Assembly: GCA_021836035.1 (NCBI GenBank)
Contig: JAKBJL010000004.1
Coordinates: 131,841 to 195,840 of the forward strand
Reading direction: 5' to 3'
Source of the DNA: a bacterium
GTDB taxonomy: Bacteria; Patescibacteriota; Microgenomatia; JAMCZE01
Length of the DNA stretch: 64,000 bases
How positions within the stretch are numbered: the first letter of the stretch is position 1; each line of letters starts with the position of its first letter. Position numbers and translations under genes: made by a program. Below are positions 1 through 64,000 of the stretch, one piece after another. Below the pieces are notes generated by a model. The model ran no database searches and was not told the origin of the DNA. It worked only from the letters and a program-made list of their open reading frames with translations.

Positions 1-744
1 AGCCTCTTTGATGGGAATAATTGTATATTCCCCAACTTCATCATCACTTATTACTCCTAATATCGGCACTTTAATATTTTGAAAGAAAGTCAGATCTTTT
101 CCTTTCCGAAGAGGCAAAGCGACTGCATTTTCTGAATCTTCAGTAAAACCATGAAGATAAGTTTGAGCACTAATTGGCATTTCTCCACATAAGCCAAAAT
201 AATCATTCAAAAGTTTATAGCCTTCTTCTTTGTTATTTAGTTCTTCCGCCTCTTGTCGATAGTTTTTACCAATACTTTTCTCATATTTAATTTGTGTTCC
301 CACATTATCTGAAAACCCAAGAAGAATGACCCCTTTAACTTTGTCTTTATACTTGCCTTTGTTCATGTAATAAACACTTTTTTCTGTTCCATAACTATGG
401 CCTTCAAGAATAATGTTTTCGTAACCCTTGTTTAGGGCAAGCTCAATCCAAGAATCGATATCAAGAATACTGTCTTCAAACTTTTCCAAAGAAACACCAT
501 GATAAACCGTACCTTTTTCAAGCTCGTATACACCAGAACCTCGATTATTAGTGGAGAGATATGCAATTCCTAAATCAATAACGGAATTAGTAAGTAGTTC
601 AAAATAGCTGTTACCGTAGAAACTACCAGAAGAGCCGTGAATATGAAGAACTATTGTTTTTGATGGTCGGGAAGGTTCGGTAAGTATTCCGTGAAGAGTC
701 AAGCCGTCGGGAGTTTTTACGTTAACAATAGGATACATCGCCAT
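1..744 (-). CDS. alpha/beta-fold hydrolase (partial, 3' end runs off window)
   Basis: Reverse-strand translation starts MAMYPIVNVKTPDG at 744, with no stop before position 1. It contains HGSSG and the nucleophile-elbow GHSYG motif. Confidence 0.55.
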   Translation of the reverse strand, partial: MAMYPIVNVKTPDGLTLHGILTEPSRPSKTIVLHIHGSSGSFYGNSYFELLTNSVIDLGIAYLSTNNRGSGVYELEKGTVYHGVSLEKFEDSILDIDSWIELALNKGYENIILEGHSYGTEKSVYYMNKGKYKDKVKGVILLGFSDNVGTQIKYEKSIGKNYRQEAEELNNKEEGYKLLNDYFGLCGEMPISAQTYLHGFTEDSENAVALPLRKGKDLTFFQNIKVPILGVISDDEVGEYTIIPIKEA

Positions 745-1018
745 ATACTTGTATTCTATCAAAAATTAAGGAGCACTAGTTGTGGATTGAGGAACCGTTG
801 AACTTTTTGAATATCGAAAGAGCTTATTTCATGCCAGATTGTTCGAAGGTCGTGTACTAATGCCTGCAAAAACGCACGCTAAGCGATCGTAACCCCTAAA
901 ATAGGTTGGCTATATTTGCTAAGTTTCATTTTAATTTAGGAGGTTTCGGAAGGTATATTTATTAGTCAGCGGTCTTTTTTTACACCCAAAGATACGACTT
1001 TTCGGTCATGAGTGTGGT

Positions 1019-2263
1019 TTATTTGCGAAACCTAAACGGTTTGATCGTTTTGATCCTTTGAAAAATAAGAAAGTCGGTTATGAATAGAATAGCGATAAAA
1101 CTAAAGGAACAAAGCAAAGCTAGATACCAGTTATAGGTAACAGGAATAGTACTGGAAATTACCCGATTGATGTTATTCTCCGTGGGAAGAAAGTGGGGTT
1201 TTGCTGACAATTCCCAAGGGATTTCCATTGATACCTTTTGACGACTAAGGATTAATATTTCCACAAAGGCCAAAAGATTTCCGAATAGCAAAGCTAAGAT
1301 TGTCAACACGAAGTTCTCGGCCAAGAACTGTTTTCTTAAATCGCTTATTTTCCATCCAAGCATTCGCAAAATGGCCACCTCTTTCTCTCTGGTTTTCATA
1401 ATAAAAACAATGATTAAACCGTAAGCGATTGTTAAAGCGATACCCAGAATGAGGAGAGCGGTTTTTCCGAAAGACGATAGCAGTTTTATTTGATCGGTTA
1501 AGGTTTGAGAAAATGTTTTTTCGCTAAAAACGAGATAGTCTTTATTTAAATTTGTAATCGTTTTTGGAATATTTCCTTTCCATTGCGGCTTCGTTTTAAG
1601 TAACACTACGTTTACAAAGTTTTTATCCTGATCGGGAAAGAGCTTTTTCATCTCTTCTGAACCCTGGGCAATTTTCAAAGCCGAAGCATAATTAGTATAA
1701 ATATCGGCGGGGATAATATTCCCTGTAAGATTGGAATTTAAAACTCCTGATATTTTATATTCATTCTGACCCAACTTTATGTTTCCACCGACTTGTAACG
1801 AATTTTTTTGCGCAAAATCCTTATTTATTAAAATGTTATTTCCATCGAGATTAGGATTTCCTTCTATTACATTGGCCTTAAGAACATTAGTAAACAGACC
1901 CCCCTTAGTTTGTACCCCGAAGACATCCTTAAAATAATCGTTATCAAAATACCAAAAGTAAAGACCGGTATCTGCTTTTTGAACAAAATCGAGCTTAGAT
2001 AATCTTTCAACCTCGTTTTGGTAAATAGGTCCGTTAGAGTGCGGGTAAATTGCCCCGACCATCTGCTCGGGAATTTTGCCGGTCTTTTGCACCACCGTAT
2101 CTACACCAATGGCTTTAAATGGCAAGGTAGCGATTTGCTCAAGGTTTTGGCTGATTGTTAGGGTAACTAAAAGGAGGGAAAAGTATATTGCAATACTACA
2201 AACCAAAAGAATGGTTTTCCCGATATTTTTCTTAACCGATGAAAGAAAGTAGCTCAATATCAT
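1019..2263 (-). CDS. ABC transporter permease, FtsX/MacB-like
   Basis: 414 aa with an N-terminal TM helix, a large periplasmic-type domain and C-terminal TM helices typical of the FtsX fold. It is co-oriented with the ATPase at 3769..4446. Confidence 0.6.
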   Translation of the reverse strand: MILSYFLSSVKKNIGKTILLVCSIAIYFSLLLVTLTISQNLEQIATLPFKAIGVDTVVQKTGKIPEQMVGAIYPHSNGPIYQNEVERLSKLDFVQKADTGLYFWYFDNDYFKDVFGVQTKGGLFTNVLKANVIEGNPNLDGNNILINKDFAQKNSLQVGGNIKLGQNEYKISGVLNSNLTGNIIPADIYTNYASALKIAQGSEEMKKLFPDQDKNFVNVVLLKTKPQWKGNIPKTITNLNKDYLVFSEKTFSQTLTDQIKLLSSFGKTALLILGIALTIAYGLIIVFIMKTREKEVAILRMLGWKISDLRKQFLAENFVLTILALLFGNLLAFVEILILSRQKVSMEIPWELSAKPHFLPTENNINRVISSTIPVTYNWYLALLCSFSFIAILFITDFLIFQRIKTIKPFRFRK

Positions 2264-3324
2264 AGTTTCATGTCGTAATTAATCATTGGGGCTGATTTTA
2301 TAAGCTCGGGAAGTTGCCATTGGAGAAGCAAGGCAAAAACAGAAGCCAAAATTATGGCGCAGGTGATAATAAATAAGGAATCAATAATTATCCATTGTTT
2401 AACATTCATTTTCGGCCAGCCTAAAATATTTAATATTTCGGTTTGATATGCATATTCATGATGATGAAGTCGTAATACGGCAATAGTTAATAATAAAGAA
2501 ATTCCAATCATGGCAATACTAAAATATGACCCAAAGCGATAAAACATTTGACTAAGACCCGATAAATTTTTCAACAGGTTATCTTTACTGATAATCGAAA
2601 AGGATGGATATAGTGTTATTAATTTCTCTTTAACTTTCGACAGGTCGGAGGCAGATTGTAGGGAAATAAAGGCTTGATTGACGATGGTACCATTCTCGCC
2701 TGCCAGCTTAAGGGCCGTTTGATACGGCAAGAATCCCTGAGCATTAGCTAGATTGCTTTGCTCCTGAAAATCAACCAACCCGATGATTTTATAGATATTT
2801 GTGCCAATTCGGTAATCCCCCCCAATTTTATATTTAAAAAGTGTGGCAAAATGTCTTTCGAGGATTATTTCCTGCGAATCGTTATTGGTAAAAAATTTAC
2901 TCCCGGCCATGAGCATTTGTTCTATGTCTCTCAGACCTACTTTTGGTTCGTTTACATCCAGCGCTACGAGCGTCCGGTTTTTCTTAATATCAAATTGCCA
3001 TAAAACTAAGGCTGTCGAAACACCTGTGACGCCGGGCAGTTTGGAAATTTGTTCTGACGTTTGCGTTTTGGGAAACGATTCAAGGTTGAATGGTAAAATA
3101 ATCCCGCTGGTTTTTACCTTCTGTGGGTTTTTATTAGTATGATCCTTCTGGAGGATTATTTCCGTCTGTAGTAACTTAAGGGGATTATTGACAAGACCTT
3201 TAATATAGTTGGTAAAAACAATCGAGCTAATCCCCAAGAAAAGGATTGTTCCCGCCAGGCAAACCGTTATAACAGTTTTCCTCCAATAATAGAAGATATT
3301 TTTTAAAACAATTAGTATCATCAT
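2260..3324 (-). CDS. ABC transporter permease, FtsX/MacB-like (second subunit)
   Basis: 354 aa with the same architecture as its neighbour and a 4-nt overlap suggesting translational coupling. Confidence 0.6.
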   Translation of the reverse strand: MMILIVLKNIFYYWRKTVITVCLAGTILFLGISSIVFTNYIKGLVNNPLKLLQTEIILQKDHTNKNPQKVKTSGIILPFNLESFPKTQTSEQISKLPGVTGVSTALVLWQFDIKKNRTLVALDVNEPKVGLRDIEQMLMAGSKFFTNNDSQEIILERHFATLFKYKIGGDYRIGTNIYKIIGLVDFQEQSNLANAQGFLPYQTALKLAGENGTIVNQAFISLQSASDLSKVKEKLITLYPSFSIISKDNLLKNLSGLSQMFYRFGSYFSIAMIGISLLLTIAVLRLHHHEYAYQTEILNILGWPKMNVKQWIIIDSLFIITCAIILASVFALLLQWQLPELIKSAPMINYDMKL

Positions 3325-3329
3325 GCATG

Positions 3330-3761
3330 CTAGTTGAGAGTTTTTAATATGGCTCTCAGATTTTCATAACTCCACCCGCCCTCATACGACGGAGCAAAGG
3401 CGTCATCTTTAGGAAAGTTTTTCAGCTCGATACTTTTATCTCCCAAAGTGAATACATCTTTACCGTCGATGAAAATAGCAATTGGCATATGTTCGGTGAG
3501 GTTGTATTTGTCAATTAAGCTTTTGGCCTGGGGGTCATCAAAGCTAAATTCTTTTACCGTAAACTTCGGAAATTCTGCAATAATTGGCTCAACCTTCCTG
3601 ACAATAGCCTCAGCTGGTGGATGGGGAAGATAGAAAATCTCGACAGTTTGGGGATTCGCCCGATAAGAGGCAACATTGCTTACCAATCGGTGCTTTTGCT
3701 TAAATACTAAAAAGTAAGCGATAATCCCAATAACGCAAAATAATACTAAAATAATAGCCAA
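3330..3761 (-). CDS. membrane-anchored hypothetical protein in ABC operon
   Basis: 143 aa with a single N-terminal TM helix; no recognisable motif. Confidence 0.35.
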   Translation of the reverse strand: MAIILVLFCVIGIIAYFLVFKQKHRLVSNVASYRANPQTVEIFYLPHPPAEAIVRKVEPIIAEFPKFTVKEFSFDDPQAKSLIDKYNLTEHMPIAIFIDGKDVFTLGDKSIELKNFPKDDAFAPSYEGGWSYENLRAILKTLN

Positions 3762-3768
3762 AATTCTT

Positions 3769-4446
3769 TTACTCAGTTTTACCTCCTTTCACTGGCGATA
3801 ACCTTCTATTGGAAAGCTGATAAACCTTTTTTGTTTTTTTGGCAATATCTTTTTCATGGGTCACAATAACGAAGGTCGTGGAATATTTTTTATGAAGACT
3901 TTCAAACAAATTCATTATTTTGTCCGAAGTAGCCTCATCAAGATTGCCGGTCGGTTCATCGGCCAAGACTATTTTAGGTCTGTTAACTAAGCTACGGGCA
4001 ATCGCTACCCGTTGTTTTTCACCGCCGCTTAAATTATCTACACATTTGTTTTCCTTTCCCGAAAGGCCAACTTGATCGATCAAATCAAGGATACGTTTGT
4101 TCTTTTCTTTCTCGTCAATGTCTTTACGTGGATAGATGGCCAAATATATATTGTCAAAGACAGATAATGAGGGAATGAGTTTAAAGTCCTGAAAGACGAT
4201 GCCGATATTTTTAAGACGAAACCCAGCTAGTTGTTCTTCAGAGTAGCGAGTAATATCTGAGTTGGAAAAGATGACTTTGCCGCTGTCAGGAGAAACCAAG
4301 CCTGCCATGATAGATAAAAGGGTCGTTTTGCCAACACCAGATTTACCGATTATGCTAACAAATTCTTCTTCTCCTAATTCAAAACTAATCTGTCCCAAAA
4401 CTTCTTGATTGCCGTATGTTTTTGAAATCTGCTTTAAAGTCAACAC
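3769..4446 (-). CDS. ABC transporter ATP-binding protein (MacB/LolD-like)
   Basis: Walker [13 protein letters not shown] signature [15 protein letters not shown] and Walker [13 protein letters not shown]. Confidence 0.85.
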
Positions 4447-4448
4447 GG

Positions 4449-4727
4449 TTATTTCTTATAAAGATTAATAACTTGGAATAACTTTTCCTTTTGTTCTTTA
4501 GAAAGTCCCTCGCCACCATTCAATATCTGATGGACGATACTCCCTTCCAAAGTTTTGCTCCTTAAAGCATCAAATGACTTCGCGACGGAGGTAACGAGCA
4601 TGGCAATATCCAGGCAATCAGCATCGTCAGCGATGTATTTTTTAAGTGTCTCTATCTGTCCTTGAATGCGACTAAGGTGATCCAGGGTGTGCTTTCTTCG
4701 CCCTTTAATTTTGGAATTTATTTTCAT
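4449..4727 (-). CDS. CsoR/RcnR/FrmR-family metal- or stress-sensing repressor
   Basis: 92 aa, all-helical, with the DUF156-like pattern including Cys38 (DADCLD) and His66 (SIVHQ). It lies divergently upstream of a DsrE-like and a Met-rich gene. Confidence 0.55.
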   Translation of the reverse strand: MKINSKIKGRRKHTLDHLSRIQGQIETLKKYIADDADCLDIAMLVTSVAKSFDALRSKTLEGSIVHQILNGGEGLSKEQKEKLFQVINLYKK

Positions 4728-4847
4728 ATAAATATACCCCTACCCCTATATAATATACACTTATTTCTGCTTAAATGCTGTAACGAATAAAGGAAAAAGA
4801 TTATAATACCCAAATTTATTAAAATACTTTATATAAATGGGTAAAAT

Positions 4848-5171
4848 ATGAAACTTGTCATTATTCTTTCAACTAACAACGCCGAAAGAAGCTGGAACGC
4901 CTTCAGGCTTGGGAACTTAGCGCTAAATAATGGTGATAATGTTAGTGTCTTCCTTATCGGTGAAGGTGTTGAATACTTAAAATTCAGTAGTGATAAATTT
5001 GACATCCAAAAACAAGTTGATGCCCTTCTTGAATCAGGAAAAGGTGAAATTTTAGCCTGTGAGACGTGCATGGTTCTTAGACATCAAGAAGGTAATAAGA
5101 CCTGTCCAGTCAGCGGGATAAAAGAACTATATAGCCTGATAAAAGAGAGCGATAAGGTAGTTACTTTTTAA
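4848..5171 (+). CDS. DsrE/DsrF/TusD-like sulfur-relay family protein
   Basis: 107 aa with a sequence pattern (MKLVIILSTNN...ILACETC) resembling the DsrE/DsrF-like family, including a conserved Cys pair. Confidence 0.5.
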   Translation: MKLVIILSTNNAERSWNAFRLGNLALNNGDNVSVFLIGEGVEYLKFSSDKFDIQKQVDALLESGKGEILACETCMVLRHQEGNKTCPVSGIKELYSLIKESDKVVTF

Positions 5172-5175
5172 TTTT

Positions 5176-5871
5176 ATGAAAAATATACTGTTTGGCTTAA
5201 GTACATTATTGATCTTAGGGTTTGTTTTTTCTGCTTTTGTTTCAGCCCAAGGAATGATGAATTGGGGTAATACTTCCAGTGCGACTCCCTCTTTGGTAAC
5301 TTCTACTGCTCAGGATGAAGCTAGGGGTAAACAAGTTTGGGATCAGCTGCAATCAAAACAAGCGACTTGTGATAGCTTAAAAGCTGACGATTATGAACTG
5401 TTGGGTGAATACTTTATGGGTCAATCTATTGGCAATACCGAAAGACATGCCGTGATGAACCAGATGATGCAAAATATGATGGGCCAAAACGGAGAGGAGC
5501 AAATGCACATATCGCTTGGTAAAAGATCAAGCGGTTGTGATACCAATGCTTCGTTTCCTTCAGGATACGGATTACCTATGGTGTGGTGGATGATGGGAGG
5601 AGGTGGTAATCCTATGATGGGATATGGCGGTTGGAATAACTGGGGCAATATGATGGGTTGGGGAGGTTTTGGCTTCGGTTGGATATTTATGATCATCTTT
5701 TGGATTCTTATTATTCTTGGGGTTGTTGCTTTGGTTCGATACTTTGGAGGTACCAAGCAAACCAGTATGGATAGAGCTAAAACTCCCTTGGATATCCTTA
5801 AAGAGCGATATGCTAAAGGAGAAATTGATAAAAAAGAATTTGAGGATAAGAAGAAAGACTTGAGTTCGTAA
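5176..5871 (+). CDS. secreted/membrane Met- and Gly-rich protein with C-terminal SHOCT domain
   Basis: A signal/TM segment is followed by Met-rich runs (MNQMMQNMMGQ, MVWWMMGGGGNPMMGYGGWNNWGNMMGWGG) and a TM helix. The C-terminus DILKERYAKGEIDKKEFEDKKKDL matches the SHOCT motif. Confidence 0.5.
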   Translation: MKNILFGLSTLLILGFVFSAFVSAQGMMNWGNTSSATPSLVTSTAQDEARGKQVWDQLQSKQATCDSLKADDYELLGEYFMGQSIGNTERHAVMNQMMQNMMGQNGEEQMHISLGKRSSGCDTNASFPSGYGLPMVWWMMGGGGNPMMGYGGWNNWGNMMGWGGFGFGWIFMIIFWILIILGVVALVRYFGGTKQTSMDRAKTPLDILKERYAKGEIDKKEFEDKKKDLSS

Positions 5872-6047
5872 AGGTTTTAACGCTTGCAAGCAAGGTCGGG
5901 TGTTGGGAAAGAGCCGTCCGTAACCACAACTTGGGTTCTAAGTTAATCTATAGCGAACAGCGTTTAGATATTTGTTCTTCCTGTTTACATATTGTACAAT
6001 CCTCTAAATTACCGAAGAAAACCCTCTTTCCTTCTGCCCAGAAATTT

Positions 6048-7805
6048 ATGAATATAGAGTACCTGCACCCCAAGGGGCAAAAGGTTCTGACTACCCGGAA
6101 TCAGGTTCTGGATCGGGTTCTCGAAAACCGGGAAGCAATCTCCTATATTGATAAATATTACTTTCTTAATCCTGAAGATCCTTTAAGAATATCTTTGGAG
6201 AGAAGCGGGATAAAAAAGGAACGGATGAAAGAAGCGATAGGCTTAATCGAGCATTCAATTCACAACGAAGAAACTATTTGTATTTACGGAGATTATGATG
6301 TCGACGGTGTCAGTTCTGCCGCGATTATATATAAGGCTTTAAAAATACGTGATGCTAAAGTAAAAGTATTTATTCCCAACCGCTTTGAAGACGGTTATGG
6401 ATTTACGGTTGAAGGCGTAAATAAAATTCTATCCCAACAAGACGATCTAGCCATGGGTGGGAATAATAAAGGATTATTTTTGATCTTTGATAGCGGAGTT
6501 TCTCCGGATTTCCAAAAAGCGATAGAATACGTTCATGAAAACAATATTAAAACAGCCGCTTTTGACCATCATGAGGCCGATAAGGTTAAACCGCCTCCCG
6601 ATCATGACGCCCTAGTCCATACTACCGAACTTTGTTCCGCCGGTATCAGCTGGTTTACCGCCCGAGAACTTTTACACAAAGAGGATATGGGAGAGCTTTT
6701 GGGTTTAGCTGCGTTAGCTACAATCGCCGACGTGGAAGAACTTAAAAATGTTAATCGGCTGATAACCTATCATGGCCTGAAAATGCTGCAAACGATCCAC
6801 TATCCGGGTTTATTGGCAGTTTACGATAAAGCCAATATTAAATCGATGCGCAATTTACATTATTTTGACATCGATACTTATAAAGTAAGCATGAATGTCG
6901 CTCCCCGCTTTAATTCCGCAGGAAGATACGGGGAAGCCGAAATTGCTTTTAAATGCCTAACCACCAACGACCAGAACGAGGCAGAAGTATTCGCAAAACA
7001 TTTAAATAATCGCAATTCCGAGCGCCGTCACCTTCAGGAAGAACAATCTTTTCAGGCATTAGAAATGGTGGCTAAAGAAGGATTGGAAAAAAACCTTTTC
7101 ATCTTACTGGTTAATAAAGAATTTCATGAAGGCATAGTGGGATTAATTGCCTCGGATATTATCAAAAAACACTATCTGCCTACCATTGTTCTCACTATTG
7201 ATCAAAAGGGCTTTGCCAGAGGTTCGGGTCGTTCAATCCGCAACTTCAGTATCTTAGAGGCCATGAAGTCCGCCGGAGACATTTATCACCGTATGGGCGG
7301 ACATGAGAAAGCCGGCGGTTTGACAATTAAGCCGGAAAATCTTGATATGCTTTATGAGCGATTAAAAGAATATACCCAAAATAAATTTCAAAACGTACGT
7401 CCCATATACAAATACCGGATTGACGCGGCTATTCCATTAAAGCTTGTAGATTTGGAACTTTATCAGGATATGCAAAAATTGGAACCCTTCGGTATCGGCA
7501 GCGAATATAACCAGAGACCAATTTTTATCAGCCGTGATATAAAAGTGGTTTCTGCCGGCGTGATGGGAAAAGAAAAAAACGATCTCTGGCTACAATTGAG
7601 GGATGGTAATGCTGGCCGTTCAACAAAGGCGGTATATTTCCGGCATGGGGAGTTGGCCGCCATAATGAAAAAACAACCGCTGATTTCTTTAGCCTATGAA
7701 ATTAAATATGATAATTATCAAAAACAACGAAACGAAGAGAGACCCGAAGAAGATAAATCGGTACCCCTGGAGTTAATGGTCAAAGACCTCGATATTCAGA
7801 CGTAA
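6048..7805 (+). CDS. recJ: single-stranded-DNA-specific exonuclease RecJ
   Basis: Shows the DHH motif ICIYGDYDVDGVSS and a DHHA1-type C-terminal region (GGHEKAGG). The ATG at 6048 is the likely true start within the longer ORF 5931..7805. Confidence 0.85.
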   Translation: MNIEYLHPKGQKVLTTRNQVLDRVLENREAISYIDKYYFLNPEDPLRISLERSGIKKERMKEAIGLIEHSIHNEETICIYGDYDVDGVSSAAIIYKALKIRDAKVKVFIPNRFEDGYGFTVEGVNKILSQQDDLAMGGNNKGLFLIFDSGVSPDFQKAIEYVHENNIKTAAFDHHEADKVKPPPDHDALVHTTELCSAGISWFTARELLHKEDMGELLGLAALATIADVEELKNVNRLITYHGLKMLQTIHYPGLLAVYDKANIKSMRNLHYFDIDTYKVSMNVAPRFNSAGRYGEAEIAFKCLTTNDQNEAEVFAKHLNNRNSERRHLQEEQSFQALEMVAKEGLEKNLFILLVNKEFHEGIVGLIASDIIKKHYLPTIVLTIDQKGFARGSGRSIRNFSILEAMKSAGDIYHRMGGHEKAGGLTIKPENLDMLYERLKEYTQNKFQNVRPIYKYRIDAAIPLKLVDLELYQDMQKLEPFGIGSEYNQRPIFISRDIKVVSAGVMGKEKNDLWLQLRDGNAGRSTKAVYFRHGELAAIMKKQPLISLAYEIKYDNYQKQRNEERPEEDKSVPLELMVKDLDIQT

Positions 7806-7830
7806 GAAGGGCCGCTTATCGGCCCTTCTT
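7805..7830 (+). terminator. hairpin downstream of recJ (gaagggccg-cttatc-ggcccttct)
   Basis: A 9-bp GC-rich inverted repeat lies immediately after the recJ stop. A second hairpin (cggactaacg..cgttagtctg) follows, and the T-run is weak. Confidence 0.4.
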
Positions 7831-8056
7831 AGCGGACTAACGAGCCTATGGATTCACGTTAGTCTGCTGCTTTCTAAAAACGCTTTTAACCTGTAGGCGC
7901 TTTTAACCTCCGGTACCCGTGGCTGCGGCAATGGGACCGGTAAGCACCCCGAAAATACGGACAAATTGTTTATCACCCCCTTTACGCTTCTAAAATATAT
8001 AACGAAGCATTTACGTTTTTGTTACAGTAGAGTATTTGTTATAAAATAAAATTTCT

Positions 8057-8617
8057 ATGGAAGATTTGAAACTGCTCGTAGATCAGGCCAAGAAAAATAA
8101 TAGCGAGGCTATCGCTAAAATTTATCGGCAGTTTTATAAACGGATTTATCAATACTGCCATTTTAATCTCTACCATACTCAGGATGCGCATGACGTAAGT
8201 CAGGAAATATTCCTGAAGTTCTGGAAGGCTTTGCCGAGGTTCTCCTGGCAAAAAGGAGGATCAATACAAGCTTTCTTTTACCGCATTGCCCGTAACACCA
8301 TTATTGATTTTAATAAAAAGAGGAAGGAAATATCTTTGGAAGATATTCCTGAAATCCCCGTACCAGATATGCTTTTGGAAAAAGCGGTAAAAGCGGATAA
8401 TGCTCAGCAGCTACATGCCGCATTAGATAAACTTGACGGAACGGAAAAAAAGATTTTAATTTTGCGTTACTTTCATAATCTTTCCTATAAAGAATTGTCA
8501 AACAAAATTAAAGTGCGGGAAGGAACGATCCGGATAAAAACTTACCGGTCATTGCAAAAATTAAGAAAAACTTTGGCAGATAAATTTCGCTTACCGCAAC
8601 TGCCTAATAAAAGATAG
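8057..8617 (+). CDS. RNA polymerase ECF-type sigma-70 factor
   Basis: 186 aa with sigma region 2 (HDVSQEIFLKFWK) and a region 4 HTH (LSYKELSNKIKVREGTIRIKTYRSLQKLR). Confidence 0.8.
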   Translation: MEDLKLLVDQAKKNNSEAIAKIYRQFYKRIYQYCHFNLYHTQDAHDVSQEIFLKFWKALPRFSWQKGGSIQAFFYRIARNTIIDFNKKRKEISLEDIPEIPVPDMLLEKAVKADNAQQLHAALDKLDGTEKKILILRYFHNLSYKELSNKIKVREGTIRIKTYRSLQKLRKTLADKFRLPQLPNKR

Positions 8618-10174
8618 CTATTTAGGCCGGAAAAAGGATTGGACCGTAGCATAATCCTGCTTAACCGTAAAATCACTATTAATTAACGACTCGTTTCCCC
8701 CCATACCCTCGTGCCAGTAATTAAAACCGATAACTCCGGATCGTTTAGCTGCGGTCATCGTATCATTTACCTGCTTTATAGGATCCGAAGCCCCCACTGC
8801 TCCCCATTCACCGATGATTATGGGGACATTGGGGTATCTTTTTTGTAATTCATTAAGATCATTTTGCATGGTGTCCCCTACCAGCTGGGGGTAATGGTCA
8901 ATAGTAATATTTCCCATCTGGGTAATGGTCGCGTCTTCTAAAATCCCATGCCAATCCGGGTTGTTATCTCCCCAGGCTACAAAACCATCAAAGCCGAAAT
9001 AACCAACCTTTACCCGTTTACCAATAGACTGAAAAGCATTAGAGGTCTCAGACATCGCCTGGCGCAGCCAGGAATTAAATTCAAAGGCCCCACTAAACTG
9101 GCAAAAATTTTGGGCACAGTAGGTAATTCCGTTAATCCCGCCGTTTTGCGGTTCCGGAATCGGAGTAAAAATGTCATTATCGGCAAAAAATTCCGGATGA
9201 GCTTTAATATAAGCAGATATCTGAGAAAGGTAATCCTGTTTAGTTTTAGTGACGCCATAGATACCTTCAAAAGCTAACGGCATATGGCGATGCCAAACAT
9301 TCAGACCATGGGCTCTAATCGCCTTTACCCAGTTAGCGGTATAATTTATTGCACTCCCGCAGCTTGGGTTGTCATAAGGAGTTTCCAACGCGACATAATT
9401 AACGCCCAAATTTTGAGCTTTATCCAACCATTTATTAATAAAATCCGCATTATCCTGGTTACAAATTTTATCTTTGGTTTCTTTCATGGAAGAAACGCTC
9501 TGGATCTCCCAGGTATGCGCCGAGCTTGTACTCATCGGGTTATTTAAACTGATCGCTACCGGAGTCGGTGAGGAGTCGGGAAATGTTGATGGCGACAAGG
9601 TTGGCGTTATTGTCGGAGTCGGAACGAGACTGGGTATCGGGGTTAGGGACGGAGTAACAACGGAAATTAAACTACCCCTTTTTATTAGTTGGACGTTAAT
9701 AATATCCACCTGAAACTTATGATCGGACCAAATCCGAGCGTGAAATTCACCTACCGGGTAATTGGTATTCAACCCACTAAATTTACTTAATGGAATTTGG
9801 ATATCTTGTTTGCCGTCATAGCAATTTTTACCGTAATTGGAGAGAGAAACATAATGCCAGGATCCCCCAGATGGTTGTTCAAATATAATTGCCGAGGCAT
9901 CCCCGTCTAAAAGACATAAACCGTGTAGGTCATAATTTAATTGTAAAGTATCATAACCGTTTAATGCATTAGCCGGTATATCTTGGTAATTTTCTGCAGC
10001 ACCGTTATTTCCTATAAAGTGCCAGGGAGAGGTTAAAAGGTTGTCTGAAGCCGCTAGAGTTAGAAAATTAAAATTGCTTGCCAGGAATACCGCAATTATT
10101 AAAAAACCGAAAATGATCGCCACCCTTACACTTGTAGACATTAACCGCATAAAGGGCAGACGGGATTCTATCAA
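8618..10174 (-). CDS. secreted glycoside hydrolase, clan GH-A (GH5-like) with N-terminal beta-domain and Pro/Thr linker
   Basis: Has a signal peptide, a PT-rich linker (TPSLTPIPSLVPTPTITPTLSPST) and TIM-barrel-type motifs IPEPQNG (acid/base) and IIGEWGA (nucleophile). Confidence 0.5.
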   Translation of the reverse strand: MIESRLPFMRLMSTSVRVAIIFGFLIIAVFLASNFNFLTLAASDNLLTSPWHFIGNNGAAENYQDIPANALNGYDTLQLNYDLHGLCLLDGDASAIIFEQPSGGSWHYVSLSNYGKNCYDGKQDIQIPLSKFSGLNTNYPVGEFHARIWSDHKFQVDIINVQLIKRGSLISVVTPSLTPIPSLVPTPTITPTLSPSTFPDSSPTPVAISLNNPMSTSSAHTWEIQSVSSMKETKDKICNQDNADFINKWLDKAQNLGVNYVALETPYDNPSCGSAINYTANWVKAIRAHGLNVWHRHMPLAFEGIYGVTKTKQDYLSQISAYIKAHPEFFADNDIFTPIPEPQNGGINGITYCAQNFCQFSGAFEFNSWLRQAMSETSNAFQSIGKRVKVGYFGFDGFVAWGDNNPDWHGILEDATITQMGNITIDHYPQLVGDTMQNDLNELQKRYPNVPIIIGEWGAVGASDPIKQVNDTMTAAKRSGVIGFNYWHEGMGGNESLINSDFTVKQDYATVQSFFRPK

Positions 10175-10282
10175 GAAATGTTAAAAATGCAAGAGCCTTT
10201 TTCACAAACTCTTTCCTAGTCCTTACAATATCAAGCCCCTTTTTTTTAAATTGACGTCTACTATAAGTAAAGTAAAAAGGGG

Positions 10283-10699
10283 GTGAGATTAATGTTCAAA
10301 AAAATTGGTGCTACATTTTTGGCAGCCGCAATGATGACGGTATATACCCCGTCAGCATGGGCTGCCCCTTTTAACTCGACAAACAACCCCAATATAGTGG
10401 CAAATTACCCTAGCGGTAGTCATGGTATCGTAGGAGAAGATTCTCTCCACACCGGAGCGGATTTGGTCGTGGCCGCAGGCCAAAGCGGTAATTTCCAGCA
10501 ATGGTTTGTAGGTAACGGGGACGGTAACGTAAACGACGAGGGCGACCATAGTGTTTGGTTAAGCGTTGGTAACAGTACTTCCTGCCCATCCGGGTGGGAT
10601 TTATTAGTTAATGCGCAAAATAACTGGGGAAGCTACTTAAAACCCGGTAATTATTGCGTACACACCAATAATTTCCAAACCAATACTCCAACACCTTAA
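10283..10699 (+). CDS. small secreted hypothetical protein
   Basis: 138 aa with a cleavable-type signal peptide (AAMMTVYTPSAWA) and a Gly/Asn-rich sequence. Confidence 0.3.
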   Translation: MRLMFKKIGATFLAAAMMTVYTPSAWAAPFNSTNNPNIVANYPSGSHGIVGEDSLHTGADLVVAAGQSGNFQQWFVGNGDGNVNDEGDHSVWLSVGNSTSCPSGWDLLVNAQNNWGSYLKPGNYCVHTNNFQTNTPTP

Positions 10700-10776
10700 T
10701 TCGATGATGTTTTAAGAGTGTTAGTAAAATATCCCGATCAAGTATCGGGATATTTTCGTCTAGAAAGAAATGCTTC

Positions 10777-12327
10777 CTAAGCTTGTCTTTTAAAAATCAG
10801 AATATCCGGAGAAGTATAAATTTTATAGAAATATTTATAAAGCAGTGGTTGAACTTGGGGGTTTTCATATATACCGTTCCAGATCGCATCACCCTTTTGC
10901 ATTACAATCCAACGGGCATATTTCTCCGGAGTTTTCAGAGAGTCTTCCCAATATGGTTTGTTACCGACATAGATCATATTATTCATAGGAACATTGCTTT
11001 TGGCTATACTGATAGTACGGGCATAATCATCCATCAGTACTAAGCCGTAATCATAATGGCCCGCTAGCCAGGTTTGAGCTTCCGGGTGTTTGGATGCGGA
11101 AAGCCCGAGCGTACCGTCGGCTAAAACAATAGGCATCCCGTATTGATTCAAACCATAATAAAGAAGACCGAAAGCAATTAAGAGTAATGTAACAAATTTC
11201 CCAATCCGATTTCGCCACTGAGACCAAAAATAAGCTGTAAAAACAGCCGCGAAGGGAACCATCATAATGCCGTAGCGGACATTAAATAATCGCCATTCAA
11301 ATGAAGCAGGAGTTAACTGCGGAATAAAAATTACCGACTGACCGATATAAAGCGTTGCGACATAAAATGTAAAAGGAACGGATAACAGAAGAATGACTAA
11401 CAATCTTTGCATACTTCTTTTCTGCCAGAGGAAGATGAACAATCCTAGAAGAGAGAGGATTGCTATCGGTATACCAATATTAGCCGCCGAAGTAACGGTA
11501 TAGTAAGCTAGGGAATTAGATAGGTTTTTATAGGCCGGCAACTCCCCTTTTGTTAGCCAGCTGTTTTGCTGCGACTTAGCCGAAAATGGGCTGCTGGTAA
11601 AGTATAAAGGATCTCCGAGAATTATACCGTCCCAAATAAACCAAAGAAGAATGCCAAGAAAAGACAAGGTAGCAAAAAGAATTAGTTTACCTTCCAACTC
11701 ACGAAAAGAAGAGGGTTTTCTAAAATAGAAAATAATTATGGCTAAGGCTTCAAATAGCACCAAAAACCAGCCATCGTAACGGGAAAGGGTGGCACAGAAA
11801 GCGAAAAAAGCAGCAAAAATAAGGACCGGGATATTACTTGAATCCTGAAAATATTTTATCAGATAAAATATGGAGGCTAAAAAGAAAGCTAGTAATGGCA
11901 ACTCTCCCATTGGTGTAGCTTGTAAATAAAGTACATTCTGATTAAGGGCAAATATAAAAGCACCAATAAGTCCCGCGATTTTATTACCGGTAAGAAGATT
12001 GGTAATCTTATAAATGAAATACCCGGCAAAAATATATGCAGCTCCCGAAACAATTGAACCTGCTAAACCGGTATGCCAGAGAAAATCCCATTTAACAAAG
12101 GGAATCATTAATATATGAGGTAAAGGCAACCAGATACCTCCCAGTTGCGCCATTCCCGGCGTTAGGCTGTCTACTACCCTTTTAGCAATATTTATATGCG
12201 ATTCCGCATCGCCGTAGGCCAGAATAGTACCCTGGTGGAAATAATAAATAGTGGAGACGGTGCTTAAAATCGCTAATATTATCGTTAAAAGTAACTCCGG
12301 GTGTTTGGTAAGAGATAACTTTTCCAT
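10777..12327 (-). CDS. polytopic membrane glycosyltransferase, GT39/PMT_2 (ArnT-like) family
   Basis: 516 aa with more than 10 predicted TM helices and an N-terminal loop with Asp/Glu (YGDAESH) as in the PMT/ArnT family. It is adjacent to a GT2 synthase. Confidence 0.5.
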   Translation of the reverse strand: MEKLSLTKHPELLLTIILAILSTVSTIYYFHQGTILAYGDAESHINIAKRVVDSLTPGMAQLGGIWLPLPHILMIPFVKWDFLWHTGLAGSIVSGAAYIFAGYFIYKITNLLTGNKIAGLIGAFIFALNQNVLYLQATPMGELPLLAFFLASIFYLIKYFQDSSNIPVLIFAAFFAFCATLSRYDGWFLVLFEALAIIIFYFRKPSSFRELEGKLILFATLSFLGILLWFIWDGIILGDPLYFTSSPFSAKSQQNSWLTKGELPAYKNLSNSLAYYTVTSAANIGIPIAILSLLGLFIFLWQKRSMQRLLVILLLSVPFTFYVATLYIGQSVIFIPQLTPASFEWRLFNVRYGIMMVPFAAVFTAYFWSQWRNRIGKFVTLLLIAFGLLYYGLNQYGMPIVLADGTLGLSASKHPEAQTWLAGHYDYGLVLMDDYARTISIAKSNVPMNNMIYVGNKPYWEDSLKTPEKYARWIVMQKGDAIWNGIYENPQVQPLLYKYFYKIYTSPDILIFKRQA

Positions 12328-12352
12328 AATTTAACCCTCCTTTTATCGTTAA

Positions 12353-13969
12353 TTAATAAGGCGCGCCGGCAGTAGTAGTCGGCGATATTGCTGGAGGGAG
12401 ATTTACCTTTTGCAAATGAAATCCGTGAATAGTTTTGGCCCAATAGTGCGGTTGGATTAATATTTCATATAAAGCGACCCAGGAAGCAAGGCTCATCCCC
12501 GCCCAGTAAAACGGTACTAGAAAGGCATATTTAACCAAATCATATTGCTCGCGGCGGAGGGAACCGATCATATAAGCATAAATATAAATGAAATTACCGG
12601 CCAGCAAGGAAAAGATCGCTAAGTAAAAAATCGGTCCGGGGAAAAAAGACTCAATTAGGTGCCCCGCTTGCGGACGAAAAAGAAAATAAGCTATCGTCAC
12701 GATCCACATAAAGGAATTAACCAGGGTAGTAAAAGTTTTACCTCCGACTACCAACTGAAATACGGCAAAATTATACTTTTGACCATTCTGCCAATATTGT
12801 CCGGGGTGGCGCATATGGACAAAATAAGTCTGGAGATAACCTTTTATCCAGCGGGTACGCTGGTGAAACCAGTTAAGAACACGGCTATTGGCTTCCTCAA
12901 GGGTCACGGAATCAAAAATAGCCGTACGATAACCCCTTTCCGCTATCCTGATGCCCAAATCGCAGTCTTCGGTAACATTATAAGCATCCCAGCCTAAAAG
13001 CCTCCGTAGATAAACTGTCCGGAAGTGGTTAGAGGTCCCCCCGAGCGGAATAGGAGCACTGATAGATTGCAGACCGGTCAAAATCAGATCAAACCAAAGG
13101 GCGTATTCCGCGGTAAAAAGACGGGTGAGCATATTTTGCCTCGGATTATAGAAATTTAGCTTTGCTTGAACGCAAACCGTATCATTATTCGTCTTGGCAA
13201 AAGCCAGAATAGCCTTCTTCAGCTGTAAAGGTTCGGGTACGTCCTCGGCATCGTAAATGACCAAAAACTCCCCTTTAGCCATTTTCAAGCCATAATTGAG
13301 AGCCTTAGGCTTGGTTTTTGGCCGTGAATCCGGAATAGTGACTATTTTCATGTCTTTTGGCAAGTTCATTTCATATGCCTTCGCTAGGGTTTTCCTATCG
13401 TTTTCTTCAAGCAACAAAAGTATTTGCAGTTTATCGTGGGGATAATCCAAATTTGCCATTGCCCCGACAAACTGTGGAAGTACCTGCCACTCTTTATAGA
13501 GAGGACAAAGTATTGTATAAGTTGGCCAGTGATTTAGCTTTTCAGCTTTGGCTAAAGCTTCATCAGTAATTTTAATTTCCGGATTGCGTGCAAAACTACG
13601 GAAAATCAGGATGAAACTAAACAGCATATCGGCAAAATAAAAGAGGGTAAAACCGCCGATAATTATTAAGATTGTGGCATGCCAATTAAAAAGCAGTGAT
13701 ACGATAAAAATTATAACGCCAAGAGAAAAAGCTAATATTTGCGTCTGCGAGAGGCGGTAAAAAGCAGATTCCGTCAACGGCAAATCCGTGTATTTCCGGT
13801 TTTTTCTTTTGGATCCAGAGTTTCCTTCCCGCGTTCTGAGCAGCAGGGTTAGTTCGTAATAAGACATATTAATATGGGTCTTTTTAAGATATCGGTTGCT
13901 AATTCCAAGAAAGTGATAAGCAGGTAAGAGAAGGGTAAGCGGTTGCCGATTTAAATCTGAAGAGGGCAC
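12353..13969 (-). CDS. membrane-bound processive family-2 glycosyltransferase (cellulose/chitin-synthase-like)
   Basis: Carries a DAED motif and the Q-x-x-R-W motif (QRTRWIKG), flanked by TM helices. The true start may be the internal MSYYEL. Confidence 0.7.
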   Translation of the reverse strand: MPSSDLNRQPLTLLLPAYHFLGISNRYLKKTHINMSYYELTLLLRTREGNSGSKRKNRKYTDLPLTESAFYRLSQTQILAFSLGVIIFIVSLLFNWHATILIIIGGFTLFYFADMLFSFILIFRSFARNPEIKITDEALAKAEKLNHWPTYTILCPLYKEWQVLPQFVGAMANLDYPHDKLQILLLLEENDRKTLAKAYEMNLPKDMKIVTIPDSRPKTKPKALNYGLKMAKGEFLVIYDAEDVPEPLQLKKAILAFAKTNNDTVCVQAKLNFYNPRQNMLTRLFTAEYALWFDLILTGLQSISAPIPLGGTSNHFRTVYLRRLLGWDAYNVTEDCDLGIRIAERGYRTAIFDSVTLEEANSRVLNWFHQRTRWIKGYLQTYFVHMRHPGQYWQNGQKYNFAVFQLVVGGKTFTTLVNSFMWIVTIAYFLFRPQAGHLIESFFPGPIFYLAIFSLLAGNFIYIYAYMIGSLRREQYDLVKYAFLVPFYWAGMSLASWVALYEILIQPHYWAKTIHGFHLQKVNLPPAISPTTTAGAPY

Positions 13970-13992
13970 AAATGGTATAATTTGCTTATTAA

Positions 13993-14066
13993 GGTGGTAT
14001 TAGCTCAACGGTAGAGCGCTACCCTGTGGAGGTAGATGTTGCCGGTTCGAATCCGGTATACCACCC
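13993..14066 (+). tRNA. tRNA-His (anticodon GTG) with encoded G-1
   Basis: Cloverleaf folded by hand: acceptor GTGGTAT/ATACCAC with an extra 5' G pairing to discriminator C, anticodon loop CTGTGGA and T-arm GCCGG-TTCGAAT-CCGGT. Confidence 0.8.
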
Positions 14067-14277
14067 TTGCCAATTTACCTACAATCCGAAAATCTTGGAA
14101 AGACCCACATTCCGAAACTCTTTTTACTTGGGAAATGGGAGCTGTCCGTAATTTTCTAGGTTTAATAGCTCTGCAAAGCTATTCACTGCTAACTTGGTTA
14201 TACCCTGTTACTAACCTTATTATTAACATTATTGAAAGTAGTTTGTTAATTTATAGAAGAAAACAAATAAAAGCAAA

Positions 14278-14850
14278 ATGAAATTTGTAATTTTACACGG
14301 GACAATGGGGTCGCCTAATAGAAATTGGTTCCCTTGGCTGGCAAAAGAATTGGAAAAGCTCGGCCAAACTGTAGTTCGTCCAGGGCTACCAACACCTAAA
14401 GGTCAAAATCCAGAGGAATGGACTAAAGTTATTAAAGAAACGATTAACTCGTTTGGGGATGATGATGAAATTGTAATCGTAGCTCATTCAATGTCTCCCT
14501 GGGCAAGTTGTTATTATCTAGGAGAAACAAATAATAAAATTAAATACGCTTTTTTTGTTTCACCTTTTGCTGAACAAATTGATAATGAAGAGCCTTTTAA
14601 GTCTCTTATTCAACCTTTTGCTGATGGGAAAGTGAATTGGGATAAAGTAAAAGAAAATTGTAAGGATATTATTTGTTTTGTGGGTGATAATGACCCTTAT
14701 GTTTCCCTTGATGTTGCTAAAAGGTTTGTTAAATTGTCAGGAGCCAAACAGTTAATAATTGTTCCTAAGGGTGGTCATCTTAATGAGGAATTTGGATACA
14801 CTTCTTTTTCGTTACTATTGGACACGATTAGAAATGAGCTAAAAATATGA
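14278..14850 (+). CDS. YdeN/RBBP9-family serine hydrolase (alpha/beta fold)
   Basis: 190 aa; the N-terminus MKFVILHGTMGSPNRNWFPWL and the motif VAHSMS are typical of the Ser_hydrolase family. Confidence 0.5.
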   Translation: MKFVILHGTMGSPNRNWFPWLAKELEKLGQTVVRPGLPTPKGQNPEEWTKVIKETINSFGDDDEIVIVAHSMSPWASCYYLGETNNKIKYAFFVSPFAEQIDNEEPFKSLIQPFADGKVNWDKVKENCKDIICFVGDNDPYVSLDVAKRFVKLSGAKQLIIVPKGGHLNEEFGYTSFSLLLDTIRNELKI

Positions 14851-15572
14851 AAGACAAATTTGCAGTTGTAACGGGAGCTTCTACGGGAATTGGTAGAGCT
14901 ATCGCTCTAGCTTTAGCTAAAGAGGGTGCGTATGTATCTTTGGTTGGAAAAAATGAAGAAAAACTTCTAGAAACGAACAATTTGATTAAGGAAATCGGTG
15001 GTAAATCAAAGGTGTTTATCTGTGATTTGGCAAATGATAGTTCGCTAGAGGCTCTAATTGCCTCAATAAAGAACGAAACAAAAAGAGTTGATGTTTTGGC
15101 TAATGTAGCGGGTATATGGCACGGAAAGGATGAAGTTTATGCAGGCAAGGACTTTGAAAGTTTTGATGAAAAGGTTGTTCTGGATACTTATTCAGTTGGT
15201 TTAATCGCACCAACACTCTTGGCTCACGCTTTTATTCCTTTAATGCCTAGCGGAAGCACAATAATCAACCTTTCTGGAACTTTTGAGAATGGTGGAAAAG
15301 GTTGGCTTCCTTATTATGTGTCGAAGCGGGCGATTGAGGATTTAACTATTTGTCTTTCACAAGAGTTGGCTGATAAAGGTGTTAGAGTTAATTGCGTATC
15401 CCCGTCTGACACAGCCACAGAGGAATATGAGCGGTTCTTTCCTGATGATGCAAAAGATGCCCAAACTCCAGAGGAAGTAGCTAAATTATTTGTTGAATTA
15501 GTTAATAATGATGAGACTGGAAAAGTATTTGTCATCAAAAAAGGTAGAGTTGAGGAGGGATTTCACAAATGA
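14847..15572 (+). CDS. SDR-family short-chain dehydrogenase/reductase
   Basis: Shows the Rossmann motif TGASTGIGRAIA and the catalytic YYVSKRA (YxxxK). Confidence 0.8.
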   Translation: MKDKFAVVTGASTGIGRAIALALAKEGAYVSLVGKNEEKLLETNNLIKEIGGKSKVFICDLANDSSLEALIASIKNETKRVDVLANVAGIWHGKDEVYAGKDFESFDEKVVLDTYSVGLIAPTLLAHAFIPLMPSGSTIINLSGTFENGGKGWLPYYVSKRAIEDLTICLSQELADKGVRVNCVSPSDTATEEYERFFPDDAKDAQTPEEVAKLFVELVNNDETGKVFVIKKGRVEEGFHK

Positions 15573-15778
15573 AGCAAGTCAAATTTGTTTATTTTGATTT
15601 GGGTGGCGTTGCTATTCTAGATTTTTCGGGCACAGACAAATGGTCTCAACTTAAAATGGAGTTAGGGATAGGTGCCGAAAAGGAAAAACAATTTGAGGAT
15701 TGGCAAACCCTTCTTTATGATTCATCTAAACCAGATGATTCCAGTAAAAGACTTATGGAAGTTTGGAATAGTTTATAA
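15569..15778 (+). pseudogene. truncated HAD-family hydrolase N-terminal fragment
   Basis: 69 aa beginning VKFVYFDLGGV (HAD motif I variant) but about one-third of normal HAD length. Confidence 0.3.
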
Positions 15779-15926
15779 TGGGGGTTAAGTCGGGCGGATT
15801 TAAGACTAATTGGAGCGTATCTAGTGATACATCAAACTCAAGCTGTTTAGTTCCAAATAAGTCTGCTAACCGACCTAAATTAGCTACAGATATTGACATC
15901 TCCTGTCGTTTAATAAATACTGAATT

Positions 15927-16532
15927 GTGAGACAAAAAGGATTTGCCCCAATAATTATTCTTTTAGTAATTTTTGTCCTAGTAGCCGCTGGTTATTTTGC
16001 ATACACAAATAGGTATTTTGTAAAAAACTCCCCCGCGCCGGTACCTATTCCCGTGCCAACATTGATCGTAAAACCCCCATCTTCCCCCGACCCGACTGCT
16101 AATTGGAAAACGTATAGTAATCCAAAAATCTTTTTTCAGTTTAAATATCCTAGTGACTATACTCTGGCCGACGTTAGTCCTAACGAAGGGCAAAAGGGTA
16201 AGTATGTAATCAATGTTAGTAGTCCTACCACTCCTAATGAAGGAAATACTTTTCAAAAAAATGAATTAGGTATCACAATATTTGTTCAACCTGAAAATTT
16301 CACAAGATATTCATGCTCTGATATTGGCTGCGGCAAAATAACTGAAAAAAATATCAAAATTGGTGACGTTGAAGTTGTTCAAAGAGATATTCTAGGAAGC
16401 CCAGCGGGAGAAAGTAGCGAGTATTATTTCACAGTCAACAATCTATATTATAAAATAGACAAGTACCCCTTTTTATCTTCCCGCGATGAAGAATTTAACC
16501 TAATCCTCTCCACGTTTAAATTTACGCAGTAG
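15927..16532 (+). CDS. secreted protein of the 'NWKTY...STFKFTQ' family
   Basis: GTG start, TM/signal segment and Pro-rich linker, then a domain containing ANWKTYSNPKIFFQFKYPSDY and ending LILSTFKFTQ. It is paralogous to the protein at 50350..51513. Confidence 0.4.
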   Translation: MRQKGFAPIIILLVIFVLVAAGYFAYTNRYFVKNSPAPVPIPVPTLIVKPPSSPDPTANWKTYSNPKIFFQFKYPSDYTLADVSPNEGQKGKYVINVSSPTTPNEGNTFQKNELGITIFVQPENFTRYSCSDIGCGKITEKNIKIGDVEVVQRDILGSPAGESSEYYFTVNNLYYKIDKYPFLSSRDEEFNLILSTFKFTQ

Positions 16533-16654
16533 AATATTTTCTCAATTCCTTCAAGAGAAACCCCAAAATGAACCCGTCTAGTTCTAAATACGTCCACCAA
16601 GCGAAACACTACCCTATAGTTGACTAACTTACTAATAGCTCCTATAATTTCTTC

Positions 16655-17362
16655 ATGGCTGAGTGGCTTCCAATTACCAGTCTTAATCCTGAAACCCAAA
16701 GAGAAAAAGCCAGGGGAAGGCAAATATTTTTACGAAGCGAAAATCCAGCTGTTTATTCGCAAATAGCAGAACTTCTTGCAAGTGGATATGCCTTAACTAT
16801 GGATAATCTTAGAGCTATTTACCTAAGCAACGGTTATTCACCGGCGTCTTCAAAAAATTTTATCACTCAAGCTGAAACAGGACGTTTTACTCGAGAAACC
16901 GGAGTTACTGTTTCAGGAGTTAGAATTAATAATCAAAAGGTCTTCTTTAACGGCAGTCTAGCCCCTAAAGATACTGACCTCGAAGTTGTTGCGGCCGAAG
17001 TGTTGACTCAAAAAGTGATAAAGCGAAAAAAGGGAAAAATTATTAATGGTTCTCAAAGTGCACCCACCTCTCCCAGCAGGGCTCTTAAGGTGGAAAATTT
17101 AATTAACGAGCCGGGCTTCCCGTTTTCGGTGGCCAGAATAACTGTAACTGGTACAAATGAACCTACGATAAATTCTTACTGTGACACCACTTATTATGTA
17201 ATAGATGGTAAAGGTCGTTTTATCATTGACGGCCAAGAACAGATGGTAGAACCTGGAGAGCTTGTAGTTATACCCAGAGAAACACCCTATCTGGATTATG
17301 GGGAGCCAGTTTTAGGACTTTTAGCGGTCTCTTGGCCAAGATTTCCAGGAAATTTTGGCTGA
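16655..17362 (+). CDS. cupin-domain hypothetical protein
   Basis: 235 aa; the C-terminal IDGKGRFIIDGQEQMVEPGELVVIPRETPY matches the cupin beta-barrel motifs. Confidence 0.35.
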   Translation: MAEWLPITSLNPETQREKARGRQIFLRSENPAVYSQIAELLASGYALTMDNLRAIYLSNGYSPASSKNFITQAETGRFTRETGVTVSGVRINNQKVFFNGSLAPKDTDLEVVAAEVLTQKVIKRKKGKIINGSQSAPTSPSRALKVENLINEPGFPFSVARITVTGTNEPTINSYCDTTYYVIDGKGRFIIDGQEQMVEPGELVVIPRETPYLDYGEPVLGLLAVSWPRFPGNFG

Positions 17363-17431
17363 AACAAACACACGGCTTATTTCTGTCATTGGCTGTATAA
17401 TTGATTCTAACTGATCGTCAGCAATGACCCC

Positions 17432-17875
17432 ATGAAAATATTTTGGAAAGCGACATGGCTAAAATTCCTTCCTGTTATTTTAAAGAATGAAAATGAAGAT
17501 ATTGTTGGTGAGATAAAATCTTGGAACAAACTAGTCTACCAAGGGGCTGAATATAATTTTGAATTTGTACCTAAACCAATTAGTAAAGCATTTACTACTA
17601 ATAAAATCCGCGTATTTAAAGGTTTGACCGAAGAGGTCGCGGAAATAATTGATCCTCAATGGCTAAGGAAGATACAAATCGTTGTTTCGAGTCAAGAAAT
17701 ATTTGAAATGTCTCCAAAATTATCATCCGGGGAAAATTATGATGTTAATCATAATAACACTAAAATAGGAGAATTCAGGGAACGGTATTTTGCTCCAACA
17801 GCAAGAGGCCATCTTGAATTAGATGAATCGCAAGTAAATAACATCCCGTTAATTGCGTCTGTTTTATACCGCTGA
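17432..17875 (+). CDS. hypothetical protein
   Basis: An ORF of 147 aa with no recognisable motif. Confidence 0.25.
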   Translation: MKIFWKATWLKFLPVILKNENEDIVGEIKSWNKLVYQGAEYNFEFVPKPISKAFTTNKIRVFKGLTEEVAEIIDPQWLRKIQIVVSSQEIFEMSPKLSSGENYDVNHNNTKIGEFRERYFAPTARGHLELDESQVNNIPLIASVLYR

Positions 17876-18582
17876 GTTTATAACTTGATGATAGGGTAGT
17901 AAGCCACTTAATTTAGTCTAACTTAACCCTCCGCGAACTTAAAACTAAAAGGATATAACCTGTTCTGGGTACGAGCTTTTTCGGTCCATTCGCCCCAAAG
18001 TATTTAGATTCAAATAATGCAACCATTAACGGCATGCTCGTGCTCAAAGCGGTTATTCTTTTTCTCCCAAAATTACTTTGCGGCGTTCGGGGTTTTGAAT
18101 TATCTTTTCCGGTGATTTGGCAGCGGTACGTGAGAATTCTCCCCTTAAGTCAAGCAATTTTCTCCCTTCCGGGTGCAAGGCAGACAAAGGTGTGCCCTCA
18201 ATTCCTAACTCATCCTGAATCTCTCTTAGTTCCAAGCGACTGGCCTTTCGGTTCTTTTTATTTCTGTTTTTGACGCGAGGAAGGATACTTTTTCTCATTT
18301 ACCAAGTATAATAACGTAACCTATATATATCGAAGGTAAATAATATTATATGCTTATTATGTCTAATGTTGAAAGGGCTCATGCACTTAACCAGCTGAAA
18401 ATACTTTCCATGACTATTAAGATGGAGCAAAATCCTTTTGTCAAACATCACTTAACCATGCTGGTAATCCGGCTTAGTAAAGAAGCTGATGTATTGTTGC
18501 CGGAATTAATGGAGCTTATTACTTTGGGAGAAAAAGAAGCAGATATTACCCTGCGTAACTAATAGCCGTATAATAAAATTTA

Positions 18583-19983
18583 TTAAAATAGTTGCTTTTC
18601 CAGCTCTTTACGAATCAATTCTTTATCCACTCCAGGCAGCAGTTTAATAACAGCTCCCATCAAAAATCCCAGCGCTGTCTTTTTCCCCTTTTGATAATCA
18701 TTAACCGCCTGCTTGTTCGCGCCTAAAACTTCTTTTACTATTCCCGATAATTTTCCCTCATCTACCGCGGCAATGGTATTTGCCCGGATAATTTTTGCTA
18801 TCAACTCTGCCGGTAAAGTATTTTCCGTTTCTATCCGCTTATTAATCAGCCAGTTGGCAATTGTTTTTACAATATTACCGGTCTTGAGCTGGCCAATTTC
18901 TCCTGCAGCCTTCACTGCTTCTTCAAAATAATCACCCAGTTCCTGGTTTTCCGTTAATATTCCCGCGTCATAATCAGAAAGACTGTAATCTCTCTGGAAG
19001 CGGACTAATTTTTGATCCGGTAATTCCGGTATTTGTTTTTTGATTATCGCTAACTGCTCATTATCCAAAACTATCGGGGGGATATCCGGTTCGGGAAAAT
19101 AACGGTAGTCATGAGCCTCTTCCTTCTCCCGCTGGGGGAATGTGACGTTTTTTTCCTCATTCCAGCCTCGCGTTTGTTGGGGGATTTTCTCGCCCTTTTC
19201 CAGAAGATCGGTCTGTCTTTTTATTTCGTACTCTAATGCCTTTCTGGCAAATCTAAAGGAATTAATGTTTTTCAGTTCAACACGATAATCCGGTAATTGA
19301 TCATTGGGCATCGGAAATTGGATTTGGCCATTATTTTTATTGACCCGAATTGAAATACTGGGTTCTATCCTCATACTTCCCTTTTCCATATCCGCTTGAG
19401 ATATCCCCAAATACCTGATAATTTTTTGCAATTTTTTAAGATATAGATCTACCTCCTCAAGGCTGCGGAAATCCGGTTCGGTTACAATTTCAACCAGAGG
19501 GACACCGCTGCGATTGAAATCCACTAAAGTAACCTTTTCGCCGCCAATTTCCGTATGCTGCAATTTTCCCGTATCCTCTTCCAGATGCACTCTCCTAATA
19601 CGTATAACTTTTTGCTGCGAGACGGTTGACATTAACGCCGATTTGATCGCGGTTAGCTTTAAGCATCCGTCGTAGCCGAATGGTTCCTCGAATTGCGTAA
19701 TTTGATATCCCTTGGGCAAATCGGGATAAAAATAATTTTTCCGGTCAAAGTGTGAATGCTGATTGATACGGCAATCAAGAGCCATAGCCAGCATTAACGT
19801 CCAGTCGATTGCTTTTTTATTCGGTACCGGCAGCGCTCCGGGAAGTCCCAAACATACGGGGCAGGTATGCGTATTTGGTTCTACTCCAAAATGTTCCGCG
19901 CTGCAGCCACAAAACATTTTGCTCACCGTCGCTAATTCTACATGTACTTCCAAACCGATAATTGTTTGATATCCTATAGGCAT
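18583..19983 (-). CDS. gatB: Asp-tRNA(Asn)/Glu-tRNA(Gln) amidotransferase subunit B
   Basis: Canonical N-terminus MPIGYQTIIGLEVHVELAT..CGCS and a C-terminal YqeY-like tail. Confidence 0.9.
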   Translation of the reverse strand: MPIGYQTIIGLEVHVELATVSKMFCGCSAEHFGVEPNTHTCPVCLGLPGALPVPNKKAIDWTLMLAMALDCRINQHSHFDRKNYFYPDLPKGYQITQFEEPFGYDGCLKLTAIKSALMSTVSQQKVIRIRRVHLEEDTGKLQHTEIGGEKVTLVDFNRSGVPLVEIVTEPDFRSLEEVDLYLKKLQKIIRYLGISQADMEKGSMRIEPSISIRVNKNNGQIQFPMPNDQLPDYRVELKNINSFRFARKALEYEIKRQTDLLEKGEKIPQQTRGWNEEKNVTFPQREKEEAHDYRYFPEPDIPPIVLDNEQLAIIKKQIPELPDQKLVRFQRDYSLSDYDAGILTENQELGDYFEEAVKAAGEIGQLKTGNIVKTIANWLINKRIETENTLPAELIAKIIRANTIAAVDEGKLSGIVKEVLGANKQAVNDYQKGKKTALGFLMGAVIKLLPGVDKELIRKELEKQLF

Positions 19984-20030
19984 AAGAAAAAGACCTCCCT
20001 TAAGCTTTGCATTATTTTTGTCTTATTAAT

Positions 20031-21431
20031 CTATAAAAGCGCCTTCCTTCGGTGCCATTCAGTATTGTCTTCATATTTCTCTGCCAGATATAAAATTAAG
20101 TCCTCACTCCACTGCGGTCCGATAATTTGCATACCTACCGGTAAACCTTCTATAAAACCGCAGGGCAAATTAATTCCGGGTAAACCGGCTATGCTGCTGG
20201 GTTCTACTAGCATATCGGATATTTCTCCGTACATGGCTTGTCCCTTAGTGGCTCCTATTTTTTGCGCTACTGTCGGTGATGTCGGAGCGAGTAATAAATC
20301 TACCTCTTTCCAGGCACGGTTAAAATTATTAACAATTAAAGTCCGGACCTTTTGCGCCCGCTTATAATAAGCATCATAATAACCGGCTGATAAAGTATAA
20401 GTGCCTAACATTATCCGGCGCATGTTTTCCTCATTAAAATTATCTCTCGTGCCTCCGAAACGAATACCGTCGAAGCGGGCTAAATTGGAAGAAACTTCCG
20501 CTCTTTGAACAACCGTATAATCAGAAATAGCGTATTCCGGGTCTAATAAGGATAATTCTATGATCCTTGCTCCAAGTTTTTCCAATATTTTAGCTGACGC
20601 AAGCACCATTTCATTAATCCCCTTTTGCGTTTCGGAACGGTAATACTCTTTGGGAATGCCTATTTTCAATTCCCGGATGTTTTTAGTTTTATAATTAACT
20701 GGATTTACTGCCGTTGTCGCGTCATTTTCGTCAAAACCCGCTAGGATTTTATATATTAATTTAGCATCGGCAACGCTTTTGGTAAGCGGACCAGGCGAAT
20801 CTGTTGAGGAGGCCATGGCAATAAGACCAAACCTACTGATCCTTCCGTACGTTGGTTTAAATCCCACGACTCCGCACCAAGCGGCTGGTTGTCTTATGGA
20901 TCCGGCAGTTTCGCTGCCAACAGCAAAGATGGTTTCATTTGCGGCCACTGCCGCTGCTGATCCTCCTGAGGAACCGCCGGGAAGATAATTTAAATTCCAA
21001 GGATTTTTGGTAGATCCGAAATCGGAAGTTTCCGTAGAAGATCCGTGTGCGAACGCGTCCATGTTTGTTTTGCCAAGAATAATAGCTCCGGCATCCCGCA
21101 ATTTATTTACCACCGTGGCGTTATAGGGTGGCTGGTAATTTATTAAAATATTTGAGGAAGCAGTTGTCGTTAAACCGACGGTGTTAAAATTATCCTTAAT
21201 GGCGACTGGTATTCCTAAAAGGGGTTTTTCTGTTTGACCGGTATTGAGAATTTTCTCGACTTCTCCGGCCTGTTGTAAAGCCAGCTCTTTATTTAAGGCC
21301 AAAAAGGCATGAATTTTATTATCAACCTGCTCTATTCTGCGATAACAGTCTTCTAGTAAATCTCGGGCGGAAAAATTTTTCTTTTTTAAACCCTCTGAGG
21401 CCTCTATGATAGTCAAATCGTTTAGTCCCAT
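20031..21431 (-). CDS. gatA: Asp-tRNA(Asn)/Glu-tRNA(Gln) amidotransferase subunit A
   Basis: Amidase signature GGSSGGSAAAVAA and Ser-cisSer-Lys triad context. Confidence 0.9.
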   Translation of the reverse strand: MGLNDLTIIEASEGLKKKNFSARDLLEDCYRRIEQVDNKIHAFLALNKELALQQAGEVEKILNTGQTEKPLLGIPVAIKDNFNTVGLTTTASSNILINYQPPYNATVVNKLRDAGAIILGKTNMDAFAHGSSTETSDFGSTKNPWNLNYLPGGSSGGSAAAVAANETIFAVGSETAGSIRQPAAWCGVVGFKPTYGRISRFGLIAMASSTDSPGPLTKSVADAKLIYKILAGFDENDATTAVNPVNYKTKNIRELKIGIPKEYYRSETQKGINEMVLASAKILEKLGARIIELSLLDPEYAISDYTVVQRAEVSSNLARFDGIRFGGTRDNFNEENMRRIMLGTYTLSAGYYDAYYKRAQKVRTLIVNNFNRAWKEVDLLLAPTSPTVAQKIGATKGQAMYGEISDMLVEPSSIAGLPGINLPCGFIEGLPVGMQIIGPQWSEDLILYLAEKYEDNTEWHRRKALL

Positions 21432-21730
21432 ACTGAAGGTACCACAAAAAAGCCGTTATAACTCCGCCGGGCATTTTTTAAAGCTTCTTCCCGAGTTAAC
21501 CCCGGCCTGGTTATATCGTCTCTTAAAGCATTTTCTTTTCCGGTTACCTGGTAGGTTGGGGGAAGAGATTTAACCTTATTGTCCAATTCCGCGAGATGAT
21601 TAATATAATCTATGGTTGCGGATAGTTGTTCTTTTAGTTTTTCCCCCTCGTTTTCATTAAGCGGTAAATTTGCCAATTTAGCTACATGCATAACCTCTTC
21701 TTTGCTCAATTTAGTTATAGATTTAGACAT
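21422..21730 (-). CDS. gatC: Asp-tRNA(Asn)/Glu-tRNA(Gln) amidotransferase subunit C
   Basis: 102 aa directly upstream of and overlapping gatA, in the gatCAB order. Confidence 0.7.
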   Translation of the reverse strand: MSKSITKLSKEEVMHVAKLANLPLNENEGEKLKEQLSATIDYINHLAELDNKVKSLPPTYQVTGKENALRDDITRPGLTREEALKNARRSYNGFFVVPSVWD

Positions 21731-21750
21731 ATTTTTACTATCACGCTGTC

Positions 21751-22503
21751 TTATTGATCCGCAATTTTCCGGACAATCGCCATTGGCGTTTGTTCATGCG
21801 CTTGTCCCAGGGGATTATCCCGGAACATTTTACAGATTAAATCACGGTTAACCCCCTCGGTTGCTCCCTCAATTCTGGCACCGATATCGTTAGCATCAAT
21901 AATAGCTACACTCACTTTTAGCTTTAGGCTGTTCGCTATTTGCTCCTGGATCTTCCTTGCTACATTCTCCGGATCTTTCGGACCTAAGGTAGCGCATTTA
22001 TTTCCGGGGGGCAACGTATAACTGGTCGGTCCGTCGATAGCGTTAATCCCATTTCCTACCAGACGGTAAAATAGTCCTCTAATCCCGACTAATTTTCCCA
22101 ATGTTCCCAACGCTCCGGCCGTAATTATTCGTACTGCACCCGCCTCGTCTATTGCCGCCTGCATCGTCCACGGGCTTCCGATACCGATCCCCCAGGAAGG
22201 TTTATAAACAAACTTTACCAACAACTTAGCTATCCAAGAGGGATGAATTTTTGAGATGGGGATAGCCCGTCCCTGGGTAATCGCTACCACCCTTTCGGAA
22301 ATAACTACCATGTCGTTGTTTTGCAGATAAGATCCGGAATATTCAGTAACTACCTCGCTGATATTATCTTTCTCGGAAATTACTCTAGTTTTTATCGGAT
22401 AGCGACAGTATTTCTCCCCCTCAACTATAATTTCCAGCTTTTTCCCCTCATTCGGTTTTAGCATTCTTATCTGCTTACGTTCTTCAGACGGAATAATCTT
22501 CAT
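21751..22503 (-). CDS. CofE/FbiB-like F420-0:gamma-glutamyl ligase family protein
   Basis: 250 aa; the motifs VVISERVVAITQGR and SVAIIDANDIGA resemble the CofE family. Confidence 0.5.
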   Translation of the reverse strand: MKIIPSEERKQIRMLKPNEGKKLEIIVEGEKYCRYPIKTRVISEKDNISEVVTEYSGSYLQNNDMVVISERVVAITQGRAIPISKIHPSWIAKLLVKFVYKPSWGIGIGSPWTMQAAIDEAGAVRIITAGALGTLGKLVGIRGLFYRLVGNGINAIDGPTSYTLPPGNKCATLGPKDPENVARKIQEQIANSLKLKVSVAIIDANDIGARIEGATEGVNRDLICKMFRDNPLGQAHEQTPMAIVRKIADQ

Positions 22504-22505
22504 AT

Positions 22506-24359
22506 TTATTTATCAATAAATATTCTCATCCAAAGCTCCAGATTGATAATCCTCCAAAATACGAGGCTTTCCTCGTTTTTTCCCTCCAGGAACTCCTTAA
22601 ACCTTTCCCGTATTTTAGCAGAATTAAAATATGACCGGTTACGGAAACTTTCGCTGTTAATAATTGTGTTTATTTCCCGAGCGGATTTCCTCATCCAGGC
22701 AATTTCCGGAGTGGTAAATCCTACTTTCCAGCGACGATTTCTAATTTTTTCCGGTAGCAGATCTTTAAACGCTTCTCGCATCACCCACTTATTCCAGCCA
22801 TTTCTAATTTTAAAATTAGCTGGAAGACTGGCAACAAACTCTACTAGCCGGGGGTCAAGAAACGGAACCCGTGCTTCAATGGAAAAAGCCATCGAATTGC
22901 GGTCTTCGTAGCGTAAAAGGGCCGGTAGGCTATTTTTAAAAATATCCTCCTCTAATCTCTTATTCAGCACGCTATCTTGCGTTGCCGCTTGATGCGAATT
23001 TATGAGTAGGGAATCCGGAAAACGGAACAACTCGCTTATTTTAAAGCCCTTTTTTATTCCTAACAGGATAAGAGCGCGCTCTTTAATAAAAGGCCAAAAT
23101 ACATCGCGGGCCGATAACGCTTCTTGTAGCAGACGGAAATATTTTTTCTCCCGCCATAATTCCTTTAAATAAATAAAATGGTAAGGAATATAACCGGCTA
23201 ACATTTCATCAGCACCTTGACCGTCTAGCAGAACTTTAATCCCTTTATGATGGGCCAACTCCATCACTTTCCATTGAGCGTATGGCCCGCTGGAAATCAT
23301 CGGCTCGTCCTGGTAATAAATAAGTTTATCCAAATCCTGCCACATCTGCTCCCGTTGCGGTCTAATTTCATAGTTATCCACCCGCGTTTGGTTAACCACC
23401 TCATCAATATAAAATTTTTCATTATTAGCTTCCCCGGGAAATACTGCACTAAAAGTTTTCTGTCGTTCACCTAACGTTTTAAACAACTGGCTATTCTTCG
23501 TCTTCTGCTCGTTTTTCACCAGGCTATTGATCATTCTCACTACCGCCGAACTGTCCAGCCCGCCTGAAAGCGCCGTCCCGACGGGTACTTCGCTGATAAG
23601 CCGTAATTTAACTGAATTCCGGAATAACTCAAGAAATTTATTCTTCGCATCTTCAAACGTTATGTTTTTATCTTCCAAACCGGTCGGAAAACTCCAATAT
23701 CGCTGAACTTGGTAATGCGACGTATTTAGGTCCCACTCCAAAAAACTAGAAGGTGGCAACCTTTTAATATCGTTAAAAAAAGTTTCCTGGTTATCATCAT
23801 GCTTCCGGGTAAGTAAGTATTTTTGGATAGTTTCCCCATTTGGTTGGATAGGAATTTTTAATTTTCTTAGGGCTACTAATATGGCTTTAATTTCCGAAGA
23901 GAAAATTAATTTCTTACCCTCAGCATAATAAAACAGCGGTTTAATACCGAAGTGGTCCCTTGCCAGAATAATTTTCCTTATTTTCCGATCATAAATCGCC
24001 AACCCAAACATCCCGTTCAATTGCGCAAAGCCGCTGCTACCATTCTCCTCATACCAATGTACTATCGCTTCACCATCGCCTTCGGTGTAAAAGCGGTGTC
24101 CTTTATCTGTCAGCTTATTTTTTAGCTCCCGAAAGTTGTAAACTTCGCCGTTATAAACCAACGCAAGGGATTTATCCTCGTTGTAAAGAGGCTGAAAGCT
24201 TCCCTGTAAATCGATGATAGCTAATCTTCTATAGCCAAGATTAATACTCTCTTCCTGGAAATATTGCTGATCATCCGGTCCGCGGTGAGAAAGGGTATGA
24301 CCCATTTCTTCGAGAAGTTTATTGTCCTTAAATCCTATGAAGCCGTAAATACCGCACAT
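22506..24359 (-). CDS. asnB: asparagine synthase (glutamine-hydrolysing)
   Basis: A class-II amidotransferase must begin MCGI (Cys2). The ORF as drawn (to 24434) has 25 extra N-terminal residues, so the true start is the internal MCGIYGF. The synthetase motif SGGLDSS is present. Confidence 0.85.
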   Translation of the reverse strand: MCGIYGFIGFKDNKLLEEMGHTLSHRGPDDQQYFQEESINLGYRRLAIIDLQGSFQPLYNEDKSLALVYNGEVYNFRELKNKLTDKGHRFYTEGDGEAIVHWYEENGSSGFAQLNGMFGLAIYDRKIRKIILARDHFGIKPLFYYAEGKKLIFSSEIKAILVALRKLKIPIQPNGETIQKYLLTRKHDDNQETFFNDIKRLPPSSFLEWDLNTSHYQVQRYWSFPTGLEDKNITFEDAKNKFLELFRNSVKLRLISEVPVGTALSGGLDSSAVVRMINSLVKNEQKTKNSQLFKTLGERQKTFSAVFPGEANNEKFYIDEVVNQTRVDNYEIRPQREQMWQDLDKLIYYQDEPMISSGPYAQWKVMELAHHKGIKVLLDGQGADEMLAGYIPYHFIYLKELWREKKYFRLLQEALSARDVFWPFIKERALILLGIKKGFKISELFRFPDSLLINSHQAATQDSVLNKRLEEDIFKNSLPALLRYEDRNSMAFSIEARVPFLDPRLVEFVASLPANFKIRNGWNKWVMREAFKDLLPEKIRNRRWKVGFTTPEIAWMRKSAREINTIINSESFRNRSYFNSAKIRERFKEFLEGKNEESLVFWRIINLELWMRIFIDK

Positions 24360-24360
24360 T

Positions 24361-25260
24361 TTACATACTCCGGAGAATTTTGATCCTTTCCTCAATCGGC
24401 GGATGAGTATCGAAAAGTCCGGCAAACCAGGCACCCGTATCTTTCCCTTTAAACGGATTCACGATAAATAGATGCGCTGTAGCGTTGGAAGCAAAAGTTT
24501 CCGGTTGTTTATCGGCGGCTAGTTTTTCCAAAGCGTCGGCAAGTCCTTCGGGGTAACGGGTAAGGTAAGCACCGTTGGCGTCAGCCAAAAATTCCCGTCT
24601 CCGGGAAATTGCTAATTGAATTAGACTGGCTATTAATGGTGAAAGAATCGCCAAGATGATTCCCAACACAATAAATATCATTTGTAATTGTCCCCCGCCC
24701 TCTTCCCTGTCTCTACGTCCGCCGAACCACATGTTGCGCATAAATAAATCAGCCAATATAGTTACCAAACCTACTAAAACCGCGACTATAGCCATTAAGC
24801 GGGTATCGTAATCTTTGACATGGGATAATTCATGGGCAATAACGCCTTCCAGCTCGTTTTTATCCATCATCTCAATTAAGCCGCGCGTTGCGCAAATGAC
24901 TGCATGCTGCGGATCCCGACCGGTAGCGAAAGCATTAGGAGCCGAACTTTCTATGAGATATACCCTGGGTTTCGGTAAGCCGGCCGCCAGTGCCAGATTT
25001 TCGACCGCGTGCACCAATTTTGGCTCTTCAGCTTCGCTTACCTCATGAGCGCCGGATAAGGATAGGACTAGGCTGTCCGAATAATAATAACTTCCCAGAG
25101 ACATTAGCCCCGAGAAAATAAGGGCAATGCCCACAAAGCTTACACCGTATCCCGTAGCCTGGCCAAAAATATAAGCCAAAAGGGAAATAAAAAGAATAAA
25201 CGCGGCCATGACTAACCATGTCCGACGCTTATTCGAATCAATCTGGGTATAGATACTCAT
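24361..25260 (-). CDS. htpX: M48-family zinc metalloprotease HtpX
   Basis: TM helices and an HELSHV (HExxH) motif. Confidence 0.8.
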   Translation of the reverse strand: MSIYTQIDSNKRRTWLVMAAFILFISLLAYIFGQATGYGVSFVGIALIFSGLMSLGSYYYSDSLVLSLSGAHEVSEAEEPKLVHAVENLALAAGLPKPRVYLIESSAPNAFATGRDPQHAVICATRGLIEMMDKNELEGVIAHELSHVKDYDTRLMAIVAVLVGLVTILADLFMRNMWFGGRRDREEGGGQLQMIFIVLGIILAILSPLIASLIQLAISRRREFLADANGAYLTRYPEGLADALEKLAADKQPETFASNATAHLFIVNPFKGKDTGAWFAGLFDTHPPIEERIKILRSM

Positions 25261-25365
25261 ACGAATTATTCACAAATAGGTAATATACAAATCTAGGTAA
25301 AATACAAATACTTTGCAAATACAAATTTGTTAATTTGTATATTCCCACTGGCAAGAATTCGTTAC

Positions 25366-25929
25366 CTAGGTAAAATCAACTTTGACCGCTTTTCTTTCTT
25401 CCTCGGTAGCTCCAAAAAATTCCCGTGGTTGAAAGCCTAACGCGCCGGCGATCAAAACATTCGGGAAGACCTTTAGGCTGGTATTGTAATCCATTACCAC
25501 ATTGTTGTAAAACTGGCGGCTATAAGCAACCTTATCCTCGGTATCCGTATATTCATCCTGAAACTGTTTAAAATTTTCGGCTGCCCTAAGTTGCGGATAT
25601 CCTTCTGCAACGGCAAATAAGGATTTCATTACCCCGCCTAGCTGGTCGTTGGCATTAGCTTTCTCTCCTGGAGTTCTTGCTGATAGCAGGGCCGATCTGG
25701 CTTTAGTAACATTTTCAAATAGCTCCTTTTCGTGTTTGGCATAAGCCTTGACTGTTTCTACTAAATTAGGGATCAGGTCTGCTCTTCTTTTCAATTGAAC
25801 ATCAATCTGGCTCCAGGCTTCATCAACGTGCATCCTGGCGGTTACCAAACCGTTATAAAGTGACCAGAGAAAAAAGCCGGCAATTACTAAAATAATTAAT
25901 GGTATAAGCAACGCTCCCATAATTCTCAC
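25366..25929 (-). CDS. LemA-family membrane protein
   Basis: An N-terminal TM helix plus the LemA signature region NGLVTARMHVDEAWSQIDVQLKRRADLIPNLVETVK. Confidence 0.8.
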   Translation of the reverse strand: MRIMGALLIPLIILVIAGFFLWSLYNGLVTARMHVDEAWSQIDVQLKRRADLIPNLVETVKAYAKHEKELFENVTKARSALLSARTPGEKANANDQLGGVMKSLFAVAEGYPQLRAAENFKQFQDEYTDTEDKVAYSRQFYNNVVMDYNTSLKVFPNVLIAGALGFQPREFFGATEEERKAVKVDFT

Positions 25930-27719
25930 CCCCTAACCCTCTTTTTTAACCACAATAAAATCTTATCATAATCCCAGGTATTAATAATATCGGAGGCCTG
26001 AGACCAACCCCTCCTGGCAACGCTGACCCCGAATCTCATAAGATTCAGGTCTTCTTTATTATGAGCATCTGTTCCCAAACTCAGCTTTACGCCTCTTTTA
26101 ATCGCTTCGCGCACTAAAGTATCTGGTAAATCCAATCGATTGGGATAAGCGTTAATTTCTATTGCCTTATCATTGTCTAATAAGAAACGGAAAATGGTTT
26201 CCCAGTCAAGTTCATAACCTTCCCTGGTACCCAATAACCTTCCTGTGGGGTGAGCAAAAATCCTGACCAGGGGATGGGACAATCCCTTGATTACTCGTTT
26301 TGTCATCTCCTCGCGGCCAAGGTTAAAATTGCTATGAATACTTGCTAAACAACCATCGAGTAATAATTCTGCTCCTTTAGGCAAATTTAATATGCCCTTA
26401 GTATCTATATCAACTTCCAGTAAGTTTAATATATGAATACTATTAGTTGACTTCCTTAGGTGTTCAATATAAGCTAACCTGGCTGTCAATATATTTATTA
26501 TCTGTTCTTCACTATGATTGGAAACGCTGGGGTTATGCTCGCTAAAGGCTAAATATTCATAATTTAAATCTTTGGCAACTTGCAGCATGCTTTCCATCGT
26601 GTCTGCTCCCAAATCATGACTGGGTTCAACATTGTAATTACTGTGAGTTTGTAAATCGCCACGGATTTCCTTTAGCTCTACCAGTTTCGGTAGTTTTTTA
26701 CCCAGAGCCGCTTCGATTTCCCCGGTATCTTCCCTTATTTCCGGAGGGATCCATTCCATCCCCAAATATTTATAGAAAATGTCTTCTTCGGAAAATTGTT
26801 TGATCATACCATTTTTCAGAGATTTAATTCCGTATTCACTTAAGGAATTTCCACCTTGCCGTGCCCATTCCCGTAAATGGATATTGTGTTGTTTGCTGCC
26901 GGTAAAATATTGCAGCATTGATCCCCAATCTTCGGGGCTACACACTCGGAGATCTACCTGCCTACCGGAGGATATAAGCAATGAAGCGCCGGTGGGGCCA
27001 CGCTCGATAATCTGTTTCTTGCGCGGATAACCAGTGAAGATTTTTAAAACTTCCTCTGGTTTTCGGGTTGCTATGGCCAGATCAACATCCCCTATGGTAG
27101 ATACTCTTCTTCTTAGGCTTCCTAATTTTTCAATCTTCAAAATCTCTTCTCCAGCATTTTCTTTAAGATAAGAGATTAAATCTTCGGCCAACTGATCAGC
27201 AAACACTAAAGACATGCGGTTTTCCTTAACCTGGCCCAGTTCGTATAGACGAATTCCTTCTAAAATATCTTTTTCGCTCTTTTCACCGAAATTTTTCAGT
27301 GAAGCAATCTGGTGTTGTTTGGCTGCTTTTTTAAGTTCATTGATGGCGTTATGAGGATCATTTATACCCAATTCTATAACTAGTTTATGGGCTTTTTTTG
27401 GTCCAAATCCGGGTAAATCCAGAAGATTAAACATTGCCGGGGGCATTTTTTTCAAAACCACTTCGAAGTGGCCTACTTTTCCGGTACGGAACAATTCGTC
27501 GAGATGGTCGGCAATATTTTTCCCTACTCCGGGAATATCTTCCAATTTCCCGTCGTCCCAAAGATCTTTCGCCTCGCTGGTAGCGTGTTCAATTGCCGTA
27601 GCTGCGGATTCATAGGCTAAAACTCTGAATCTATTCTCGCCAAGAATGGTATAAGCTGCTGCTACCTTGCGTAACAAACGCGCTATCTCCAGATTTGTGA
27701 AGCCGTAGATTGATTTCAT
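25926..27719 (-). CDS. polX: DNA polymerase X family protein with C-terminal PHP domain
   Basis: HhH motifs (GIGKNIADHL, GFGPKKAHKL), pol-beta-like palm GDVD and PHP motifs LQTHSNYN, FSEHN. Confidence 0.8.
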   Translation of the reverse strand: MKSIYGFTNLEIARLLRKVAAAYTILGENRFRVLAYESAATAIEHATSEAKDLWDDGKLEDIPGVGKNIADHLDELFRTGKVGHFEVVLKKMPPAMFNLLDLPGFGPKKAHKLVIELGINDPHNAINELKKAAKQHQIASLKNFGEKSEKDILEGIRLYELGQVKENRMSLVFADQLAEDLISYLKENAGEEILKIEKLGSLRRRVSTIGDVDLAIATRKPEEVLKIFTGYPRKKQIIERGPTGASLLISSGRQVDLRVCSPEDWGSMLQYFTGSKQHNIHLREWARQGGNSLSEYGIKSLKNGMIKQFSEEDIFYKYLGMEWIPPEIREDTGEIEAALGKKLPKLVELKEIRGDLQTHSNYNVEPSHDLGADTMESMLQVAKDLNYEYLAFSEHNPSVSNHSEEQIINILTARLAYIEHLRKSTNSIHILNLLEVDIDTKGILNLPKGAELLLDGCLASIHSNFNLGREEMTKRVIKGLSHPLVRIFAHPTGRLLGTREGYELDWETIFRFLLDNDKAIEINAYPNRLDLPDTLVREAIKRGVKLSLGTDAHNKEDLNLMRFGVSVARRGWSQASDIINTWDYDKILLWLKKRVRG

Positions 27720-27837
27720 AAGGCGCCTCTGCTAATATTCTACTGCAAACGTGCACTTTTAATAAATATGTGGGGTGGCAGCCTAACCGATAAATATTCG
27801 GCGATTGGGCTAAAGCGTCCCGCACATTTTGCGTTCA

Positions 27838-27910
27838 GGACCCGTAGTGTAGCGGCTAACACGCTGCCCTGTCACGGCAGAGATCACCGGTTCGAATCCG
27901 GCCGGGTCCG
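27838..27910 (+). tRNA. tRNA-Asp (anticodon GTC)
   Basis: Hand-folded: acceptor GGACCCG/CGGGTCC, anticodon stem CTGCC/GGCAG with loop CTGTCAC, T-loop TTCGAAT and discriminator G. Confidence 0.8.
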
Positions 27911-28020
27911 CGAAATGTTTCGGGATAACATCTTTTCGCGCGTCCCCACAGATTTAACTGCTGAAACACTCCTGCCTGTTTGACTTTCTGCCCCTTATTT
28001 ATTTCTGCCTTGAAAGGAGG

Positions 28021-28638
28021 ATGGAAATGGATAAATATCAGAAGCGCCTGAATAATTTGCTTAAAAAACATAAAATCTCCGAAGCTAATTTACGTATGGT
28101 TCTGGGGCTGGTTATTATTTTGGTCATCGGTATTCTGGCTTACAACATTTTTAAAGGCCAGCAGGTTTCACCGAATATCCCGGGCCAACCCCCAACCGAA
28201 GAACAACAGGGAGGAAGTAAAAGCGGCGGTTTAACTGCTCCGACAGCTGCGGTTGCTTTACCTACTGAACATACGGTGAAAGCCGGAGAGAATCTTTGGG
28301 GTATTGCGGAAAAATACTATACTTCCGGTTACAATTGGGTGGATATAGCTAAAGTTAATAATCTTTCCGATCCGAACGAAATAAACGATGGCCAAAAGTT
28401 AACTATTCCCAAAGTGGAAATCCGCCAACCTACCGTTTCTAATAGTCAGATAACTACTGTTATAACGGAAAGTAAAATAACCGGGAAAACTTACACAGTC
28501 ATCCACGGAGATAACCTTTGGGATATTGCGGTCAGAGCATACGGTGATGGGTTTAAATGGACGGAAATAGCTAAGGTCAATCAATTAGCAGATCCACAAA
28601 TAATTCACGCCGGAAATGTTCTTTCTATACCCCGATAA
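28021..28638 (+). CDS. LysM-repeat peptidoglycan-binding protein
   Basis: An N-terminal TM helix followed by two LysM repeats (HTVKAGENLWGIAEKYY..., YTVIHGDNLWDIAVRAYG...). Confidence 0.75.
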   Translation: MEMDKYQKRLNNLLKKHKISEANLRMVLGLVIILVIGILAYNIFKGQQVSPNIPGQPPTEEQQGGSKSGGLTAPTAAVALPTEHTVKAGENLWGIAEKYYTSGYNWVDIAKVNNLSDPNEINDGQKLTIPKVEIRQPTVSNSQITTVITESKITGKTYTVIHGDNLWDIAVRAYGDGFKWTEIAKVNQLADPQIIHAGNVLSIPR

Positions 28639-28900
28639 ATTCTTAACCGGGATAAAGTCGAAGGTTTTGTTATATAATTTAAGTGCTTAGCACGAAGTTA
28701 ATTCATGTGTGTTAAGTGGGTTTAGCACACCGGTTGTATGCTACCGGACTTTACCCTGTTAAATTCGCGGGTGTGGTGTACCGGTAACACGTCTCCTTCC
28801 CAAGGAGAAGACAGAGGGTCCAATTCCCTTCACCCGCTCCAGATGTGACAGAAATAAACACAAATGTACACAAAGTTACTAGTAAATTACATAAATTAAC

Positions 28901-29542
28901 ATGAAGATTCATGAAATCTACAGAAAATATAGGGTAACCCCCAATCTTCAAGAGCACATGTTAAGAGTTTGCAGTATTGTTGAGTTTATTCAAAGACATT
29001 GGCAAGCAGAAGGACTTGTCGATTGGAATTTTCTTAAAAAAATAGCTTTACTTCACGATTTGGGCAACACTGTGAAATTCGATTTAGACAAAAATCCTGA
29101 ATTTCTTGGTAAAGAAAAATCAAACATCCGATATTGGAAGCAGGTCCAGAAAGAAATTATCAAAAAATACGGGTTAAACGATCACGAAGCAACAAAACGA
29201 ATGCTCCAGGAAATTGGCGTAGAAGACGAGATGATAAAAACAATTCTTCAAAAAAGCTTTGGCAACTCAGTTGAGACAAAAAATTCAAACAATTGGCCAC
29301 TGAAAATTTTGTATTATGCTGATTTGAGAATTCTTCCTTTTGGAATTGGGACTTTAAAGGAGAGAATTGACGACGTCAGAGATAGAATGCCTAAGTACAC
29401 AAACAGACCTGATTTTGATGATTTGGTTAATGCGTGCAGAGAAATTGAAGAACAAATACAAAGCAACCTTACCGTTTCAGTAAATGATATTGGTGATAAG
29501 ACAACGGGTTTAAATCAAGAGCTATTGAACCTTGAAGTTTAA
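28901..29542 (+). CDS. HD-domain protein (putative phosphohydrolase)
   Basis: A His ...(x27)... HDLG arrangement (HMLRVCSIVEFI ... IALLHDLGN) consistent with the HD motif; 213 aa. Confidence 0.4.
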   Translation: MKIHEIYRKYRVTPNLQEHMLRVCSIVEFIQRHWQAEGLVDWNFLKKIALLHDLGNTVKFDLDKNPEFLGKEKSNIRYWKQVQKEIIKKYGLNDHEATKRMLQEIGVEDEMIKTILQKSFGNSVETKNSNNWPLKILYYADLRILPFGIGTLKERIDDVRDRMPKYTNRPDFDDLVNACREIEEQIQSNLTVSVNDIGDKTTGLNQELLNLEV

Positions 29543-30121
29543 AAAAGCCGATCCTCGTGGCAGGAAAAGTGAAACTTTTCCGAGATGGATCAATTACGTC
29601 CAACATTTGTTCCCTAAATAAGGTGCTTTTACCACGAGGATCATTCGGTATGCTTATGATACCATTTCTCGTAATTCTTGAAACTTGGGATGCCAAGACG
29701 GCTTTTTAAAAAATTAAGTTTTAAAACAAGATCTGGGGTAATATACTTGTACAGGTTAACAAATAACCAAATAGGCAATAGGTTCGAGCTGAGTACCGTC
29801 CCCAGCTCCATATGAGGGTGGTTTTGTTTTGGTCAAATATTTCCCCTTTAAATCAAATTTTCCCCGAGTTCGAGCCCAAATTTTCAACAAAATTCTCTTA
29901 GCCTGAAAATGAAAGATACTGGTAACGAGGGTCGGACCTAATGTATAAAACGGGTCCAGTGGGAAAGTAATTTAATTCTTTTGCACAATCCCGCTGAAAA
30001 TATTGGGATTAAATGCCTTCCGGCCGATCCCCAGACGCTAGAAATTCAAACATCCTACTTAATTGTATGAACGGGGCGGCTGTTTCTTATACAAAACGCC
30101 AGATTTTGCTAAACTAAATTA

Positions 30122-30685
30122 ATGGTTGTTTTTATCGATGAATCGGGGACCAATAAGCATGAAGGACACGCAACGATGGCAGTGGTGTATGTTGAAGTAG
30201 TCAACAGAGAAAAGTTTGAAAAGGGCTTTTCCGACGCTCTTCAGGAGGTAGATATAGCGGAATTCCACTGGGCCGATCAGGGCTGGAAAGTGCGCCGCAA
30301 GTTTTTCGAGAAAGTCTTCTCCTTAGACTTCTTTTTTAAGGTGGCTGTCTTTAAAAATCCAGCCCACCCGGAAAAGATGATGGAGATTGTTTTCCAGCAC
30401 TTAATTACAGAGAAAAATATTCGGTGGATATTTATCGACGGCAAGAAGTCCCGGCGCTATGAGAATGAGTTTAAAAACGTTCTACGTTCTAAGGATATAA
30501 CCGTCAAGAAGTTGAAAACGGTTCGTAGTGAATCTTCTTATTTTGGTGTCCAGTTAGCCGACGCTCTGGCTGGGCTGATGCGCTATTTAGAGTACAATCC
30601 GGGCGCCGAAGATGCCAAACAAATGGTTTCAAAGCTGCAGAGATCTAAAAAGCTGTTTGCAAAATATATTTTCTCCGGTAAATAA
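30122..30685 (+). CDS. DUF3800-family protein
   Basis: The N-terminus MVVFIDESG matches the characteristic DUF3800 start (x-x-YIDESG). Confidence 0.5.
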   Translation: MVVFIDESGTNKHEGHATMAVVYVEVVNREKFEKGFSDALQEVDIAEFHWADQGWKVRRKFFEKVFSLDFFFKVAVFKNPAHPEKMMEIVFQHLITEKNIRWIFIDGKKSRRYENEFKNVLRSKDITVKKLKTVRSESSYFGVQLADALAGLMRYLEYNPGAEDAKQMVSKLQRSKKLFAKYIFSGK

Positions 30686-31337
30686 AACCTTCCAGAAATA
30701 TAAAAGCCCCGCGGAATGCGAGGCCAGTTAATCCAGCTAGATTGCCTTGCGGCAAACTTTCTCACACGGAGATTTGTCGCTGGTAACTTGTTGACTGTAT
30801 GTTACCACAAAAGTCAAGGAAAAACAACCGCAACTTGAGGCAAAAAAGAGTCGGTCTTGGCTATCCGCACACATACCGACTCCTTATACTGGTATATTAC
30901 CAAAAAACCAAGAGTTATCCACGCCAAAAATAGCCTCGCGATTTGCGAGGCCAGTTAAGTAAGTAGCTTATTTCTAAGCTCGTCCGCACGGGCCCTTGTC
31001 CCTACCAACCTAAGGAAGAAAGACAAATTATTGTTGATATGATTTCAACAATTAATTATTAGAAAATTTATTTAAGGTGCGAATACGTTCGATCTCCGGC
31101 ATGCTTCTCCCAAATTGGTAAGGATCGTCCTGGGCCGGCCCAACTATTCTCTAGTCTTTCCCGGGACAACACTCGTCTCTTTTGTGAAAAGATCATGACC
31201 AAAAGTCATTTTCCCCTAACTTAGGTGCGCATGGATAATGGTGCTGAGATTCGATCAAAAATGAGAGGATTTTTACGGGCCAGGCTGCTTAGCCATATTT
31301 ACAATCGGCCTTTCGGGCCAGATATGAATGGCAAGTT

Positions 31338-31550
31338 TTGGCCAAACAATCGGTCGATACCGAAGAATTCTTTTTGAGATACTCGCGTAGGACTTTTGGG
31401 GGGAGAAAATCCCGTTTAGTCAAGTATGTTAGTTTATTTGACAACGAAAGGCCCCACCGGCGTTTTGGTAGGGATGGTAAAACACCTCTCGAGAAGTTCA
31501 AACCCTTAGGGGGTATGAAGCGTTCGCCTAATTGTTATTATACCGGATGA
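31338..31550 (+). pseudogene. C-terminal remnant of a DDE (rve-type) transposase/integrase
   Basis: LVKYVSLFDNERPHRRFGRDGKTPLEKF matches the conserved C-terminal rve block (NxERPH..G..TP). Only about 70 codons remain, with no catalytic core, in a 700-bp non-coding stretch. Confidence 0.4.
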
Positions 31551-31768
31551 TCGCCGAAGTAAAGTAAGAGAAAGAAGGTCGTCACCAAACAAAAGAACAG
31601 TACTTGTTCTCAACGAACAATGGGCGTTGGTCCTTTAAGCATTAACTTCCTGAAAACTTTGGCTTGACTCTAGTTAAAAATCCATTTCTGAATTGCCTTT
31701 TTGGTTAGCGTAGTCGCTTCTCCGGCGAGAAATATTTTGAAAATAACCGTGGGAATAGAATACGACTT

Positions 31769-34700
31769 TTATCTTGGTACCACAGTTAACCAGCCCCCAT
31801 CGGAATGGCCGGAAACATCTGGAAAATACATTTCATAAGCCTGGGCTGGAAGATAATGGTACTTACCTGGAGTTGTAGCCCTAACACGATAAGTTACTTC
31901 ATAAACTCCGGCTGGAAGATAACGGGCAAAGAGAGTTGTTCTATCGTCATGGTATTCTTTATGGTCAAAATATGACGGCTGATAATGTTGTTCATGGTTT
32001 CGGGTTTGTGATTTTGGTGGTGTCTTACTTAAACTGACCACGTTTTTTAAACTTTCGTTAACCGATTCCAGTCCTGCTGGCAAAATATCTTCAACGGTTA
32101 CGTATTGGCGAAGTGCCGGGGCTACAATCGTCAAACGGACCCATGCTTCCGTACCCTCTTTAATTGTATCTGACGGTAGAATATGTCCATTACTATCAAC
32201 AAATTCCCGTACGACAACAATTCCCTGATCTAAAGATTTAATTTGTGCAAACGGTAGGAAATATCTTAAATTAAAATTGTAATAAAGATTGCCCGTCCCG
32301 CTTTTTGACAGACGGAAACTGTTATCCTTTCCAAGCTTTAGATTTGAAACAGGAGCAATGTACTTTTCTAAGTTAAGAAGGTCAGAAGGTTGGAATTGGC
32401 CCGATTTCAAATTTTGCCCATTAACCTCAAGTTTATATTTTTCCTGGAGGTTTTTATTTTGCTGGGAAAGCAACTGCATCGAAATAGCTTTTACCACTGA
32501 CGCTGTTTCTTGGGTTGATCCCCAATAATTGTCTGTGCGGCTAGCCATTAAATATCTGACAACTTCGGGAATGTAAGGACTGTGGGGATCAAATGCCAGA
32601 AGCATTTCTAGACCGGCGGCGGTAGCCGATTTGGCATCACTAAACCAGTAGAAATAATTTTTATTTGAATCTTCCCAATGGGTTGAAGTAGCGGTTTTCT
32701 TAGCCAGACTGATCATTTCTCCGTAAACCCGATTTGCTTGTCCTGACATACCTGATTTGTGAAGTACCAAAGCTAAATAAGCTCTGGACTGCATTGTCAG
32801 TTCAAAACGATGGTCATAAAGAGTGGCCGCAAAGGGGGCCGTAATATCGCGACGGGAATCCTTAAGAGCGTATAAAATATAAGCTTGAGAATCGCGGTCC
32901 AGAGTTTTTCCGCGTGATAGACTCTGCCACAAGTAACTTTCGGCCTGATTAAAAGTATTATCCGAGACGATTAATCCGTCTTTCTTTGCTTCGTAAAGAG
33001 ACTGATAGGCATAGGCTGTCATGACAGGATCCGAATCTCCTTCTAACCACCAGCTCCATCCGCCATCGGAATGTTGAGTATTATTTAATCTTTGCAGACC
33101 ATCATTGATAAGAAATTTCAATTGCGCCATAGTTACCACACCCAAACTGTCAATTTTAGCCTGTTTGAAAACCCGACGGGCGTAGATGGCGGGCAATAGC
33201 TTACTGGTAGTTTGTTCTGTACAGTAATATGGATATTCATATAAATAGGAAAGTGCCTCTATACTTCCGGAACCCAACGAGGGAGAAATAGTCACTTCCG
33301 CCTGGCCGCGGGTGGGATCGATGTCTTTTGGAAGATTTACGTTTTCCTGGGCAGTATCCGCAACTTGTCCCGCCGTGGCCACCACTTCCGGAATGGAATA
33401 CGACTTTACCGGTAGGGTTTGTAGTAAGCTGTCCCGTGGACTTCCGTCTTTATCGTTTACCGAAATATAAACCTGGGCAGAATTGGTACTGCTAACCATG
33501 GTTGTCCATAAGAGCTTAACCTGATCTCCATCAGCTATAGTGGCAACACGGGGTTGGTTATCATTAACGGTAAATCCTTTTCCGGACATACTGACACTTA
33601 CATCAGCAGTTGCCCCGCTAGTATTAACAATGATTGCTCCCATTTGAGCTTGGTCACCAACAGATAGGAAGCGTGGCAAAACGGGACGAATAAGAACGTC
33701 TCGGTTAACCAGAAATTCTGTTATGGCAGAACCGAAAGCCGAATCAGACGTATCGGCTATGACGGCTAACCTCCAAGTGGTTAGATTATCGGGTAATTTA
33801 ACAGTTATGTCTGCTTGTCCGTTGGCCCCGGTAATTAAGGAGGGATTCCAATAAGCTGTTTCCGGAAAGTTTTGACGAGCAGTATCTGGTCCGCCGCCTT
33901 TCTGATTATGAACATAAATTCCATCAGCAAAATAGGTATGATATTTATCGACCTCAAGATTGTAAACCGCGATATCTTTTCCGAAAACCTGTTCTAGTGA
34001 GAAAACTCTTATGGGGAGATTATTTTTATCCAAAAGGTAATCACCGATTTTAATTTTACCCGCGACTTTCCAACCGTTGTTCACATATATTAGATGAACT
34101 GGCGTTACTTGAATTGTTCCGTTAATAATGATGTAATGGTCGACGGAATGCTTGTAAGTGGCAGTCACTTTGCCTGGTTCCAATGTTACAGACGCCGGAT
34201 AACTTTTTGTTAAAACAGTGTCCCCGGGTTGAATATCTGCAATCCTTTTGGTCATACCACCCTGAAGTAGAATCTGAGTGTCGGCTGTAAAACATCCTCC
34301 GCTTCCGCCTTTAGCTCCGAGGTTGGTGTTTTTATTTATCCGATCCATAGAAATAGTAAGAAGCTGCGAAGTGTCAACTTCAAGGTTCCGCGGTTGGTAA
34401 AAATACTGATAAATATCAGGCAGCTGAATACGAGACAAATCCCAAACCGCTTTATCTACTAATCCCACAGCTAATTCGGAACTAACCGGATGACCCAAAA
34501 GGTCTTTGGTGGTAATAGTTGCGTGCATGGTATCTCCCGGCTTGTAGCGTTTCTTATCTGTTTGAATGTCTACTGCAACCTGTTGCTTCTTGTCAGTCAC
34601 CTTGACTTCTACATAACCAATTTTCATTTCCGGTGGGGCTTTAACCAGATTACCGCCTTTAACTAAGACCGCGCCGATGTAAACATTTGGCGAGTAGCCA

Positions 34701-37700
34701 GGATTAATAGTCAGAGGAAAATTATTTGTCTGATCGTTAGTATCAACGATTTGGTATCCGATGACTTTCGCCCGTTCAACTGTTAAGAGTGTTTTTGCTG
34801 ATCCCGAAGCAAATGGAGAATTAACAAAAATCGACGCAGTATCACCAACCGCATATTGTCGTTTATCTGGAACGACTAAAATTCGGTCATTATTATTTCT
34901 GTCAGTCACAAAACCATACCCGGATACCCAAAGATAGCTGCTAGTTCGGTTTGTATTTCCCGAAGAATCAGTCGCCTTTGCCAAAACTCTATAAGTTCCT
35001 CCCTCGCTTGGAGTAAAAGAGGCTGCCGAGTAGCCCAGATTATCCGTTGTTACGGAAGTTGAAGAAACTAATGTATCATGAGGGTTACTAACATAAATAT
35101 ACTGACCGCTGCTGGGGTCTTGTTGACGAACCGTATCCCACGTCCGCTTATAAAATTCAATAGAAACCGGGGTATTAGGCGCTTCGTTACCGTTTGGTAA
35201 TACCGTTACTACCCCAACTTTCGATTCCTGGCCGGACTTGCTGCCATAACTTTCCGGGTGAAGTCCGACATAGATTCCGCCCTGATGAATAATGTATTCC
35301 CCTGACGAACCAACCGCTTGGTTACTCTGGTCAGAAACGGACGCAGCGACAATTAAACGCTGGCTGGTTTTATATTTACCCATGTTGAAGGGAAGCTGTA
35401 AATTAAGGTTTCCATCATTGTCGGTAACTCCTTTGCCACTTCCAACCAGCGTTTCCGAACCGTTATTTTGCCCATAACCCGACCATCGAGCCCAATAACC
35501 TTCGGGGTCGCCAAACTCATACCGCCAATCCTTGTCCCATTTAAAGAAATAATCTTGAGTTTGGACTGACCATTGAACTGGGGCATTCGTTACTGGTGCT
35601 CCAAAATAATAAGAAGAATTTATGGAGATTTGCGGCACCTCATTTGGTAAGTAGTAGCTTTTATTGGTTTTTATTGTCAAAAGCATGTCTGGGCGACGGT
35701 ATTCCTCCACCTGAAATTGCTGGGTAATACCGTTATTGGAATACGTTGCCTGAAGTTGATAATCTCCGAGAGTGGCATCGGCACTAAGGACAAACGAATC
35801 GGCAAAAGAACCATAGGAATTGATTGGCAAAGATTGGGTATAAAGTGGACGGTTCCGGGCGTCATTAATTGTTACTGAAACCTTTTCTCCCGGGGCAAGA
35901 TTCGCATAAGCGGCATCGTTATCTTTTTTAATTAATCCTTTGAAATAGACTTTTTGCCCCGGGCGGTAGATCGGTCGGTCCAAAGTCAGGAATAGCTTAT
36001 ATCGGTTGGTACTATCCTGATAATCTTTTTGCTCAGAGGGGTTGTAATAACTAGGTAGTCCAAAATCGTAACGGTTTATTCCCTGACGCCAATTACTGGA
36101 GGCAACCACTAAATCGTTGTCTTTTTGGGCAAATAGGAGCAGATTATCTTTCTGATTAAGGTTTACGTCCTGTTGCCAAACACCATCCTGGTTTGACTGA
36201 CCTTTAGCTAGTGAATTGCCGTAACTATCAGTCAATTCCATATTCATCCCTGACAGAACCGTTCCTGAACTTTGATCAACCGCCCAAGAGAAGATCTGCT
36301 GACTGCTTTTTTTAACTGTCAAAGTAGCGTTCGAAACAATCATTACTAAATTATCGTGTTGCCCCGTTGATAATTTAGCTTCCAGAAAATAAAAACCCGA
36401 CTGCAAATTTCCGCCGTTCTGATCGGTTACTTTTGTCACTACTGTTATGGGAACATTAGGATTTATGTCGAAGGTCTCGTTCCAGCTACGAACTTTTTGG
36501 AGAGCCGCGGGGTTATAATTTTGCCAGTTTCTACATTGATGATAGTCTGACCCACAGACGTTTTCATAGCGCTTTCGGTAGAGATCCAATAAATCGTTCC
36601 TGCTAAGCTTGTAAAGGTTGTAATCAATCCGGGAAGTATTAGTAACCTGGGCAACGATGCGGGGGGTAATTTGTTGGTTAAAAGTGGCAAAGAAAACGCC
36701 GAATGGCATGATTGAAACATTGGGCTGGTAAGGAGCAGTGTTGAAATTAAAAGTGTAGGCTTTTCCCAACGGAACTCCGTATTGATCTTTAACATCGGGT
36801 CCGATTGTGATCGTGTAATTGGTTGATCTTTGAAGATAGGTCCCAATTGTTAAAGTATTAACACCCTGATAATTATTAAAAACTAGCTCCGGTTTGGCAT
36901 CGGGTTCCGGACTAATAAATACGTTGCCAATGAAAGATTCCTGATCCATAGGGGTTTTGAAAATAACCTCGATCGAGTTTCGCGCCTGAATATCTTTTCC
37001 TTCGTTCTCCGGCGAGGACTTAAGCACCTTGGGCAGGTCAGCTACGGTAAAATTCCATGAGTAGTCGCTTTCCAAACCATTAGGGCCGTCGGTGCTTTGT
37101 AATCCGGAAGAAACTACAGCCCGGTAATTCTTTTCCCGATTCAATGGCGTTGATGCGTAGAACCCCAATGTTTTACCAGAAACAACCACTTTTCCGGGAA
37201 CAGAGGTGTTGGTTGAATCAAGTAGCTTGAAATATTTTGCCGCCGATGCTGGGTCGACTGGTTGGTTAAATGTAGCTGATACCGACGCAACAGGCGAGGC
37301 AAAAGAGTAACCCGAACGGGGCGTCACTGCCTCGACGTGTGGTCTTGGGCTGGAAAATTGCCAGGAAATGTTGGAATTTAAAGAACCACCGTCTTGTGAT
37401 TTCAAACCGGAATCTACCACTACGGTATAAGTTGTCGCTTTCTTAAAAGGAACTGACGGGGTAAATTGATAAGCGGTAGTGCCTAACCAACGGCCTTCCC
37501 CAACAACTGAGGGTGAAATTGTGAATGCCGGTTTTTTAAGTACACTTTTAGTAGTTGCGGTTAACGGAATCATTGGCCGATCGAAAACTACAATTACCGG
37601 GGAAAAACCCTCAACCGCTTCGTTTTGTGGGGAATAAACAGCTACTTTCGGGTCACCAACGGTGGTAAAACTAATCGTGTGGCTTCCCCAAAGGGGGGAG

Positions 37701-38320
37701 AAAAAACTCGAAAGAGTTAAACCGCCAAGTTCTGCGGTGTATTTCTGTCCCCGTATCAGCTGTGTCTTAGGAGTAAAAATCAACTTTTGGTTGCTTTCCC
37801 AGTCGAAAGTTCCCTCGACCGCAGGCGAAAGACGGAAATTTTTCTCAACCAGTGATTTGTTCATTCCTCGGTCAAAGATAATTTCAATTTTGGAATCCAG
37901 TGGGTTTTCAGTGGAGGCGTTACCCGGAAAAGAGAACGAAACTCTAGGGGGTAGGAATAACGGACCTATCTGCCACAGAAGAAACAACACGATAAATATT
38001 AGGCCCGGTTTCTTTATTATTCTCAGTTGCTCCTGCCGAGAGGAAGTTCGGAAACGTTGCAGCCATTCCTTAACATAAGTTATTACCCGATTGGGGTATG
38101 GTAATAACCTGGCGAACAGTTGGCGGATTTTTTCTTTATGGTAATCCCCTAATCTTTTGTAAATAATAAAAATAATTGCTGCTAGGGCCAAAAGCAGTTG
38201 GATAATTTGGCTTTTAATGGTCGTGAAGGGAATAATTATGAAGTAAATGCATAAAAAAAATGCAATAATAAAAAGTAAAAATATGCCGATTACTTTTCCA
38301 AATTTTCTGATAAAGCCCAT
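31769..38320 (-). CDS. bacterial alpha-2-macroglobulin-like giant protein (thioester CTEQ) carrying an inserted Hint/mini-intein-like domain
   Basis: 2183 aa with N-terminal TM helices. It has the thioester motif YPYYCTEQTTS and is adjacent to a PBP1C-type gene, the conserved A2M-PbpC pairing. A Hint domain is embedded at about aa 1343-1472. Confidence 0.7.
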   Translation of the reverse strand: MGFIRKFGKVIGIFLLFIIAFFLCIYFIIIPFTTIKSQIIQLLLALAAIIFIIYKRLGDYHKEKIRQLFARLLPYPNRVITYVKEWLQRFRTSSRQEQLRIIKKPGLIFIVLFLLWQIGPLFLPPRVSFSFPGNASTENPLDSKIEIIFDRGMNKSLVEKNFRLSPAVEGTFDWESNQKLIFTPKTQLIRGQKYTAELGGLTLSSFFSPLWGSHTISFTTVGDPKVAVYSPQNEAVEGFSPVIVVFDRPMIPLTATTKSVLKKPAFTISPSVVGEGRWLGTTAYQFTPSVPFKKATTYTVVVDSGLKSQDGGSLNSNISWQFSSPRPHVEAVTPRSGYSFASPVASVSATFNQPVDPASAAKYFKLLDSTNTSVPGKVVVSGKTLGFYASTPLNREKNYRAVVSSGLQSTDGPNGLESDYSWNFTVADLPKVLKSSPENEGKDIQARNSIEVIFKTPMDQESFIGNVFISPEPDAKPELVFNNYQGVNTLTIGTYLQRSTNYTITIGPDVKDQYGVPLGKAYTFNFNTAPYQPNVSIMPFGVFFATFNQQITPRIVAQVTNTSRIDYNLYKLSRNDLLDLYRKRYENVCGSDYHQCRNWQNYNPAALQKVRSWNETFDINPNVPITVVTKVTDQNGGNLQSGFYFLEAKLSTGQHDNLVMIVSNATLTVKKSSQQIFSWAVDQSSGTVLSGMNMELTDSYGNSLAKGQSNQDGVWQQDVNLNQKDNLLLFAQKDNDLVVASSNWRQGINRYDFGLPSYYNPSEQKDYQDSTNRYKLFLTLDRPIYRPGQKVYFKGLIKKDNDAAYANLAPGEKVSVTINDARNRPLYTQSLPINSYGSFADSFVLSADATLGDYQLQATYSNNGITQQFQVEEYRRPDMLLTIKTNKSYYLPNEVPQISINSSYYFGAPVTNAPVQWSVQTQDYFFKWDKDWRYEFGDPEGYWARWSGYGQNNGSETLVGSGKGVTDNDGNLNLQLPFNMGKYKTSQRLIVAASVSDQSNQAVGSSGEYIIHQGGIYVGLHPESYGSKSGQESKVGVVTVLPNGNEAPNTPVSIEFYKRTWDTVRQQDPSSGQYIYVSNPHDTLVSSTSVTTDNLGYSAASFTPSEGGTYRVLAKATDSSGNTNRTSSYLWVSGYGFVTDRNNNDRILVVPDKRQYAVGDTASIFVNSPFASGSAKTLLTVERAKVIGYQIVDTNDQTNNFPLTINPGYSPNVYIGAVLVKGGNLVKAPPEMKIGYVEVKVTDKKQQVAVDIQTDKKRYKPGDTMHATITTKDLLGHPVSSELAVGLVDKAVWDLSRIQLPDIYQYFYQPRNLEVDTSQLLTISMDRINKNTNLGAKGGSGGCFTADTQILLQGGMTKRIADIQPGDTVLTKSYPASVTLEPGKVTATYKHSVDHYIIINGTIQVTPVHLIYVNNGWKVAGKIKIGDYLLDKNNLPIRVFSLEQVFGKDIAVYNLEVDKYHTYFADGIYVHNQKGGGPDTARQNFPETAYWNPSLITGANGQADITVKLPDNLTTWRLAVIADTSDSAFGSAITEFLVNRDVLIRPVLPRFLSVGDQAQMGAIIVNTSGATADVSVSMSGKGFTVNDNQPRVATIADGDQVKLLWTTMVSSTNSAQVYISVNDKDGSPRDSLLQTLPVKSYSIPEVVATAGQVADTAQENVNLPKDIDPTRGQAEVTISPSLGSGSIEALSYLYEYPYYCTEQTTSKLLPAIYARRVFKQAKIDSLGVVTMAQLKFLINDGLQRLNNTQHSDGGWSWWLEGDSDPVMTAYAYQSLYEAKKDGLIVSDNTFNQAESYLWQSLSRGKTLDRDSQAYILYALKDSRRDITAPFAATLYDHRFELTMQSRAYLALVLHKSGMSGQANRVYGEMISLAKKTATSTHWEDSNKNYFYWFSDAKSATAAGLEMLLAFDPHSPYIPEVVRYLMASRTDNYWGSTQETASVVKAISMQLLSQQNKNLQEKYKLEVNGQNLKSGQFQPSDLLNLEKYIAPVSNLKLGKDNSFRLSKSGTGNLYYNFNLRYFLPFAQIKSLDQGIVVVREFVDSNGHILPSDTIKEGTEAWVRLTIVAPALRQYVTVEDILPAGLESVNESLKNVVSLSKTPPKSQTRNHEQHYQPSYFDHKEYHDDRTTLFARYLPAGVYEVTYRVRATTPGKYHYLPAQAYEMYFPDVSGHSDGGWLTVVPR
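33905..34294 (-). other. Hint / mini-intein-like domain (130 aa) inside the A2M-like ORF
   Basis: Block A CFTADTQILLQGGMTKRIADIQPGDTVLT, block B TPVH, and blocks F/G VYNLEVDKYHTYFADGIYVHN. The terminal HN is followed by Gln, not Cys/Ser/Thr. Flanking extein reads GAKGGSGG | ... | QKGGGPD. Confidence 0.65.
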
Positions 38321-38376
38321 ACTTTACTCTTAATATTATTAAAGTAAAAAGGTTGGGTATTTACAATGAGGAACAA

Positions 38377-40809
38377 TTACGGATAGTCGACAACAGACAT
38401 GTTAACCGCATCAGCGTCGATTGTCTTTCCAGAAGCTGATTTGCCCTCCGCTTTCACGACATGCTTTCCTGTAATCAAAGACCAAGAAACGGTGAACGGC
38501 TGGCTCGTTGTTGTTTGGTAAAACACACCATCAACATACCAGTCAACCTTTATAATATCGGCAGACGCATTGACCTTTAAGTCTAACGACTGGTTTTTGA
38601 CGAGTGTCGGAGCTGATTGATAAACCGCCTTGGATTCTGGTGATGTAACCGCCAAATAAGAGTTTTGCGATTGAGGGGTGCTTACTTGTCCGCACAGCGG
38701 CGAATAATCTTTAGGAATCGCAACTAAGTTGTTTTCCACGGCCCATTGGTAAACCTGGGGAGGATAATCCAGAAAGGTTTTTTCCATAACAGCCGACGGC
38801 GGACAACTATCTGTCGCCAATAAATCATTGCGGAGGTCCACTTTAACTGTCTTATAAATGTGGGAAATATTTTTAGGCTCTGTGCCTTCAATAAATAGCT
38901 CAGTTAGTCGATCGGTGCATAAATTATTCGGTAAAAGGCCATCCGCTTTGCAAATTTCAACTTCCTTCAGGCCCGGGGGACGGACAAAATTCTCAACCGT
39001 CTTTCCCTTGGCAAACTCTTCAAAAAATTGGTGCCAGATCGGTGCTGCCCCGGTAATTCCCGTTAATTGGGTCATTGGGTTGTTATCATTGTTTCCGACC
39101 CAAACACCGACAGAATATGAGGGAGTATATCCGACAGTCCAATTATCATGCCAATCGGTAGTCGTCCCGGTTTTAACTGCGGCCGGAAAAGATAACACCA
39201 GGGGATTTTTTTCGCCAAAACCTAAAATTCTGGCGTGGGGATCGGAAAGAATATTGGTAATCAGATAAGCTATTTGTTGGCTTTTTGCACCGAGCGCCGG
39301 CTTGGAATTAGGGATCTGGTGTTGATACAAAACCTTCCCGCCGTCATAGGTTATTTTTTCGATCGCGTATGGAGGCAAATAATTACCCCCACGAGAAAAG
39401 TCTGAGTAAACATTAGTTAAGTCTAACAGTGTTACTTCTCCGCCACCTAAGGTTAGCGCCAAGTCATATTTGGGATCTGGTGCTAAGGTAGTGATACCCA
39501 GGCTCGAAGCTGTATTAAGAAAACTTCCTATTCCGATTCGGTGAAACATTTCCACGGCGGGAAGGTTAAGTGATGAAGCTAAAGCTTCCCGGGCCAATAC
39601 TAATCCATGAAATTGGTTATCATAATTATTCGGGGCAAATCCTTCACCCTTATTAGTTTTGTAAACCGTACGCACGTCATAGATCAAGGTCGCTGGAGTA
39701 TATCCCTGCATAAAGGCGGTGGCATAAGTAATTGGTTTCAGGGCTGACCCTGGCTGGCGCGGGCTAGTAGTCAAATTGACTTGCCCGGCGTGCGTTGCGT
39801 CAAAATAATCTATCCCGCCCAACATTACTCTTATCGCACCCGTTTGATTTTCCAGCATAATAAGTGCCGCGTTGGACAGATTGTGATCGTCGCGTAGCTT
39901 GTTAACCCAATTACTGGCTATATCTTGGGCTAAAGAATAGTCTGGATAATCCAGGGTTGTGTAAACATTAATCCCCTGTTTTTGCTCCTTTATCCCGGTT
40001 TGTTCGATTTCTTGGCGAACATAATCTATAAAATGCGGGGCCTTAATCCGGTAACCGTCTCTGGACAGGATTATCGGTACGGATTTAGCAAGCGCTGCTT
40101 GATCGATGGTTATAAATTTATTCTTCACCATTAAATCCAATACCGTGGTCTGCCGTTGTTTTGCCTGTTCGAAATTCACATAAGGATTATTCCTGTCCGG
40201 GGAGGAAATCAGTCCGATCAAGAAAGCACTTTCGGCTAAAGAAAGATTATTAACGCTCTTATCAAAGTATGACAACGAGGCCGCTTGTATACCGTATGCC
40301 AAATTTCCAAAATACATTTGATTAAGATACGTTGTTAAGATAGATTTTTTAGAGTATAACGCCGTTAGCCTTAGGGCGATTATCATTTCCCGGATTTTAC
40401 GGACCACGCTTCTGGAGCTGGAAGACCGATCGGATATCACTAGCGCGCGTGCTAACTGCTGTGTAATTGTACTTGCCCCGCTGACGATCTTTTTTGCCTT
40501 AATATCTAAAAGCGCCGATCTTGCCATGGCCGGGATATCAATCCCCGAATTGGTCCAAAACGTGTTATCTTCAGAGGCAATTACGGCATTTTTTAAAGTG
40601 TCGGGGAGGTTATCATAGCTCACGGGGATTTTTCTCCCAATTCCCCCCGCTGATTCATAAAGTAAAATCCCGTTCCGGTCCCAAATTTTAACCGTTCCCG
40701 GGCTTTTTAGCTCCGGGTTAGTCCACCAGAAGGCAAGAACAAACAATCCGGCGAAGATAACTATCAGGACCTTAAAGCGAAGGCCGAAACTCTTCGGGTA
40801 AATCTTCAT
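38377..40809 (-). CDS. pbpC: bifunctional penicillin-binding protein, PBP1C-like (GT51 transglycosylase + transpeptidase)
   Basis: GT51 motifs (ASEDNTFWTNSGID, RKIREMIIALRL), transpeptidase SALKP (SxxK) and KTGTT, and an N-terminal TM anchor. Confidence 0.75.
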   Translation of the reverse strand: MKIYPKSFGLRFKVLIVIFAGLFVLAFWWTNPELKSPGTVKIWDRNGILLYESAGGIGRKIPVSYDNLPDTLKNAVIASEDNTFWTNSGIDIPAMARSALLDIKAKKIVSGASTITQQLARALVISDRSSSSRSVVRKIREMIIALRLTALYSKKSILTTYLNQMYFGNLAYGIQAASLSYFDKSVNNLSLAESAFLIGLISSPDRNNPYVNFEQAKQRQTTVLDLMVKNKFITIDQAALAKSVPIILSRDGYRIKAPHFIDYVRQEIEQTGIKEQKQGINVYTTLDYPDYSLAQDIASNWVNKLRDDHNLSNAALIMLENQTGAIRVMLGGIDYFDATHAGQVNLTTSPRQPGSALKPITYATAFMQGYTPATLIYDVRTVYKTNKGEGFAPNNYDNQFHGLVLAREALASSLNLPAVEMFHRIGIGSFLNTASSLGITTLAPDPKYDLALTLGGGEVTLLDLTNVYSDFSRGGNYLPPYAIEKITYDGGKVLYQHQIPNSKPALGAKSQQIAYLITNILSDPHARILGFGEKNPLVLSFPAAVKTGTTTDWHDNWTVGYTPSYSVGVWVGNNDNNPMTQLTGITGAAPIWHQFFEEFAKGKTVENFVRPPGLKEVEICKADGLLPNNLCTDRLTELFIEGTEPKNISHIYKTVKVDLRNDLLATDSCPPSAVMEKTFLDYPPQVYQWAVENNLVAIPKDYSPLCGQVSTPQSQNSYLAVTSPESKAVYQSAPTLVKNQSLDLKVNASADIIKVDWYVDGVFYQTTTSQPFTVSWSLITGKHVVKAEGKSASGKTIDADAVNMSVVDYP

Positions 40810-41334
40810 CAGTTAAATTTTATCAAAGAGTTCCTAAGCGAAATATCCGGAGAATTTCTCTCCTTTTTGTTTTATTTCTAAACGAGGCTAAAAACTGGAC
40901 AGCGAGGCAAAATTAAAGTGGCAAAAATAACGGATAATCTGCTGTTCTTTTGCTTGATCGTTTAGTCAGGATACTACTCACAACCCATTTATACTTTAAA
41001 TTCCAAATATAACCTCCACTTACGTAGACAAATTATCGAATGATTTTTCAGTTAACCCCTATTATCGTCTCGTTTTGTTTTTTAGGGGTTTCTAAAGCTA
41101 CTTCGGTTAAAATCGCTTCTGGGGGAACAATTATTTTATCTTCATAAAAAAGCGCCAAATCGTCCGTAGTCATATCTTATAACTTTTAATTCAGTCTCCA
41201 TACTAACCGTATCCGGTTTTCCGTCAAGCGGAAATGAAAAACCCTTTCTCCTTTACAATAAGCGCTTCTTTGCTATATTAGGGGGTAGAAAATCATTAAC
41301 AATTTATCTTGCCCCGGAAAGCCTGCCCGTTAAA

Positions 41335-43917
41335 ATGGGAAACATAAACTGGCACAATCTGGAGGCGGGGTATTTATTAAGTCATTTCTCTTCTTATTCA
41401 GAATTACTTAAAGAAAGTTTATTTTCTGTCTCTTCCCGTTATTTTTTCCTCTCCCCTTCTTTTCTACTTTTGATATCCATAGCGCTCTCCCTTCTTATCG
41501 TTATTCGCAGGCTTTTTATCCTAAAAAGATCGCTGAGTGAAGAACCGGTATTTCTGGAACTGACCCCGCCGGCCCTCACCGATAAAACCTCTTATACCAC
41601 CGCCCGGCTTTTCTCCGTCGTCCACGAACTGGGGAAGATTGGGTACCCGGGCGATAAGCTTTTAGGTAAAAAGACCGTTTTTTCTTTTGAAATCTCCTCC
41701 ACCCTTAAGCAGGGTATTCGCTATTTCATACGGACTACCCGGACCGAAGAAGATAACATCAAAAAAAGCCTTTTAGCCTACCTTCCCCAAATAAGCGTTA
41801 AAGAAGCGACTGATTACCTGCCGGGAAAGGCCGGCGGTTTATTTTGCCTAAAAGTACTTGAATTTAAACTCAACCGCCACTTTGCCTTTCCCCTTAAAAA
41901 ACAGAATGTTTTGGAAGAACACGATCCCCTCGCCTACATAACCGGCATGATGACCAAGCTCAAACCCGGGGAATTAGTCTCTTTCCAAATTGTCCTGTCT
42001 CCGGTTCAGCCAAAGGAAACAGAGACTATCTCCGACAAGATTCTTCACGGCGATGATGTATTTAAGTATCTGGAAAGAATACCTCTACCGTCGCTTTTTA
42101 AACCGCTAACCTATGGCTTATCGCTTTTGTCTAAACTGCTGCATCCTTTCGCTGCCCTACCAAAAAGAACCTATAACACCTTCGAACAACAGGCGGTAAA
42201 AAGCATTCAGGAGAAAATCGAACAACCGCTTTTTGAGACTTCGGTCAGATTATTGCTTATGGTAAAGAACAAAAATCAGATAAGGGAAAGAAAAAACGGT
42301 TTTGTTTCCTCCTTGGCCACTTTCTCTGTGCCTAAATATCAGGCTTTTAAGGCCAAATATAATCTTCTGCCCTGGATCCTGGACAAAATTAACCTTTTTA
42401 ACTTCCAAAAGAGACGGTTGTCTTGGCTTTTAAATTCCAGTCCCGTGTATCTTTCTTTAGCTGAGGTTTCCGACCTCTATCACTTTCCATTTAAGAGGGT
42501 CACCCAGACAGAAGACCTGGTAAAAGTGTATGCCAAAGACCTTCCCGCGCCGTTATCGTTGAAAAACACCAAGCTTGATTATGTTTTTGCTAAAAACAGC
42601 TTCGGAGGTACGGTTACCGATATCGGGCTAACAGACAAGGAGAGGGAAAAACACGTGTACATTATCGGCGCTACCGGCACCGGCAAGACCACGATGATTA
42701 TGTCCATGGCCAATAATGACTTGAAAAACGGTAAGGGACTGTGTGTTATTGACCCTCACGGCGACCTGGCTGAAAGTATTATCGCCTGTGTTCCGGATGA
42801 AAGAATTTCGGATTTTATCTACTTTAACCCGGACGATATCAAATATCCCATCGGGCTAAATCTCTTGGAACTGACTCCCGGACTGGATGAAGACGAGCTT
42901 TTAAGGGAAAAAGAGCTGATTACCGAAAGCGTGGTGTCCCTGTTTAGGAAAATCTTCTCCGAAGTCTGGTCTGCCCATGCCCATAGGATTGAATATATCT
43001 TAAGAAACACCATCCAGACAGCTTTGTGCCTGAAAGATCCGACCATCTTTACCGCCTACCGCCTTTTGACCGATCCGGAGTTTCAAAAATCGGCTATGCA
43101 TGATGTCACGGATGAAAATTTGAAAAACTTCTGGAAAAACGAGTTTGGCAAGGCCGGCGATTTCCAGAAAGTGAAAATGATCGGGCCAATTACTTCAAGA
43201 ATCGGACGTCTTCTATTTTCTCCATCTGCTAAAAGGATTTTGGAACAGCCCAGGTCAACGATTAACTTTGATGAGATCCTGGACAAGGGAAAAATCCTGG
43301 TTTGCAACTTGTCTAAAGGCCGCCTGGGAGAGGATACGTCAGAAGTTTTGGGAATTATGATTTTAACTAAAATCCAGCTGGCTTCTCTTAAGAGGGCACG
43401 GATCGATGAAGGGAAAAGAAGTCCTTATTACGTTTACGTTGACGAATTCCAAACCTTTGCCACCCCGTCTTTTATCCAGATGATATCTGAGTCGAGAAAA
43501 TACAAGGTTTACCTCGTCATGGCCGAGCAGTCCACTTCCCAGCAAAAAGACCGCAATATAACAAACGTCATAATCGCCAACGTCGGAACAGTCATAAGTT
43601 TTCGAAGCGCCAACCCGGAGGATGAAAAACTGATGCTTCCGCAGTTTGAACCGTATGTTGATAAGGGAGAAATTACCAATCTGCCATCCTTCAAGTTCTA
43701 CATGAAGATATCAGCCATTACTCCCCGGGAACCTTTCTCCGGGGAAACGATTTTAACTCCGGTAAATAAGGATAAAGACCGGTGTACGTCGCTTATCCAA
43801 TCCTCGCGCAATTTGTATGCCAAAGAATATCTCGCTCCGGTTGCAACCAAAGTTATTCCCAGAGCAAAAAAGCCCGGAAAAGAAGAAGTTTTTGAATCGA
43901 TAAGCGTCCTGACTTAA
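41335..43917 (+). CDS. type IV coupling protein-like P-loop ATPase (VirD4/TraD/TraG superfamily)
   Basis: 860 aa with an N-terminal TM segment, Walker A IIGATGTGKTTMI, VIDPHGD and Walker B YVYVDEFQTF. Confidence 0.6.
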   Translation: MGNINWHNLEAGYLLSHFSSYSELLKESLFSVSSRYFFLSPSFLLLISIALSLLIVIRRLFILKRSLSEEPVFLELTPPALTDKTSYTTARLFSVVHELGKIGYPGDKLLGKKTVFSFEISSTLKQGIRYFIRTTRTEEDNIKKSLLAYLPQISVKEATDYLPGKAGGLFCLKVLEFKLNRHFAFPLKKQNVLEEHDPLAYITGMMTKLKPGELVSFQIVLSPVQPKETETISDKILHGDDVFKYLERIPLPSLFKPLTYGLSLLSKLLHPFAALPKRTYNTFEQQAVKSIQEKIEQPLFETSVRLLLMVKNKNQIRERKNGFVSSLATFSVPKYQAFKAKYNLLPWILDKINLFNFQKRRLSWLLNSSPVYLSLAEVSDLYHFPFKRVTQTEDLVKVYAKDLPAPLSLKNTKLDYVFAKNSFGGTVTDIGLTDKEREKHVYIIGATGTGKTTMIMSMANNDLKNGKGLCVIDPHGDLAESIIACVPDERISDFIYFNPDDIKYPIGLNLLELTPGLDEDELLREKELITESVVSLFRKIFSEVWSAHAHRIEYILRNTIQTALCLKDPTIFTAYRLLTDPEFQKSAMHDVTDENLKNFWKNEFGKAGDFQKVKMIGPITSRIGRLLFSPSAKRILEQPRSTINFDEILDKGKILVCNLSKGRLGEDTSEVLGIMILTKIQLASLKRARIDEGKRSPYYVYVDEFQTFATPSFIQMISESRKYKVYLVMAEQSTSQQKDRNITNVIIANVGTVISFRSANPEDEKLMLPQFEPYVDKGEITNLPSFKFYMKISAITPREPFSGETILTPVNKDKDRCTSLIQSSRNLYAKEYLAPVATKVIPRAKKPGKEEVFESISVLT

Positions 43918-43983
43918 GTAATTTCAGTGTCAGACCTTTGACACCGGATCTAATTAAAATTGAGGCTAACCAGCTAAAAAGTC

Positions 43984-44838
43984 TTGTCTATATATTACTT
44001 ATACAAGTATAAGGAGAGAAACAATATAAAAGCTGTTAAGGAACAAAAAAATATGAAGACTCCCCCTAAACTAAATCCCAGACTTGAAGAGATCCTCCTT
44101 CTAATTTACCGATTCCGATTTCTAACTACTTCTCAAATTCAAATCCTTCTTAATCATAAATATCACAGCCGTGTCAATCTCTGGCTAAATCAATTAACCG
44201 CTAGAAATTATCTCAAGCGCTACTATAACTTAAAATTTGCCGGTGAGCCAGCTTTATACTCTTTGGGAACTGCCGGAAGAAAATATTTCAAAACCCACAA
44301 AGAAATTAACAGAATAAAATTGTCGCTTCTTGATAGGGTTTGGACGGAGTACCGTAATTCCTCCCAATTTAAGCGTAACTGCCTGTTGCTGGCTGATATT
44401 TATATCTCCCTTTTAAGTTTAGCTAATAAAGCAAAAGCCAAGCTGGGTTTTTATTCCAAAGTCGATCTTTTCGGCATGAAATTTATGGTTTTGCCCGAAC
44501 CATCGTGTTATTTTTCCCTGGAAGACCAAAACGGCGTAACCAAACGCTATTTTCTGGATATCTTTGACTACTTTGTTCCCAAAGACCTTTTTAAACGGAT
44601 TAAAAAATACCTCTACTACTTTGAAAAACGCTACTGGCAGGACCATACCGACAAAACCTTCCCGGAGATAATCCTGGTCTGTCCCAATAAAGCGGCAAGA
44701 ACTTATCTGGAGAAAACCATCAGGGGCAACCTTGAAGATAAAGATTATTCCCTAACATTTTACTTGGCCTTGACAGAAGATATTCAGCAAAAAGGATTAA
44801 ACAGACAGGTATTACAAAAAGTAGAAATTCAATATTAA
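43984..44838 (+). CDS. replication-relaxation (Replic_Relax) family protein, putative relaxase/mobilisation protein
   Basis: An N-terminal wHTH-like LNPRLEEILLLIYRFRFLTTSQIQILL is typical of the Replic_Relax family. It sits directly downstream of the coupling ATPase. Confidence 0.5.
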   Translation: MSIYYLYKYKERNNIKAVKEQKNMKTPPKLNPRLEEILLLIYRFRFLTTSQIQILLNHKYHSRVNLWLNQLTARNYLKRYYNLKFAGEPALYSLGTAGRKYFKTHKEINRIKLSLLDRVWTEYRNSSQFKRNCLLLADIYISLLSLANKAKAKLGFYSKVDLFGMKFMVLPEPSCYFSLEDQNGVTKRYFLDIFDYFVPKDLFKRIKKYLYYFEKRYWQDHTDKTFPEIILVCPNKAARTYLEKTIRGNLEDKDYSLTFYLALTEDIQQKGLNRQVLQKVEIQY

Positions 44839-44875
44839 ATGAAATAGTGGCAGTAAAAATTGATACAATTTAGAT

Positions 44876-45733
44876 ATGAATTGGATAATTGCCAGCTTAG
44901 TAATGTTCGTTTCCTCGGTAGTGATGTATTTGTTTATCCGTAAATCGGCTTTACTAAAACTTCCTTCTCAATATAACAACCTCGCAATGTTTGGGATACC
45001 ATTATTCGTCTTTATTACCATAGGGTTGTTTTCAAAACAAAATTTCATAATTCCTTTTAACTATCTTCTCGCTATCTTTATAATTTCTATATTATTTAGT
45101 TATCTTGGAAACGTATTTTCTTTAATTAGTATCGAACGGTCTCCCAATCCTGGTTACAGCTTAGTAATCTCAAAAAGCTATGTAGTATTTACGACCATAC
45201 TTTCCGTTTTGTTCTTCAATTCCGAGTTGTCCATCAAGAAAGGGATCGCAATACTTCTTATCGTCGTATTTTCTGCACTCATAATGTTGTCGCAAAAATC
45301 TATAAAAAAAGTCTCTAACAATAGGTGGCTGTTCCTTGCTTTTGGAGCGTTTTTTTGCTGGGGCTTCTTATCTTTAGCCTCTAAATATATGTTTAACTTA
45401 GGGGTTGGGCTTTACGTATTTTTGTCTTATACCTACCTTTTCGTAAGTATTTGTATATTAATTGAAATGCATATTAAGAAAATGTCCCTCAAGTCATTTG
45501 TAAAGAATCCTTGGCAATTTTTATTAATCGGTCTTGCCTCGATTGGGTTCAATCTTTTTCTTTTCTTGGCAATAAAGCTGGCTCCAAATGTTGGATATGT
45601 TAATGCAATTAACGCTGGCTCAATTTCCGCGGTAACGGTACTAGCGATTTTATTATTTAAAGATGAATTTTCACTACGAAAGCTTGTTGGTGTAATTGGG
45701 GTTACAGCCGGACTTTTGATGCTGTTAATTTAG
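44876..45733 (+). CDS. polytopic membrane protein, DMT/EamA-like
   Basis: 285 aa with about 10 TM helices arranged as two similar halves. Confidence 0.35.
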   Translation: MNWIIASLVMFVSSVVMYLFIRKSALLKLPSQYNNLAMFGIPLFVFITIGLFSKQNFIIPFNYLLAIFIISILFSYLGNVFSLISIERSPNPGYSLVISKSYVVFTTILSVLFFNSELSIKKGIAILLIVVFSALIMLSQKSIKKVSNNRWLFLAFGAFFCWGFLSLASKYMFNLGVGLYVFLSYTYLFVSICILIEMHIKKMSLKSFVKNPWQFLLIGLASIGFNLFLFLAIKLAPNVGYVNAINAGSISAVTVLAILLFKDEFSLRKLVGVIGVTAGLLMLLI

Positions 45734-45800
45734 ACCAAAAAACCGCAAGCGAGAGGGGTTAGTCTCCCGCCTGCGGTTGAAAACTCACTTGCTCATGATT
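45733..45800 (-). terminator. repeat element Y copy 1: hairpin + T-run on minus strand, carrying the 3' tail (IMSK*) of a lost DUF2958-like gene
   Basis: gaccaaaaaaccgcaagcg..cgcctgcggtt..ctcacttgctcatgat is near-identical to the element at 47498..47551. Read on minus it gives ATCATGAGCAAGTGA = I-M-S-K-stop, a hairpin and a TTTTTT run. Confidence 0.5.
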
Positions 45801-45897
45801 TTGTTAATCGACAAATTTCAATGCATGGCTCTATCTTATGCAAGATATTTGTTTTACTTTTATAGTAAAGCCAGGAAATTTATTGATTCTTTTAGTA

Positions 45898-45925
45898 TTG
45901 ACAATATATCATATTATGATATAAT
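45898..45925 (+). promoter_or_regulatory. sigma-70-like promoter for AbiEi gene (TTGACA-N16-TATAAT), apparently leaderless
   Basis: ttgaca atatatcatattatga tataat cagcat ATG; the -10 ends 6 nt before the start codon. Confidence 0.45.
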
Positions 45926-45931
45926 CAGCAT

Positions 45932-46714
45932 ATGAAAAGAACTTTACTTACATCCCGGGATTCAGCTATTCTTGAGGAAGCTTTGGCTAAATTCGGGAAT
46001 ATTGTGACAACCCGCGATCTTTACAGCATCCTTAAAGACGCCTCAAAAGCTCAAGCTTTAAATATCATTAGCAGGTTAGCCAAAAGAGGCTGGTTAGTTC
46101 GTATAAAGCACGGTACTTATAGTATTGCAGATTTAACTTCGCGGGGTTATTTAGATGCTTCACAGTTGGTAGTTGCCCAAACAATTTGTAGCAATTCCTA
46201 TGTGACTATGGAGGCGGCGCTCGGTTATCACGGTATGTTTGACCAGTTATTAAGTACCATAACCTCAGTTTCTCTTGCTCAAATACGAACAACTAATTCC
46301 GGCAGCAGCAACTACCATTATATCTCGACGCAAAATCACTTCTTTTACGGTTTTGACGAGGTAACTATCGAAGGAAAACAAGTAAAAATTGCCACAATTG
46401 AAAAAGCCCTCATCGATCTTATTCAGTTTAATCGATCAATATACTCGGTCGATTTAGTTATCGAAAAAATGCAAACTTATAAAGATAAAATAAATTTCAA
46501 TCGGCTGGCGAGCTATTTAGAAAAATCCACAACCGCAACTACGCGTATATTCGGGTATATTTTTGATCTGCTTGGGATAAAAAGTTCCAGTCTTGATAAT
46601 ATAGTCAAAGAAGATACAAGTACGACATATCTTTCCAAAGACAGCGGGGTGTATCAGGCGAAATGGAGGTTATATATAGATAAATATTTTGACAAATATT
46701 CACAAAGTGCATGA
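45932..46714 (+). CDS. AbiEi-family antitoxin-like protein (type IV TA / abortive infection)
   Basis: An N-terminal wHTH (SRDSAILEEALAKFGNIVTTRDLYSIL) plus a C-terminal domain. It overlaps by 4 nt with a downstream AbiEii-type gene. Confidence 0.55.
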   Translation: MKRTLLTSRDSAILEEALAKFGNIVTTRDLYSILKDASKAQALNIISRLAKRGWLVRIKHGTYSIADLTSRGYLDASQLVVAQTICSNSYVTMEAALGYHGMFDQLLSTITSVSLAQIRTTNSGSSNYHYISTQNHFFYGFDEVTIEGKQVKIATIEKALIDLIQFNRSIYSVDLVIEKMQTYKDKINFNRLASYLEKSTTATTRIFGYIFDLLGIKSSSLDNIVKEDTSTTYLSKDSGVYQAKWRLYIDKYFDKYSQSA

Positions 46715-47475
46715 ATACCACTGTTCTTAGCCGGCAACAGTTAACGATAATTAACAGGAAAACATTAAGATACCCGCTTCATATTGCGGAAAAGGATTAT
46801 TTTCTAGCTTTTGTCATGCAGATTATTTCCAGATCAACTTTAGGGCAAAGTTTGGTGTTTAAAGGTGGCACCGCTTTACACCACTGTTTTTTAAATCAAT
46901 ATCGCTTCTCCGAAGACCTGGATTTTTCCGCTAATAGGTCTCCGGTATCACTTGATCGGGTGCGGACAATGTTTGCCGGAGTTGATTGCTTAACTATTAA
47001 AAAAGACTATCTGTCAAATGCCACAATTAAAATTGAAAAACTGCAGTACACTGGACCATTAATTCAACCCAATTCCCTTAAAGTAGAAATTGATTTTCTT
47101 CAGGATGTACTTTTACCTTCGAAATCCATGAAATATCAAAATGTTTGGGGAATTGATTTTAAAGTCAATGCTATGGACCAAAAAGAAATTTGCGCCGAAA
47201 AAATACGCGCCATGAGCGACCGTGCCCGCTATCGTGATTTTTATGATTTATACCTCCTTTTCGAAAAATACCAACCTGATATACATGAAATAATAGAGTA
47301 TGTTAAACAAAAAGAAATCAGGCGTCCCATTACCAAAGAAAATATTATTAATAACTGGAAAGTTGTTAACTCTCAAAAAGTGCAAGAAATGAGCCGGATT
47401 TATTTCTCAAAAGATGTAGCTGATACACGGATAAAAGCAATGATTGATATGCTTCCGTTCACAACAATAGACTAA
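46711..47475 (+). CDS. AbiEii/AbiGii-family nucleotidyltransferase toxin (DUF1814)
   Basis: Signature LVFKGGTALHHCFLNQYRFSEDLDFS (KGGTAL...RxSxDLDF). Confidence 0.7.
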   Translation: MNTTVLSRQQLTIINRKTLRYPLHIAEKDYFLAFVMQIISRSTLGQSLVFKGGTALHHCFLNQYRFSEDLDFSANRSPVSLDRVRTMFAGVDCLTIKKDYLSNATIKIEKLQYTGPLIQPNSLKVEIDFLQDVLLPSKSMKYQNVWGIDFKVNAMDQKEICAEKIRAMSDRARYRDFYDLYLLFEKYQPDIHEIIEYVKQKEIRRPITKENIINNWKVVNSQKVQEMSRIYFSKDVADTRIKAMIDMLPFTTID

Positions 47476-47497
47476 AAATTTGAAAGATAAAACTTTA

Positions 47498-47545
47498 GAC
47501 CAAAAAACCGCAGGCAAGAGTTGTCAGTTCCCACCTGCGGTTATA
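47498..47545 (-). terminator. repeat element Y copy 2: rho-independent terminator of the DUF2958 gene
   Basis: A 9-bp stem aaccgcagg/cctgcggtt followed on minus by TTTTTT, immediately after the stop at 47549. Confidence 0.55.
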
Positions 47546-47548
47546 AGC

Positions 47549-47842
47549 TCACTTGCTCATGATCTCTGACAAGTGACAAGGCTTGAAATAGCGATCCCGT
47601 TCCACCGGCAATCCCAGCTTGCCCCGGTTGGAAGTAAGTTCGCTTAGGCTAAAGTAGCCCAGCTCCTTCTCAAACCCATCGACCAATCCGAAGAACTGGT
47701 CACGGCCATCAAACTCAATGGCGTACCAGGTCCAGGAAAAGTCCGGATAGAAGAACTTACAAATTATCATGGGATCTTTAACTTCCTCCTGGGAATAAAG
47801 CGGGGGCAGTTTTTCCAGAATATCTTTAGTCAAAAGCTGCAT
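47549..47842 (-). CDS. DUF2958-family protein (plasmid/ICE-associated)
   Basis: 97 aa from the ATG preceded by GGAGGTG. The ORF track extends it to a TTG at 47857. The pattern W.WY..EFDG...FGLV.G.E.ELGYFSL.EL resembles DUF2958. Confidence 0.45.
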   Translation of the reverse strand: MQLLTKDILEKLPPLYSQEEVKDPMIICKFFYPDFSWTWYAIEFDGRDQFFGLVDGFEKELGYFSLSELTSNRGKLGLPVERDRYFKPCHLSEIMSK

Positions 47843-47861
47843 CTTTATCACCTCCAATCTA

Positions 47862-47950
47862 AAAAATACGGATAGGAACTTTGTCCTGTCCGTTAAATTG
47901 GGGGCATGGGGTGAAAAGCGGGTGTCAAAAGTCGAAGCAAAGCGAGAGGA
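47862..47950 (-). promoter_or_regulatory. repeat element X copy A' (diverged), 5' leader of DUF2958 gene
   Basis: On minus it reads cttttgacacccgcttttcaccccatgcccccaatttaacGGACAGGACAAAGttcc, i.e. TTGACA plus a conserved GGACAGGACAAAG leader ending at the RBS. It forms a 16-bp inverted repeat with copy A. Confidence 0.45.
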
Positions 47951-47999
47951 TTTTAACGCCTGTCAGAAAAATGCCAACATCAGTAATAAGTCTTATTAA

Positions 48000-48088
48000 A
48001 ACCGCATTTTTCTACAGGCTTAAATACCCACCTTTTGACAGCCGGTTTGAACCCCATAAAATAAGAAGACAAGGACAGGACAAAGTTC
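48000..48088 (+). promoter_or_regulatory. repeat element X copy A: TTGACA-N16-TAAAAT promoter + CAAGGACAGGACAAAG leader, upstream of second AbiE pair
   Basis: ggcttaaatacccaccTTTTGACAgccggtttgaaccccaTAAAATaagaagaCAAGGACAGGACAAAG. Confidence 0.5.
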
Positions 48089-48237
48089 TAAAAGGGTTTA
48101 GGAATACTTTATCCCTAAGATAATAAAAACATTTATATAATCGATTCCACTTTTGCCGGCATTCCTCTTGACAGGGACACAAAAATAATCTTTTATGTAC
48201 TAAATATCTTAAATATTAAGATGTATAGTACATTTAT

Positions 48238-48828
48238 ATGATATCCATGGATAATGATTTTATATTATCTCTTTATCGCCGGCCGGAAACCGTTTTTAGT
48301 GTTGATGAGATCGCCCAGCTTTTTCCCCATCTATCAACGGAAAGCTTGCGTAACCGTCTCTACTATTTCAGTAAATCCGGCAAGCTGAAAAGACTTCATA
48401 CCGGAATTTATGCCAAAGAGGGCTATAATAACTTTGAACTAGTTAATAAACTGTACAAGCCTTCCTATATCAGTCTGGAAACCGTTCTTAGTCGTGGCGG
48501 AGTCATCTTTCAGTATTACGAGACCATCTTTGCCGTTTCTTATGTTACCCGGGAGGTCCGGTTAAACAACTTGGGGATACAGTATCGCCGGGTAAAAGGT
48601 CCTGTTTTAACAAACTTGACTGGAATTAATCGGGAAAACGGTTACTTTATCGCTTCATTGGAGCGGGCTTTCCTCGATGCCATTTATGTCTACAAAAACT
48701 ATCACTTTGATAATTTAAGAGGCCTTGATTGGGATAAGGTAGCTGTTTTTAAAACAATTTATAACAACGCCATTCTGGAAAAGAAAGTTGAGGAGTATTA
48801 TCAGACTTTTAAAGAAGAAAATGCTTAA
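48238..48828 (+). CDS. AbiEi-like antitoxin (second copy, divergent sequence)
   Basis: 196 aa with an N-terminal HTH-like region, a C-terminal domain, and an overlapping downstream AbiEii-type gene. Confidence 0.5.
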   Translation: MISMDNDFILSLYRRPETVFSVDEIAQLFPHLSTESLRNRLYYFSKSGKLKRLHTGIYAKEGYNNFELVNKLYKPSYISLETVLSRGGVIFQYYETIFAVSYVTREVRLNNLGIQYRRVKGPVLTNLTGINRENGYFIASLERAFLDAIYVYKNYHFDNLRGLDWDKVAVFKTIYNNAILEKKVEEYYQTFKEENA

Positions 48829-49525
48829 TATTGATTTACATCGTAATATGGAAATTTCCATATTAAAAGCAATTTATGCTGATCCTTTTTTACGCAATAT
48901 TTTAGGATTTAAAGAAGGAACAGCGGCGATGCTTTTTTACGATTTACCGCGATTTTCCGTTGATCTCGATTTTAATTTGCTCGACGAGAATAAACAATAC
49001 GAAGTTTTTGAGAAAATAAAAAAGTTGCTTTTAAACTTCGGGGTACTTGATGATGCTTCCGATAAAAAAAACACGCTTTTTTTTCTTTTAACTTACCAAA
49101 AAGGGGAAAGAAAATTGAAAATAGAAATCTCCAAAAGGCCGCTGCAGTTTGTTTACCTACCGAAAAATTATTTAGGTATTTCCATGCTGGCTATGCAGGA
49201 AAAGGACATGCTACCCGCTAAACTATCAGCTCTTTTAACCAGACGGAAGTTTGCGGCCCGGGATATGTATGATTTGTGGTTTTTCCTAAAAAACAACTGG
49301 CCGATAAATGAAAATATCCTTAAGCAGAATACCGATTTATCGGTTAAAGAAGCTTTCATGGAAGCCCAAAAAAAGATTGCGGCGGTTAAAAAAAGCGAGA
49401 TGTTGTCCGGTATAGGGGATTTACTGGATAATAAACAGAAATCCTGGGTAAAGGAAAAACTTCGTGATGAATTGATCTTTCAGTTGAAATTGCACTCACA
49501 AAACTATCAAAATAAAAGTGACTAA
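48821..49525 (+). CDS. AbiEii-family nucleotidyltransferase toxin (second copy)
   Basis: FKEGTAAMLFYDLPRFSVDLDFN. Its ATG at 48821 overlaps the upstream stop in ATGCTTAA, so the pair is probably translationally coupled. The ORF track starts at 48788. Confidence 0.65.
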   Translation: MLNIDLHRNMEISILKAIYADPFLRNILGFKEGTAAMLFYDLPRFSVDLDFNLLDENKQYEVFEKIKKLLLNFGVLDDASDKKNTLFFLLTYQKGERKLKIEISKRPLQFVYLPKNYLGISMLAMQEKDMLPAKLSALLTRRKFAARDMYDLWFFLKNNWPINENILKQNTDLSVKEAFMEAQKKIAAVKKSEMLSGIGDLLDNKQKSWVKEKLRDELIFQLKLHSQNYQNKSD

Positions 49526-49539
49526 CCCTTTTTGAACTT

Positions 49540-49704
49540 CTACCGTAGATTAAAACCGCATTTTTCTACAGGCTGAAAACCCGCCTTTTGACGGCCGGTT
49601 TGACCTTTGGGCGGATATTCCCAGGCTTTTTTAAATCCCAACTTACCATAGAAGTCGATAACTTTCTCAAAATCTGGAACATGAAGTTCGAAGATGACGT
49701 CAAA
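49540..49704 (-). pseudogene. start-less N-terminal fragment of a VOC/glyoxalase-family gene
   Basis: Minus-strand frame FDVIFELHVPDFEKVIDFYGKLGFKKAW... (VOC motif) with no start codon. Its tail overlaps repeat element X copy B. Confidence 0.35.
49553..49625 (+). repeat. repeat element X copy B (5' half conserved, 3' half diverged)
   Basis: aaaaccgcatttttctacaggctgaaaacccgccttttgacggccggtttgacc shares about 50 nt with copy A, and then diverges. Confidence 0.4.
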
Positions 49705-49718
49705 TTAAGCCAGCCTAC

Positions 49719-50207
49719 TCACCCTTTCATTGTAGCAAGTTTCTCTTCGCGCTGATCTCTGCCTTTTTTAACCAGGTCCTGAAATTTTTGGTTAAACTCC
49801 GGATCTTCAAAAACTGTTTCCGTGCCGATAACCGGTAACTCGCCATGAAGATATCCGGCACTTACCAAAGCCTGGCGGTTTTCCGGTGTGTCAAAACCCG
49901 CCAAAATCCCTTCAGGAGAAAGGGCTGTCAGCATGCTGTTATTGGCTGAATATTTTCCGCGCTGCTCTTTCTTATAGGCGGGAAATTCCGTAGATCGGGA
50001 ATAATAATCACGGTGGCCGGGATTATCCAAGCCAAGGATTAAACTTCCCTCCCCGCTTCCTGGGTGATCTCCGTGGTTAGTTATCCGGTCGTATTCTGCC
50101 TTGTCTGCAGCATTGGCAAAAGCTCTTTTGCCGGAGACATTAAGAAATTCTCCTCCGATGAGAGGTTTAAGTTCCGAAGTTAAGTTGAGGTCTTCTTTGG
50201 TATCCAT
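49719..50207 (-). CDS. hypothetical protein
   Basis: An ORF of 162 aa with no recognised motif. It sits between the second AbiE pair and the secreted tandem-domain gene. Confidence 0.3.
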   Translation of the reverse strand: MDTKEDLNLTSELKPLIGGEFLNVSGKRAFANAADKAEYDRITNHGDHPGSGEGSLILGLDNPGHRDYYSRSTEFPAYKKEQRGKYSANNSMLTALSPEGILAGFDTPENRQALVSAGYLHGELPVIGTETVFEDPEFNQKFQDLVKKGRDQREEKLATMKG

Positions 50208-50349
50208 GAACAGTTTATATCAATAAATAAGATAAAAAGCAAAAAACCTTTATATCTCGTTAACTACAATGTAATCCTCTTTAACCCAGCCGGGACGTGA
50301 ATAAATCTCCACACGGCACTCGTCATCACTTTGTGATAAGATAAGTTTA

Positions 50350-51513
50350 ATGGAACAAACTAGTCCTTTAGCAAACCCAGTAATACCTCCCCAGGCGCCG
50401 CTTAATCCAACGGTCAACTCTTCATCCCCAAACAAACGCGTTTTAATTATTCTATTGGTAATCTTGCTGGTGGCCTTATCTTCCTTAGCTGCCTATCTTT
50501 TTGTTAAATCACAGGCTCCGTCCCAAAAGCCAACAATTGCTACATCTCCATCAGTCCAAGCAACACCTACTCCGGGCCCGGTGGCAGATTGGAAAACCTA
50601 TACAAACTCTTCATTTGGTTTTTCATTCCGATATCCCGCCGACTGGAATGCAGAATGGGACAATCAAGTAACTGTTAAGAACGGGGATGGAAATTACGCG
50701 TTAGTTATTATCCCCTCAAATAATTCAAAGCATTTGTCGCTAAAAGACTACGTCACAACTGCTCCATATACCAGTCTTCACGAGGATCATCGGCTGACAT
50801 TGTCTCAGTTTAATTCAGCTGAAAATATATTTATAAATACAATACCTGCTATAAAAACACAGGAGGTATCAGGAGGAATAGCCGGAACCTCCGAAAATAT
50901 TTATTTAGTAAAAAATAATACCTTCCTTTTTATCAGCTATCCGGCTAAGAATAATTCATACTTTTCTAATTCGGCTCAAAATTATCAGATTGTCCAACAA
51001 ATCCTCTCCACTTTTAAATTTACAGATCAAAATCAGGCAACCAATACCTCAAATTGGAAAACGTATACAAACGTAAGCTCCGGCTTTTCCGTCAACTATC
51101 CATCAGATTATTTTACCTATAAAGACCCACTGGTTGATTTCTCGGTGGCAACGAAGGCACCTCAGGGGGGAAATGGAATCAAAAACTCTGCTCCCAAGGA
51201 TATTTGGCTCGATATACAAGTTAGCAAAAATACAACAAACACTTCGCTGGATGCATATATTACCCAACTAAATGCTTCTTCTTTAAAAAGAATGCCAACG
51301 ACAATTGGTGGTATTGCTGGTGATAAGCTTAGCTATATGATGCAAGTTTTTTGCGCCGGTACGACCTGCACACCGGTGTACCTATATGAAGGATTAGTTT
51401 TACATAACGGCAATATCTACCAAATTAGAATGTCTTCGTTAGACAAATCGTCACTTGATGCAAATAATGCAATGTTTGATCAAATCCTCTCCACTTTTAA
51501 ATTTACGCAGTAA
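50350..51513 (+). CDS. secreted tandem-domain protein of the 'NWKTY...STFKFTQ' family
   Basis: A TM/signal segment and a PT-rich linker precede two repeats. The first contains DWKTYTNSSFGFSFRYPADW and ends QQILSTFKFTDQ; the second contains NWKTYTNVSSGFSVNYPSDY and ends DQILSTFKFTQ. Confidence 0.45.
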   Translation: MEQTSPLANPVIPPQAPLNPTVNSSSPNKRVLIILLVILLVALSSLAAYLFVKSQAPSQKPTIATSPSVQATPTPGPVADWKTYTNSSFGFSFRYPADWNAEWDNQVTVKNGDGNYALVIIPSNNSKHLSLKDYVTTAPYTSLHEDHRLTLSQFNSAENIFINTIPAIKTQEVSGGIAGTSENIYLVKNNTFLFISYPAKNNSYFSNSAQNYQIVQQILSTFKFTDQNQATNTSNWKTYTNVSSGFSVNYPSDYFTYKDPLVDFSVATKAPQGGNGIKNSAPKDIWLDIQVSKNTTNTSLDAYITQLNASSLKRMPTTIGGIAGDKLSYMMQVFCAGTTCTPVYLYEGLVLHNGNIYQIRMSSLDKSSLDANNAMFDQILSTFKFTQ

Positions 51514-51539
51514 TTTAGAGATCTCATTTAACTTCCGCA

Positions 51540-51635
51540 GTCGACTACAAATGTATTCTTTTACCGGCTTAAACCCGCCTTTTGACAGATCATTTAAACC
51601 CTATATAACGAAAAGGCAGGACAGGACGAAGAGAG
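51540..51635 (+). promoter_or_regulatory. repeat element X copy C: TTGACA-N16-TATAAC promoter + CAGGACAGGACGAAG leader upstream of S51 peptidase operon
   Basis: ccggcttaaacccgccTTTTGACAgatcatttaaaccctaTATAACgaaaagGCAGGACAGGACGAAG. Confidence 0.5.
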
Positions 51636-51731
51636 AAAAAGTATTTTCGAGGATCTTCAGTTATAAAGCTTTTGATGGAAAATACTCGAACGTATTACGA
51701 TTGATAAATGTAATTATAGTAAAATGTATCT

Positions 51732-52787
51732 GTGAAGTTATTATTTTTAACCTCTGTCGGATTACCTCCAGAAACCAGAGAATATTTTTTAAAGGAACTT
51801 CCCAAAAAACCCGAGGAAATGAAAGTGGCTTTTATTCCGACAGCCGCTGATCCGGAGGAAAACAAAGGGTTTGTCAGGGCAGCCTACGATGAATTGGTAG
51901 AACTTAAATTTCCCGTTATCCAAGTTGATCTGAAAGAATCAAAAGAGAAAGTCCGAACGAAGTTGGAAAAAGCGGATATTATTTACATTAACGGCGGCAA
52001 TACTTTTTACCTTTTAGATTGGGCTCGAAAAAGCGGCTTGGATACATATCTTCCGAAGCTAATTAATAATGGAAAAGTATATCTTGGAGTTAGTGCCGGC
52101 AGTATTTTAGCGGGACCGGATATTGCCATTTCCGGTTGGGACCCGTCATGGGATAAAAACGATTATGTCTCGGATACAACCGGTTTAAACCTTGTACAGT
52201 TTGCAGTCTCTCCGCATTATACGGAAAAAGAAAGACAGGTGTTGGAAAAAGAAGGAAGAAAAGTAACCTTTCCGGTAATTGCTATAAGTGACGAGCAGGC
52301 GATTCTAGTTAAAGATGGAAGCTGGAAAGTAGTTGGGAAAGGGAAACCGGAATTTTATGGTGCGAAGTTTTCAAATGATGATGATTTTTACCGTCTACTG
52401 GAAAGCTTAACAGATAACGAGTGGAATACTAGAGTTGATGATATGTGGACGGTCAAGAATGTAGTAGCTCATTTAGTCGGCTGGGAAGAAGAACTCTCTA
52501 AATTATTACCTCAGATTTGGAAAAATCAGGAAAAACCATGGTTTACAGAAACTAACAACTGGGATGAGCTTAACGAAAAGAGCACAGATAAGTTTAAAGG
52601 CTTCACTCCTAGACAACTCCTAGACGAATGGTATAAATGGCAAGGAAAATTAATGAAAGAGGCAGAAAAGATTGGAGAAAATAATATGCGATCACGGCCG
52701 GATTTATTTGGTTGGTGGTTTGAAGAGGGAGAAGAAAGTCACTATCAAACGCATTATAAACAAATAAGGAAAGCTTTAAATAAATGA
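51732..52787 (+). CDS. peptidase S51 (PepE/cyanophycinase-like) domain fused to DinB_2/YfiT-like domain
   Basis: The N-terminal half has GGNTFYLL and GVSAGS (Ser nucleophile context). The C-terminal half has WTVKNVVAHLVGWEEE, a DinB-type helical bundle. Confidence 0.5.
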   Translation: MKLLFLTSVGLPPETREYFLKELPKKPEEMKVAFIPTAADPEENKGFVRAAYDELVELKFPVIQVDLKESKEKVRTKLEKADIIYINGGNTFYLLDWARKSGLDTYLPKLINNGKVYLGVSAGSILAGPDIAISGWDPSWDKNDYVSDTTGLNLVQFAVSPHYTEKERQVLEKEGRKVTFPVIAISDEQAILVKDGSWKVVGKGKPEFYGAKFSNDDDFYRLLESLTDNEWNTRVDDMWTVKNVVAHLVGWEEELSKLLPQIWKNQEKPWFTETNNWDELNEKSTDKFKGFTPRQLLDEWYKWQGKLMKEAEKIGENNMRSRPDLFGWWFEEGEESHYQTHYKQIRKALNK

Positions 52788-53161
52788 AGGGCACAAGGAT
52801 TAATCCATTATTAGTTGTAAAAGACATCGAAAAGTCAGTCGATTTTTACGAGAACCTATTGGGTTTTAAGAAGAACACGGTTTTAAAAAATGGCGATAGC
52901 AGTTTGCGGTATGTGGATTTTACCGTTGGCACCTCAGTTTTAATGCTGGTTCCAGAAAGCACCAGAGCAGAAATTCCAGATAAAGGAAACGGGGTAGAGC
53001 TTTACATTGATATTGATGAGGATATTAAAGCTCTTTTTGAATGTTTAAAAAGTAAAGGCATGATCTTTATAAAAGAACTTTACGAAACTCCCTGGCAAAC
53101 CTATCAATTTCATTTTAAAGATCCGGACGGATATGTGTTAATTGTTTCACAACAAGCATGA
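52784..53161 (+). CDS. VOC-family protein (glyoxalase/bleomycin-resistance fold)
   Basis: 125 aa with N-terminal VVKDIEKSVDFYENLLGFKK; 4-nt overlaps with both neighbours. Confidence 0.65.
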   Translation: MKGTRINPLLVVKDIEKSVDFYENLLGFKKNTVLKNGDSSLRYVDFTVGTSVLMLVPESTRAEIPDKGNGVELYIDIDEDIKALFECLKSKGMIFIKELYETPWQTYQFHFKDPDGYVLIVSQQA

Positions 53162-53643
53162 CTTGGAGTAGATATAAAACCAACACTATCGACGAATTTA
53201 CCCTGTCTTTAGAAACCCTTGCTTTAGAAATTGCAAAGATAGCAGAACAAAATAGTAAAAAGTATATGATCGGGGGTGGGTGGGCACTAGAACTTACGCT
53301 GGGTAAAATAACCAGAAACCACCATGATATCGATTTCTTTCCATTAAAAGATGATGTCGTTTGGTGGCGGAATTGGTTTGAAAGCCAAGGCTTAAAAACG
53401 AAAGATGAACAAACTAATGAAGGTTTAATCATTAAGGTCTTAGGTAACAAGAAAGAAACGCTTGTGGATATGGTGCCATCAGATTTGGGCAATGTTATGT
53501 CCGTTATTTACAAAGGCATAAAAATCTTTATCGATGATCCCCAAAAAATCCTGGACGAGAAGCTACGTAATGCTAAAGAAGGAAAGCCATTAAGACGCCA
53601 GGATCTTCACGATATTTCTATAATGGGGAGAAAACTAAAATAG
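53158..53643 (+). CDS. Lnu/ANT(2'')-like nucleotidyltransferase (PF10706-like)
   Basis: 161 aa. MIGGGWALELTLGKITRNHHDIDFF parallels the LnuA/ANT(2'') core GGWGVD.L.GKQ.R.H.DID. Confidence 0.5.
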   Translation: MTWSRYKTNTIDEFTLSLETLALEIAKIAEQNSKKYMIGGGWALELTLGKITRNHHDIDFFPLKDDVVWWRNWFESQGLKTKDEQTNEGLIIKVLGNKKETLVDMVPSDLGNVMSVIYKGIKIFIDDPQKILDEKLRNAKEGKPLRRQDLHDISIMGRKLK

Positions 53644-54297
53644 TTACTCTTTACCTTCCCATTCAGAGATAAACCTACGGGCAAATTCTTCTACAAACTT
53701 GAAGCGTTCCTTTGCATATTTTCTTCCCAGTCTGGTATGAAAGTTTGTGGGCTGCATTTTGGGATGGGAAATCTTGTACAGCAAATAATTGATTGCTGAT
53801 TTATTGTTATCTTCCAGTTTGTTTGAGGGTTTTCCGTCATAAATAGGTCTTCTATACTTTTTTGATTGGAATGAGCTTCCAATAATTCGGGCCACATCAA
53901 TAGCCCCTAAAGCGTCAAGGTAATCCGCATCCTGAAGAATTTTGGCCTCGGTAGTTTCGGGAACCCGGTCCATGCTTTTTCTATGAACCAATATCGCATG
54001 GCAAACTGGTTCGATCTTTTCTTTAGGAAAGTTGATCTTATATAAGATTTCCCGGGCAATATCACTGCCTGCCTTTGCGTGATCTTCGACTTCTCCTCTG
54101 TCTTCTAACCCACGGGCAACATCAAAAAGAAGTGTGGCCGCCTCAAGAATTTCAAGGTCTGCTTCCTCATCCTGGCCAATTTGCTTTGCTAATCTCTCCA
54201 CCCGGAAAACATGGTTAATATCATGGGAGAAGTCGTTATTTAGCTCCTCGTAATATTTACTGGTTAGGTTTAGAATCTTATCCTTGAAATTGCTCAT
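53644..54297 (-). CDS. HD-domain phosphohydrolase
   Basis: HVFRVERLAKQI ... ILVHRKSMDR ... DADYLDALGA (H..HD..D pattern). Confidence 0.6.
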   Translation of the reverse strand: MSNFKDKILNLTSKYYEELNNDFSHDINHVFRVERLAKQIGQDEEADLEILEAATLLFDVARGLEDRGEVEDHAKAGSDIAREILYKINFPKEKIEPVCHAILVHRKSMDRVPETTEAKILQDADYLDALGAIDVARIIGSSFQSKKYRRPIYDGKPSNKLEDNNKSAINYLLYKISHPKMQPTNFHTRLGRKYAKERFKFVEEFARRFISEWEGKE

Positions 54298-54389
54298 ATA
54301 TCAATACTACTTATTCTATATCGATCTGTTATTGGTAACTAGATCTTAATTTCTTGTAATTTTCTTCGTTGGATAATCCAAATAATTCC

Positions 54390-54482
54390 ATACTTTTCTA
54401 ATTCGGCTCAAAATTATCAGATTGTCCAACAAATCCTCTCCACTTTTAAATTTACACAGTAATTTAGCGATCTCATTTAACC
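54390..54482 (+). pseudogene. 3' remnant of a 'STFKFTQ'-family gene (duplicate of parts of 50350..51513)
   Basis: The segment is about 95% identical to 50951..51024 joined to 51507..51530. It encodes ...NSAQNYQIVQQILSTFKFTQ* without an upstream start. Confidence 0.55.
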
Positions 54483-54580
54483 TCCGCAGTCGACTACAAA
54501 TGTATTCTTTTACCGGCTTAAAACCACCTTTTGACAGGTCCTTTAAACCCTATATAACGAAAAGCAGGACAGGACAAAAT
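54483..54580 (+). promoter_or_regulatory. repeat element X copy D (near-identical to copy C)
   Basis: ccggcttaaaaccaccTTTTGACAggtcctttaaaccctaTATAACgaaaagCAGGACAGGACAAAA. Confidence 0.5.
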
Positions 54581-54729
54581 CCACTCGGAACCTGATAAGA
54601 TTTGTAACAGGTTGATATACTAAATTAACCACATTACCACCCTTGCTTCTGGATGCGGCTGAAGTAAATCCAGGAGTAGTCAATTTTTGACAGGGTGGTA
54701 ATTTATTTTTACCAATATCGGTAAAATAT

Positions 54730-54879
54730 AAGGAATTTAACTCGGAACGAGCTGGCAAGATTAGCAAAAATGGACAGAAGCGGGTTAACCGATATCGAAA
54801 GCGGTAAAAATAACATTACACTGCGGACCCTTCTTAAAATTGCCCGCGCTCTTAATGTTAAGGTAAGTGAATTAGTATA
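54730..54879 (+). pseudogene. 5'-truncated XRE/Cro-type HTH regulator
   Basis: The frame NLTRNELARLAKMDRSGLTDIESGKNNITLRTLLKIARALNVKVSELV* is a typical XRE HTH core. It lacks helix 1 and any in-frame start after the upstream stop. Confidence 0.35.
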
Positions 54880-55042
54880 AAGGGAGTTTGATCTATTAAA
54901 ATATCTTGCAAATGGCCGATAAATAGTACTATATTAGCCACATGACCACGATTAGCGATTATCTGTGTGTCAGGAACCAACCGTCATAGGTTGGTTTTTT
55001 TGTTTAAAAATTGAAATTTAAACGGAAAGGGGGTGAAAAAAT

Positions 55043-55609
55043 ATGAAGAAATTATTACTTGGAATTACCTTAACCGTTGTTGGTTTGGTTTTGTTTGCCG
55101 GACAAGCTTATGCAACTGGAAATGTTGTTCATTACGGTCCGATTGCTAGTACATCACCTGATTCTAGTACTTGCGGAAATTACTGGGCAACCGACACATT
55201 CGACCGTGTCTTTACAGTTGACACTGTCCCTAACTTTGATGGTACTTATACTGTTAAAGAAGAGTTCAAAAACGGTACATTTGTTACCATTTCTGGTGCT
55301 AGTCCAGGTGCATGCCAAACTTTACCAGTACCAACTGGCAACGGAAATACTATTGGATCCGGTGTAACAGGAAAAATGCAAGGATCATTTGATATTGTTG
55401 TTACAGGAAATTACGATCCTAAAGCTGAATGCGGGCCGACTACCTGCAATACAACGGCCGGATTTGTCTCCACAATCTTTGGGGGCAGTACCAAATATGT
55501 CAGTGGTGCTACATATTTTATTTTTAATTACAGTACAGACACAAATGGTCATTGGAAGAACGCTTCCGCCAATCGTGGTGGTAATCTTGGAGACATAACA
55601 GGATTTTAA
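55043..55609 (+). CDS. secreted Thr/Gly-rich protein (possible pilus- or surface-associated)
   Basis: A signal peptide MKKLLLGITLTVVGLVLFAGQAYA and several Cys pairs; first gene of the T4SS block. Confidence 0.35.
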   Translation: MKKLLLGITLTVVGLVLFAGQAYATGNVVHYGPIASTSPDSSTCGNYWATDTFDRVFTVDTVPNFDGTYTVKEEFKNGTFVTISGASPGACQTLPVPTGNGNTIGSGVTGKMQGSFDIVVTGNYDPKAECGPTTCNTTAGFVSTIFGGSTKYVSGATYFIFNYSTDTNGHWKNASANRGGNLGDITGF

Positions 55610-55878
55610 CCTTTACTGTTACGACATCTAAAACAACCCATCGGAAACGGTGGGTTGTTTGTTACGATATTAACAATGGCTGGGAAAATCAAAATTCCTC
55701 GATTAAATAAATAATGCTTCGTCTAATTTAATTTAGATTTTCATATCATAATCTTCTCTTGATTTACGGGCTATTTTCCGTTATTATAGCCCCAAATTAT
55801 AAGTTGGTTTGAAATGCTGCCCCTAAAGGTGGCATTTTTTATAGCCATTTTGGGAAAGCTACGAGAGGGGGTGAAACT

Positions 55879-56226
55879 ATGAAAAGAATCACCGCTTTTT
55901 GTGTATTAACTCTGCCCTTCTTGCTTCTTTCAGGAAGTCCCGCCTTCGCCGCCTCCGGAGATGTCACTAAAATCCAAACATTTATCCAAAGCGTTATTCA
56001 AGTCCTGGTTACCCTGGCCGGACTTTTATCGGCCGGATTTTTTGTTTGGGGAGGCGTCGGGTACATAACCAGTTCCGGCAATCCTGAAAGCCTGGATAGA
56101 TCCAAAAAGACCATCTTTTATTCCGCTATCGGTCTGGCAATCGTGCTTGGAGCTTTTGTGCTGTCCAATATCGTCACGCAGCTGGCCGGATCCGCTTTCG
56201 GAACAACAAGTACAACGACGCCTTAA
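55879..56226 (+). CDS. T4SS pilin-like protein (VirB2/TrbC-like)
   Basis: 115 aa with a signal peptide ending AFA and then two hydrophobic helices separated by GGVGYITSSGNPESLDRSKKT, the VirB2-type hairpin topology. Confidence 0.5.
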   Translation: MKRITAFCVLTLPFLLLSGSPAFAASGDVTKIQTFIQSVIQVLVTLAGLLSAGFFVWGGVGYITSSGNPESLDRSKKTIFYSAIGLAIVLGAFVLSNIVTQLAGSAFGTTSTTTP

Positions 56227-56246
56227 AAATTTGGCTGTCTAAATAT

Positions 56247-57548
56247 ATGATGAAAAAGTTAGTCTTTTTCGGCTCACTGTTTAGCCTCTTGCCTGCTGTC
56301 TTCGCCCCTTCTGTTTCGGCCGCAACTACCAGCTCCGAAATTACCCAATATACTAACGACACCTTAAGTATCATTACCGTTATCGCCTCGGCGGCCGCCG
56401 TCTTTTTCCTGATTAAAGGCGGTTATTTATATATCGCTTCAACCGGCAACCCCGAAGTTATTACCGAAGCCAAAAAAACCATAAAAAACGCCATAATCGG
56501 GCTGATACTGGTTTTAGGGGCAAGTTTACTAATTTCCCTTTTTAAAGGCGCCTTAAACTCCTCATCTGCCGCCGGATCTAATCCGGCTATAACTATTTCC
56601 CAAATAGAACCGGCCAAACCAACCGGGGGACTGACCCAGGTGCTTATTGATGCCGTCTCCGGATTTATGCAAAACATCGTGGAATCGGCCACCAGGCCGA
56701 TCGTCGACGGGATCATCGGTTATCTGACCACCACCCCGAGCTTGTTAGGCAATAAGGTCGTCTTTAATTTCTGGCTGGTAATCCTGGGAATCACCGATTC
56801 CCTCTTTGCCGTCATTGTGGCCCTCTTGGGGCTTCATTTCATGAGCGCCTCAACCTTTGGCTATGATGAGATGGAACTATCCAAACTGCTGCCCAAAATC
56901 GGCCTGGCTTTTTTGGGCGCCAATGTTTCCCTCTTTCTTGCCGATTATGTCGTTTTCAGCTGCAACGTTTTAGTTAAGGCGGTTATCGCCGCCACCGGAG
57001 GGCTAAGTAACGCCTGGGTGGTTAACGCCATTAACCTCCCTGCGCTTTCCGCGGGGACGACTCCCCTAATTACCCTGATTTTTTTGATTCTGTTTTTAAT
57101 CATTGCCATAGTTTTGCTTTTTATGTATATCGGCCGGCTGATAGTAATTTCCCTGGGGGCTGTTTTGTCCCCCTTAATCTTTCTGCTCTCCATTATCCCC
57201 AAACTGTCCGATTTTGCCGAGATTGCCGCCAAAAGCTACTTTGTGACGGTATTTATGGTCTTTGTCCATGTGGTGCTAATCCAGCTGGCCTCCTCGTTTC
57301 TAAGCTTGCCTTCCGGTTCCGCTAACTCCCTGGTCTCCATTGCCGTGGCCATCGGCTTATTTCTGACCCTTCTTAAAGCCCCCCAGATTATGATGCAGAT
57401 GGTTTTTTACAATTCGGCCAACCACGTGATGCGCAAAATCGGCCACGAGATAACCAATGTCATCTCCACCGATAACAGCGCGGCGGCTTCCCGGCAAACG
57501 TCTATAAACACGGCCTTCAAGGCCCCCGGAAAGGCGGTTGCGCCATGA
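56247..57548 (+). CDS. VirB6/TrbL-like polytopic membrane protein with N-terminal pilin-like module
   Basis: The N-terminal 100 aa are paralogous to the preceding pilin-like gene (GGYLYIASTGNPEVITEAKKT), followed by at least 6 TM helices. Confidence 0.5.
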   Translation: MMKKLVFFGSLFSLLPAVFAPSVSAATTSSEITQYTNDTLSIITVIASAAAVFFLIKGGYLYIASTGNPEVITEAKKTIKNAIIGLILVLGASLLISLFKGALNSSSAAGSNPAITISQIEPAKPTGGLTQVLIDAVSGFMQNIVESATRPIVDGIIGYLTTTPSLLGNKVVFNFWLVILGITDSLFAVIVALLGLHFMSASTFGYDEMELSKLLPKIGLAFLGANVSLFLADYVVFSCNVLVKAVIAATGGLSNAWVVNAINLPALSAGTTPLITLIFLILFLIIAIVLLFMYIGRLIVISLGAVLSPLIFLLSIIPKLSDFAEIAAKSYFVTVFMVFVHVVLIQLASSFLSLPSGSANSLVSIAVAIGLFLTLLKAPQIMMQMVFYNSANHVMRKIGHEITNVISTDNSAAASRQTSINTAFKAPGKAVAP

Positions 57549-58060
57549 GAACGACCGTTATCCCGGCCCAGATCACGACAGTTGAAGACAAGATCGCGGG
57601 CAACCTGAACTTAACCCAGATTTTAATTCTTCTCATACCCGTATTTTGGACAACCGTCGTTTACGCTTTCTTTGCCCCGGGGGTAAAACTTGTCTGGTAT
57701 AAATTCCCGCTGATTTTGGCGGTGCTTTTTATCTGTTTAGCCCTGGCGATCCGGCTTAAGGGAAAGGTCGCTTTAGAGTGGCTCATGGTTCTTTTAAAGT
57801 ATCGCTTAAGGCCGAAATACTATCTGTTTGACAAAAACAGCCCCTACCTTCGCCCCCGGGACCTGCCGGTATTTGAAAAGAAGCCTGTATTTAACAAACC
57901 AAAAGTCTCAAAAATTGAGGCTCGGCCGCCGGCTGGCGATTTCCCACCGGGAGAAATAATTAAACTGGACAATCTGCTTGTCCAACATAACTACACCTTA
58001 AGTTACAAAGCGGGAAGGAGGGGAGGTATCCGTGTGGCCCTGGAAAAAATTCCGAAATAA
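57545..58060 (+). CDS. VirB3/PrgI-like small membrane protein
   Basis: 171 aa with two adjacent TM helices, located immediately upstream of the VirB4 reading frames. Confidence 0.4.
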   Translation: MRTTVIPAQITTVEDKIAGNLNLTQILILLIPVFWTTVVYAFFAPGVKLVWYKFPLILAVLFICLALAIRLKGKVALEWLMVLLKYRLRPKYYLFDKNSPYLRPRDLPVFEKKPVFNKPKVSKIEARPPAGDFPPGEIIKLDNLLVQHNYTLSYKAGRRGGIRVALEKIPK

Positions 58061-58652
58061 AGCCAGCTCCAGACAACAAATCCAGGTTAAGGAGGTCAAG
58101 GACTCCATCCTGGTCCTGCCCAAGAACCAGTACCGGATAATTCTGGAAACCTCCTCCTTTAACTTTGAGCTCAAAAGCGAGGAGGAACAGGACGTTTTGG
58201 TTGATTCCTTCCAGAATTTCCTCAACTCCCTTCCCTGCCAACTGCAAATTCTTATCCGTATCCGGGATGTGGATATTGACCGCTACCTCGAGCAGATCTC
58301 CCGGACGAAGCATGATGAAAAAGAGCAAGTTTACAAAGAGCAGATAAGCAACTATTGCCTTTTTGTAAAAGGGATCGTCTCGGGCAATAAAATCCTCTCC
58401 CGGCGCTTTTATGTGATTATCCCCTACCGCCACCCCGCAGGGGCAAACGACTTTAACCTTGCCAGGGAGCAGATAAATCTAAACCGCGATATTGTGATAC
58501 GGGGTCTTGAGAAGCTTGGCCTGAAAGCCCGGCAACTGGCCAGCCTGGAAATTCTTGACCTTTTTTACAGTTTCTACAATCCCCACCAGACTAAAACCCA
58601 AAAGCTAAAAGGGCAAACCCTGCAAATGCTTTTGCAAAATAATGATGTTTAA
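58032..58652 (+). CDS. virB4: VirB4/TraE N-terminal domain (separate ORF; gene split by +1 frame change)
   Basis: The N-terminal-domain-like sequence (ILETSSFNFELKSEEEQDVLVDSFQNFLNSL) ends 11 nt inside the start of the ATPase ORF, which is in the +1 frame. Confidence 0.45.
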   Translation: MWPWKKFRNKASSRQQIQVKEVKDSILVLPKNQYRIILETSSFNFELKSEEEQDVLVDSFQNFLNSLPCQLQILIRIRDVDIDRYLEQISRTKHDEKEQVYKEQISNYCLFVKGIVSGNKILSRRFYVIIPYRHPAGANDFNLAREQINLNRDIVIRGLEKLGLKARQLASLEILDLFYSFYNPHQTKTQKLKGQTLQMLLQNNDV

Positions 58653-60462
58653 TCTCTTTGTTAAAGCCAAAAAGAAAATCAAAAATCCCCAGATTTCCCG
58701 GAAAGATTTTCTTCAAAAGTCTTGGGAATTTACTTTTGGCGAGCAGGACCAGGTTGACCTTATTTCCTACTCCGGATTAAAAGAAGAACCCTCATACCTG
58801 CAAGTGGGGGATAAATATGTTCGTACAGTATTTATCTCCGGCTACCCCTACGTCGCCTCTACCGGCTGGCTAAGCATGCTGATAAACTTTAACCATAATA
58901 TCGATATCTCTTATCATATTGAGCAGGTAAACCCGATCTACGCCCTGCCAAAACTTAACCGGAAGATTACCGAGCTGGAATCAACCAAAAGAACCATGCT
59001 CAAGCAGGGAAAAGTCATCGGATCGGAAGTTACCGACCCGTTGGAATCGGCCATGGAGCTAAAAGATAAGATTCAAAGAGGCCAGGAAAAACTCTTCCAG
59101 GTATCAATTTACATGACGGTCACCGCCGACAGCCTAAACGACTTAAACAAAATCACCACCCTTCTGGAAACCGTCATGTCGACCCGCCTCTTTTATACAA
59201 AAACGGCCGTCTTCCAGCAGTTGGAGGGCTTGCAGTCCATTCTTCCCCGGGCGGAGAACCTGCTGGCCCAGAAACGAAACCTGGACAGCTCTTCAGCCGC
59301 CCTGACATTTCCGTTTGTGTCCTCCGAACTGGTCCAGGAATCGGGAATTTTGTATGGAATCAATAAATCCAATAACTCCCTGGTGATCGTGGACCGTTTC
59401 AGCTTAAATAACGCCAACTCCATTATCTTTGCCCAGTCCGGATCGGGCAAAAGCTATACGGCCAAAGTGGAAATTCTTCGCCAGCTGATGCAGGGCACCA
59501 AAGTCATCGTCATCGATCCGGAGCGGGAATATAAACAGCTGGCTTCCTCCGTTAAGGGAACCTATATTAAGCTTTCCGTCAAATCCAGGGAGAAAATTAA
59601 CCCGTTTGATTTTTCCGTCAGTGCCTATTCCGGGGAAAATGACCTGGCTGAGCATATCCAGGACTTAACCGAAATTGTCTCCCTTATGGCGGGCGGTCTT
59701 AATGCCGAGGAAAAGGCGGTTGTCGACAAAGCCCTCCTGCAAACCTACAAAGACCACGGTTACCTCATGTATTACCGTTACACGCCCAAAGAAAATCGGG
59801 ATAAGCACGGCCGAAAACCCGGAAAGAAAAGTATTCCCCGACTGATAGACTTTTACCAAACCCTTAAATCCCTGAAGCAAAAAGACCTCTGCAACCGTCT
59901 GGAACGGTTTGTAAAAGGGTCGCTCTCTTCGGCTTTTGATTCCCAAACCAATATAGAGCTTAATAACCGGCTGGTCATCTTTGACCTTAAAGACCTTAAT
60001 GAATCTTTAAGACAAATTATGATGCTGGTGGTGGCCAACTTTGTCCATTCCCGGGTCAAAACCAAACCGCAAAAAAGAATCCTGGTCATCGACGAGGGAT
60101 GGATGCTTTTGCAACAGGAAGAAAGCGCCCGGTTTATCTCCAACCTGGTCAGGCGGGCCAGAAAATACTACCTGGGAGTCACTCTTATTTCCCAGCAGGC
60201 TAGCGATTTTCTAACCCAGGAATACGGCCGGGCTATCGCTTCCCAATCCGCCTTAAGAATTCTTATGAAGCAGGATACGACCACCATTAAGAAAGTTACC
60301 GAGGAGTTCGACCTGAGCGGGTATGAAGCGCACTTTTTATTAACCTGTGACCGGGGAGAAGCTTTAATTATTGCCGACCAGAACCACGTGGCCCTCAAAG
60401 TGGTGGCCTCGGAAAAAGAACACCCGCCCTTAACCACCGACCCGAGAGAAATTTATCTTTAA
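58642..60462 (+). CDS. virB4: VirB4/TraE-family T4SS ATPase (C-terminal NTPase part)
   Basis: Walker A AQSGSGKSYTAK, VIDPEREY and Walker B RILVIDEGWMLL. Confidence 0.8.
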   Translation: MMFNLFVKAKKKIKNPQISRKDFLQKSWEFTFGEQDQVDLISYSGLKEEPSYLQVGDKYVRTVFISGYPYVASTGWLSMLINFNHNIDISYHIEQVNPIYALPKLNRKITELESTKRTMLKQGKVIGSEVTDPLESAMELKDKIQRGQEKLFQVSIYMTVTADSLNDLNKITTLLETVMSTRLFYTKTAVFQQLEGLQSILPRAENLLAQKRNLDSSSAALTFPFVSSELVQESGILYGINKSNNSLVIVDRFSLNNANSIIFAQSGSGKSYTAKVEILRQLMQGTKVIVIDPEREYKQLASSVKGTYIKLSVKSREKINPFDFSVSAYSGENDLAEHIQDLTEIVSLMAGGLNAEEKAVVDKALLQTYKDHGYLMYYRYTPKENRDKHGRKPGKKSIPRLIDFYQTLKSLKQKDLCNRLERFVKGSLSSAFDSQTNIELNNRLVIFDLKDLNESLRQIMMLVVANFVHSRVKTKPQKRILVIDEGWMLLQQEESARFISNLVRRARKYYLGVTLISQQASDFLTQEYGRAIASQSALRILMKQDTTTIKKVTEEFDLSGYEAHFLLTCDRGEALIIADQNHVALKVVASEKEHPPLTTDPREIYL

Positions 60463-60469
60463 TAAATGA

Positions 60470-61087
60470 ATGAATCAGCTAAAAATCGGGTTGCTCTTAT
60501 GGTCATATAAGCGGGAATTATCCTACGTTTTACTGGCCTTCCTAATTGTTCTTCTCCTTCCGGTTATTGCCGTGATTATTCTTATGAATACCGGTATTAA
60601 TATCGTTTCTGATAAATTAGCTACGGTTGACAGCAAAACCCAGGCAATTGAAATCCACGATCCCAAAGACGGCTCGATAATTAAAAAGATTAAGCCTGTC
60701 ATCTCCTGGCCGGTCGGAGGGGTTTATACCCTGGAATTTGGCCAGTCAGACCTGCCTTATGAGGTTCTCCATTCCGGGATCGATATTGCCAATCCGCAGG
60801 GTAAAGTCGGTGATCCCGTCCACCCGTTCATGGACGGAACGGTTATTTACGCCGGGGAAATTTGGTGGGGTTACGGAAAACATATAATTATCGATAATGG
60901 AAATAATATTACTTCGCTATACGGGCATCTGGATAAAATTTACGCCTATCCGGGACAACAGGTGACAATCAACGATGTTATCGGCAACGAAGGAACCTCG
61001 GGTTGGTCTACCGGGCCGCATTTGCATTTCCAAGTTAGTGTTTTTGGAATTCCGCTAAATCCGAGAACGTTTTTAAGATCAGGTTAA
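60470..61087 (+). CDS. membrane-anchored M23-family peptidoglycan endopeptidase (T4SS-associated cell-wall hydrolase)
   Basis: An N-terminal TM helix plus M23 motifs HSGIDIA (HxxxD) and GPHLHFQV (HxH). Confidence 0.8.
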   Translation: MNQLKIGLLLWSYKRELSYVLLAFLIVLLLPVIAVIILMNTGINIVSDKLATVDSKTQAIEIHDPKDGSIIKKIKPVISWPVGGVYTLEFGQSDLPYEVLHSGIDIANPQGKVGDPVHPFMDGTVIYAGEIWWGYGKHIIIDNGNNITSLYGHLDKIYAYPGQQVTINDVIGNEGTSGWSTGPHLHFQVSVFGIPLNPRTFLRSG

Positions 61088-61477
61088 CTTTAAAAAGTTT
61101 ATTTAGGCAAAACGTTGCTTGGCTCTCTTAGACAAATATAGTAACCAATGGGGTCAATCATTCGAAAATCCTTACTTCCCCAAAGTTTCATTTCTGATGG
61201 TGTAATAATGCTTTTTATTCCAATAGTTTGTAATGCCTTTCGTTAATTACTTGAATCTTTGTCTATTTTACCGGAGACCTGCCAAACTAGGTGTTTCACA
61301 GGGAAGTTGATAACAGGAAATGCCATGATTATTGTGCTCAACCAACGATAGGCAACGTCTCTTTAAGCATTGAATTTCTGAAAATCTTGATTGACTAACC
61401 CCTGGTTTCAAATTCTATTTTTGATGTTTTTCTCGCGCTACCGTAGGCTCTTTTAGCAGAAGAAAAATTTTTGAAAA

Positions 61478-63919
61478 TTATGAGAGTAACATTTTCTCTA
61501 GCCTAGCTAGGGTGTGATTAATACTTCCAACCTCAGAGCCACTTTTCCATGAAGTAAATCCATCTATCTTGGCTACCATGGCAGCAATTTTCGGCCTGAG
61601 CTGTTTTTCTTGTATAGTCATTTCCGTGAATTCCTCTAGTGCTGATAAAAATTGCCCTAGTCTAAATGCGTTAGGCTCTGCTGTGTCTAATATTCCTGCT
61701 AACCTATTCATAACACCTACATAAGTTGTTCTATCGGTCCTAGCTAAGTCTAAAAGTGCTTTTGGATAGTTTTCATACAATTTATCTCTTGCTTGACCAT
61801 TAGCCCACTGGGCAAATTTACTGGCAGGATAGATTGAATCTATAGTGCTCAACTTTCTCTTCCCTTCGATTGAAAGTGGCCCGCCCGCTGGTGGAATGGG
61901 AATTGTTGGTCCAGAAACTTTTCCTTTCCCAGCCCCGGGTATGGCCGTCGAGGCTGAGGGGGTTTTGAGTGGTTCTTCCTCTTTTACCTCCTCTACTGTT
62001 TCACCTTCATCCAGAAGATCACTAGCCGCTGCGCTTACTGGTCGTCTTAATCGACCGTACGGATCAAGTTTGGCAACAATTTCGGCAGAGGTGTATTGGC
62101 TCTTAGGGACATAACGCTTGCCGTCGTAACCGCTCCAGGCGTTAAGAGTGTTTTGGTCAAGGCCCGCAATTCTTAAGTCTTCAACTTTTACGCCACGAAA
62201 GAATCCTTGCAGGGCAAAAATCTCCGCCAGGTAATAGCGGTCTTCCTCTGGGAAGTTTTCATTATTAATAAAGGCGACAATCCGGCGGTTAAGAAACTCT
62301 CGGAATGTTAATCCCTCCCGCTGGGCATCTTCCCAGCCAACTAACATGTCCAAGGCTTTGCCCGGATCGAGGACTGCTTCTCTTAGAGTGGCGGGTTTCC
62401 CGATTGACTCTTGTCCTCTGGCTGCCAAAATCTGGCCTTGCGCTGTGGCGACAGTTTGGCCGAGATATGATTTTTGAACCCATTCGGTGGCGTCACAAAG
62501 CGCACGCAGAGTATCGTTGGCATCCTTGACCGACAACCTCACTCCACCTCGAACATCCATCAGAGAAGCCAACATAATGTCGTATAGCTCGGCGGGCGGA
62601 AAATAATCAATTGGTAACGGTTCAAACATTCTGACGAGTGCTGGGTCAAGTTTTTCTCTGTCAGCGTGTTTCTCGCTTTTAACATTCTCGGTGGCGCCAA
62701 CGGCAAATCTGTCTCCCACAGTAATCTTTTTATCGCTGTCCTCCTGGATAGTAATTGGCTGACCAACTCGGGCATTAAGATCTGTCTTGAGTCTTAATAG
62801 AATCTTATTTGGTACGGCGTTTATTTCGTCAAAAATGAAGGGTACGTTTCTCTCGATAGACCTGACAAACGGAGCCGAACCAAACATCAGGGTAACTTGG
62901 CCTTCTTTAACGCCGCCCTTGGTCTTGCCATAAACTTCATAATTGGTCATCAGCTCATGGCCCGTTAATCGCTCTGCTTCTTCCCCGAACAAACCTCTCG
63001 AGGCATGAAGAAGAAGCTCGGTTTTACCGCCACCGGTTGGCCCCGTTAAAAGAACTTTCTTACCCCGTGACCAATATTCTCTAACTGCGTCGATATATTT
63101 TCCTCGGCTCGGGGTCTCGGCAAATCGATCAGTTTTTAGTCCGTGCTGGTATCCTTCCAATTCCCGAAGTCTGGCGAGGTCAAAAACCTCCGGATCCTTC
63201 TTAAGAAAATCTGCTCGTTCTTCAAGAGCTTTTGTTATTTGTCGATTTTCGTCGATAATTCTTTGTTCCCCTGGCGAATACTGCCTGCCTTGCAAAAAGG
63301 CTGCTCTCGCCATTTTTTCTTGCTGTAATCTTAGCTGACATACCGCCGTCTCACATTCGGTAGCTTCTTTGGCGCTTCGCAGTTTATTCACTCTCTCTTC
63401 TCTTAAACGGGCGTATTGCTGCGCCACTTGGGGATATTTTGTCAGTTCGCTAATATGCTCTTCCACTTCCCGCAGTTCTCTCAGGTCGCTTTCGACAGTG
63501 CGCTGGCTAACATCGGTTCGGGTAACTTCGGCTACAACCGCTCGCATGTCACCTTTTTTAATTTGATCGAGTCTTTCTTGCAACGACTTAACAGGTTGTT
63601 GGGCTGACTTGCTATCTGGAACCGGGGTACCGCCTTTTGAGTGCCGTGTTAAATCAATTCTCAGTTCCACTCTTTTAACCAAGAAGTCATATAGCTCGGC
63701 AGTTTTATCTTGAATTTCCTGGGGGGAGAGAGGGGCACCTTCGATTTTCTTAGCTGCCTGTCCGACAGTCTCTTTTGCTTTGGCAGTTAACTCGCCAAGA
63801 AATCCGCCTTTAGGTTCTAGCGGTTTTTGCCCAGAAATTGGTTGTCTTTGTGCCTCTAAATCCTTTGGCAGTGTTGGCGCAAAATTTCTCGATACTTCTT
63901 TAACAAGTAATTCAGCCAC
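61478..63919 (-). CDS. large AAA_5 (MoxR/McrB-like) ATPase with long N-terminal coiled-coil region
   Basis: 813 aa with Walker A VLLTGPTGGGKTEL and Walker B/sensor FIFDEINAVPNKILLRLKTDLNAR, and a charged helical N-terminal region of about 280 aa. The gene is GC-richer than the host genes. Confidence 0.55.
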   Translation of the reverse strand: MAELLVKEVSRNFAPTLPKDLEAQRQPISGQKPLEPKGGFLGELTAKAKETVGQAAKKIEGAPLSPQEIQDKTAELYDFLVKRVELRIDLTRHSKGGTPVPDSKSAQQPVKSLQERLDQIKKGDMRAVVAEVTRTDVSQRTVESDLRELREVEEHISELTKYPQVAQQYARLREERVNKLRSAKEATECETAVCQLRLQQEKMARAAFLQGRQYSPGEQRIIDENRQITKALEERADFLKKDPEVFDLARLRELEGYQHGLKTDRFAETPSRGKYIDAVREYWSRGKKVLLTGPTGGGKTELLLHASRGLFGEEAERLTGHELMTNYEVYGKTKGGVKEGQVTLMFGSAPFVRSIERNVPFIFDEINAVPNKILLRLKTDLNARVGQPITIQEDSDKKITVGDRFAVGATENVKSEKHADREKLDPALVRMFEPLPIDYFPPAELYDIMLASLMDVRGGVRLSVKDANDTLRALCDATEWVQKSYLGQTVATAQGQILAARGQESIGKPATLREAVLDPGKALDMLVGWEDAQREGLTFREFLNRRIVAFINNENFPEEDRYYLAEIFALQGFFRGVKVEDLRIAGLDQNTLNAWSGYDGKRYVPKSQYTSAEIVAKLDPYGRLRRPVSAAASDLLDEGETVEEVKEEEPLKTPSASTAIPGAGKGKVSGPTIPIPPAGGPLSIEGKRKLSTIDSIYPASKFAQWANGQARDKLYENYPKALLDLARTDRTTYVGVMNRLAGILDTAEPNAFRLGQFLSALEEFTEMTIQEKQLRPKIAAMVAKIDGFTSWKSGSEVGSINHTLARLEKMLLS

Positions 63920-64000
63920 GGTTTTCTTCTCTACTATTATTATTATAGCTCAATTCATCGATAGCTTGTCCGAGAATCCGAGCCATTTGCGAGGTAAAGT

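What the first reader, a model, noticed from the sequence alone, without database searches (positions are those of the whole stretch)
31769..40809. A PBP1C plus alpha-2-macroglobulin pair in which the 2183-aa macroglobulin carries an embedded Hint/mini-intein-like domain with a non-canonical +1 residue
The giant ORF has the thioester motif CTEQ and sits next to a bifunctional GT51/transpeptidase PBP. This is the known conserved bacterial A2M-PbpC periplasmic defence and repair pairing. A clean 130-aa Hint domain (C1, TPVH block B, terminal VHN) interrupts the macroglobulin at about aa 1343-1472. The residue after HN is Gln, so canonical splicing is not expected. The domain could instead act as a BIL-like self-cleaving module that cuts the A2M into two chains, or it could be a degenerate intein. 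A Hint domain in an A2M is not something I recognise as described.
Basis: partly seen in the sequence, partly recalled or inferred. Interest (0 to 1): 0.8.

Follow-up and report, generated by a model that had tools for sequence, protein, structure and literature searches.

The report
Self-processing Hint domain inside macroglobulin bait
A giant membrane-anchored protease-trap protein (alpha-2-macroglobulin) of an ultra-small CPR bacterium carries a conserved, catalytically intact intein-like self-processing domain exactly in its trigger ("bait") loop, an arrangement found across the CPR lineages sampled and for which I found no published description.

Summary
On the minus strand, a PBP1C-like gene (38377..40809) sits 56 bp upstream of a 2183-aa alpha-2-macroglobulin (A2M; 31769..38320) with an intact CTEQ thioester motif.

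Residues 1343-1472 are a 130-aa Hint domain (PF07591, 47 bits, cutoff 27.7). Its closest solved relatives are type-A bacterial intein-like (BIL) domains. It has Cys1, T-x-x-H, C-terminal His-Asn and a non-nucleophilic +1 Gln. It lies in a Gly-rich linker that aligns to the disordered bait of E. coli and Salmonella A2M.

It is not a one-off or a decaying intein.
- The same Hint at the same site occurs in three diverged A2M classes across Patescibacteria (227 species-representative genomes).
- Catalytic residues are invariant in 125 of 125 sequences, and (D/Q/E)-K-G follows His-Asn.
- In the window's class it co-diverges with the host (r = 0.95) but is present in only 45 of 81 homologs.
- One natural population holds both alleles, differing by exactly the 387-bp Hint.

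Most likely the domain excises itself after export by the nucleophile-independent type-A BIL route. I favour religation that restores the bait. Cleavage into two chains, or lysine conjugation, remain open.

I rate it a new variant of a known kind, and interesting.

The parts
38377..40809 (-). PBP1C-like bifunctional peptidoglycan synthase, 810 aa. GT51 domain aa 60-227 (40129..40632), transpeptidase aa 316-593 (39031..39864), BiPBP_C aa 713-787 (38449..38673).
   Evidence: Pfam Transgly 188.9 bits, Transpeptidase 65.4 bits, BiPBP_C 34.2 bits. TIGR02073 PBP_1c 484.5 bits against a cutoff of 494.2. The translation shows the SALK, SLN and KTG motifs. A homologue lies directly upstream of the A2M in 12 of 12 class-a loci with enough flank.
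31769..38320 (-). Alpha-2-macroglobulin gene, 2183 aa, 56 bp downstream of the PBP gene on the same strand.
   Evidence: An identical protein, P0001, is on a 404,924-bp public contig. PDB sequence hits to Salmonella A2M 4U48 (E 5e-40) and E. coli YfhM.
37952..38320 (-). N-terminal membrane anchor, aa 1-123. Three hydrophobic helices at about aa 10-31, 36-56 and 105-123, with a Lys/Arg-rich loop between the second and third.
   Evidence: Kyte-Doolittle scan and the sequence itself. The topology, with the bulk of the protein outside the cell, is inferred from the positive-inside rule.
34946..36337 (-). Macroglobulin core, aa 662-1125: bMG3, MG2, bMG5, bMG6.
   Evidence: Pfam.
34436..34876 (-). 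Bait-region domain, A2M_BRD, aa 1149-1295.
   Evidence: Pfam 77.2 bits. Window aa 1101-1314 align to Salmonella A2M residues 708-920.
34295..34324 (-). Upstream Gly-rich bait linker NLGAKGGSGG, aa 1333-1342. The -1 residue is Gly.
   Evidence: K-G-G-S-G-G is invariant in the 45 Hint+ homologs and reads the same in the aligned Hint-free homologs. pLDDT is below 50 in the model.
33905..34294 (-). Type-A BIL / PT-HINT domain, aa 1343-1472, 130 aa. Cys1 at 34292..34294; Thr64 and His67 at 34094..34105; His129-Asn130 at 33905..33910.
33884..33904 (-). Downstream linker QKGGGPD, aa 1473-1479. +1 is Gln, +2 is Lys (near-invariant), +3 is Gly.
   Evidence: In class a, +1 is Q in 35, D in 5, E in 4 and C in 1; +2 is K in 45 of 45. 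Over 125 A2M-hosted Hints, +1 is D in 53, Q in 47 and E in 15; +2 is K in 119; +3 is G in 111.
33587..33859 (-). A2M domain PF00207, aa 1488-1578. It follows directly after the conserved FPETAYWNP motif.
   Evidence: Pfam 62.7 bits. Window aa 1496-2175 align to Salmonella A2M residues 971-1641.
32921..33262 (-). Start of the thioester domain, aa 1687-1800. The CTEQ thioester motif is at aa 1700-1703 (33212..33223).
   Evidence: Pfam TED_complement 35.2 bits. CTEQ verified by translation.
31817..32224 (-). C-terminal bacterial MG10 domain, aa 2033-2168.
   Evidence: Pfam bMG10 99.4 bits.

Best explanation
What is shown: the 130-aa insert is a catalytically intact type-A bacterial intein-like (BIL, Pfam PT-HINT) domain. 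It sits in the flexible Gly-rich bait loop of a membrane-anchored, extracytoplasmic, thioester-bearing A2M, and the A2M gene is paired with a PBP1C-like gene.

What is inferred, step by step:
1. After export and folding, Cys1 carries out an N-to-S acyl shift on the Gly(-1)-Cys1 bond, making a backbone thioester.
2. Asn130, helped by His129, cyclises and cuts the C-terminal junction.
3. Because +1 is Gln rather than Cys, Ser or Thr, no branched ester can form.
4. Instead a free amine attacks the thioester and rejoins the two A2M halves. That amine is either the new alpha-amine of Gln+1 or the epsilon-amine of the conserved Lys+2.
5. The 14-kDa Hint is released. What remains is a continuous Gly-rich bait of the same length as in the natural Hint-free alleles.

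On this reading the mature protein works as an ordinary A2M protease trap beside its PBP1C partner. Uncoupled cleavage into two chains is expected as a side reaction. The element is inherited vertically, and it is exchanged or lost by homologous recombination with Hint-free alleles.
For: Identity and fold:
- PF07591 scores 47-53 bits.
- The best solved sequence match is the C. thermocellum BIL 2LWY, E 8e-11.
- The AlphaFold2 model has pLDDT 89. The top Foldseek hits are Tetrahymena BIL2 6Y75 (E 3e-12) and 2LWY (E 1e-10).

Active-site conservation:
- Cys1, Thr64, His67, His129 and Asn130 are invariant in 45 class-a sequences.
- Cys1 and His-Asn are invariant in 125 of 125 A2M-hosted copies.

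Non-canonical +1: 1 of the 125 A2M-hosted copies has Cys at +1 and 2 have Ser.

Location in the bait:
- The domain lies between A2M_BRD and the A2M domain.
- Alignment to 4U48 puts the insertion at about Salmonella A2M residue 948.
- The E. coli A2M bait is the disordered stretch Arg923-Leu942 (PMC4498604).

Functional equivalence of Hint+ and Hint-free proteins:
- 45 Hint+ and 36 Hint-free homologs interleave on the host tree, needing at least 15 state changes.
- L001 and L002 (Hint+) and L003 (Hint-free) share synteny and 99.95% identical flanks. They differ by an exact in-frame 387-bp indel equal to the Hint.

Vertical inheritance: Hint identity tracks host identity (r = 0.947, equal means, no outlier beyond |z| = 3).

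Mechanistic precedent: type-A BILs form the N-terminal thioester, cleave by Asn cyclisation, and ligate through the freed amine (PMC4031507).
Against: - In the type-A BILs tested so far, 'cleavage products dominate' over splicing (PMC4031507).
- No experiment exists for this protein. Autoprocessing, its timing and its products are all inferred.
- The Hint is fixed in the thioester-less class c (37 of 37 closest homologs).
- Between classes the Hint is more conserved (46-47%) than the A2M domains that flank it (about 30%).
- In streamlined CPR genomes this looks more like a selected function than a neutral passenger.
- Loss of the CxEQ thioester is seen only in Hint+ lineages of class a (8 of 45 against 0 of 36). 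A purely neutral splicing element does not predict that.
Confidence: 0.55

Rival explanations
1. Cleavage only. The BIL cuts one or both of its junctions without religation, so the A2M becomes a two-chain protein. One chain is the membrane-anchored N-terminal part of about 1342 aa. The other is a 711-aa C-terminal part carrying MG7, CUB, TED and MG10. The MG domain that the bait interrupts would hold the two together. Since bait cleavage is what triggers A2M, this would be a built-in maturation step or self-trigger. It could fire on a timer or on a chemical cue, and it would expose the TED thioester without any attacking protease. One possible use is covalent attachment to a host-cell surface.
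For: - Type-A BILs mostly give cleavage products in vitro (PMC4031507).
- PT-HINT domains are generally regarded as releasing downstream modules (Pfam family PF07591).
- In E. coli A2M, bait cleavage untethers a disordered segment and drives the activating conformational change, and the bait lies inside MG8 (PMC4498604).
- The Hint is fixed in class c and conserved beyond its host domains, which suggests a selected function.
Against: - Hint+ and Hint-free alleles replace each other at one locus in one population, and at least 15 times across class a. That is hard to reconcile with single-chain and pre-cleaved proteins being functionally different.
- Constitutive self-triggering would waste the conserved thioester, which is intact in 37 of 45 Hint+ and 36 of 36 Hint-free class-a proteins.
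Confidence: 0.25
2. Second warhead, or isopeptide chemistry. The Gly(-1)~Cys1 backbone thioester is resolved by a lysine epsilon-amine. If that lysine is the conserved Lys+2, the result is an isopeptide-stapled bait. If it is a lysine on a foreign protein, such as an attacking protease or a host surface protein, the N-terminal chain becomes covalently conjugated to that protein. That would be covalent capture independent of the TED thioester.
For: [quoted passage not shown]
- Lys is near-invariant at +2 in A2M-hosted copies (119 of 125). It is at +1 in 135 of 198 non-A2M copies of the same Hint subfamily.
- Class c has the Hint fixed but has CxEQ in only 1 of 42.
- All 8 CxEQ losses in class a, at 6 or more separate places on the tree, are in Hint+ proteins (Fisher p = 0.0076, not phylogenetically corrected).
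Against: - There is no direct evidence.
- Lys+2 could equally serve catalysis, or act as a trypsin-type bait residue.
- Class b keeps both the Hint and CxEQ (23 of 24).
- The Hint+/Hint-free polymorphism argues for equivalent products.
Confidence: 0.12
3. An ordinary selfish mini-intein that splices by the canonical class-1 pathway.
For: - A precise intein-free allele exists.
- TIGR01443 intein_Cterm is above its cutoff.
- One homolog, P0050, has Cys at +1.
Against: - +1 is Cys in 1 and Ser in 2 of the 125 A2M-hosted copies, and it is Gln here.
- PF14890 Intein_splicing is below its cutoff (21-31.5 bits against 35.8).
- There is no homing endonuclease; the domain is only 130 aa.
- The insertion is in the most variable loop of a non-housekeeping surface protein, not in a conserved active site.
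- Hint and host identities show no sign of horizontal movement.
Confidence: 0.03
4. A catalytically dead Hint fold kept as a structural spacer or as extra protease-sensitive bait.
For: None specific. It is merely not excluded by experiment.
Against: The catalytic residues and the junction residues are conserved, including Gly-1, Cys1, T-x-x-H, His-Asn and K-G after it. This holds across three A2M classes whose other domains are only about 30% identical.
Confidence: 0.03

Closest known systems
E. coli ECAM/YfhM and Salmonella A2M (type I bacterial alpha-2-macroglobulins) with their partner PbpC
   Same: MG-domain array, bait-region domain, CxEQ thioester domain and C-terminal MG10. Gene adjacency with a PBP1C-type synthase. 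The bait is a disordered loop.
   Different: - The anchor is three N-terminal transmembrane helices rather than a lipoprotein signal. That ECAM is a lipoprotein comes from the PDB molecule names.
- About 500 extra N-terminal residues carry Big_5 Ig-like repeats.
- The gene order is PBP first, then A2M.
- The bait is almost pure Gly.
- Uniquely, a 130-aa Hint domain sits inside the bait.
Type-A bacterial intein-like (BIL) domains, e.g. C. thermocellum BIL (PDB 2LWY); Pfam PT-HINT PF07591
   Same: HINT fold, Cys1, block-B T-x-x-H, C-terminal His-Asn, no +1 nucleophile, and a location in a variable region of a secreted or surface protein (PMC7765530; PMC4031507).
   Different: - The host is an A2M and the site is its trigger loop.
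- The A2M-hosted copies form their own subfamily. All 125 fall in one NJ clade, 46-48% identical to each other against 34% to other copies.
- They carry a conserved (D/Q/E)-K-G C-flank.
- There is no downstream toxin module as in polymorphic toxins.
Tetrahymena thermophila BUBL1 BIL2 (PDB 6Y75, 6TMM)
   Same: Best structural match: Foldseek E 3e-12, TM 0.80. It has no +1 nucleophile and uses a lysine near the junction.
   Different: It is eukaryotic and flanked by ubiquitin-like domains. Its isopeptide-forming activity is demonstrated (PMC8616854), whereas here that is only a hypothesis.
Canonical class-1 mini-inteins (e.g. Mtu RecA, Ssp DnaB, gp41-1)
   Same: Fold, Cys1, T-x-x-H and His-Asn are shared. 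Alleles exist that lack exactly the element.
   Different: There is no Cys, Ser or Thr at +1. It is not in a conserved site of a replication or repair protein. There is no homing endonuclease and no evidence of homing.
Two-chain processing of complement C3/C4 (from general knowledge, not tested here)
   Same: If the BIL only cleaves, the cut would fall in the region equivalent to where C3 and C4 are cut into chains, within the same superfamily.
   Different: C3 and C4 are cut by a separate host protease (furin), not by an embedded autoprocessing domain.

Membership tests
Bacterial alpha-2-macroglobulin, type I (ECAM/YfhM-like) | MG-domain array plus bait-region domain, A2M domain, TED and C-terminal MG10 | tested here: met
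   Pfam bMG3, MG2, bMG5, bMG6, A2M_BRD, A2M, TED_complement and bMG10. PDB hits 4U48 and 4RTD.
Bacterial alpha-2-macroglobulin, type I (ECAM/YfhM-like) | CxEQ thioester motif in the TED | tested here: met
   CTEQ at aa 1700-1703. It aligns with the CxEQ column of homologs.
Bacterial alpha-2-macroglobulin, type I (ECAM/YfhM-like) | Adjacent PBP1C-type gene | tested here: met
   Conserved in 12 of 12 class-a loci with enough flank.
Bacterial alpha-2-macroglobulin, type I (ECAM/YfhM-like) | Lipoprotein anchoring to the inner membrane | tested here: not met
   There is no lipobox. Three hydrophobic helices occupy aa 1-123 instead.
Bacterial alpha-2-macroglobulin, type I (ECAM/YfhM-like) | Protease-triggered trapping and covalent capture | not testable with these tools
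   Needs biochemistry.
Type-A BIL / PT-HINT (PF07591) | HINT fold | tested here: met
   AlphaFold2 pLDDT 89, pTM 0.83. Foldseek top hits are BIL2 and Cth BIL at probability 1.00.
Type-A BIL / PT-HINT (PF07591) | Family profile above the curated threshold | tested here: met
   PF07591 at 47.4 bits (whole protein) and 53.4 bits (isolated domain), against 27.7.
Type-A BIL / PT-HINT (PF07591) | N-terminal Cys nucleophile, block-B T-x-x-H, C-terminal His-Asn | tested here: met
   C1343, T1406/H1409, H1471-N1472. Invariant in homologs.
Type-A BIL / PT-HINT (PF07591) | No nucleophile at +1 | tested here: met
   +1 is Gln. Across the family it is D, Q or E in 115 of 125.
Type-A BIL / PT-HINT (PF07591) | Sits in a variable region of a secreted or surface protein | tested here: met
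   It sits in the bait loop of a membrane-anchored A2M. The extracytoplasmic location itself is inferred.
Type-A BIL / PT-HINT (PF07591) | Autocatalytic cleavage or splicing | not testable with these tools
   Inferred only from conserved residues.
Canonical class-1 intein | Cys, Ser or Thr at +1 of the C-extein | tested here: not met
   +1 is Gln. Of 125 A2M-hosted relatives, 1 has Cys and 2 have Ser at +1.
Canonical class-1 intein | Intein splicing-domain profile above threshold | tested here: not met
   PF14890 at 21.0 and 31.5 bits, against 35.8. Only the short C-terminal motif TIGR01443 passes.
Canonical class-1 intein | Insertion in a conserved site of a housekeeping protein; homing endonuclease or signs of homing | tested here: not met
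   The site is a poly-Gly bait linker. The domain is 130 aa with no endonuclease. Hint identity tracks host identity with no outliers.
Canonical class-1 intein | Alleles that lack exactly the element | tested here: met
   L003 against L001: an exact 387-bp in-frame difference.
Hedgehog-type Hint (Hog) | Hint followed by a sterol-recognition region, with no C-terminal His-Asn cleavage | tested here: not met
   PF01079 matches only the N-terminal half (profile positions 10-91 of 213), at 26.1 bits in the whole protein and 31.6 bits in the isolated domain, against 29.7. His-Asn is present. An A2M MG domain follows rather than a sterol-recognition region.

The most novel reading that the evidence does not exclude
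The BIL gives these A2Ms a second, backbone-thioester warhead located in the bait itself. After the N-to-S acyl shift, a lysine amine resolves the Gly(-1)~Cys1 thioester. That lysine is either the conserved Lys+2, which would give an isopeptide-stapled bait, or a lysine on an attacking protease or a host-cell surface protein, which would give covalent capture or adhesion. This would be a Hint-based covalent trap working beside the TED thioester, or replacing it. It would explain two things: why the thioester-less class c keeps the Hint universally, and why CxEQ loss in class a is seen only in Hint+ lineages.
Probability: 0.13. Interest if true: 0.95.

Novelty: new variant of a known kind. Interest (0 to 1): 0.8.

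Why it matters
- It adds a new and unexpected host to the HINT superfamily: a thioester-protein-family member, with the autoprocessing domain placed in the loop whose integrity controls activation.
- Either outcome is informative. If the domain splices, it is a natural, extracellular, nucleophile-independent splicing module working between Gly linkers, which is attractive for protein engineering. If it cleaves or conjugates, it is a new way to arm or fire an A2M without a protease.
- It is a conserved surface feature of Patescibacteria (CPR), found in 227 species-representative genomes and three A2M classes. Very little is known about how these organisms' cell envelopes and host contacts work. 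The gene takes up 6.5 kb in what are typically very small genomes.
- Nature supplies a near-isogenic Hint+/Hint-free allele pair (P0013 and P0031, 99.4% identical), so the question is directly testable.

Tried and rejected
- Word-index homolog search with the Hint alone returned nothing, not even the parent protein. This is a limit of the tool. I replaced it with an exhaustive profile search.
- The afdb50 fold library was unavailable.
- Literature searches for A2M combined with Hint, intein, BIL or Patescibacteria found no description.
- Canonical intein: rejected on the +1 residue, the sub-threshold PF14890 score and the insertion site.
- Degenerate intein or spacer: rejected because the catalytic residues are invariant.
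- Polymorphic-toxin pretoxin module: rejected, because the downstream part is the normal A2M C-terminal half (MG7, TED, MG10) and not a toxin.
- Recent horizontal acquisition:
  - The Hint's GC is 0.385 against 0.430 for the gene. That is within the spread of 390-bp windows of the gene (sd 0.026, minimum 0.367).
  - Hint-versus-host identity shows no outliers.
  - No support, therefore.
- Simple deletion as the origin of the Hint-free allele:
  - 13 of the 23 mismatches between the L001 and L003 genes lie within 150 bp just downstream of the indel (binomial p about 1e-15).
  - This points to allele replacement by recombination with a diverged allele. The direction, gain or loss, is unresolved.
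- A second Hint in the window: none found.
- I did not use the second structure job for the A2M context, because the tool returns no coordinates from which to read domain placement.

Full report
**1. Is it there?**

Yes. On the minus strand an 810-aa ORF (38377..40809) is followed 56 bp later by a 2183-aa ORF (31769..38320).

The first ORF has Transgly, Transpeptidase and BiPBP_C domains. It scores 484.5 bits on TIGR02073 (PBP_1c), just under the curated 494.2, so I call it PBP1C-like.

The second ORF is an alpha-2-macroglobulin. Pfam finds Big_5 repeats, bMG3, MG2, bMG5, bMG6, A2M_BRD (aa 1149-1295), A2M (aa 1488-1578), TED and bMG10. CTEQ is at aa 1700-1703.

Between A2M_BRD and A2M, Pfam places PT-HINT PF07591 at 47.4 bits in the whole protein and 53.4 bits for the isolated domain, against a cutoff of 27.7. 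NCBIfam places intein_Cterm there at 27.8 bits against 15.6.

The domain runs from Cys1343 to Asn1472, window 33905..34294 (-). It has T1406-P-V-H1409 and a terminal V-H-N, and Gln follows it. The N-terminal 123 residues hold three hydrophobic helices. By inference from the positive-inside rule, the protein is membrane-anchored with its bulk outside the cell.

**2. What kind of Hint?**

By sequence, the best solved relative is the C. thermocellum bacterial intein-like domain 2LWY (E 8e-11). Next is Tetrahymena BUBL1 BIL2.

An AlphaFold2 model built from 33 homologs has pLDDT 89. Confidence collapses in the Gly linkers on both sides.

Foldseek ranks BIL2 (6Y75, E 3e-12, TM 0.80) and 2LWY (E 1e-10, rmsd 1.9 A) above all true inteins and above Hedgehog.

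Type-A BILs are defined by the following (PMC7765530; PMC4031507):
- Cys1;
- a C-terminal His-Asn;
- lack of a +1 nucleophile;
- residence in variable regions of non-conserved bacterial proteins.

All of those features are met here. The canonical-intein features are not: there is no Cys, Ser or Thr at +1, PF14890 is below threshold, and the site is not a conserved housekeeping one.

**3. Where in the A2M?**

Window aa 1101-1314 align to Salmonella A2M (4U48) residues 708-920. Window aa 1496-2175 align to residues 971-1641. With the Hint removed, the spacing matches: 51 residues against 51. This puts the insertion at about Salmonella A2M residue 948.

In E. coli A2M the disordered bait is Arg923-Leu942 and lies inside MG8. 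Cutting it untethers a disordered segment and drives activation (PMC4498604).

So the Hint sits in, or within about 20 residues of, the bait proper.

An alignment of 81 homologs shows a clean indel inside a Gly linker:
- Hint-free proteins read ...NLGAKGGSGGG-GGG(G)-G-NDTSRRDFPETAYWNP.
- Hint+ proteins read ...GGSGG(G)-[Cys...His-Asn]-QKG-G-NDTSR...

**4. How widespread and how conserved?**

The organism belongs to the Microgenomates group of Patescibacteria (CPR). The closest named relatives are Amesbacteria, Shapirobacteria, Gottesmanbacteria and Roizmanbacteria.

Among the 81 closest full-length homologs, 45 carry the Hint and 36 do not.

An exhaustive profile search of 1.84 billion cluster representatives gave 39,370 hits at E <= 1e-3. 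Of the best 150, 39 are full-length A2M-family proteins (over 1300 aa) with a single Hint between A2M_BRD and A2M, and a few shorter hits also match A2M.

A scan of one genome per species found 227 genomes with a relative. In all 80 loci kept, the Hint is inside an A2M ORF. The named hosts span Microgenomates, WWE3, Peregrinibacteria, Peribacteria, Gracilibacteria, Saccharibacteria and many Parcubacteria lineages. The scan used junction motifs as patterns, so it is biased towards this architecture.

Three A2M classes emerge:

| Class | Length (aa) | PBP1C upstream | CxEQ present |
|---|---|---|---|
| a (the window's) | 2100-2300 | 12 of 12 loci with enough flank | 14 of 15 |
| b | about 1600-1790 | none nearby | 23 of 24 |
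| c | about 1750-1900 | none nearby | 1 of 42 |

Across 125 A2M-hosted Hints:
- Cys1 and His-Asn are invariant;
- -1 is Gly in 121;
- +1 is D in 53, Q in 47 and E in 15;
- +2 is Lys in 119;
- +3 is Gly in 111.

All 125 fall in one NJ clade that contains only 7 of 206 non-A2M copies. They are 46-48% identical between classes and 34% identical to other copies. The A2M domains that flank them are only about 30% identical between classes.

**5. Evolutionary behaviour**

Within class a, pairwise identity in the Hint tracks identity in the rest of the protein. Pearson r is 0.947, the means are 0.57 and 0.56, and no pair deviates by more than 3 sd. The Hint is therefore inherited with its host and evolves at the same rate.

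Yet presence and absence interleave on the host tree, with a Fitch minimum of 15 changes.

The sharpest case is a natural allele pair.
- L001 (ENA) and L002 (JGI) are Hint+. L003 (a second ENA sample) is Hint-free.
- They share gene order and 99.95% identical 6-kb upstream flanks.
- The proteins are 99.4% identical outside the Hint.
- The genes differ by an exact in-frame 387-bp indel equal to the 129-codon Hint.

Thirteen of the 23 remaining mismatches lie within 150 bp just downstream of the indel (binomial p about 1e-15). The alleles were therefore swapped by recombination with a diverged allele, not by a simple deletion. The direction is unresolved.

In contrast, in class c the 37 closest homologs of P0247 (28-66% identity) all carry the Hint. 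Hint-free relatives appear only among weaker hits, and the few of those that carry a taxon name are non-CPR.

**6. Mechanism**

Shown: a catalytically intact type-A BIL in the bait of an extracytoplasmic A2M.

Inferred: an N-to-S acyl shift at Gly-Cys1 and cyclisation of Asn130 excise the domain. Without a +1 nucleophile, the flanks can be rejoined only by an amine attacking the thioester. This is the type-A BIL route described in PMC4031507.

I favour religation as the biologically relevant outcome for this gene, for three reasons.
- Hint+ and Hint-free alleles are interchangeable at one locus in one population.
- The Hint-free allele has exactly the length of the predicted spliced product.
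- A constitutively cut bait would fire the trap and waste the conserved thioester.

Against this:
- tested type-A BILs mostly cleave;
- the Hint is fixed in class c;
- the Hint is more conserved than its host domains.

All three points fit a selected function better than a neutral passenger.

Two observations point to a more exotic chemistry.
- A lysine just after His-Asn is a trait of the whole Hint subfamily. It is at +2 in A2Ms and at +1 in 135 of 198 non-A2M copies. The nearest structural relative, Tetrahymena BIL2, forms a Lys isopeptide and conjugates its N-extein to other proteins (PMC8616854).
- All eight losses of the CxEQ motif in class a are in Hint+ proteins, at six or more separate places on the tree. 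Fisher p is 0.0076, uncorrected for phylogeny.

I therefore keep 'cleavage or self-trigger' (0.25) and 'lysine conjugation or second warhead' (0.12) as live rivals.

**7. Novelty and verdict**

Both parts are known families, and the A2M-PBP1C pairing is textbook. What is new is the combination and its position: an autoprocessing Hint in the trigger loop of an A2M. It is conserved across three A2M classes and the CPR lineages sampled, with a natural presence/absence polymorphism.

I found no paper describing it. Automatic annotation merely labels some of these proteins 'polymorphic toxin-type HINT domain-containing protein' or 'Ig-like domain-containing protein'.

I rate it a new variant of a known kind, with interest 0.8. 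Simple expression experiments on the natural allele pair would settle the mechanism.

Noticed in passing
window 30722..30794 (-), next to 30122..30685 (+); also 30931..30953 (-): A DUF3800-II RNA motif (Rfam RF02961, 67.7 bits against a gathering score of 43.2) lies immediately after a DUF3800-family gene. A second, similar GC-rich hairpin sits about 200 bp further on.
   Followed up: no
window 41335..47475 (+): Divergently upstream of the PBP1C/A2M pair lie four genes: a TrwB/TraG-D-like coupling ATPase (41335..43917), a Replic_Relax protein (43984..44838), and an AbiEi/AbiEii toxin-antitoxin pair (45932..47475). They look like remnants of a mobile element.
   Followed up: no
proteins P0121, P0122, P0125, P0131, P0138 and others: The same Hint subfamily also occurs as tandem arrays in non-A2M proteins, with up to 14 matched stretches in one protein. 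The copies are separated by only 3-4 residues ('His-Asn-K-G-G(G)-Cys'). Lys is at +1 in 135 of 198 copies. What such arrays would splice or release is unclear.
   Followed up: partly
class-a homologs P0008, P0015, P0017, P0020, P0022, P0028, P0043, P0054 (column of window aa 1700-1703): The CxEQ thioester motif is lost in 8 of 45 Hint+ proteins and in none of 36 Hint-free proteins. The losses fall at 6 or more separate places on the tree. Fisher p = 0.0076, not corrected for phylogeny.
   Followed up: partly
Hint-free class-a homologs, column of window aa 1337-1480 (e.g. P0031, L003 6001-12039): Without the Hint, the bait is almost pure glycine (KGGSGGGGGGGG, then N-D-T-S-R). That is an odd substrate for a broad-spectrum protease bait and might target Gly-Gly endopeptidases. 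Non-CPR relatives (Anaerolineae) have Ala/Pro-rich baits instead.
   Followed up: no
window 33893..33900 and 34310..34317 (-): An 8-nt direct repeat, AAAGGCGG, flanks the Hint. It covers the K-G-G codons at -6..-4 and +2..+4. Deletion between the repeats would not reproduce the observed Hint-free linker, so it is probably incidental.
   Followed up: partly
homolog P0050: This is the only class-a homolog with Cys at +1 (His-Asn-C-K-G). It also has an extra Cys-containing insert (GDGPCVA) after the junction. It could splice canonically.
   Followed up: no
loci L010, L012, L016, L019-L021, L023, L024 and others: Several public MAGs are titled 'uncultured Gammaproteobacteria', 'Pseudomonadales' or 'Bathyarchaeia archaeon'. 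They nonetheless carry the CPR-type Hint-A2M, and where there is flank, the PBP1C neighbour too. The bins are probably mislabelled or contaminated.
   Followed up: no
window 27838..27911, 28767..28841, 13994..14066 (+); 28021..28638 (+); 25926..27719 (-): tRNA-Asp, tRNA-Gly and tRNA-His genes, a two-LysM-domain protein, and a PolX-type (Pol beta thumb plus PHP) polymerase lie in the neighbourhood. They look like ordinary context.
   Followed up: no

Follow-up and report, generated by a model that had tools for sequence, protein, structure and literature searches.

A Conjugation Gene Locus in a Microgenomatia Genome as a Probable Immobilised Derivative of a Patescibacterial Integrative Element Family

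Introduction

A stretch of 64,000 nucleotides from a bacterium of the Microgenomatia (contig JAKBJL010000004.1; hereafter the window) contains a relaxase homologue, a VirD4-type coupling protein (T4CP), and a VirB4-containing mating-pair-formation module. This raises the question of whether a conjugative or mobilisable element has integrated at 41.3–61.1 kb, or whether a type IV secretion system (T4SS) locus there has captured cargo. The organism belongs to the Patescibacteria, a vast radiation of episymbionts with reduced genomes, most of them uncultured. The T4SS of these bacteria belongs to the small number of systems for which a requirement in growth on a host has been demonstrated, and in the current literature it is regarded as a conjugation machine that has lost its DNA-processing partners. 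The Patescibacteria-clade T4SS was surveyed by Quinonero-Coronel et al. 2025 (PMC12102498), who concluded that it is chromosomal and co-opted away from conjugation. It was studied experimentally in Ca. Southlakia epibionticum by Wang et al. 2023 (as cited in PMC12857230), and a Saccharibacterium is reported to require it for its epibiotic growth (PMC12102498; PMC12857230).

The comparisons described here draw on 160 related loci, 80 from GTDB and 80 independent metagenome loci. They suggest that the locus descends from a hitherto undescribed ICE/IME family of Patescibacteria, has lost its recombinase end, and is probably immobilised, a reading to which we give a probability of roughly 0.55.

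Composition and Gene Content

The sequence-only reading of the window had described a GC-rich, compositionally distinct island from 41.3 kb onward. No rise occurs at this position, as GC is 0.42–0.43 at 41–44 kb versus 0.42–0.44 at 30–41 kb, and only 55–64 kb is higher (0.44–0.49). The k-mer signature is not distinct either: the GC-normalised tetranucleotide correlation of 41–64 kb (r = 0.77–0.87) lies inside the background range (0.73–0.93), and in the raw tetranucleotide profile 56–60 kb is the only outlier. GC3 is 0.50 in the T4CP gene, 0.63 in the DUF2958 gene, which is the highest value, and 0.49–0.60 in the T4SS genes, as compared to a background of ~0.38 (sd ~0.06); the Replic_Relax gene (0.41) and the cargo show no excess over it. 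The T4SS operon at 55.9–61 kb is the sole compositional stand-out. The AT-rich cargo between the modules is genuine, since 44–55 kb has the lowest GC of the window (0.35–0.40) and real remnants are present.

The gene calls are all borne out by profile searches, namely, T4CP, Replic_Relax, VirB2, VirB6, a PrgI/VirB3-like protein, a split VirB4, and M23. For T4CP the Pfam matches, and for VirB4 the NCBIfam match, reach or exceed the cut-offs; the VirB3-like call has a weak PrgI match (23.5 bits versus a cut-off of 27). The conjugation genes are all intact and under purifying selection.

The DNA-Processing Module

The T4CP (860 aa; 41335..43917, plus strand) matches TrwB_AAD_bind (31.1 bits), TraG-D_C (23.8 bits), and T4SS-DNA_transf (20.1 bits) in Pfam, none of them below its curated cut-off, and partially TraD/CD1115 in NCBIfam. 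It carries a long N-terminal extension, assigned to DUF8128 in precomputed Pfam annotation, and a Walker A motif, GATGTGKT, at aa 445–452. More than 1700 homologues are found, with identities of 46–89%, and dN/dS is 0.09 versus the copy at the related locus L010.

The next gene (44053..44838, plus strand) encodes a Replic_Relax (MOBC-type) relaxase homologue of 261 aa, or of 284 aa from an alternative TTG start at 43984. It matches PF13814 with 35.3 bits versus a cut-off of 25.3 over model positions 2–111 of 191 and has no match in NCBIfam; 65 of 68 family members match PF13814. In the predicted structure, a MarR-like winged helix at the N-terminus precedes a PD-(D/E)XK nuclease (restriction-endonuclease) fold at the C-terminus; as modelled, this is the architecture of MOBC relaxases. 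The conserved “PD” aspartate (Asp151) is kept in 58 of 68 relatives; the window protein and its L010 counterpart have Ser at this position, and L009 has Phe. The window protein retains the acidic residues E99, D169, and D172, and a dN/dS of 0.17 shows that it is still constrained.

Between the two genes lie a hairpin (43927–43944), whose pairing is preserved by compensatory changes in five relatives, and the palindrome CTTATACAAGTATAAG at 43998–44013. The fold z-score of the hairpin (−0.84) is not significant alone, and the argument is the covariation across loci. The inverted repeats of this region (43927..44013, plus strand) might serve as a terminator, an operator, or an oriT. The third, conserved gene of the module encodes a DUF2958 protein (47549..47857, minus strand; Pfam). 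Of the 80 GTDB loci, 38 have this gene, invariably in opposite orientation and after the relaxase gene.

The T4SS Operon

The T4SS operon (55879..61087, plus strand) begins with a VirB2-like pilin gene (55879–56226), matching T4SS_pilin and TrbC. It continues with genes for a VirB6-like protein (56247–57548), which has a second T4SS_pilin match at its N-terminus and a TrbL_4 match below the cut-off, for the PrgI/VirB3-like protein (57545–58060), and for a TrsD-like protein (58032–58652) matching TrsD and the CD1110 N-terminus. This last gene provides the N-terminal part of VirB4 and overlaps the gene of the VirB4 ATPase (58642–60462; P-loop_TraG, AAA_10), which matches NCBIfam conju_CD1110 with 355.6 bits versus a cut-off of 325. 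An M23 peptidoglycan hydrolase gene (60470–61087; Pfam) closes the operon. The two-gene VirB4 arrangement has been reported for Patescibacteria (PMC12102498), and the 11 GTDB loci that have a VirB4N-type ORF show it as well. The order from VirB2 to M23 recurs in 20 of 80 GTDB and 15 of 80 metagenome loci. This part of the locus is a member of the already described Patescibacteria T4SS clade, an MPF-FATA-related machine.

The Cargo Zone

Between the relaxase and DUF2958 genes lies an EamA-family transporter gene (44876..45733, plus strand; Pfam), absent from the matching position in L010, L008, and L009, followed by the first of two AbiEi/AbiEii pairs of adjacent genes (45932–46714 and 46711–47475, plus strand). 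This AbiE cassette is flanked by two copies of a ~70-nt direct repeat, copy A at 45729..45799 and copy B at 47494–47563. Repeat analysis (families D8 and D9), blastn to L010, and a terminator scan identify the repeat as a remnant of the DUF2958 3′ end joined to a strong hairpin terminator. The second pair (48238–48828 and 48788–49525, plus strand) has PADLOC E values of 8e-56 and 1e-63. Both pairs, found by Pfam and PADLOC (E 2e-34 to 1e-63), are type IV toxin-antitoxin/abortive infection systems of the AbiE type.

Past the DUF2958 gene, a sigma-70-like promoter element (47995..48084, plus strand) is composed of TTGACA, 16–17 nt, TAAAAT/TATAAY, and then GCAGGACAGGAC. Further copies occur at 51544–51630 and 54493–54579 and a truncated one at 49549–49603; the element is also present 3′ of DUF2958 in L008, L009, L010, and L043. 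The interval 49719..54297 contains a 162-aa protein on the minus strand with no function assigned, a PsbP-like secreted protein (50350–51513), an S51 peptidase-DinB fusion (51732–52787), a glyoxalase (52784–53161), a nucleotidyltransferase (53158–53643), and an HD hydrolase (53644–54297, minus strand), all from Pfam searches. It is followed by a remnant with promoter-element copy 4 (54389..54579, plus strand; repeat families D1 to D4), in which 68 nt (54389–54456) are identical to 50957–51024 inside the PsbP-like gene and the promoter is directed toward the T4SS operon. The first gene before the pilin gene (55043..55609, plus strand) encodes a secreted-looking protein of 188 aa, whose hydrophobic, signal-like N-terminus was judged by eye; it has no family match in profile searches and is unconserved among relatives.

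The inserted cargo amounts to ~11 kb and is bounded by copies of one promoter. The toxin-antitoxin and detoxification-type genes claimed from the sequence are present as two intact AbiEi/AbiEii pairs, a glyoxalase, and other genes, with real remnants among them. An integron-like cassette array was considered and rejected, as no integrase was found and the repeat is a sigma-70-type promoter (−35/−10), not an attC-like imperfect palindrome.

The Element Family in Related Genomes

The Replic_Relax gene follows the T4CP gene in 131 of the 160 related loci (69/80 from GTDB). Divergently upstream of the T4CP, 56 of the 80 GTDB loci encode a ~560-aa protein, which is a large serine recombinase: among 44 scanned, Resolvase is matched by 44, Recombinase by 33, and Zn_ribbon_recom by 28, and the catalytic Ser/Arg and zinc-ribbon Cys residues are invariant. 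A convergent tRNA gene overlaps the recombinase 3′ end or lies within 100 nt of it in 43 of the 46 GTDB recombinase genes uninterrupted by a contig end, and these tRNAs represent at least 18 different anticodons. This junction is replicated in 26 of 32 metagenome loci, so that it is found, ~0.2–4 kb from the T4CP, in 69 of 78 assessable relatives with a recombinase. An empty site was seen for one relative pair. The genes of the L010 left flank (ThrRS, MtaB, Tig, DUF5660, and a methyltransferase; 69–82% aa identity) are arranged collinearly in L092, which continues from tRNA-Arg and tRNA-Lys(ctt) into housekeeping genes, whereas in L010 the recombinase-T4CP element immediately follows tRNA-Lys(ctt).

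Compact complete arrays of ~13 kb, from recombinase to M23, occur in L049, L077, L129, and L152; arrays without recombinase, resembling the window, occur in L098 and L166. The T4SS lies downstream of the T4CP in only 8 of 49 loci having at least 9 kb of downstream sequence, and most modules therefore look mobilisable, not conjugative. No right-hand end, no tRNA-derived repeats, and no circular contigs were found among the related loci; hence, membership of the T4SS genes in the mobile unit is not established. The T4CP gene is present twice in three genomes, and defence and toxin-antitoxin cargo surrounds the module in relatives. The synteny comparison proposed with the sequence-only reading places the T4CP/Replic_Relax module in unrelated genomic contexts and identifies the DUF2958-to-VirB2 interval as a variable cargo zone.

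Left Junction and Horizontal Transfer

At the left junction, the intergenic region between PBP1 (38377–40809, minus strand) and T4CP (40810..41334), similarity to L010 and L008 in blastn begins at ~41266, 66 nt before the T4CP ATG. Where homology stops, the PBP1-alpha-2-macroglobulin pair adjoins the locus; relatives have a serine recombinase gene and a tRNA gene at the same position. Searches with six recombinases (tblastn) gave a best E of 0.27, and the absence of an integrase noted from the sequence extends to the entire 64-kb window and the next 10 kb. Likewise, no att site is visible: flanking repeats, a tRNA junction, and tRNAs or tRNA fragments were not found near the locus, and the nearest tRNA, at 12.5 kb, has no recombinase beside it. 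No presence/absence polymorphism was seen in four to six same-species assemblies, which share one layout, nor was an excision product of the window copy. Because the recombinase/tRNA end is gone, the window copy can probably no longer excise and would be stuck in the chromosome; a recombinase at this locus would belong to its past.

The window and L010 share 89% aa identity in T4CP, 86% in the relaxase homologue, and 79% in DUF2958 (dS 0.47–0.76; dN/dS 0.09–0.19), and their flanks are unrelated. The window GatB has no database match above 65% and the L010 MtaB none above 70%; between L010 and L092, housekeeping genes have a dS of 2.1–3.8. A module identical at 79–89%, when L010 housekeeping proteins reach at most 70% to any database entry, indicates that the window module was probably acquired by horizontal transfer, an argument based on database matches per organism and presuming that the housekeeping genes of both organisms are in the database. 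Module GC3 in the window (0.49, 0.41, 0.59) is close to that of the L010 copies (0.49, 0.41, 0.56) and to the L010 background (0.51), against 0.39 for the window background. In L064 and L066, which are different species representatives, the 7.2 kb module is 98.7% identical versus 93.4% in the flank. In most genomes the module genes track host GC3, which points to long residence. At least one module, judging from these divergences, appears to have moved between distant lineages.

Alternative Explanations

The locus might combine two independent units, a resident, vertically inherited T4SS operon (55.0–61.1 kb) and an IME remnant (41.3–47.9 kb), with an ordinary variable region between them. We consider this rather unlikely. 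T4CP modules are mostly not within 10 kb of a T4SS (the 8/49 loci above), and in the literature 148 of 5,713 T4CP genes lie near virB4 (PMC12102498). T4SS identity does not track T4CP identity either (L077, T4CP 46% and VirB4 76%; L012, T4CP 63% and VirB6 56%), and pairwise boundaries enclose only the segment from tRNA/recombinase to DUF2958, ~7.2 kb. However, whenever both parts are present their order and orientation are constant (T4CP, relaxase, DUF2958 on the minus strand, VirB2 to M23), in at least 19 non-Saccharibacterial loci of different lineages, some with a gap of 1–1.5 kb. In L024 and L086, truncated VirB4-M23 remnants stand directly after DUF2958 next to the module, as if the forms without a T4SS had arisen by deletion from an ancestor that had both parts.

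Absence of mobility could also be questioned from the opposite side. The intact, selected conjugation genes would suit a still-functional ICE whose integrase lies outside the 74 kb examined or which is far larger than the flagged region, and the 64 kb plus 10 kb inspected belong to a contig spanning 139 kb (ENA) or 405 kb (NCBI). This is improbable, given that the junction lies ~0.2–4 kb from the T4CP in 69/78 relatives, whereas here homology stops 66 nt upstream of T4CP and the PBP1-alpha-2-macroglobulin pair follows, the nearest tRNA is distant and lacks a recombinase, and the relaxase homologue is without the “PD” aspartate kept by 58/68 relatives. A core chromosomal T4SS with no mobile history, in which T4CP, Replic_Relax, and DUF2958 are co-opted host genes (e.g., for protein/DNA uptake or export in episymbiosis) and the recombinases of relatives are incidental neighbours, is very improbable. 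The published picture of a chromosomal, ubiquitous T4SS without detectable relaxases, essential for Saccharibacterium epibiotic growth (PMC12102498; PMC12857230), agrees with it, as do the high conservation of T4CP across classes (46–89%), a module GC3 usually following the host, and an ordinary k-mer signature. Against it stand the recombinase-tRNA junctions with many different tRNAs, the empty site in a collinear relative, multiple copies per genome, a module divergence far younger than that of the hosts, the defence/toxin-antitoxin cargo, and the relaxase-type fold.

Proposed Origin and Significance

In the preferred reading, the locus at 41.3–61.1 kb would derive from an ICE whose family is found widely across Patescibacteria. 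In canonical form, such an element would start with a tRNA gene, a large serine recombinase gene (minus strand, 3′ end overlapping the tRNA), and the VirD4-type T4CP, continue with the MOBC-type (Replic_Relax) relaxase, DUF2958 (minus strand), and a variable cargo zone, and end with VirB2, VirB6, PrgI, TrsD, VirB4, and M23. T4CP, relaxase homologue, and DUF2958 would have reached the window lineage by horizontal transfer and since been kept under purifying selection, despite the Ser at the relaxase “PD” aspartate; loss of the recombinase and tRNA end would have made excision probably impossible. Cargo of about 11 kb, consisting of two AbiE systems, a transporter, and small hydrolases, may have accreted on both sides of DUF2958, toward the relaxase gene on one and toward the T4SS operon on the other. 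Each cassette appears bounded by a duplicated terminator or promoter-element copy, which suggests repeated recombination at these elements. At present the T4SS most likely serves to interact with a host cell upon contact, a role demonstrated by experiment for a Saccharibacterium in the literature; it might also export DNA from a fixed oriT. The earlier proposal of an integrated conjugative or mobilisable element, or cargo-capturing T4SS, thus stands on comparative evidence, without its composition argument and with the integration module missing here; it is probably to be read as a derivative no longer able to excise.

On a broader reading, which we put at even odds, Patescibacterial T4CP genes are not orphan or co-opted and form the core of a large undescribed integrative-element family. 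This family would comprise serine recombinase, VirD4-type T4CP, divergent MOBC/Replic_Relax relaxase, and DUF2958, mobilisable alone and conjugative when contiguous with a Patescibacteria T4SS, and its recombinase genes would end inside tRNA genes; the window locus would belong to it as a member in domestication or decay that kept the T4SS. If true, the family would account for the “very different relaxases yet to be found” left open by the 2025 survey (PMC12102498), and T4SS-mediated DNA transfer would be common in Patescibacteria. Since most T4CP genes examined are accompanied by genes for a relaxase-fold protein and a serine recombinase abutting a tRNA gene, and at least one module appears to have moved, conjugative or mobilisable transfer can now be tested as a route by which genes, including defence systems, flow in Patescibacteria. 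The many recombinases with different tRNA junctions would offer a natural collection of site-specific integrases that might help the genetics of hard-to-manipulate organisms. The window itself would contain an intact T4SS, a DNA-processing module that can no longer move, and a cargo zone that gathers cassettes.

Comparison with Known Systems

Like the Patescibacteria-clade T4SS, the window system has an MPF-FATA-related VirB4 with an upstream TrsD-like gene matching the VirB4 N-terminus, PrgI/VirB3-like and VirB6-like proteins, VirB2-like pilins, and M23 downstream of virB4; outer-membrane components are absent and the location is chromosomal. The survey found relaxases in only ~100 genomes, does not mention Replic_Relax, recombinases, or DUF2958, and gives dnaA/dnaN as a common T4SS context in Microgenomatia (PMC12102498). 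By contrast, the window T4SS lies 8–12 kb from a T4CP, MOBC-like, and DUF2958 module and away from dnaA/dnaN, and the relatives of this module are recombinase- and tRNA-bounded.

In streptococci, where Replic_Relax is MobC, VirD4, MobC, and a serine integrase form an IME layout (PMC5357655). The Patescibacterial modules share with IME_Class_8 (Coluzzi et al. 2017, PMC5357655) the VirD4-type coupling protein, the Rel_PF13814/MobC relaxase, and the serine integrase. They differ in occurring in another phylum, with no similarity to plasmid-borne homologues detectable by tblastn, and in adding DUF2958, tRNA targets with recombinase 3′ overlap, and sometimes a full T4SS; the window copy is without integrase.

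MOBC relaxases such as TraX (pAD1) and MobC (CloDF13) combine an N-terminal winged helix with a PD-(D/E)XK restriction-endonuclease-like domain, are encoded next to a VirD4-type T4CP, and are MPF-FATA associated. The window relaxase homologue has the same predicted folds beside a T4CP gene but is very divergent, with a Pfam match restricted to the first half of the model (N-terminal) and no match in NCBIfam. Acidic residues of its family are E99, D151 (Ser151 in the window), D/E169, and D/E172, with no obvious (D/E)xK lysine. As in MPF-FATA ICEs (C. difficile CTn2, CD1110-family VirB4), the window VirB4 passes the CD1110 cut-off, and as in the Mycoplasma ICE (Mbov_0395/0397), the pilin and VirB6 N-terminus score 38–40 bits versus a pilin-like family cut-off of 40. 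Unlike these Firmicutes/Mollicutes elements, the window locus has VirB4 split into two genes, VirB2-like pilins, and different relaxase and integrase types.

Gene Content and Composition of the Locus

The source organism belongs to the Microgenomates group of the Patescibacteria, and its closest named homologues for GatB and for the VirD4-type coupling protein (T4CP) belong to Levy-, Davies-, and Gottesmanbacteria. The window is part of the ENA contig ERZ27233565:k141_1055405 (138.7 kb). Its first 41 kb carry ordinary genes, including MacB/FtsX, RecJ, an ECF sigma factor, glycosyltransferases, GatA/GatB, AsnB, PolX, LysM, and an alpha-2-macroglobulin/PBP1 pair. The sequence-only reading had listed the genes of a conjugative element from 41.3 kb onward, and Pfam and NCBIfam profile matches show this list to be correct. 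The T4CP gene (41335-43917) matches TrwB_AAD_bind, TraG-D_C, and T4SS-DNA_transf with scores that reach or exceed the Pfam cut-offs. Together with the Replic_Relax relaxase homologue (44053-44838, with an alternative TTG start at 43984) and DUF2958 it constitutes the module (41.3-47.9 kb). The intergenic region between T4CP and the relaxase homologue contains a hairpin (43927-43944) and a palindrome (43998-44013). The T4SS operon encodes, in this order, a VirB2-like pilin, a VirB6-like protein with a pilin-like N-terminus, PrgI, a TrsD-like protein matching the VirB4 N-terminus, VirB4, and an M23 hydrolase. VirB4 matches the CD1110 family of NCBIfam with 355.6 bits against a curated cut-off of 325.

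A frameshift in VirB4 was considered and rejected, as the two-gene layout recurs in the 11 GTDB loci with a VirB4N-type ORF. This layout is known from the literature, where the upstream gene is TrsD (PMC12102498). Against the Mycoplasma ICE family "Mbov_0395 pilin-like conjugal transfer protein" (cut-off 40), the pilin (55879-56226) scores 38.4 bits and the VirB6-like N-terminus (56247-56550) 39.7 bits; these near-cut-off scores link Patescibacterial pilins to Mollicutes ICE proteins. In two independent Logan assemblies (SRR13170412 and SRR13170411), the contigs both stop within the T4CP gene, some 325-350 codons after the start, a possible sign that a related second T4CP copy, in the community or the genome, breaks the assembly there.

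A rise in GC at 41.3 kb, proposed from the sequence alone, is not borne out: GC at 41-44 kb is 0.42-0.43, equal to that of 30-41 kb. The lowest-GC part is 44-55 kb (0.35-0.40), and 0.44-0.49 is reached only from 55 kb. GC-normalised tetranucleotide profiles of 41-64 kb fall within the spread of the first 41 kb; in raw composition, only 56-60 kb is an outlier. The GC3 signal is real and confined to particular genes, with values of 0.50 for T4CP, 0.63 for DUF2958, 0.49 for VirB2, 0.60 for VirB6, 0.55 for PrgI, 0.60 and 0.58 for the VirB4 genes, and 0.47 for M23 over a window background of about 0.38. In 18 related loci, the GC3 of T4SS genes is higher than that of their neighbours by 0.06-0.08 on average. 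The window offset of +0.2 is the largest of those compared.

The Module in Relatives and Its Serine Recombinase

An alignment of T4CP homologues was used to retrieve loci from GTDB species representatives and JGI metagenomes, 80 of each. A Replic_Relax homologue is the next gene after T4CP in 69 of the 80 GTDB loci, and an opposite-strand DUF2958 gene then follows in 38. Upstream of T4CP and divergent from it, 56 GTDB loci (43 of the 58 whose upstream sequence reaches 2.5 kb or more) contain a gene for a product of about 560 aa. This product is a large serine recombinase, with Resolvase matched in all 44 proteins scanned, Recombinase in 33, and a zinc ribbon in 28; the catalytic serine is invariant among them. 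The 3′ end could be assessed for 46 of 55 GTDB recombinase genes, the other nine being cut by contig ends. At 43 of these 46 ends, an opposite-strand tRNA gene overlaps the recombinase gene or lies within 100 nt of it, and at least 18 different anticodons occur at such junctions. The metagenome loci agree: 62 of 80 have Replic_Relax, and 26 of the 32 recombinase ends that could be assessed have a convergent tRNA.

In both sets of loci (L008-L087 and L094-L173), the recombinase stop codon lies inside a full-length opposite-strand tRNA gene, with an overlap of 19-87 nt (L010:7308-9067, L049:2623-4409, and L081:172-1914 are examples). The overlapped tRNA varies by element and can be Glu, Leu, Lys, Gln, Gly, Arg, His, Val, Pro, or Phe. 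Large serine recombinases that abut tRNA genes with such gene-end overlap may merit study in themselves.

An empty site is provided by one collinear relative. L092 and the left flank of L010 (JAJYIQ01), the GTDB species representative with the closest module, have ThrRS, MtaB, Tig, DUF5660, and a methyltransferase in common. In L092, tRNA-Arg and tRNA-Lys(ctt) are followed by housekeeping genes; in L010, the recombinase-T4CP element comes straight after tRNA-Lys(ctt), and the similarity to L092 stops at the tRNA 3′ end.

The genes around the module in relatives include type I restriction-modification, reverse transcriptase with Avd, RadC, Cas4-like nuclease, AbiE, P-type ATPases, and DsbA. In L010, DUF2958 is flanked by RadC and a Cas4-like PD-(D/E)XK nuclease, and a promoter element past DUF2958 drives a bAvd gene and a reverse transcriptase (L010:15509-17334), which likely form a diversity-generating retroelement. 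The recombinase regions L045:7844-9793 and L127:7983-9935 are 85% identical in nucleotides, a threshold at which the adjoining T4CP genes cannot be aligned, which suggests that elements exchange integration modules.

Probable Horizontal Transfer of the Module

L010 matches the window only at T4CP and relaxase (3.5 kb, 86.5% nucleotide identity), at DUF2958, and at a promoter element beyond, and both flanks of its module are unrelated to the window. Amino acid identity is 89% for T4CP, 86% for the relaxase, and 79% for DUF2958, with dS of 0.47-0.76 and dN/dS of 0.09-0.19. Housekeeping genes of the window organism and L010 were compared only through database matches: the best match is at most 65% for the window GatB and at most 70% for the L010 MtaB, whose two best matches were traced (P0244, P0243) to other organisms. 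Between L010 and L092, a 69-82% relative, housekeeping genes differ with dS of 2.1-3.8. GC3 of the window module equals that of the L010 copies and is nearer the L010 background (0.51) than that of the window (0.39). Independently, between L064 and L066, different species representatives, a 7.2 kb unit from tRNA to DUF2958 is 98.7% identical, the right flanks match at 93.4%, and the left flanks are unrelated. In each of three genomes, T4CP is present twice. These sequence comparisons are evidence that the window lineage would have gained the module through horizontal transfer.

The Cargo Zone

The AT-rich cargo between the relaxase homologue gene and the T4SS operon comprises two AbiEi/AbiEii pairs found intact by PADLOC, an EamA transporter, a PsbP-like protein, an S51-DinB fusion, a glyoxalase, a nucleotidyltransferase, and an HD protein; cargo proteins of 162, 188, 161, and 217 aa gave no PADLOC match. 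A 70-nt direct repeat (45729-45799 and 47494-47563), consisting of the DUF2958 3′ end and a strong hairpin terminator, lies on either side of the first AbiE cassette. Copies of a promoter element (TTGACA, 16-17 nt, TAAAAT/TATAAY, then GCAGGACAGGAC) split the cargo into cassettes. They are full at 47995-48084, 51544-51630, and 54493-54579 and truncated at 49549-49603. The last full copy faces the T4SS operon; before it lie 68 nt that repeat an internal stretch of the PsbP-like gene without a mismatch. The same element is located just past DUF2958 in L008, L009, L010, and L043. The cargo pattern would fit repeated recombination at the promoter/terminator region. An integron-like cassette array was rejected, as there is no IntI and no attC and the repeat is a promoter.

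Integrase Search and Surroundings

The absence of an integrase, already remarked in the sequence-only reading, holds for the window and for 10 kb past its right end. No recombinase homology was detected in the window and its extensions by tblastn with six recombinases of relatives as queries. The only tRNA genes of the window are at 13994, 27838, and 28767, and a permissive Rfam search of 40.5-56 kb, repeated promoter element included, gave neither a tRNA fragment nor a known RNA family.

The 10 kb to the right encode a 611-aa protein, HAD, a kinase, GH10, S58, a hydrolase, and Obg, with peptide deformylase just past Obg on L002, a related contig. The 611-aa protein has no family match, and its gene (8173-10008 on the same-species contig L001) overlaps by 8 nt that of an AAA_5 (dynein/MoxR-like) ATPase of 813 aa (61478-63919, minus strand). 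The pair has an unusually high GC1 (0.58). Because neither gene has a PADLOC match or stands beside the T4SS in any relative, the pair is probably outside the element. About 7 kb right of the window end, a strain-level indel separates two samples of the same species (L001:6158-7021 versus L002): ERZ27233565 has an AAA_17 kinase gene and an 87-aa ORF that are missing from ERZ27233560.

In the left part, the bacterial alpha-2-macroglobulin (2183 aa; 31769-38320, minus strand) contains a Hint/PT-HINT/intein-like segment at aa ~1340-1472, between the bait region and the A2M domain, and is paired with a PBP1C-type penicillin-binding protein (38377-40809). A DUF3800 gene (30122-30685, plus strand) is directly followed by a DUF3800-II RNA motif (30722-30794, minus strand; Rfam RF02961, 67.7 bits). 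Straight after tRNA-His(gtg), an AT-rich block (13994-17875) with the window's lowest tetranucleotide correlation (0.727) carries five plus-strand genes of GC3 0.25-0.31, encoding a serine hydrolase, an SDR, a cupin, and two proteins of unknown function; it is a candidate second island, without a recombinase.

Origin of the Locus

The evidence best supports a derivation of 41.3-61.1 kb from an ICE/IME family of Patescibacteria. The window copy would have lost its recombinase/tRNA end, including a putative former recombinase; T4CP, the relaxase homologue, DUF2958, and the whole T4SS are still intact and under purifying selection, and defence and miscellaneous cargo would have accumulated. The main rival is a resident T4SS beside a separate T4CP module, the latter a remnant of a mobilisable element, and it is favoured by the fact that the T4SS lies downstream of T4CP in only 8 of the 49 loci whose downstream sequence is long enough. 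Compact complete arrays of about 13 kb occur in L049, L077, L129, and L152, in the order recombinase, T4CP, relaxase, DUF2958, VirB2, VirB6, PrgI, TrsD, VirB4, and M23; window-like arrays without recombinase occur in L098 and L166, and truncated VirB4-M23 remnants immediately past DUF2958 in L024 and L086.

For the derivation of the locus from an ICE/IME family, the position of the T4SS inside the mobile unit is putative, as the right end of the elements was found in no relative by repeat, circular-form, or boundary searches. Downstream of T4CP, 40 loci gave no tRNA-derived direct repeats of at least 13 nt that could represent attR; the 80 metagenome loci showed no terminal overlaps indicating circular forms; and all-against-all megablast of more than 100 loci gave one informative pair for boundaries, L064 and L066.

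The Relaxase Homologue and Known Systems

The relaxase homologue family comprises 703 clusters at 50% identity (E ≤ 1e-3), and tblastn with Replic_Relax as query gave no match among 72,556 plasmids. In MOBC relaxases, a winged helix accompanies a restriction-endonuclease-like active site (PMC3424549, PMC12857230). In a sequence-profile search of the PDB, only MarR-type regulators were retrieved, matching the N-terminal domain of the relaxase homologue. The family keeps E99, D151 (the "PD" motif; 58 of 68), D/E169, and D/E172. Position 151 is Ser in the window protein and in its closest relative, L010, and Phe in L009; judged from these residues, the window protein may be catalytically altered.

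A published survey of Patescibacterial T4SSs reported relaxases in only 103 genomes and says nothing of Replic_Relax, DUF2958, or recombinases (PMC12102498). This T4SS has been described before; the literature searched does not describe an association, at the level of the family, between T4CP, a MOBC-fold protein, and a serine recombinase abutting a tRNA gene. PF13814 (Replic_Relax) is the MobC relaxase superfamily, and the association resembles the compact layout of streptococcal IMEs, a triad of VirD4, MobC, and a serine integrase (PMC5357655).

Follow-up and report, generated by a model that had tools for sequence, protein, structure and literature searches.

Comparison with related loci indicates that the segment at positions 45932-49525 of the whole 64,000-nt stretch of DNA analysed (hereafter the window) is likely a mosaic in which variable cargo is set into a conserved backbone, within an integrative mobilizable or conjugative element of a Roizmanbacteria-like Patescibacteria genome. 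The backbone would run from a T4SS coupling protein (T4CP) gene through a Replic_Relax gene and a shared terminator to a DUF2958 gene on the opposite strand and a promoter hairpin of 145-225 nt. The two variable slots beside DUF2958 would be filled by two unrelated AbiE cassettes: AbiE-1, together with an EamA gene, in the slot between the relaxase gene and the terminator, and AbiE-2 3' of the outward-facing promoter of the hairpin (Table 1).

The AbiE pairs had originally been placed inside a mobile element, and our results agree with this. Profile searches identified a T4CP and a Replic_Relax protein upstream of the segment, and VirB2-like pilins, TrbL-like, PrgI-like and VirB4-like genes and an M23 peptidase downstream. 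The closest DUF2958 relatives occur in genomes of Roizmanbacteria, Daviesbacteria, Levybacteria and other Patescibacteria. In a related element, L012, nucleotide identity to the window was 86.5% over the T4CP and relaxase genes (41269-44784), 81% over DUF2958 and its terminator and 79% over the hairpin, and the cargo consists of PDDEXK, RadC, DGR and a different AbiE; in another, L009, it consists of a mer operon and BlaI/BlaR. The EamA gene is missing from the relaxase/DUF2958 junction in related loci. Both slots hold mer operon, PDDEXK, BlaI/BlaR, DGR or AbiE genes in related elements, with AbiE found as cargo beside the hairpin also in L109/L118, L098 (both AbiE types) and L012, and by this comparison both positions are cargo hotspots. 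Because no integrase adjoins T4CP in the window, its element may be a remnant or differently organised; L009 and L012 both have a large serine recombinase beside T4CP, and the homology between the window and L012 stops 66 nt upstream of the T4CP gene. A separate observation bears on the element boundaries and counts against the mosaic explanation: the block at 49.7-55.7 kb, between the module and the T4SS genes, has chromosomal surroundings in a related genome.

Table 1. Features of the module and its flanks, in window coordinates
Feature	Position	Strand	Basis or remarks
T4SS coupling protein (T4CP), backbone	41335-43917	+	Pfam TrwB_AAD_bind, DUF87, TraG-D_C
Replic_Relax relaxase/replication-type protein, backbone	43984-44838	+	PF13814, 35.3 bits (cut-off 25.3)
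EamA transporter, cargo between relaxase and DUF2958	44876-45733	+	Pfam EamA
Relic DUF2958 terminator and last 5 DUF2958 codons; left direct repeat bracketing AbiE-1	45729-45799	.	Repeat families D7/D8
AbiE-1 promoter and operator-like palindrome, 55 bp	45887-45941	+	Two 27-nt arms, 74% complementary, 1 nt between
AbiEi-1 predicted antitoxin/repressor, 260 aa	45932-46714	+	Pfam AbiEi_4 34.6 bits, AbiEi_1 27.1 bits; PADLOC AbiEi E = 2.3e-34
AbiEii-1 predicted DUF1814 nucleotidyltransferase toxin, 254 aa	46711-47475	+	PF08843 E = 2.5e-30
Predicted intrinsic terminator of DUF2958, in right direct repeat 47494-47563	47494-47548	-	Stem ACCGCAGG..CTTGCGG, then T-run
DUF2958 protein, 97 aa	47549-47842	-	PF11171, 55.5 bits (cut-off 21)
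Conserved putative promoter hairpin, two inverted X arms, 213 nt	47876-48088	.	ssDNA fold; inverted repeats I1 and I3
Operator-like palindrome directly 5' of AbiEi-2	48195-48233	+	Two 18-nt arms, 89% complementary, 3 nt between
AbiEi-2 predicted antitoxin, 196 aa	48238-48828	+	PADLOC AbiEi PDLC02255 E = 7.9e-56
AbiEii-2 toxin homolog, 234 aa, G32E in motif I	48821-49525	+	PF08843 E = 2e-13; PADLOC E = 1.4e-63
Truncated X(+) copy; right direct repeat bracketing AbiE-2	49549-49600	+	Repeat family D4

The two AbiEi/AbiEii pairs originally predicted, at 45932-47475 (pair 1) and 48238-49525 (pair 2), are real, and their open reading frames have the coordinates first given: profile searches and PADLOC place all four proteins in AbiE, and both antitoxins and both toxins match the PADLOC AbiEi and AbiEii models with E values of 2e-34 to 1e-63. 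The view that the pairs are highly diverged, with no recent duplication, was borne out as well, the toxins being 30% identical over 154 aa and BLASTP giving no significant match between the antitoxins. The start/stop overlap noted in both pairs is 4 nt (ATGA) in pair 1 and 8 nt in pair 2, provided that the second toxin starts at ATG 48821, which gives the length of 234 aa found in homologs. Each cassette would form a bicistron in which AbiEi, by homology, would repress the operon via a palindromic operator overlapping or abutting the start and would also neutralise AbiEii, a DUF1814 nucleotidyltransferase. Operator-like palindromes are present 5' of both cassettes, and both toxins have a Ser at the phosphoacceptor position of RFSxDLDF, matching T65 of the Streptococcus agalactiae toxin. 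On its two sides, each cassette has backbone sequence in the form of direct repeats that have diverged to 85-89% identity, a pattern indicating that the cassettes were acquired when related elements recombined. If active, a toxin-antitoxin pair would make deletions between these repeats costly and may thereby have an addiction role.

The pairs resemble AbiE of S. agalactiae and Lactococcus lactis (Dy et al. 2014, PMC3985639) in being bicistronic with the antitoxin gene first, in the AbiEi_4 wHTH and COG5340-type C-terminal domain (pair 1), in the DUF1814 toxin with motifs I-IV, in the Ser/Thr phosphoacceptor two residues N-terminal of DxD and in the long inverted repeats at the promoter, the window palindromes being similar to the 23-bp IR-N3-IR of the S. 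agalactiae abiE operator (PMC3985639). However, pair 1 appears leaderless, with its 27-nt inverted-repeat arms 1 nt apart, whereas pair 2 has a motif I-II spacing of 14 residues instead of 15, an AbiEi missed by Pfam and a toxin with E at the G49-equivalent position; moreover, the host context is a Patescibacteria mobile element. Calling the pairs 'type IV TA' accords with the classification of 2014, and a 2026 preprint reclassified the S. agalactiae system as type VII (10.64898/2026.01.19.700257). The MenAT systems (MenT1-4/MenA) of Mycobacterium tuberculosis belong to the same DUF1814 NTase superfamily but are distant in sequence from the AbiEii proteins of the window; their toxins act on the acceptor stems of tRNAs, which they modify, and the antitoxin neutralises them by inducing their autophosphorylation (PMC7450476, PMC11375011), and a model of AbiEii action may be borrowed from them by analogy.

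Judging from its motifs and promoter, AbiE-1 looks fully functional. The toxin scores 106.6 bits against Pfam AbiEii (gathering score 22.5), and all motifs read from the translation are intact (KGGTAL, RFSEDLDF, EKIRAMSDR, RDFYD). The perfect TATAAT noted originally belongs to a 12/12 promoter, the sole site of this quality in 4.8 kb, consisting of TTGACA (45898-45903), a 16-nt spacer with TG, and TATAAT (45920-45925), with the antitoxin ATG (45932) lying 6 nt beyond the -10; abiEi-1 is probably translated from a leaderless mRNA. This promoter and the ATATCA..TGATAT core of the palindrome are kept in L098, and a homolog of AbiEii-1 with 74% identity adjoins the hairpin in L109. The relic at the left border of the cassette is 86-89% identical to 47494-47563 and 80.6% identical to the terminator and DUF2958 3' end of L012, and a terminator-like hairpin was called in it on the minus strand.

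The claim that both pairs carry KGGTA applied to pair 1 and failed for pair 2, in which motif I reads KEGTA, with the codon GAA at 48914-48916. Of the 120 closest sequences, 119 have a glycine at this position (32), and E is confined to the cluster of the window protein itself. In S. agalactiae AbiEii, the corresponding mutation, G49A, abolishes toxicity (PMC3985639); because G32E hits the motif I glycine essential in this distant homolog, AbiEii-2 is probably non-toxic and AbiE-2 a decaying or attenuated module. AbiEii-2 scores 51.3 bits against Pfam AbiEii (gathering score 22.5). Its partner AbiEi-2 had no Pfam match in the profile search, reached 36 bits, under the cut-off, with NCBIfam TAA_AbiEi, and is 42% identical to its L098 counterpart. 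The truncated X(+) copy at the right border is 85% identical to 47995-48035.

The gene between the pairs is a DUF2958 gene, as originally identified, and ATG 47842, with the ribosome-binding site GGAGGTG ahead of it, is a more likely start than TTG 47857. The terminator stem and T-run are kept 3' of DUF2958 in most related loci. DUF2958 has 2917 homologs with E<=1e-10, and its AF2 model (pLDDT 94.4) had no match in the PDB below E = 0.7. Among 80 species-level loci, a T4CP homolog accompanied it in 35, Replic_Relax in 25, RadC in 12 and any AbiEii in 4, and of the 25 loci with a Replic_Relax gene, 24 have it 3' of DUF2958 in convergent orientation, usually with a gap of 25-65 nt. The proposal that DUF2958 is an Abi or defence accessory is ruled against by this company, by which it is the element's own conserved backbone gene; we infer an establishment or leading-region function. 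The 162-aa ORF (49719-50207), likewise proposed as a defence component, is by its homologs a near-orphan: one close homolog was found among 5.8 billion clusters and only 13 weak relatives among 1.84 billion representatives. When recurrence beside Abi genes was checked, the close homolog was found among housekeeping genes instead (BipA, PGM, GPI, PPDK, enolase), and homology between the window and that genome stops exactly at the gene's 3' end, 49718.

The original prediction as a whole, namely a stacked anti-phage hotspot with both AbiE modules active and with DUF2958 and the 162-aa ORF as new defence accessories, is thus to be set against the mosaic reading. The slots are indeed variable hotspots, and AbiE modules recur near DUF2958 in L012, L098 (both types together) and L109. 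However, AbiEii-2 is without the essential motif I glycine, DUF2958 is much more commonly found with T4CP, relaxase and RadC than with AbiE, neither DUF2958 nor the 162-aa ORF matches PADLOC, and the part concerning this ORF is contradicted by existing synteny data. We therefore regard the combined prediction as very improbable.

The leader of repeat element X reported beside DUF2958 is present (GGACAGGACAAA, 47880-47892, 5' of the gene on the minus strand) and proved to be one arm of a 213-nt inverted repeat; the same sequence is part of the X copies located at 48072, 51618 and 54566. The repeat folds as ssDNA at -55.8 kcal/mol (z = -10.3), with the -35 of its X(+) arm (TTGACA, 48035-48040) in the stem and the -10 (TAAAAT, 48057-48062) in a conserved bubble. 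Related hairpins measure 145-225 nt and fall into two size classes, and DUF2958, or RadC then DUF2958, lies downstream in 26/26 loci for which there is sequence; the gene on the opposite flank is variable. In 33 distinct homologous cores, 89.5% of cells were paired compared with 36-49% in slid controls, and 14 pairs had changed on both sides compared with 3.7+-1.3 in shuffles, none of 500 shuffles reaching 14. Outer-stem variants are altered on both arms together (ATCC../..GGAT, ..CTATCC/GGATAG.., ..TGTCAT/ATGACA.., and GGATGCCCGC/GCGGGCATCC in an Anaerolineae genome). A -10 (TATAAT, TATTAT, TATCAT or TAAAAT) is found on the X(+) arm only, the opposite arm always being GCCCC.., and this results in a conserved bubble from about -11 to +3.

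These features are consistent with an Frpo/ssi- or sso-like ssDNA promoter, which would complement the mosaic explanation and is its least certain step; we give it about an even chance, by analogy. When the plus strand is single-stranded, through conjugative entry or rolling-circle displacement, the hairpin would fold, and the X(+) arm would supply the non-template -35 in the stem and the -10 in the pre-opened bubble. With the 5' arm as its template, RNA polymerase would then proceed into DUF2958, or RadC then DUF2958, which would allow early expression, prime synthesis of the complementary strand, or both, and DUF2958 would most likely be expressed in this way. Apart from the fold, the pairing and covariation above controls, the joint variants and the strict position of the -10, the constant downstream genes argue for this promoter, as do a gene orientation compatible with the T-strand as template and the relaxase as the last to enter, and short-class hairpins that, read by eye, show no sigma-70-type dsDNA promoter facing DUF2958. 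However, gene conversion between the arms could mimic covariation, which rests on few diverged lineages because most stem positions are invariant, and the invariance of the right arm among metagenome loci is partly by construction because they were retrieved with a pattern from that arm. Moreover, GGACAGGACAAA is equally invariant in X copies that consist of one arm and form no fold, which suggests a sequence-specific role as operator or mRNA leader.

In a less probable alternative, the inverted arms are only a divergent dsDNA promoter/operator, the hairpin never forms, and an element-encoded regulator would bind the symmetric boxes GGACA GGACA, CACCCCAT and CTTTTGACA. X(+) does stand alone ahead of other cargo (51544-51630 and 54493-54580), the leader is invariant, and a possible dsDNA promoter is directed towards DUF2958 in the window copy (TTGGCA-16-TAAAAT, 47977-47950); yet this alternative would leave unexplained why the DUF2958-facing arm keeps a -35 but never has a -10, why complementarity persists where the sequence is fully replaced (L031; the inner stem of L100) and why 100-nt arms stay in register across two size classes. 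That the hairpin is instead the element's oriT or a MITE-like insertion is unlikely. A long inverted repeat near a relaxase gene with invariant terminal 12-mers, and half copies elsewhere in the window, would fit, but the near-consensus promoter and conserved asymmetric bubble are expected of neither, and, unlike a dispersed MITE, the hairpin keeps a strict linkage to DUF2958 in lineages that have diverged. We know of no nic-site motif for this Replic_Relax family.

As an ssDNA promoter, the hairpin would have architectural counterparts in Frpo1/Frpo2 and ssi of the F and ColIb-P9 leading regions (Masai & Arai 1997; PMC9849209; PMC11541004, the latter two describing the Frpo concept). Shared features are a stem-loop that is non-coding, measures at most a few hundred nt and re-forms -35 and -10 in ssDNA, the folded strand as template, a position upstream of small conserved genes without a known function, and repeated copies that bracket a toxin-antitoxin module (flmAB in F, AbiE-2 in the window). 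In contrast, the window hairpin lies in Patescibacteria with a Replic_Relax-type relaxase, its downstream gene is DUF2958 or RadC rather than ssb or psiB, and its outward-facing arm doubles as a predicted dsDNA promoter for cargo. The ssoA/ssoU of rolling-circle plasmids are orientation-specific hairpins of 130-250 nt with promoter-like boxes, among whose conserved motifs are RSB and CS-6, and at which RNA polymerase primes the complementary strand with short primers ending inside the element. Their size and geometry are comparable to those of the window hairpin, whereas the transcript of the latter would run into a protein-coding gene.

The AbiE/DUF2958 segment lies downstream of a T4CP gene and a Replic_Relax relaxase gene, in the mobile-element setting that had been proposed for it. 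Mating-pair genes are located further downstream, and thus the coupling protein, relaxase and mating-pair-formation genes of an ICE/IME are all present. The window corresponds to ENA contig ERZ27233560 k141_344887, and the nearest relatives of its DUF2958 protein come from genomes of Roizmanbacteria, Daviesbacteria, Levybacteria and other Patescibacteria. We looked for an integrase or recombinase beside the T4CP gene and for att boundaries, and found neither. In related loci, such as those designated L009 and L012, a large serine recombinase adjoins T4CP, but the homology between L012 and the window extends only 66 nt beyond the T4CP gene on its upstream side. Because this recombinase is absent here, the window copy of the element may be a remnant.

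Coordinates of the features discussed (strand in brackets where assigned)
Feature	Position	Description
DUF3800 gene	30122-30685 (+)	
DUF3800-II RNA	30722-30794 (-)	Rfam RF02961, 67.7 bits
Piece of DUF3800-II RNA	30929-30958	30 nt, 83% identity
Alpha-2-macroglobulin gene	31769-38320 (-)	2183 aa
T4CP gene	41335-43917	backbone
Replic_Relax gene	43984-44838	backbone
EamA gene	44876-45733	cargo
70-bp repeat, left copy	45729-45799	
Pair 1 palindrome	45887-45941	27-nt arms, centre between -35 and -10
abiEi-1	45932-46714	antitoxin
abiEii-1	46711-47475	toxin
Pair 1 overlap	46711-46714	ATGA
70-bp repeat, right copy	47494-47563	
DUF2958 gene	47549-47842 (-)	between the AbiE pairs
Hairpin	47876-48088	213-nt inverted repeat
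Hairpin outer stem (base)		invariant, 12-16 bp, TTTGTCCTGTCC/GGACAGGACAAA
Hairpin, upward from outer stem		asymmetric internal loop, then stem ATGGGGT/ACCCCAT, then -35-containing stem
Pair 2 palindrome	48195-48233	18-nt arms, ends 5 nt before the abiEi-2 ATG
abiEi-2	48238-48828	antitoxin; TAA at 48826-48828
abiEii-2	48821-49525	toxin; ATG at 48821
G32E codon of abiEii-2	48914-48916	GAA
Truncated X copy	49549-49600	
Segment after truncated X copy	49601-49718	118 nt; terminator-like hairpin 49606-49625 and T-run
162-aa ORF	49719-50207	
68-nt direct repeats	50957-51024, 54389-54456	100% identical
154-nt direct repeats	51462-51615, 54411-54564	90% identical
Short ORF	54740-54880	MDRSGLTDIESGKNNITLRTLLKIARALNVKVSELV
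Mating-pair genes	55.9-61.1 kb	two VirB2-like pilins, TrbL-like, PrgI-like, VirB4-like, M23 peptidase
AAA_5 gene	61478-63919 (-)	813 aa

Comparison with related loci separated a constant backbone from variable cargo. L012 shares T4CP and relaxase with the window at 86.5% nucleotide identity, DUF2958 with its terminator at 81% and the region of repeat element X at 79%. At the position of EamA and AbiE-1 (the first toxin-antitoxin pair) it carries a PDDEXK_1 gene, and at that of AbiE-2 (the second pair) it has RadC, a DGR (bAvd-RT) and a different AbiE. In L009, L010 and L011, these two positions are taken by a mer operon and BlaI/BlaR-DsbA. A survey of 80 species-level DUF2958 loci showed a T4CP homolog at 35 of them, Replic_Relax at 25, RadC at 12 and an AbiEii of any kind at 4; where Replic_Relax is present, it converges on the DUF2958 3' end in 24 of the 25 cases, usually across a gap of 25-65 nt. 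The shared L012 segments and these counts therefore give the default backbone order as T4CP, Replic_Relax, terminator, DUF2958 on the opposite strand, and a hairpin. EamA with AbiE-1 is an insertion at the first junction, and AbiE-2 is the present occupant of a second, variable slot. The original prediction of a hotspot with Abi accessories stood in part: AbiE recurs as cargo, with an AbiE-1-type pair 74 nt from the hairpin in L109/L118 (toxin 74% identical) and both AbiE types adjacent in L098 (42% and ~65% protein identity), but the presence of AbiEii in only 4 of the 80 loci speaks against DUF2958 as an Abi accessory. In addition, we observed a DGR (bAvd and reverse transcriptase), read from the X(+) side, in the hairpin-adjacent slot of L012 (6325-9179, GCA_021789995.1), L101, L104, L112, L113 and L016.

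The copy of repeat X predicted at DUF2958 is present, and we can now describe it as one arm of an inverted repeat. As single-stranded DNA, this hairpin folded at -55.8 kcal/mol (z = -10.3), and no fold was obtained for the X copies that consist of one arm, at 51.5 kb (z = +1.2) and 54.5 kb (z = +0.5). Metagenomes scanned with a right-arm DNA pattern, together with the genome loci, yielded 25 distinct hairpins in two size classes, ~206-223 nt and ~143-157 nt. In every locus with downstream sequence, either DUF2958 lies 33-58 nt past the right arm or RadC and then DUF2958 follow, and the gene on the other side of the hairpin varies between loci. The X(+) arm carries TTGAYA-16-TATAAT (the -10 in the window is TAAAAT). 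Its TTGACA is paired, and the -10, on the 3' arm, begins at the border of an internal loop and continues within it, with the first T paired and the remainder to ~+3 unpaired. On the opposite arm the sequence is GCCCC.. in all cases, with no -10. Diverged relatives show the same plan in a different sequence, with outer-stem variants that change on both arms together and a -10 on one arm only. Across 33 distinct cores, 89.5% of cells were paired, compared with 36-49% with a slid partner, and 14 pairs changed on both sides, compared with 3.7+-1.3 in shuffles (0/500 shuffles reached 14); behind these counts, most stem columns do not vary, the metagenome loci had been selected by the right-arm pattern, and gene conversion between the arms could mimic such covariation. 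In a count of G.T vs A.C mismatches aimed at telling which strand folds, two or three invariant loop-edge columns dominate, and one majority A.C column points in the opposite direction. Neither X nor the hairpin matched a known RNA family in Rfam at gathering or E-value thresholds.

If the plus strand folded as single-stranded DNA, the 3' arm X(+) would supply the non-template -35 and -10, read from loop to base, and the 5' arm would be the template, contiguous with DUF2958 on the plus strand. From this adjoining template arm, RNA polymerase would transcribe a DUF2958 mRNA whose 5' UTR, ~45 nt long, would contain GGAGGTG. This geometry is that of Frpo/ssi promoters: active on the transferred strand, they express early genes of the leading region until conversion to double-stranded DNA shuts them off (PMC11541004, PMC9849209). 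As in those promoters, there is a stable and conserved stem-loop on one strand, the predicted fold rebuilds the boxes, and the folded strand would be the template of the downstream gene. We give a chance at or just under even to the hairpin being a single-stranded-DNA promoter of the Frpo/ssi type for DUF2958.

Such a promoter would explain why the arm facing DUF2958 has a -35 yet lacks a -10, why no sigma-70-type double-stranded promoter toward DUF2958 was found in the short-class hairpins, and why the hairpin stays together with DUF2958 through inheritance even though the gene on its outward side is exchanged. Alternatively, the inverted arms might form a purely double-stranded divergent promoter/operator, a reading favored by GGACAGGACAAA, which stays invariant also where X has one arm only; an oriT and a MITE are further alternatives for the same hairpin. 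The gene orientation, with the relaxase convergent on DUF2958, would suit a T-strand on which DUF2958 enters early and the relaxase last; it is compatible with, though no proof of, a leading-region position of the hairpin next to an oriT. Returning to the single-stranded promoter, we propose, with confidence somewhat short of even, that a family of mobilizable elements in Patescibacteria, with relatives in Chloroflexota and other phyla, possesses an undescribed class of promoter hairpin with the -35 in a stem and the -10 in a pre-melted bubble from about -11 to +3. This hairpin would drive DUF2958 (and RadC) as the first genes after DNA entry, its arm would double as a double-stranded promoter for swappable cargo such as AbiE, and the role of DUF2958 would, in that case, be in establishment or anti-defence. 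If true, this would extend Frpo-like promoters to bacteria of the candidate phyla radiation, whose horizontal gene transfer is, to our knowledge, almost unstudied. The hairpin-DUF2958 module is of greater interest than the AbiE cassettes, as a plausible new variant of single-stranded-DNA promoter in an understudied phylum.

The module also offers a concrete hypothesis, early expression from single-stranded DNA, for a domain of unknown function with thousands of homologs on plasmids and ICEs. The window protein matched PF11171 at 55.5 bits (gathering score 21) and had 2917 homologs at E<=1e-10; on plasmids, DUF2958 adjoins relaxase/MobC, TraG and strawberry-notch genes. Searches of PADLOC and PHROG gave no match, no solved structural relative was found for the confident structure model, and the literature contained passing mentions only, in two papers. 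Exact-sequence contig look-ups with the DUF2958 and 162-aa proteins returned just the window's contig or identical fragments. We infer from genomic position alone that DUF2958 has an establishment or anti-defence role. The protein occurs in two forms, of 97 aa and ~147 aa (loci L014, L018, L019, L100 and L114; protein ids such as P0008 and P0053). The 50-aa N-terminal extension of the longer form starts 33-52 nt past the hairpin; it may be a genuine domain, or the ORF may have been called too long, across an extended leader.

AbiE is one of the commonest toxin-antitoxin/Abi families, and its occurrence as cargo of mobile elements is expected. All six predicted ORFs were present, and profile searches assigned both nucleotidyltransferases to AbiEii/DUF1814 (PF08843, 106.6 and 51.3 bits for AbiEii-1 and AbiEii-2 against a gathering score of 22.5; PADLOC AbiEii, E = 2.1e-37 and 1.4e-63, respectively). 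AbiEi-1 possesses an N-terminal wHTH (Pfam AbiEi_4) and a C-terminal AbiEi/COG5340 domain (AbiEi_1), both above cut-offs. AbiEi-2 had no match in Pfam and is covered over its full length by PADLOC AbiEi PDLC02255 (E = 7.9e-56), and both antitoxins scored under the cut-off of NCBIfam TAA_AbiEi. The antitoxin gene comes first in each pair, and start and stop codons overlap as predicted, by 8 nt in pair 2 if AbiEii-2 starts at the tabulated ATG, a start that gives 234 aa, the length of its homologs. The two pairs are also strongly diverged and hence no recent duplication, with 30% identity over 154 aa between the toxins and no significant mutual BLASTP match between the antitoxins.

The perfect TATAAT predicted for abiEi-1 belongs to a perfect promoter, TTGACA-16(TG)-TATAAT, that ends 6 nt ahead of the ATG and is the sole 12/12 site in 4.8 kb. 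Since the gap contains no Shine-Dalgarno sequence and this promoter recurs in the L098 homolog at a distance of 9 nt from the start codon, a leaderless or near-leaderless abiEi-1 mRNA is plausible. Each pair is preceded by a palindrome that resembles the IR1-N3-IR2 operator bound by AbiEi in S. agalactiae (PMC3985639), and both are candidate operators. Weak Rfam matches of the AbiE-1 palindrome to eukaryotic miRNA and snoRNA families were dismissed as chance.

Motifs I-IV are complete in AbiEii-1 (KGGTAL, RFSEDLDF, KIRAMSDR, RDFYD), and AbiEii-2 retains motifs II-IV (RFSVDLDF, KLSALLTR, RDMYD). The family patterns of motifs II-IV are RxS/TxDhD, KLxAxxxR and +DxxD. The signature predicted for both toxins was thus borne out for RFSxDLDF, but KGGTA is found in pair 1 only, pair 2 having KEGTA; likewise, motif I fits hG[G/S] in pair 1 and not in pair 2. 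In an alignment of the 120 closest AbiEii-2 sequences (57-75% identical, the window protein's own cluster apart), the first glycine of motif I is G in 119 and E solely in the window protein's own cluster. The change, G32E, is a single transition from GGA to GAA and was seen in assemblies from two samples. In the distant homolog from S. agalactiae, toxicity is lost in the single mutant G49A and kept in G50A, and motif I mutants also lose GTP binding (PMC3985639), from which we infer that AbiEii-2 is probably inactive or strongly attenuated. Because this residue is essential in the homolog, counting stacked defence systems by profile hits would overstate their active content. Both toxins have a serine at the T65 phosphoacceptor position, and a 2026 preprint linked T65 to antitoxin-induced autophosphorylation and reclassified AbiE as type VII (10.64898/2026.01.19.700257). 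Apart from one probably dead toxin, the two cassettes are unremarkable new members of a well-known family.

Both cassettes are bracketed by repeats. AbiE-1 lies between 70-bp direct repeats (86-89% identical), each consisting of the DUF2958 terminator and the final five DUF2958 codons, which identifies the left copy as a relic of a second DUF2958 3' end. AbiE-2 has the complete X(+) arm on one side and a truncated X copy (85% identical) on the other. The divergence of the copies argues against fresh target-site duplications for both cassettes, and we rejected one around AbiE-1 for this reason; it fits a history in which related elements recombined or accreted and parts were then deleted. In the F plasmid, Frpo1 and Frpo2 (92% identical) bracket the flmAB toxin-antitoxin module, which has been proposed to guard the interval against deletion (PMC9849209), and the same logic could hold for AbiE between its repeats. 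We also considered the 70-bp repeat as an oriT or attC-like site and regard this as unlikely, as its stem ACCGCAGG..CTTGCGG with a T-run follows DUF2958 in most loci; nothing was found in support of an oriT. This position, the G.T wobble on the mRNA-sense strand and the variable loop indicate an ordinary intrinsic terminator.

The 162-aa ORF did not hold up as a defence candidate. Its sole close homolog (97% identical, GCA_027331545.1) is located among BipA, PGM, GPI, PPDK and enolase genes, and homology with that genome ends exactly at the 3' end of the gene. A full HMMER scan of 1.84 billion representatives gave 13 weak relatives only, three of which were scanned and had no informative domain, and the ORF itself had no match in Pfam, PADLOC, NCBIfam or PHROG. 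It lies outside the hairpin-DUF2958/AbiE module. The 118-nt segment that separates this gene's 3' end from the truncated X copy had no match in L003, L009, L012, L098 or L109 and marks the junction where L003 homology stops.

Further right, the 154-nt and 68-nt direct repeats bracket a 3.4-kb block, each consisting of a PsbP_2-like gene 3' end and an X(+) promoter arm. The block encodes an S51 peptidase-DinB fusion, a glyoxalase/bleomycin-resistance-like protein, an ANT(2'')-like nucleotidyltransferase and an HD protein, and since the related L003 genome lacks it, it has the look of a cassette that came or went through recombination between X-containing repeats. The short ORF downstream of X copy D could be what is left of the element's regulator: it resembles an XRE/HTH_3 repressor reduced to its C-terminal half, and in L009 and L012 the recombinase is accompanied by an HTH_3 gene of 74 aa. 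The AAA_5 protein (dynein-related/McrB-like ATPase family) at the right end of the T4SS block could be a defence or cargo gene. In the left part of the window, the DUF3800-II RNA lies just downstream of the DUF3800 gene, and a piece of it recurs 227 nt on, possibly as a second, degenerate copy. The bacterial alpha-2-macroglobulin gene adjoins one for a PBP1-type transglycosylase/transpeptidase, and PT-HINT/Hint/intein-like matches at residues ~1340-1472, between the bait region and the A2M domains, may mark an intein/Hint insertion.
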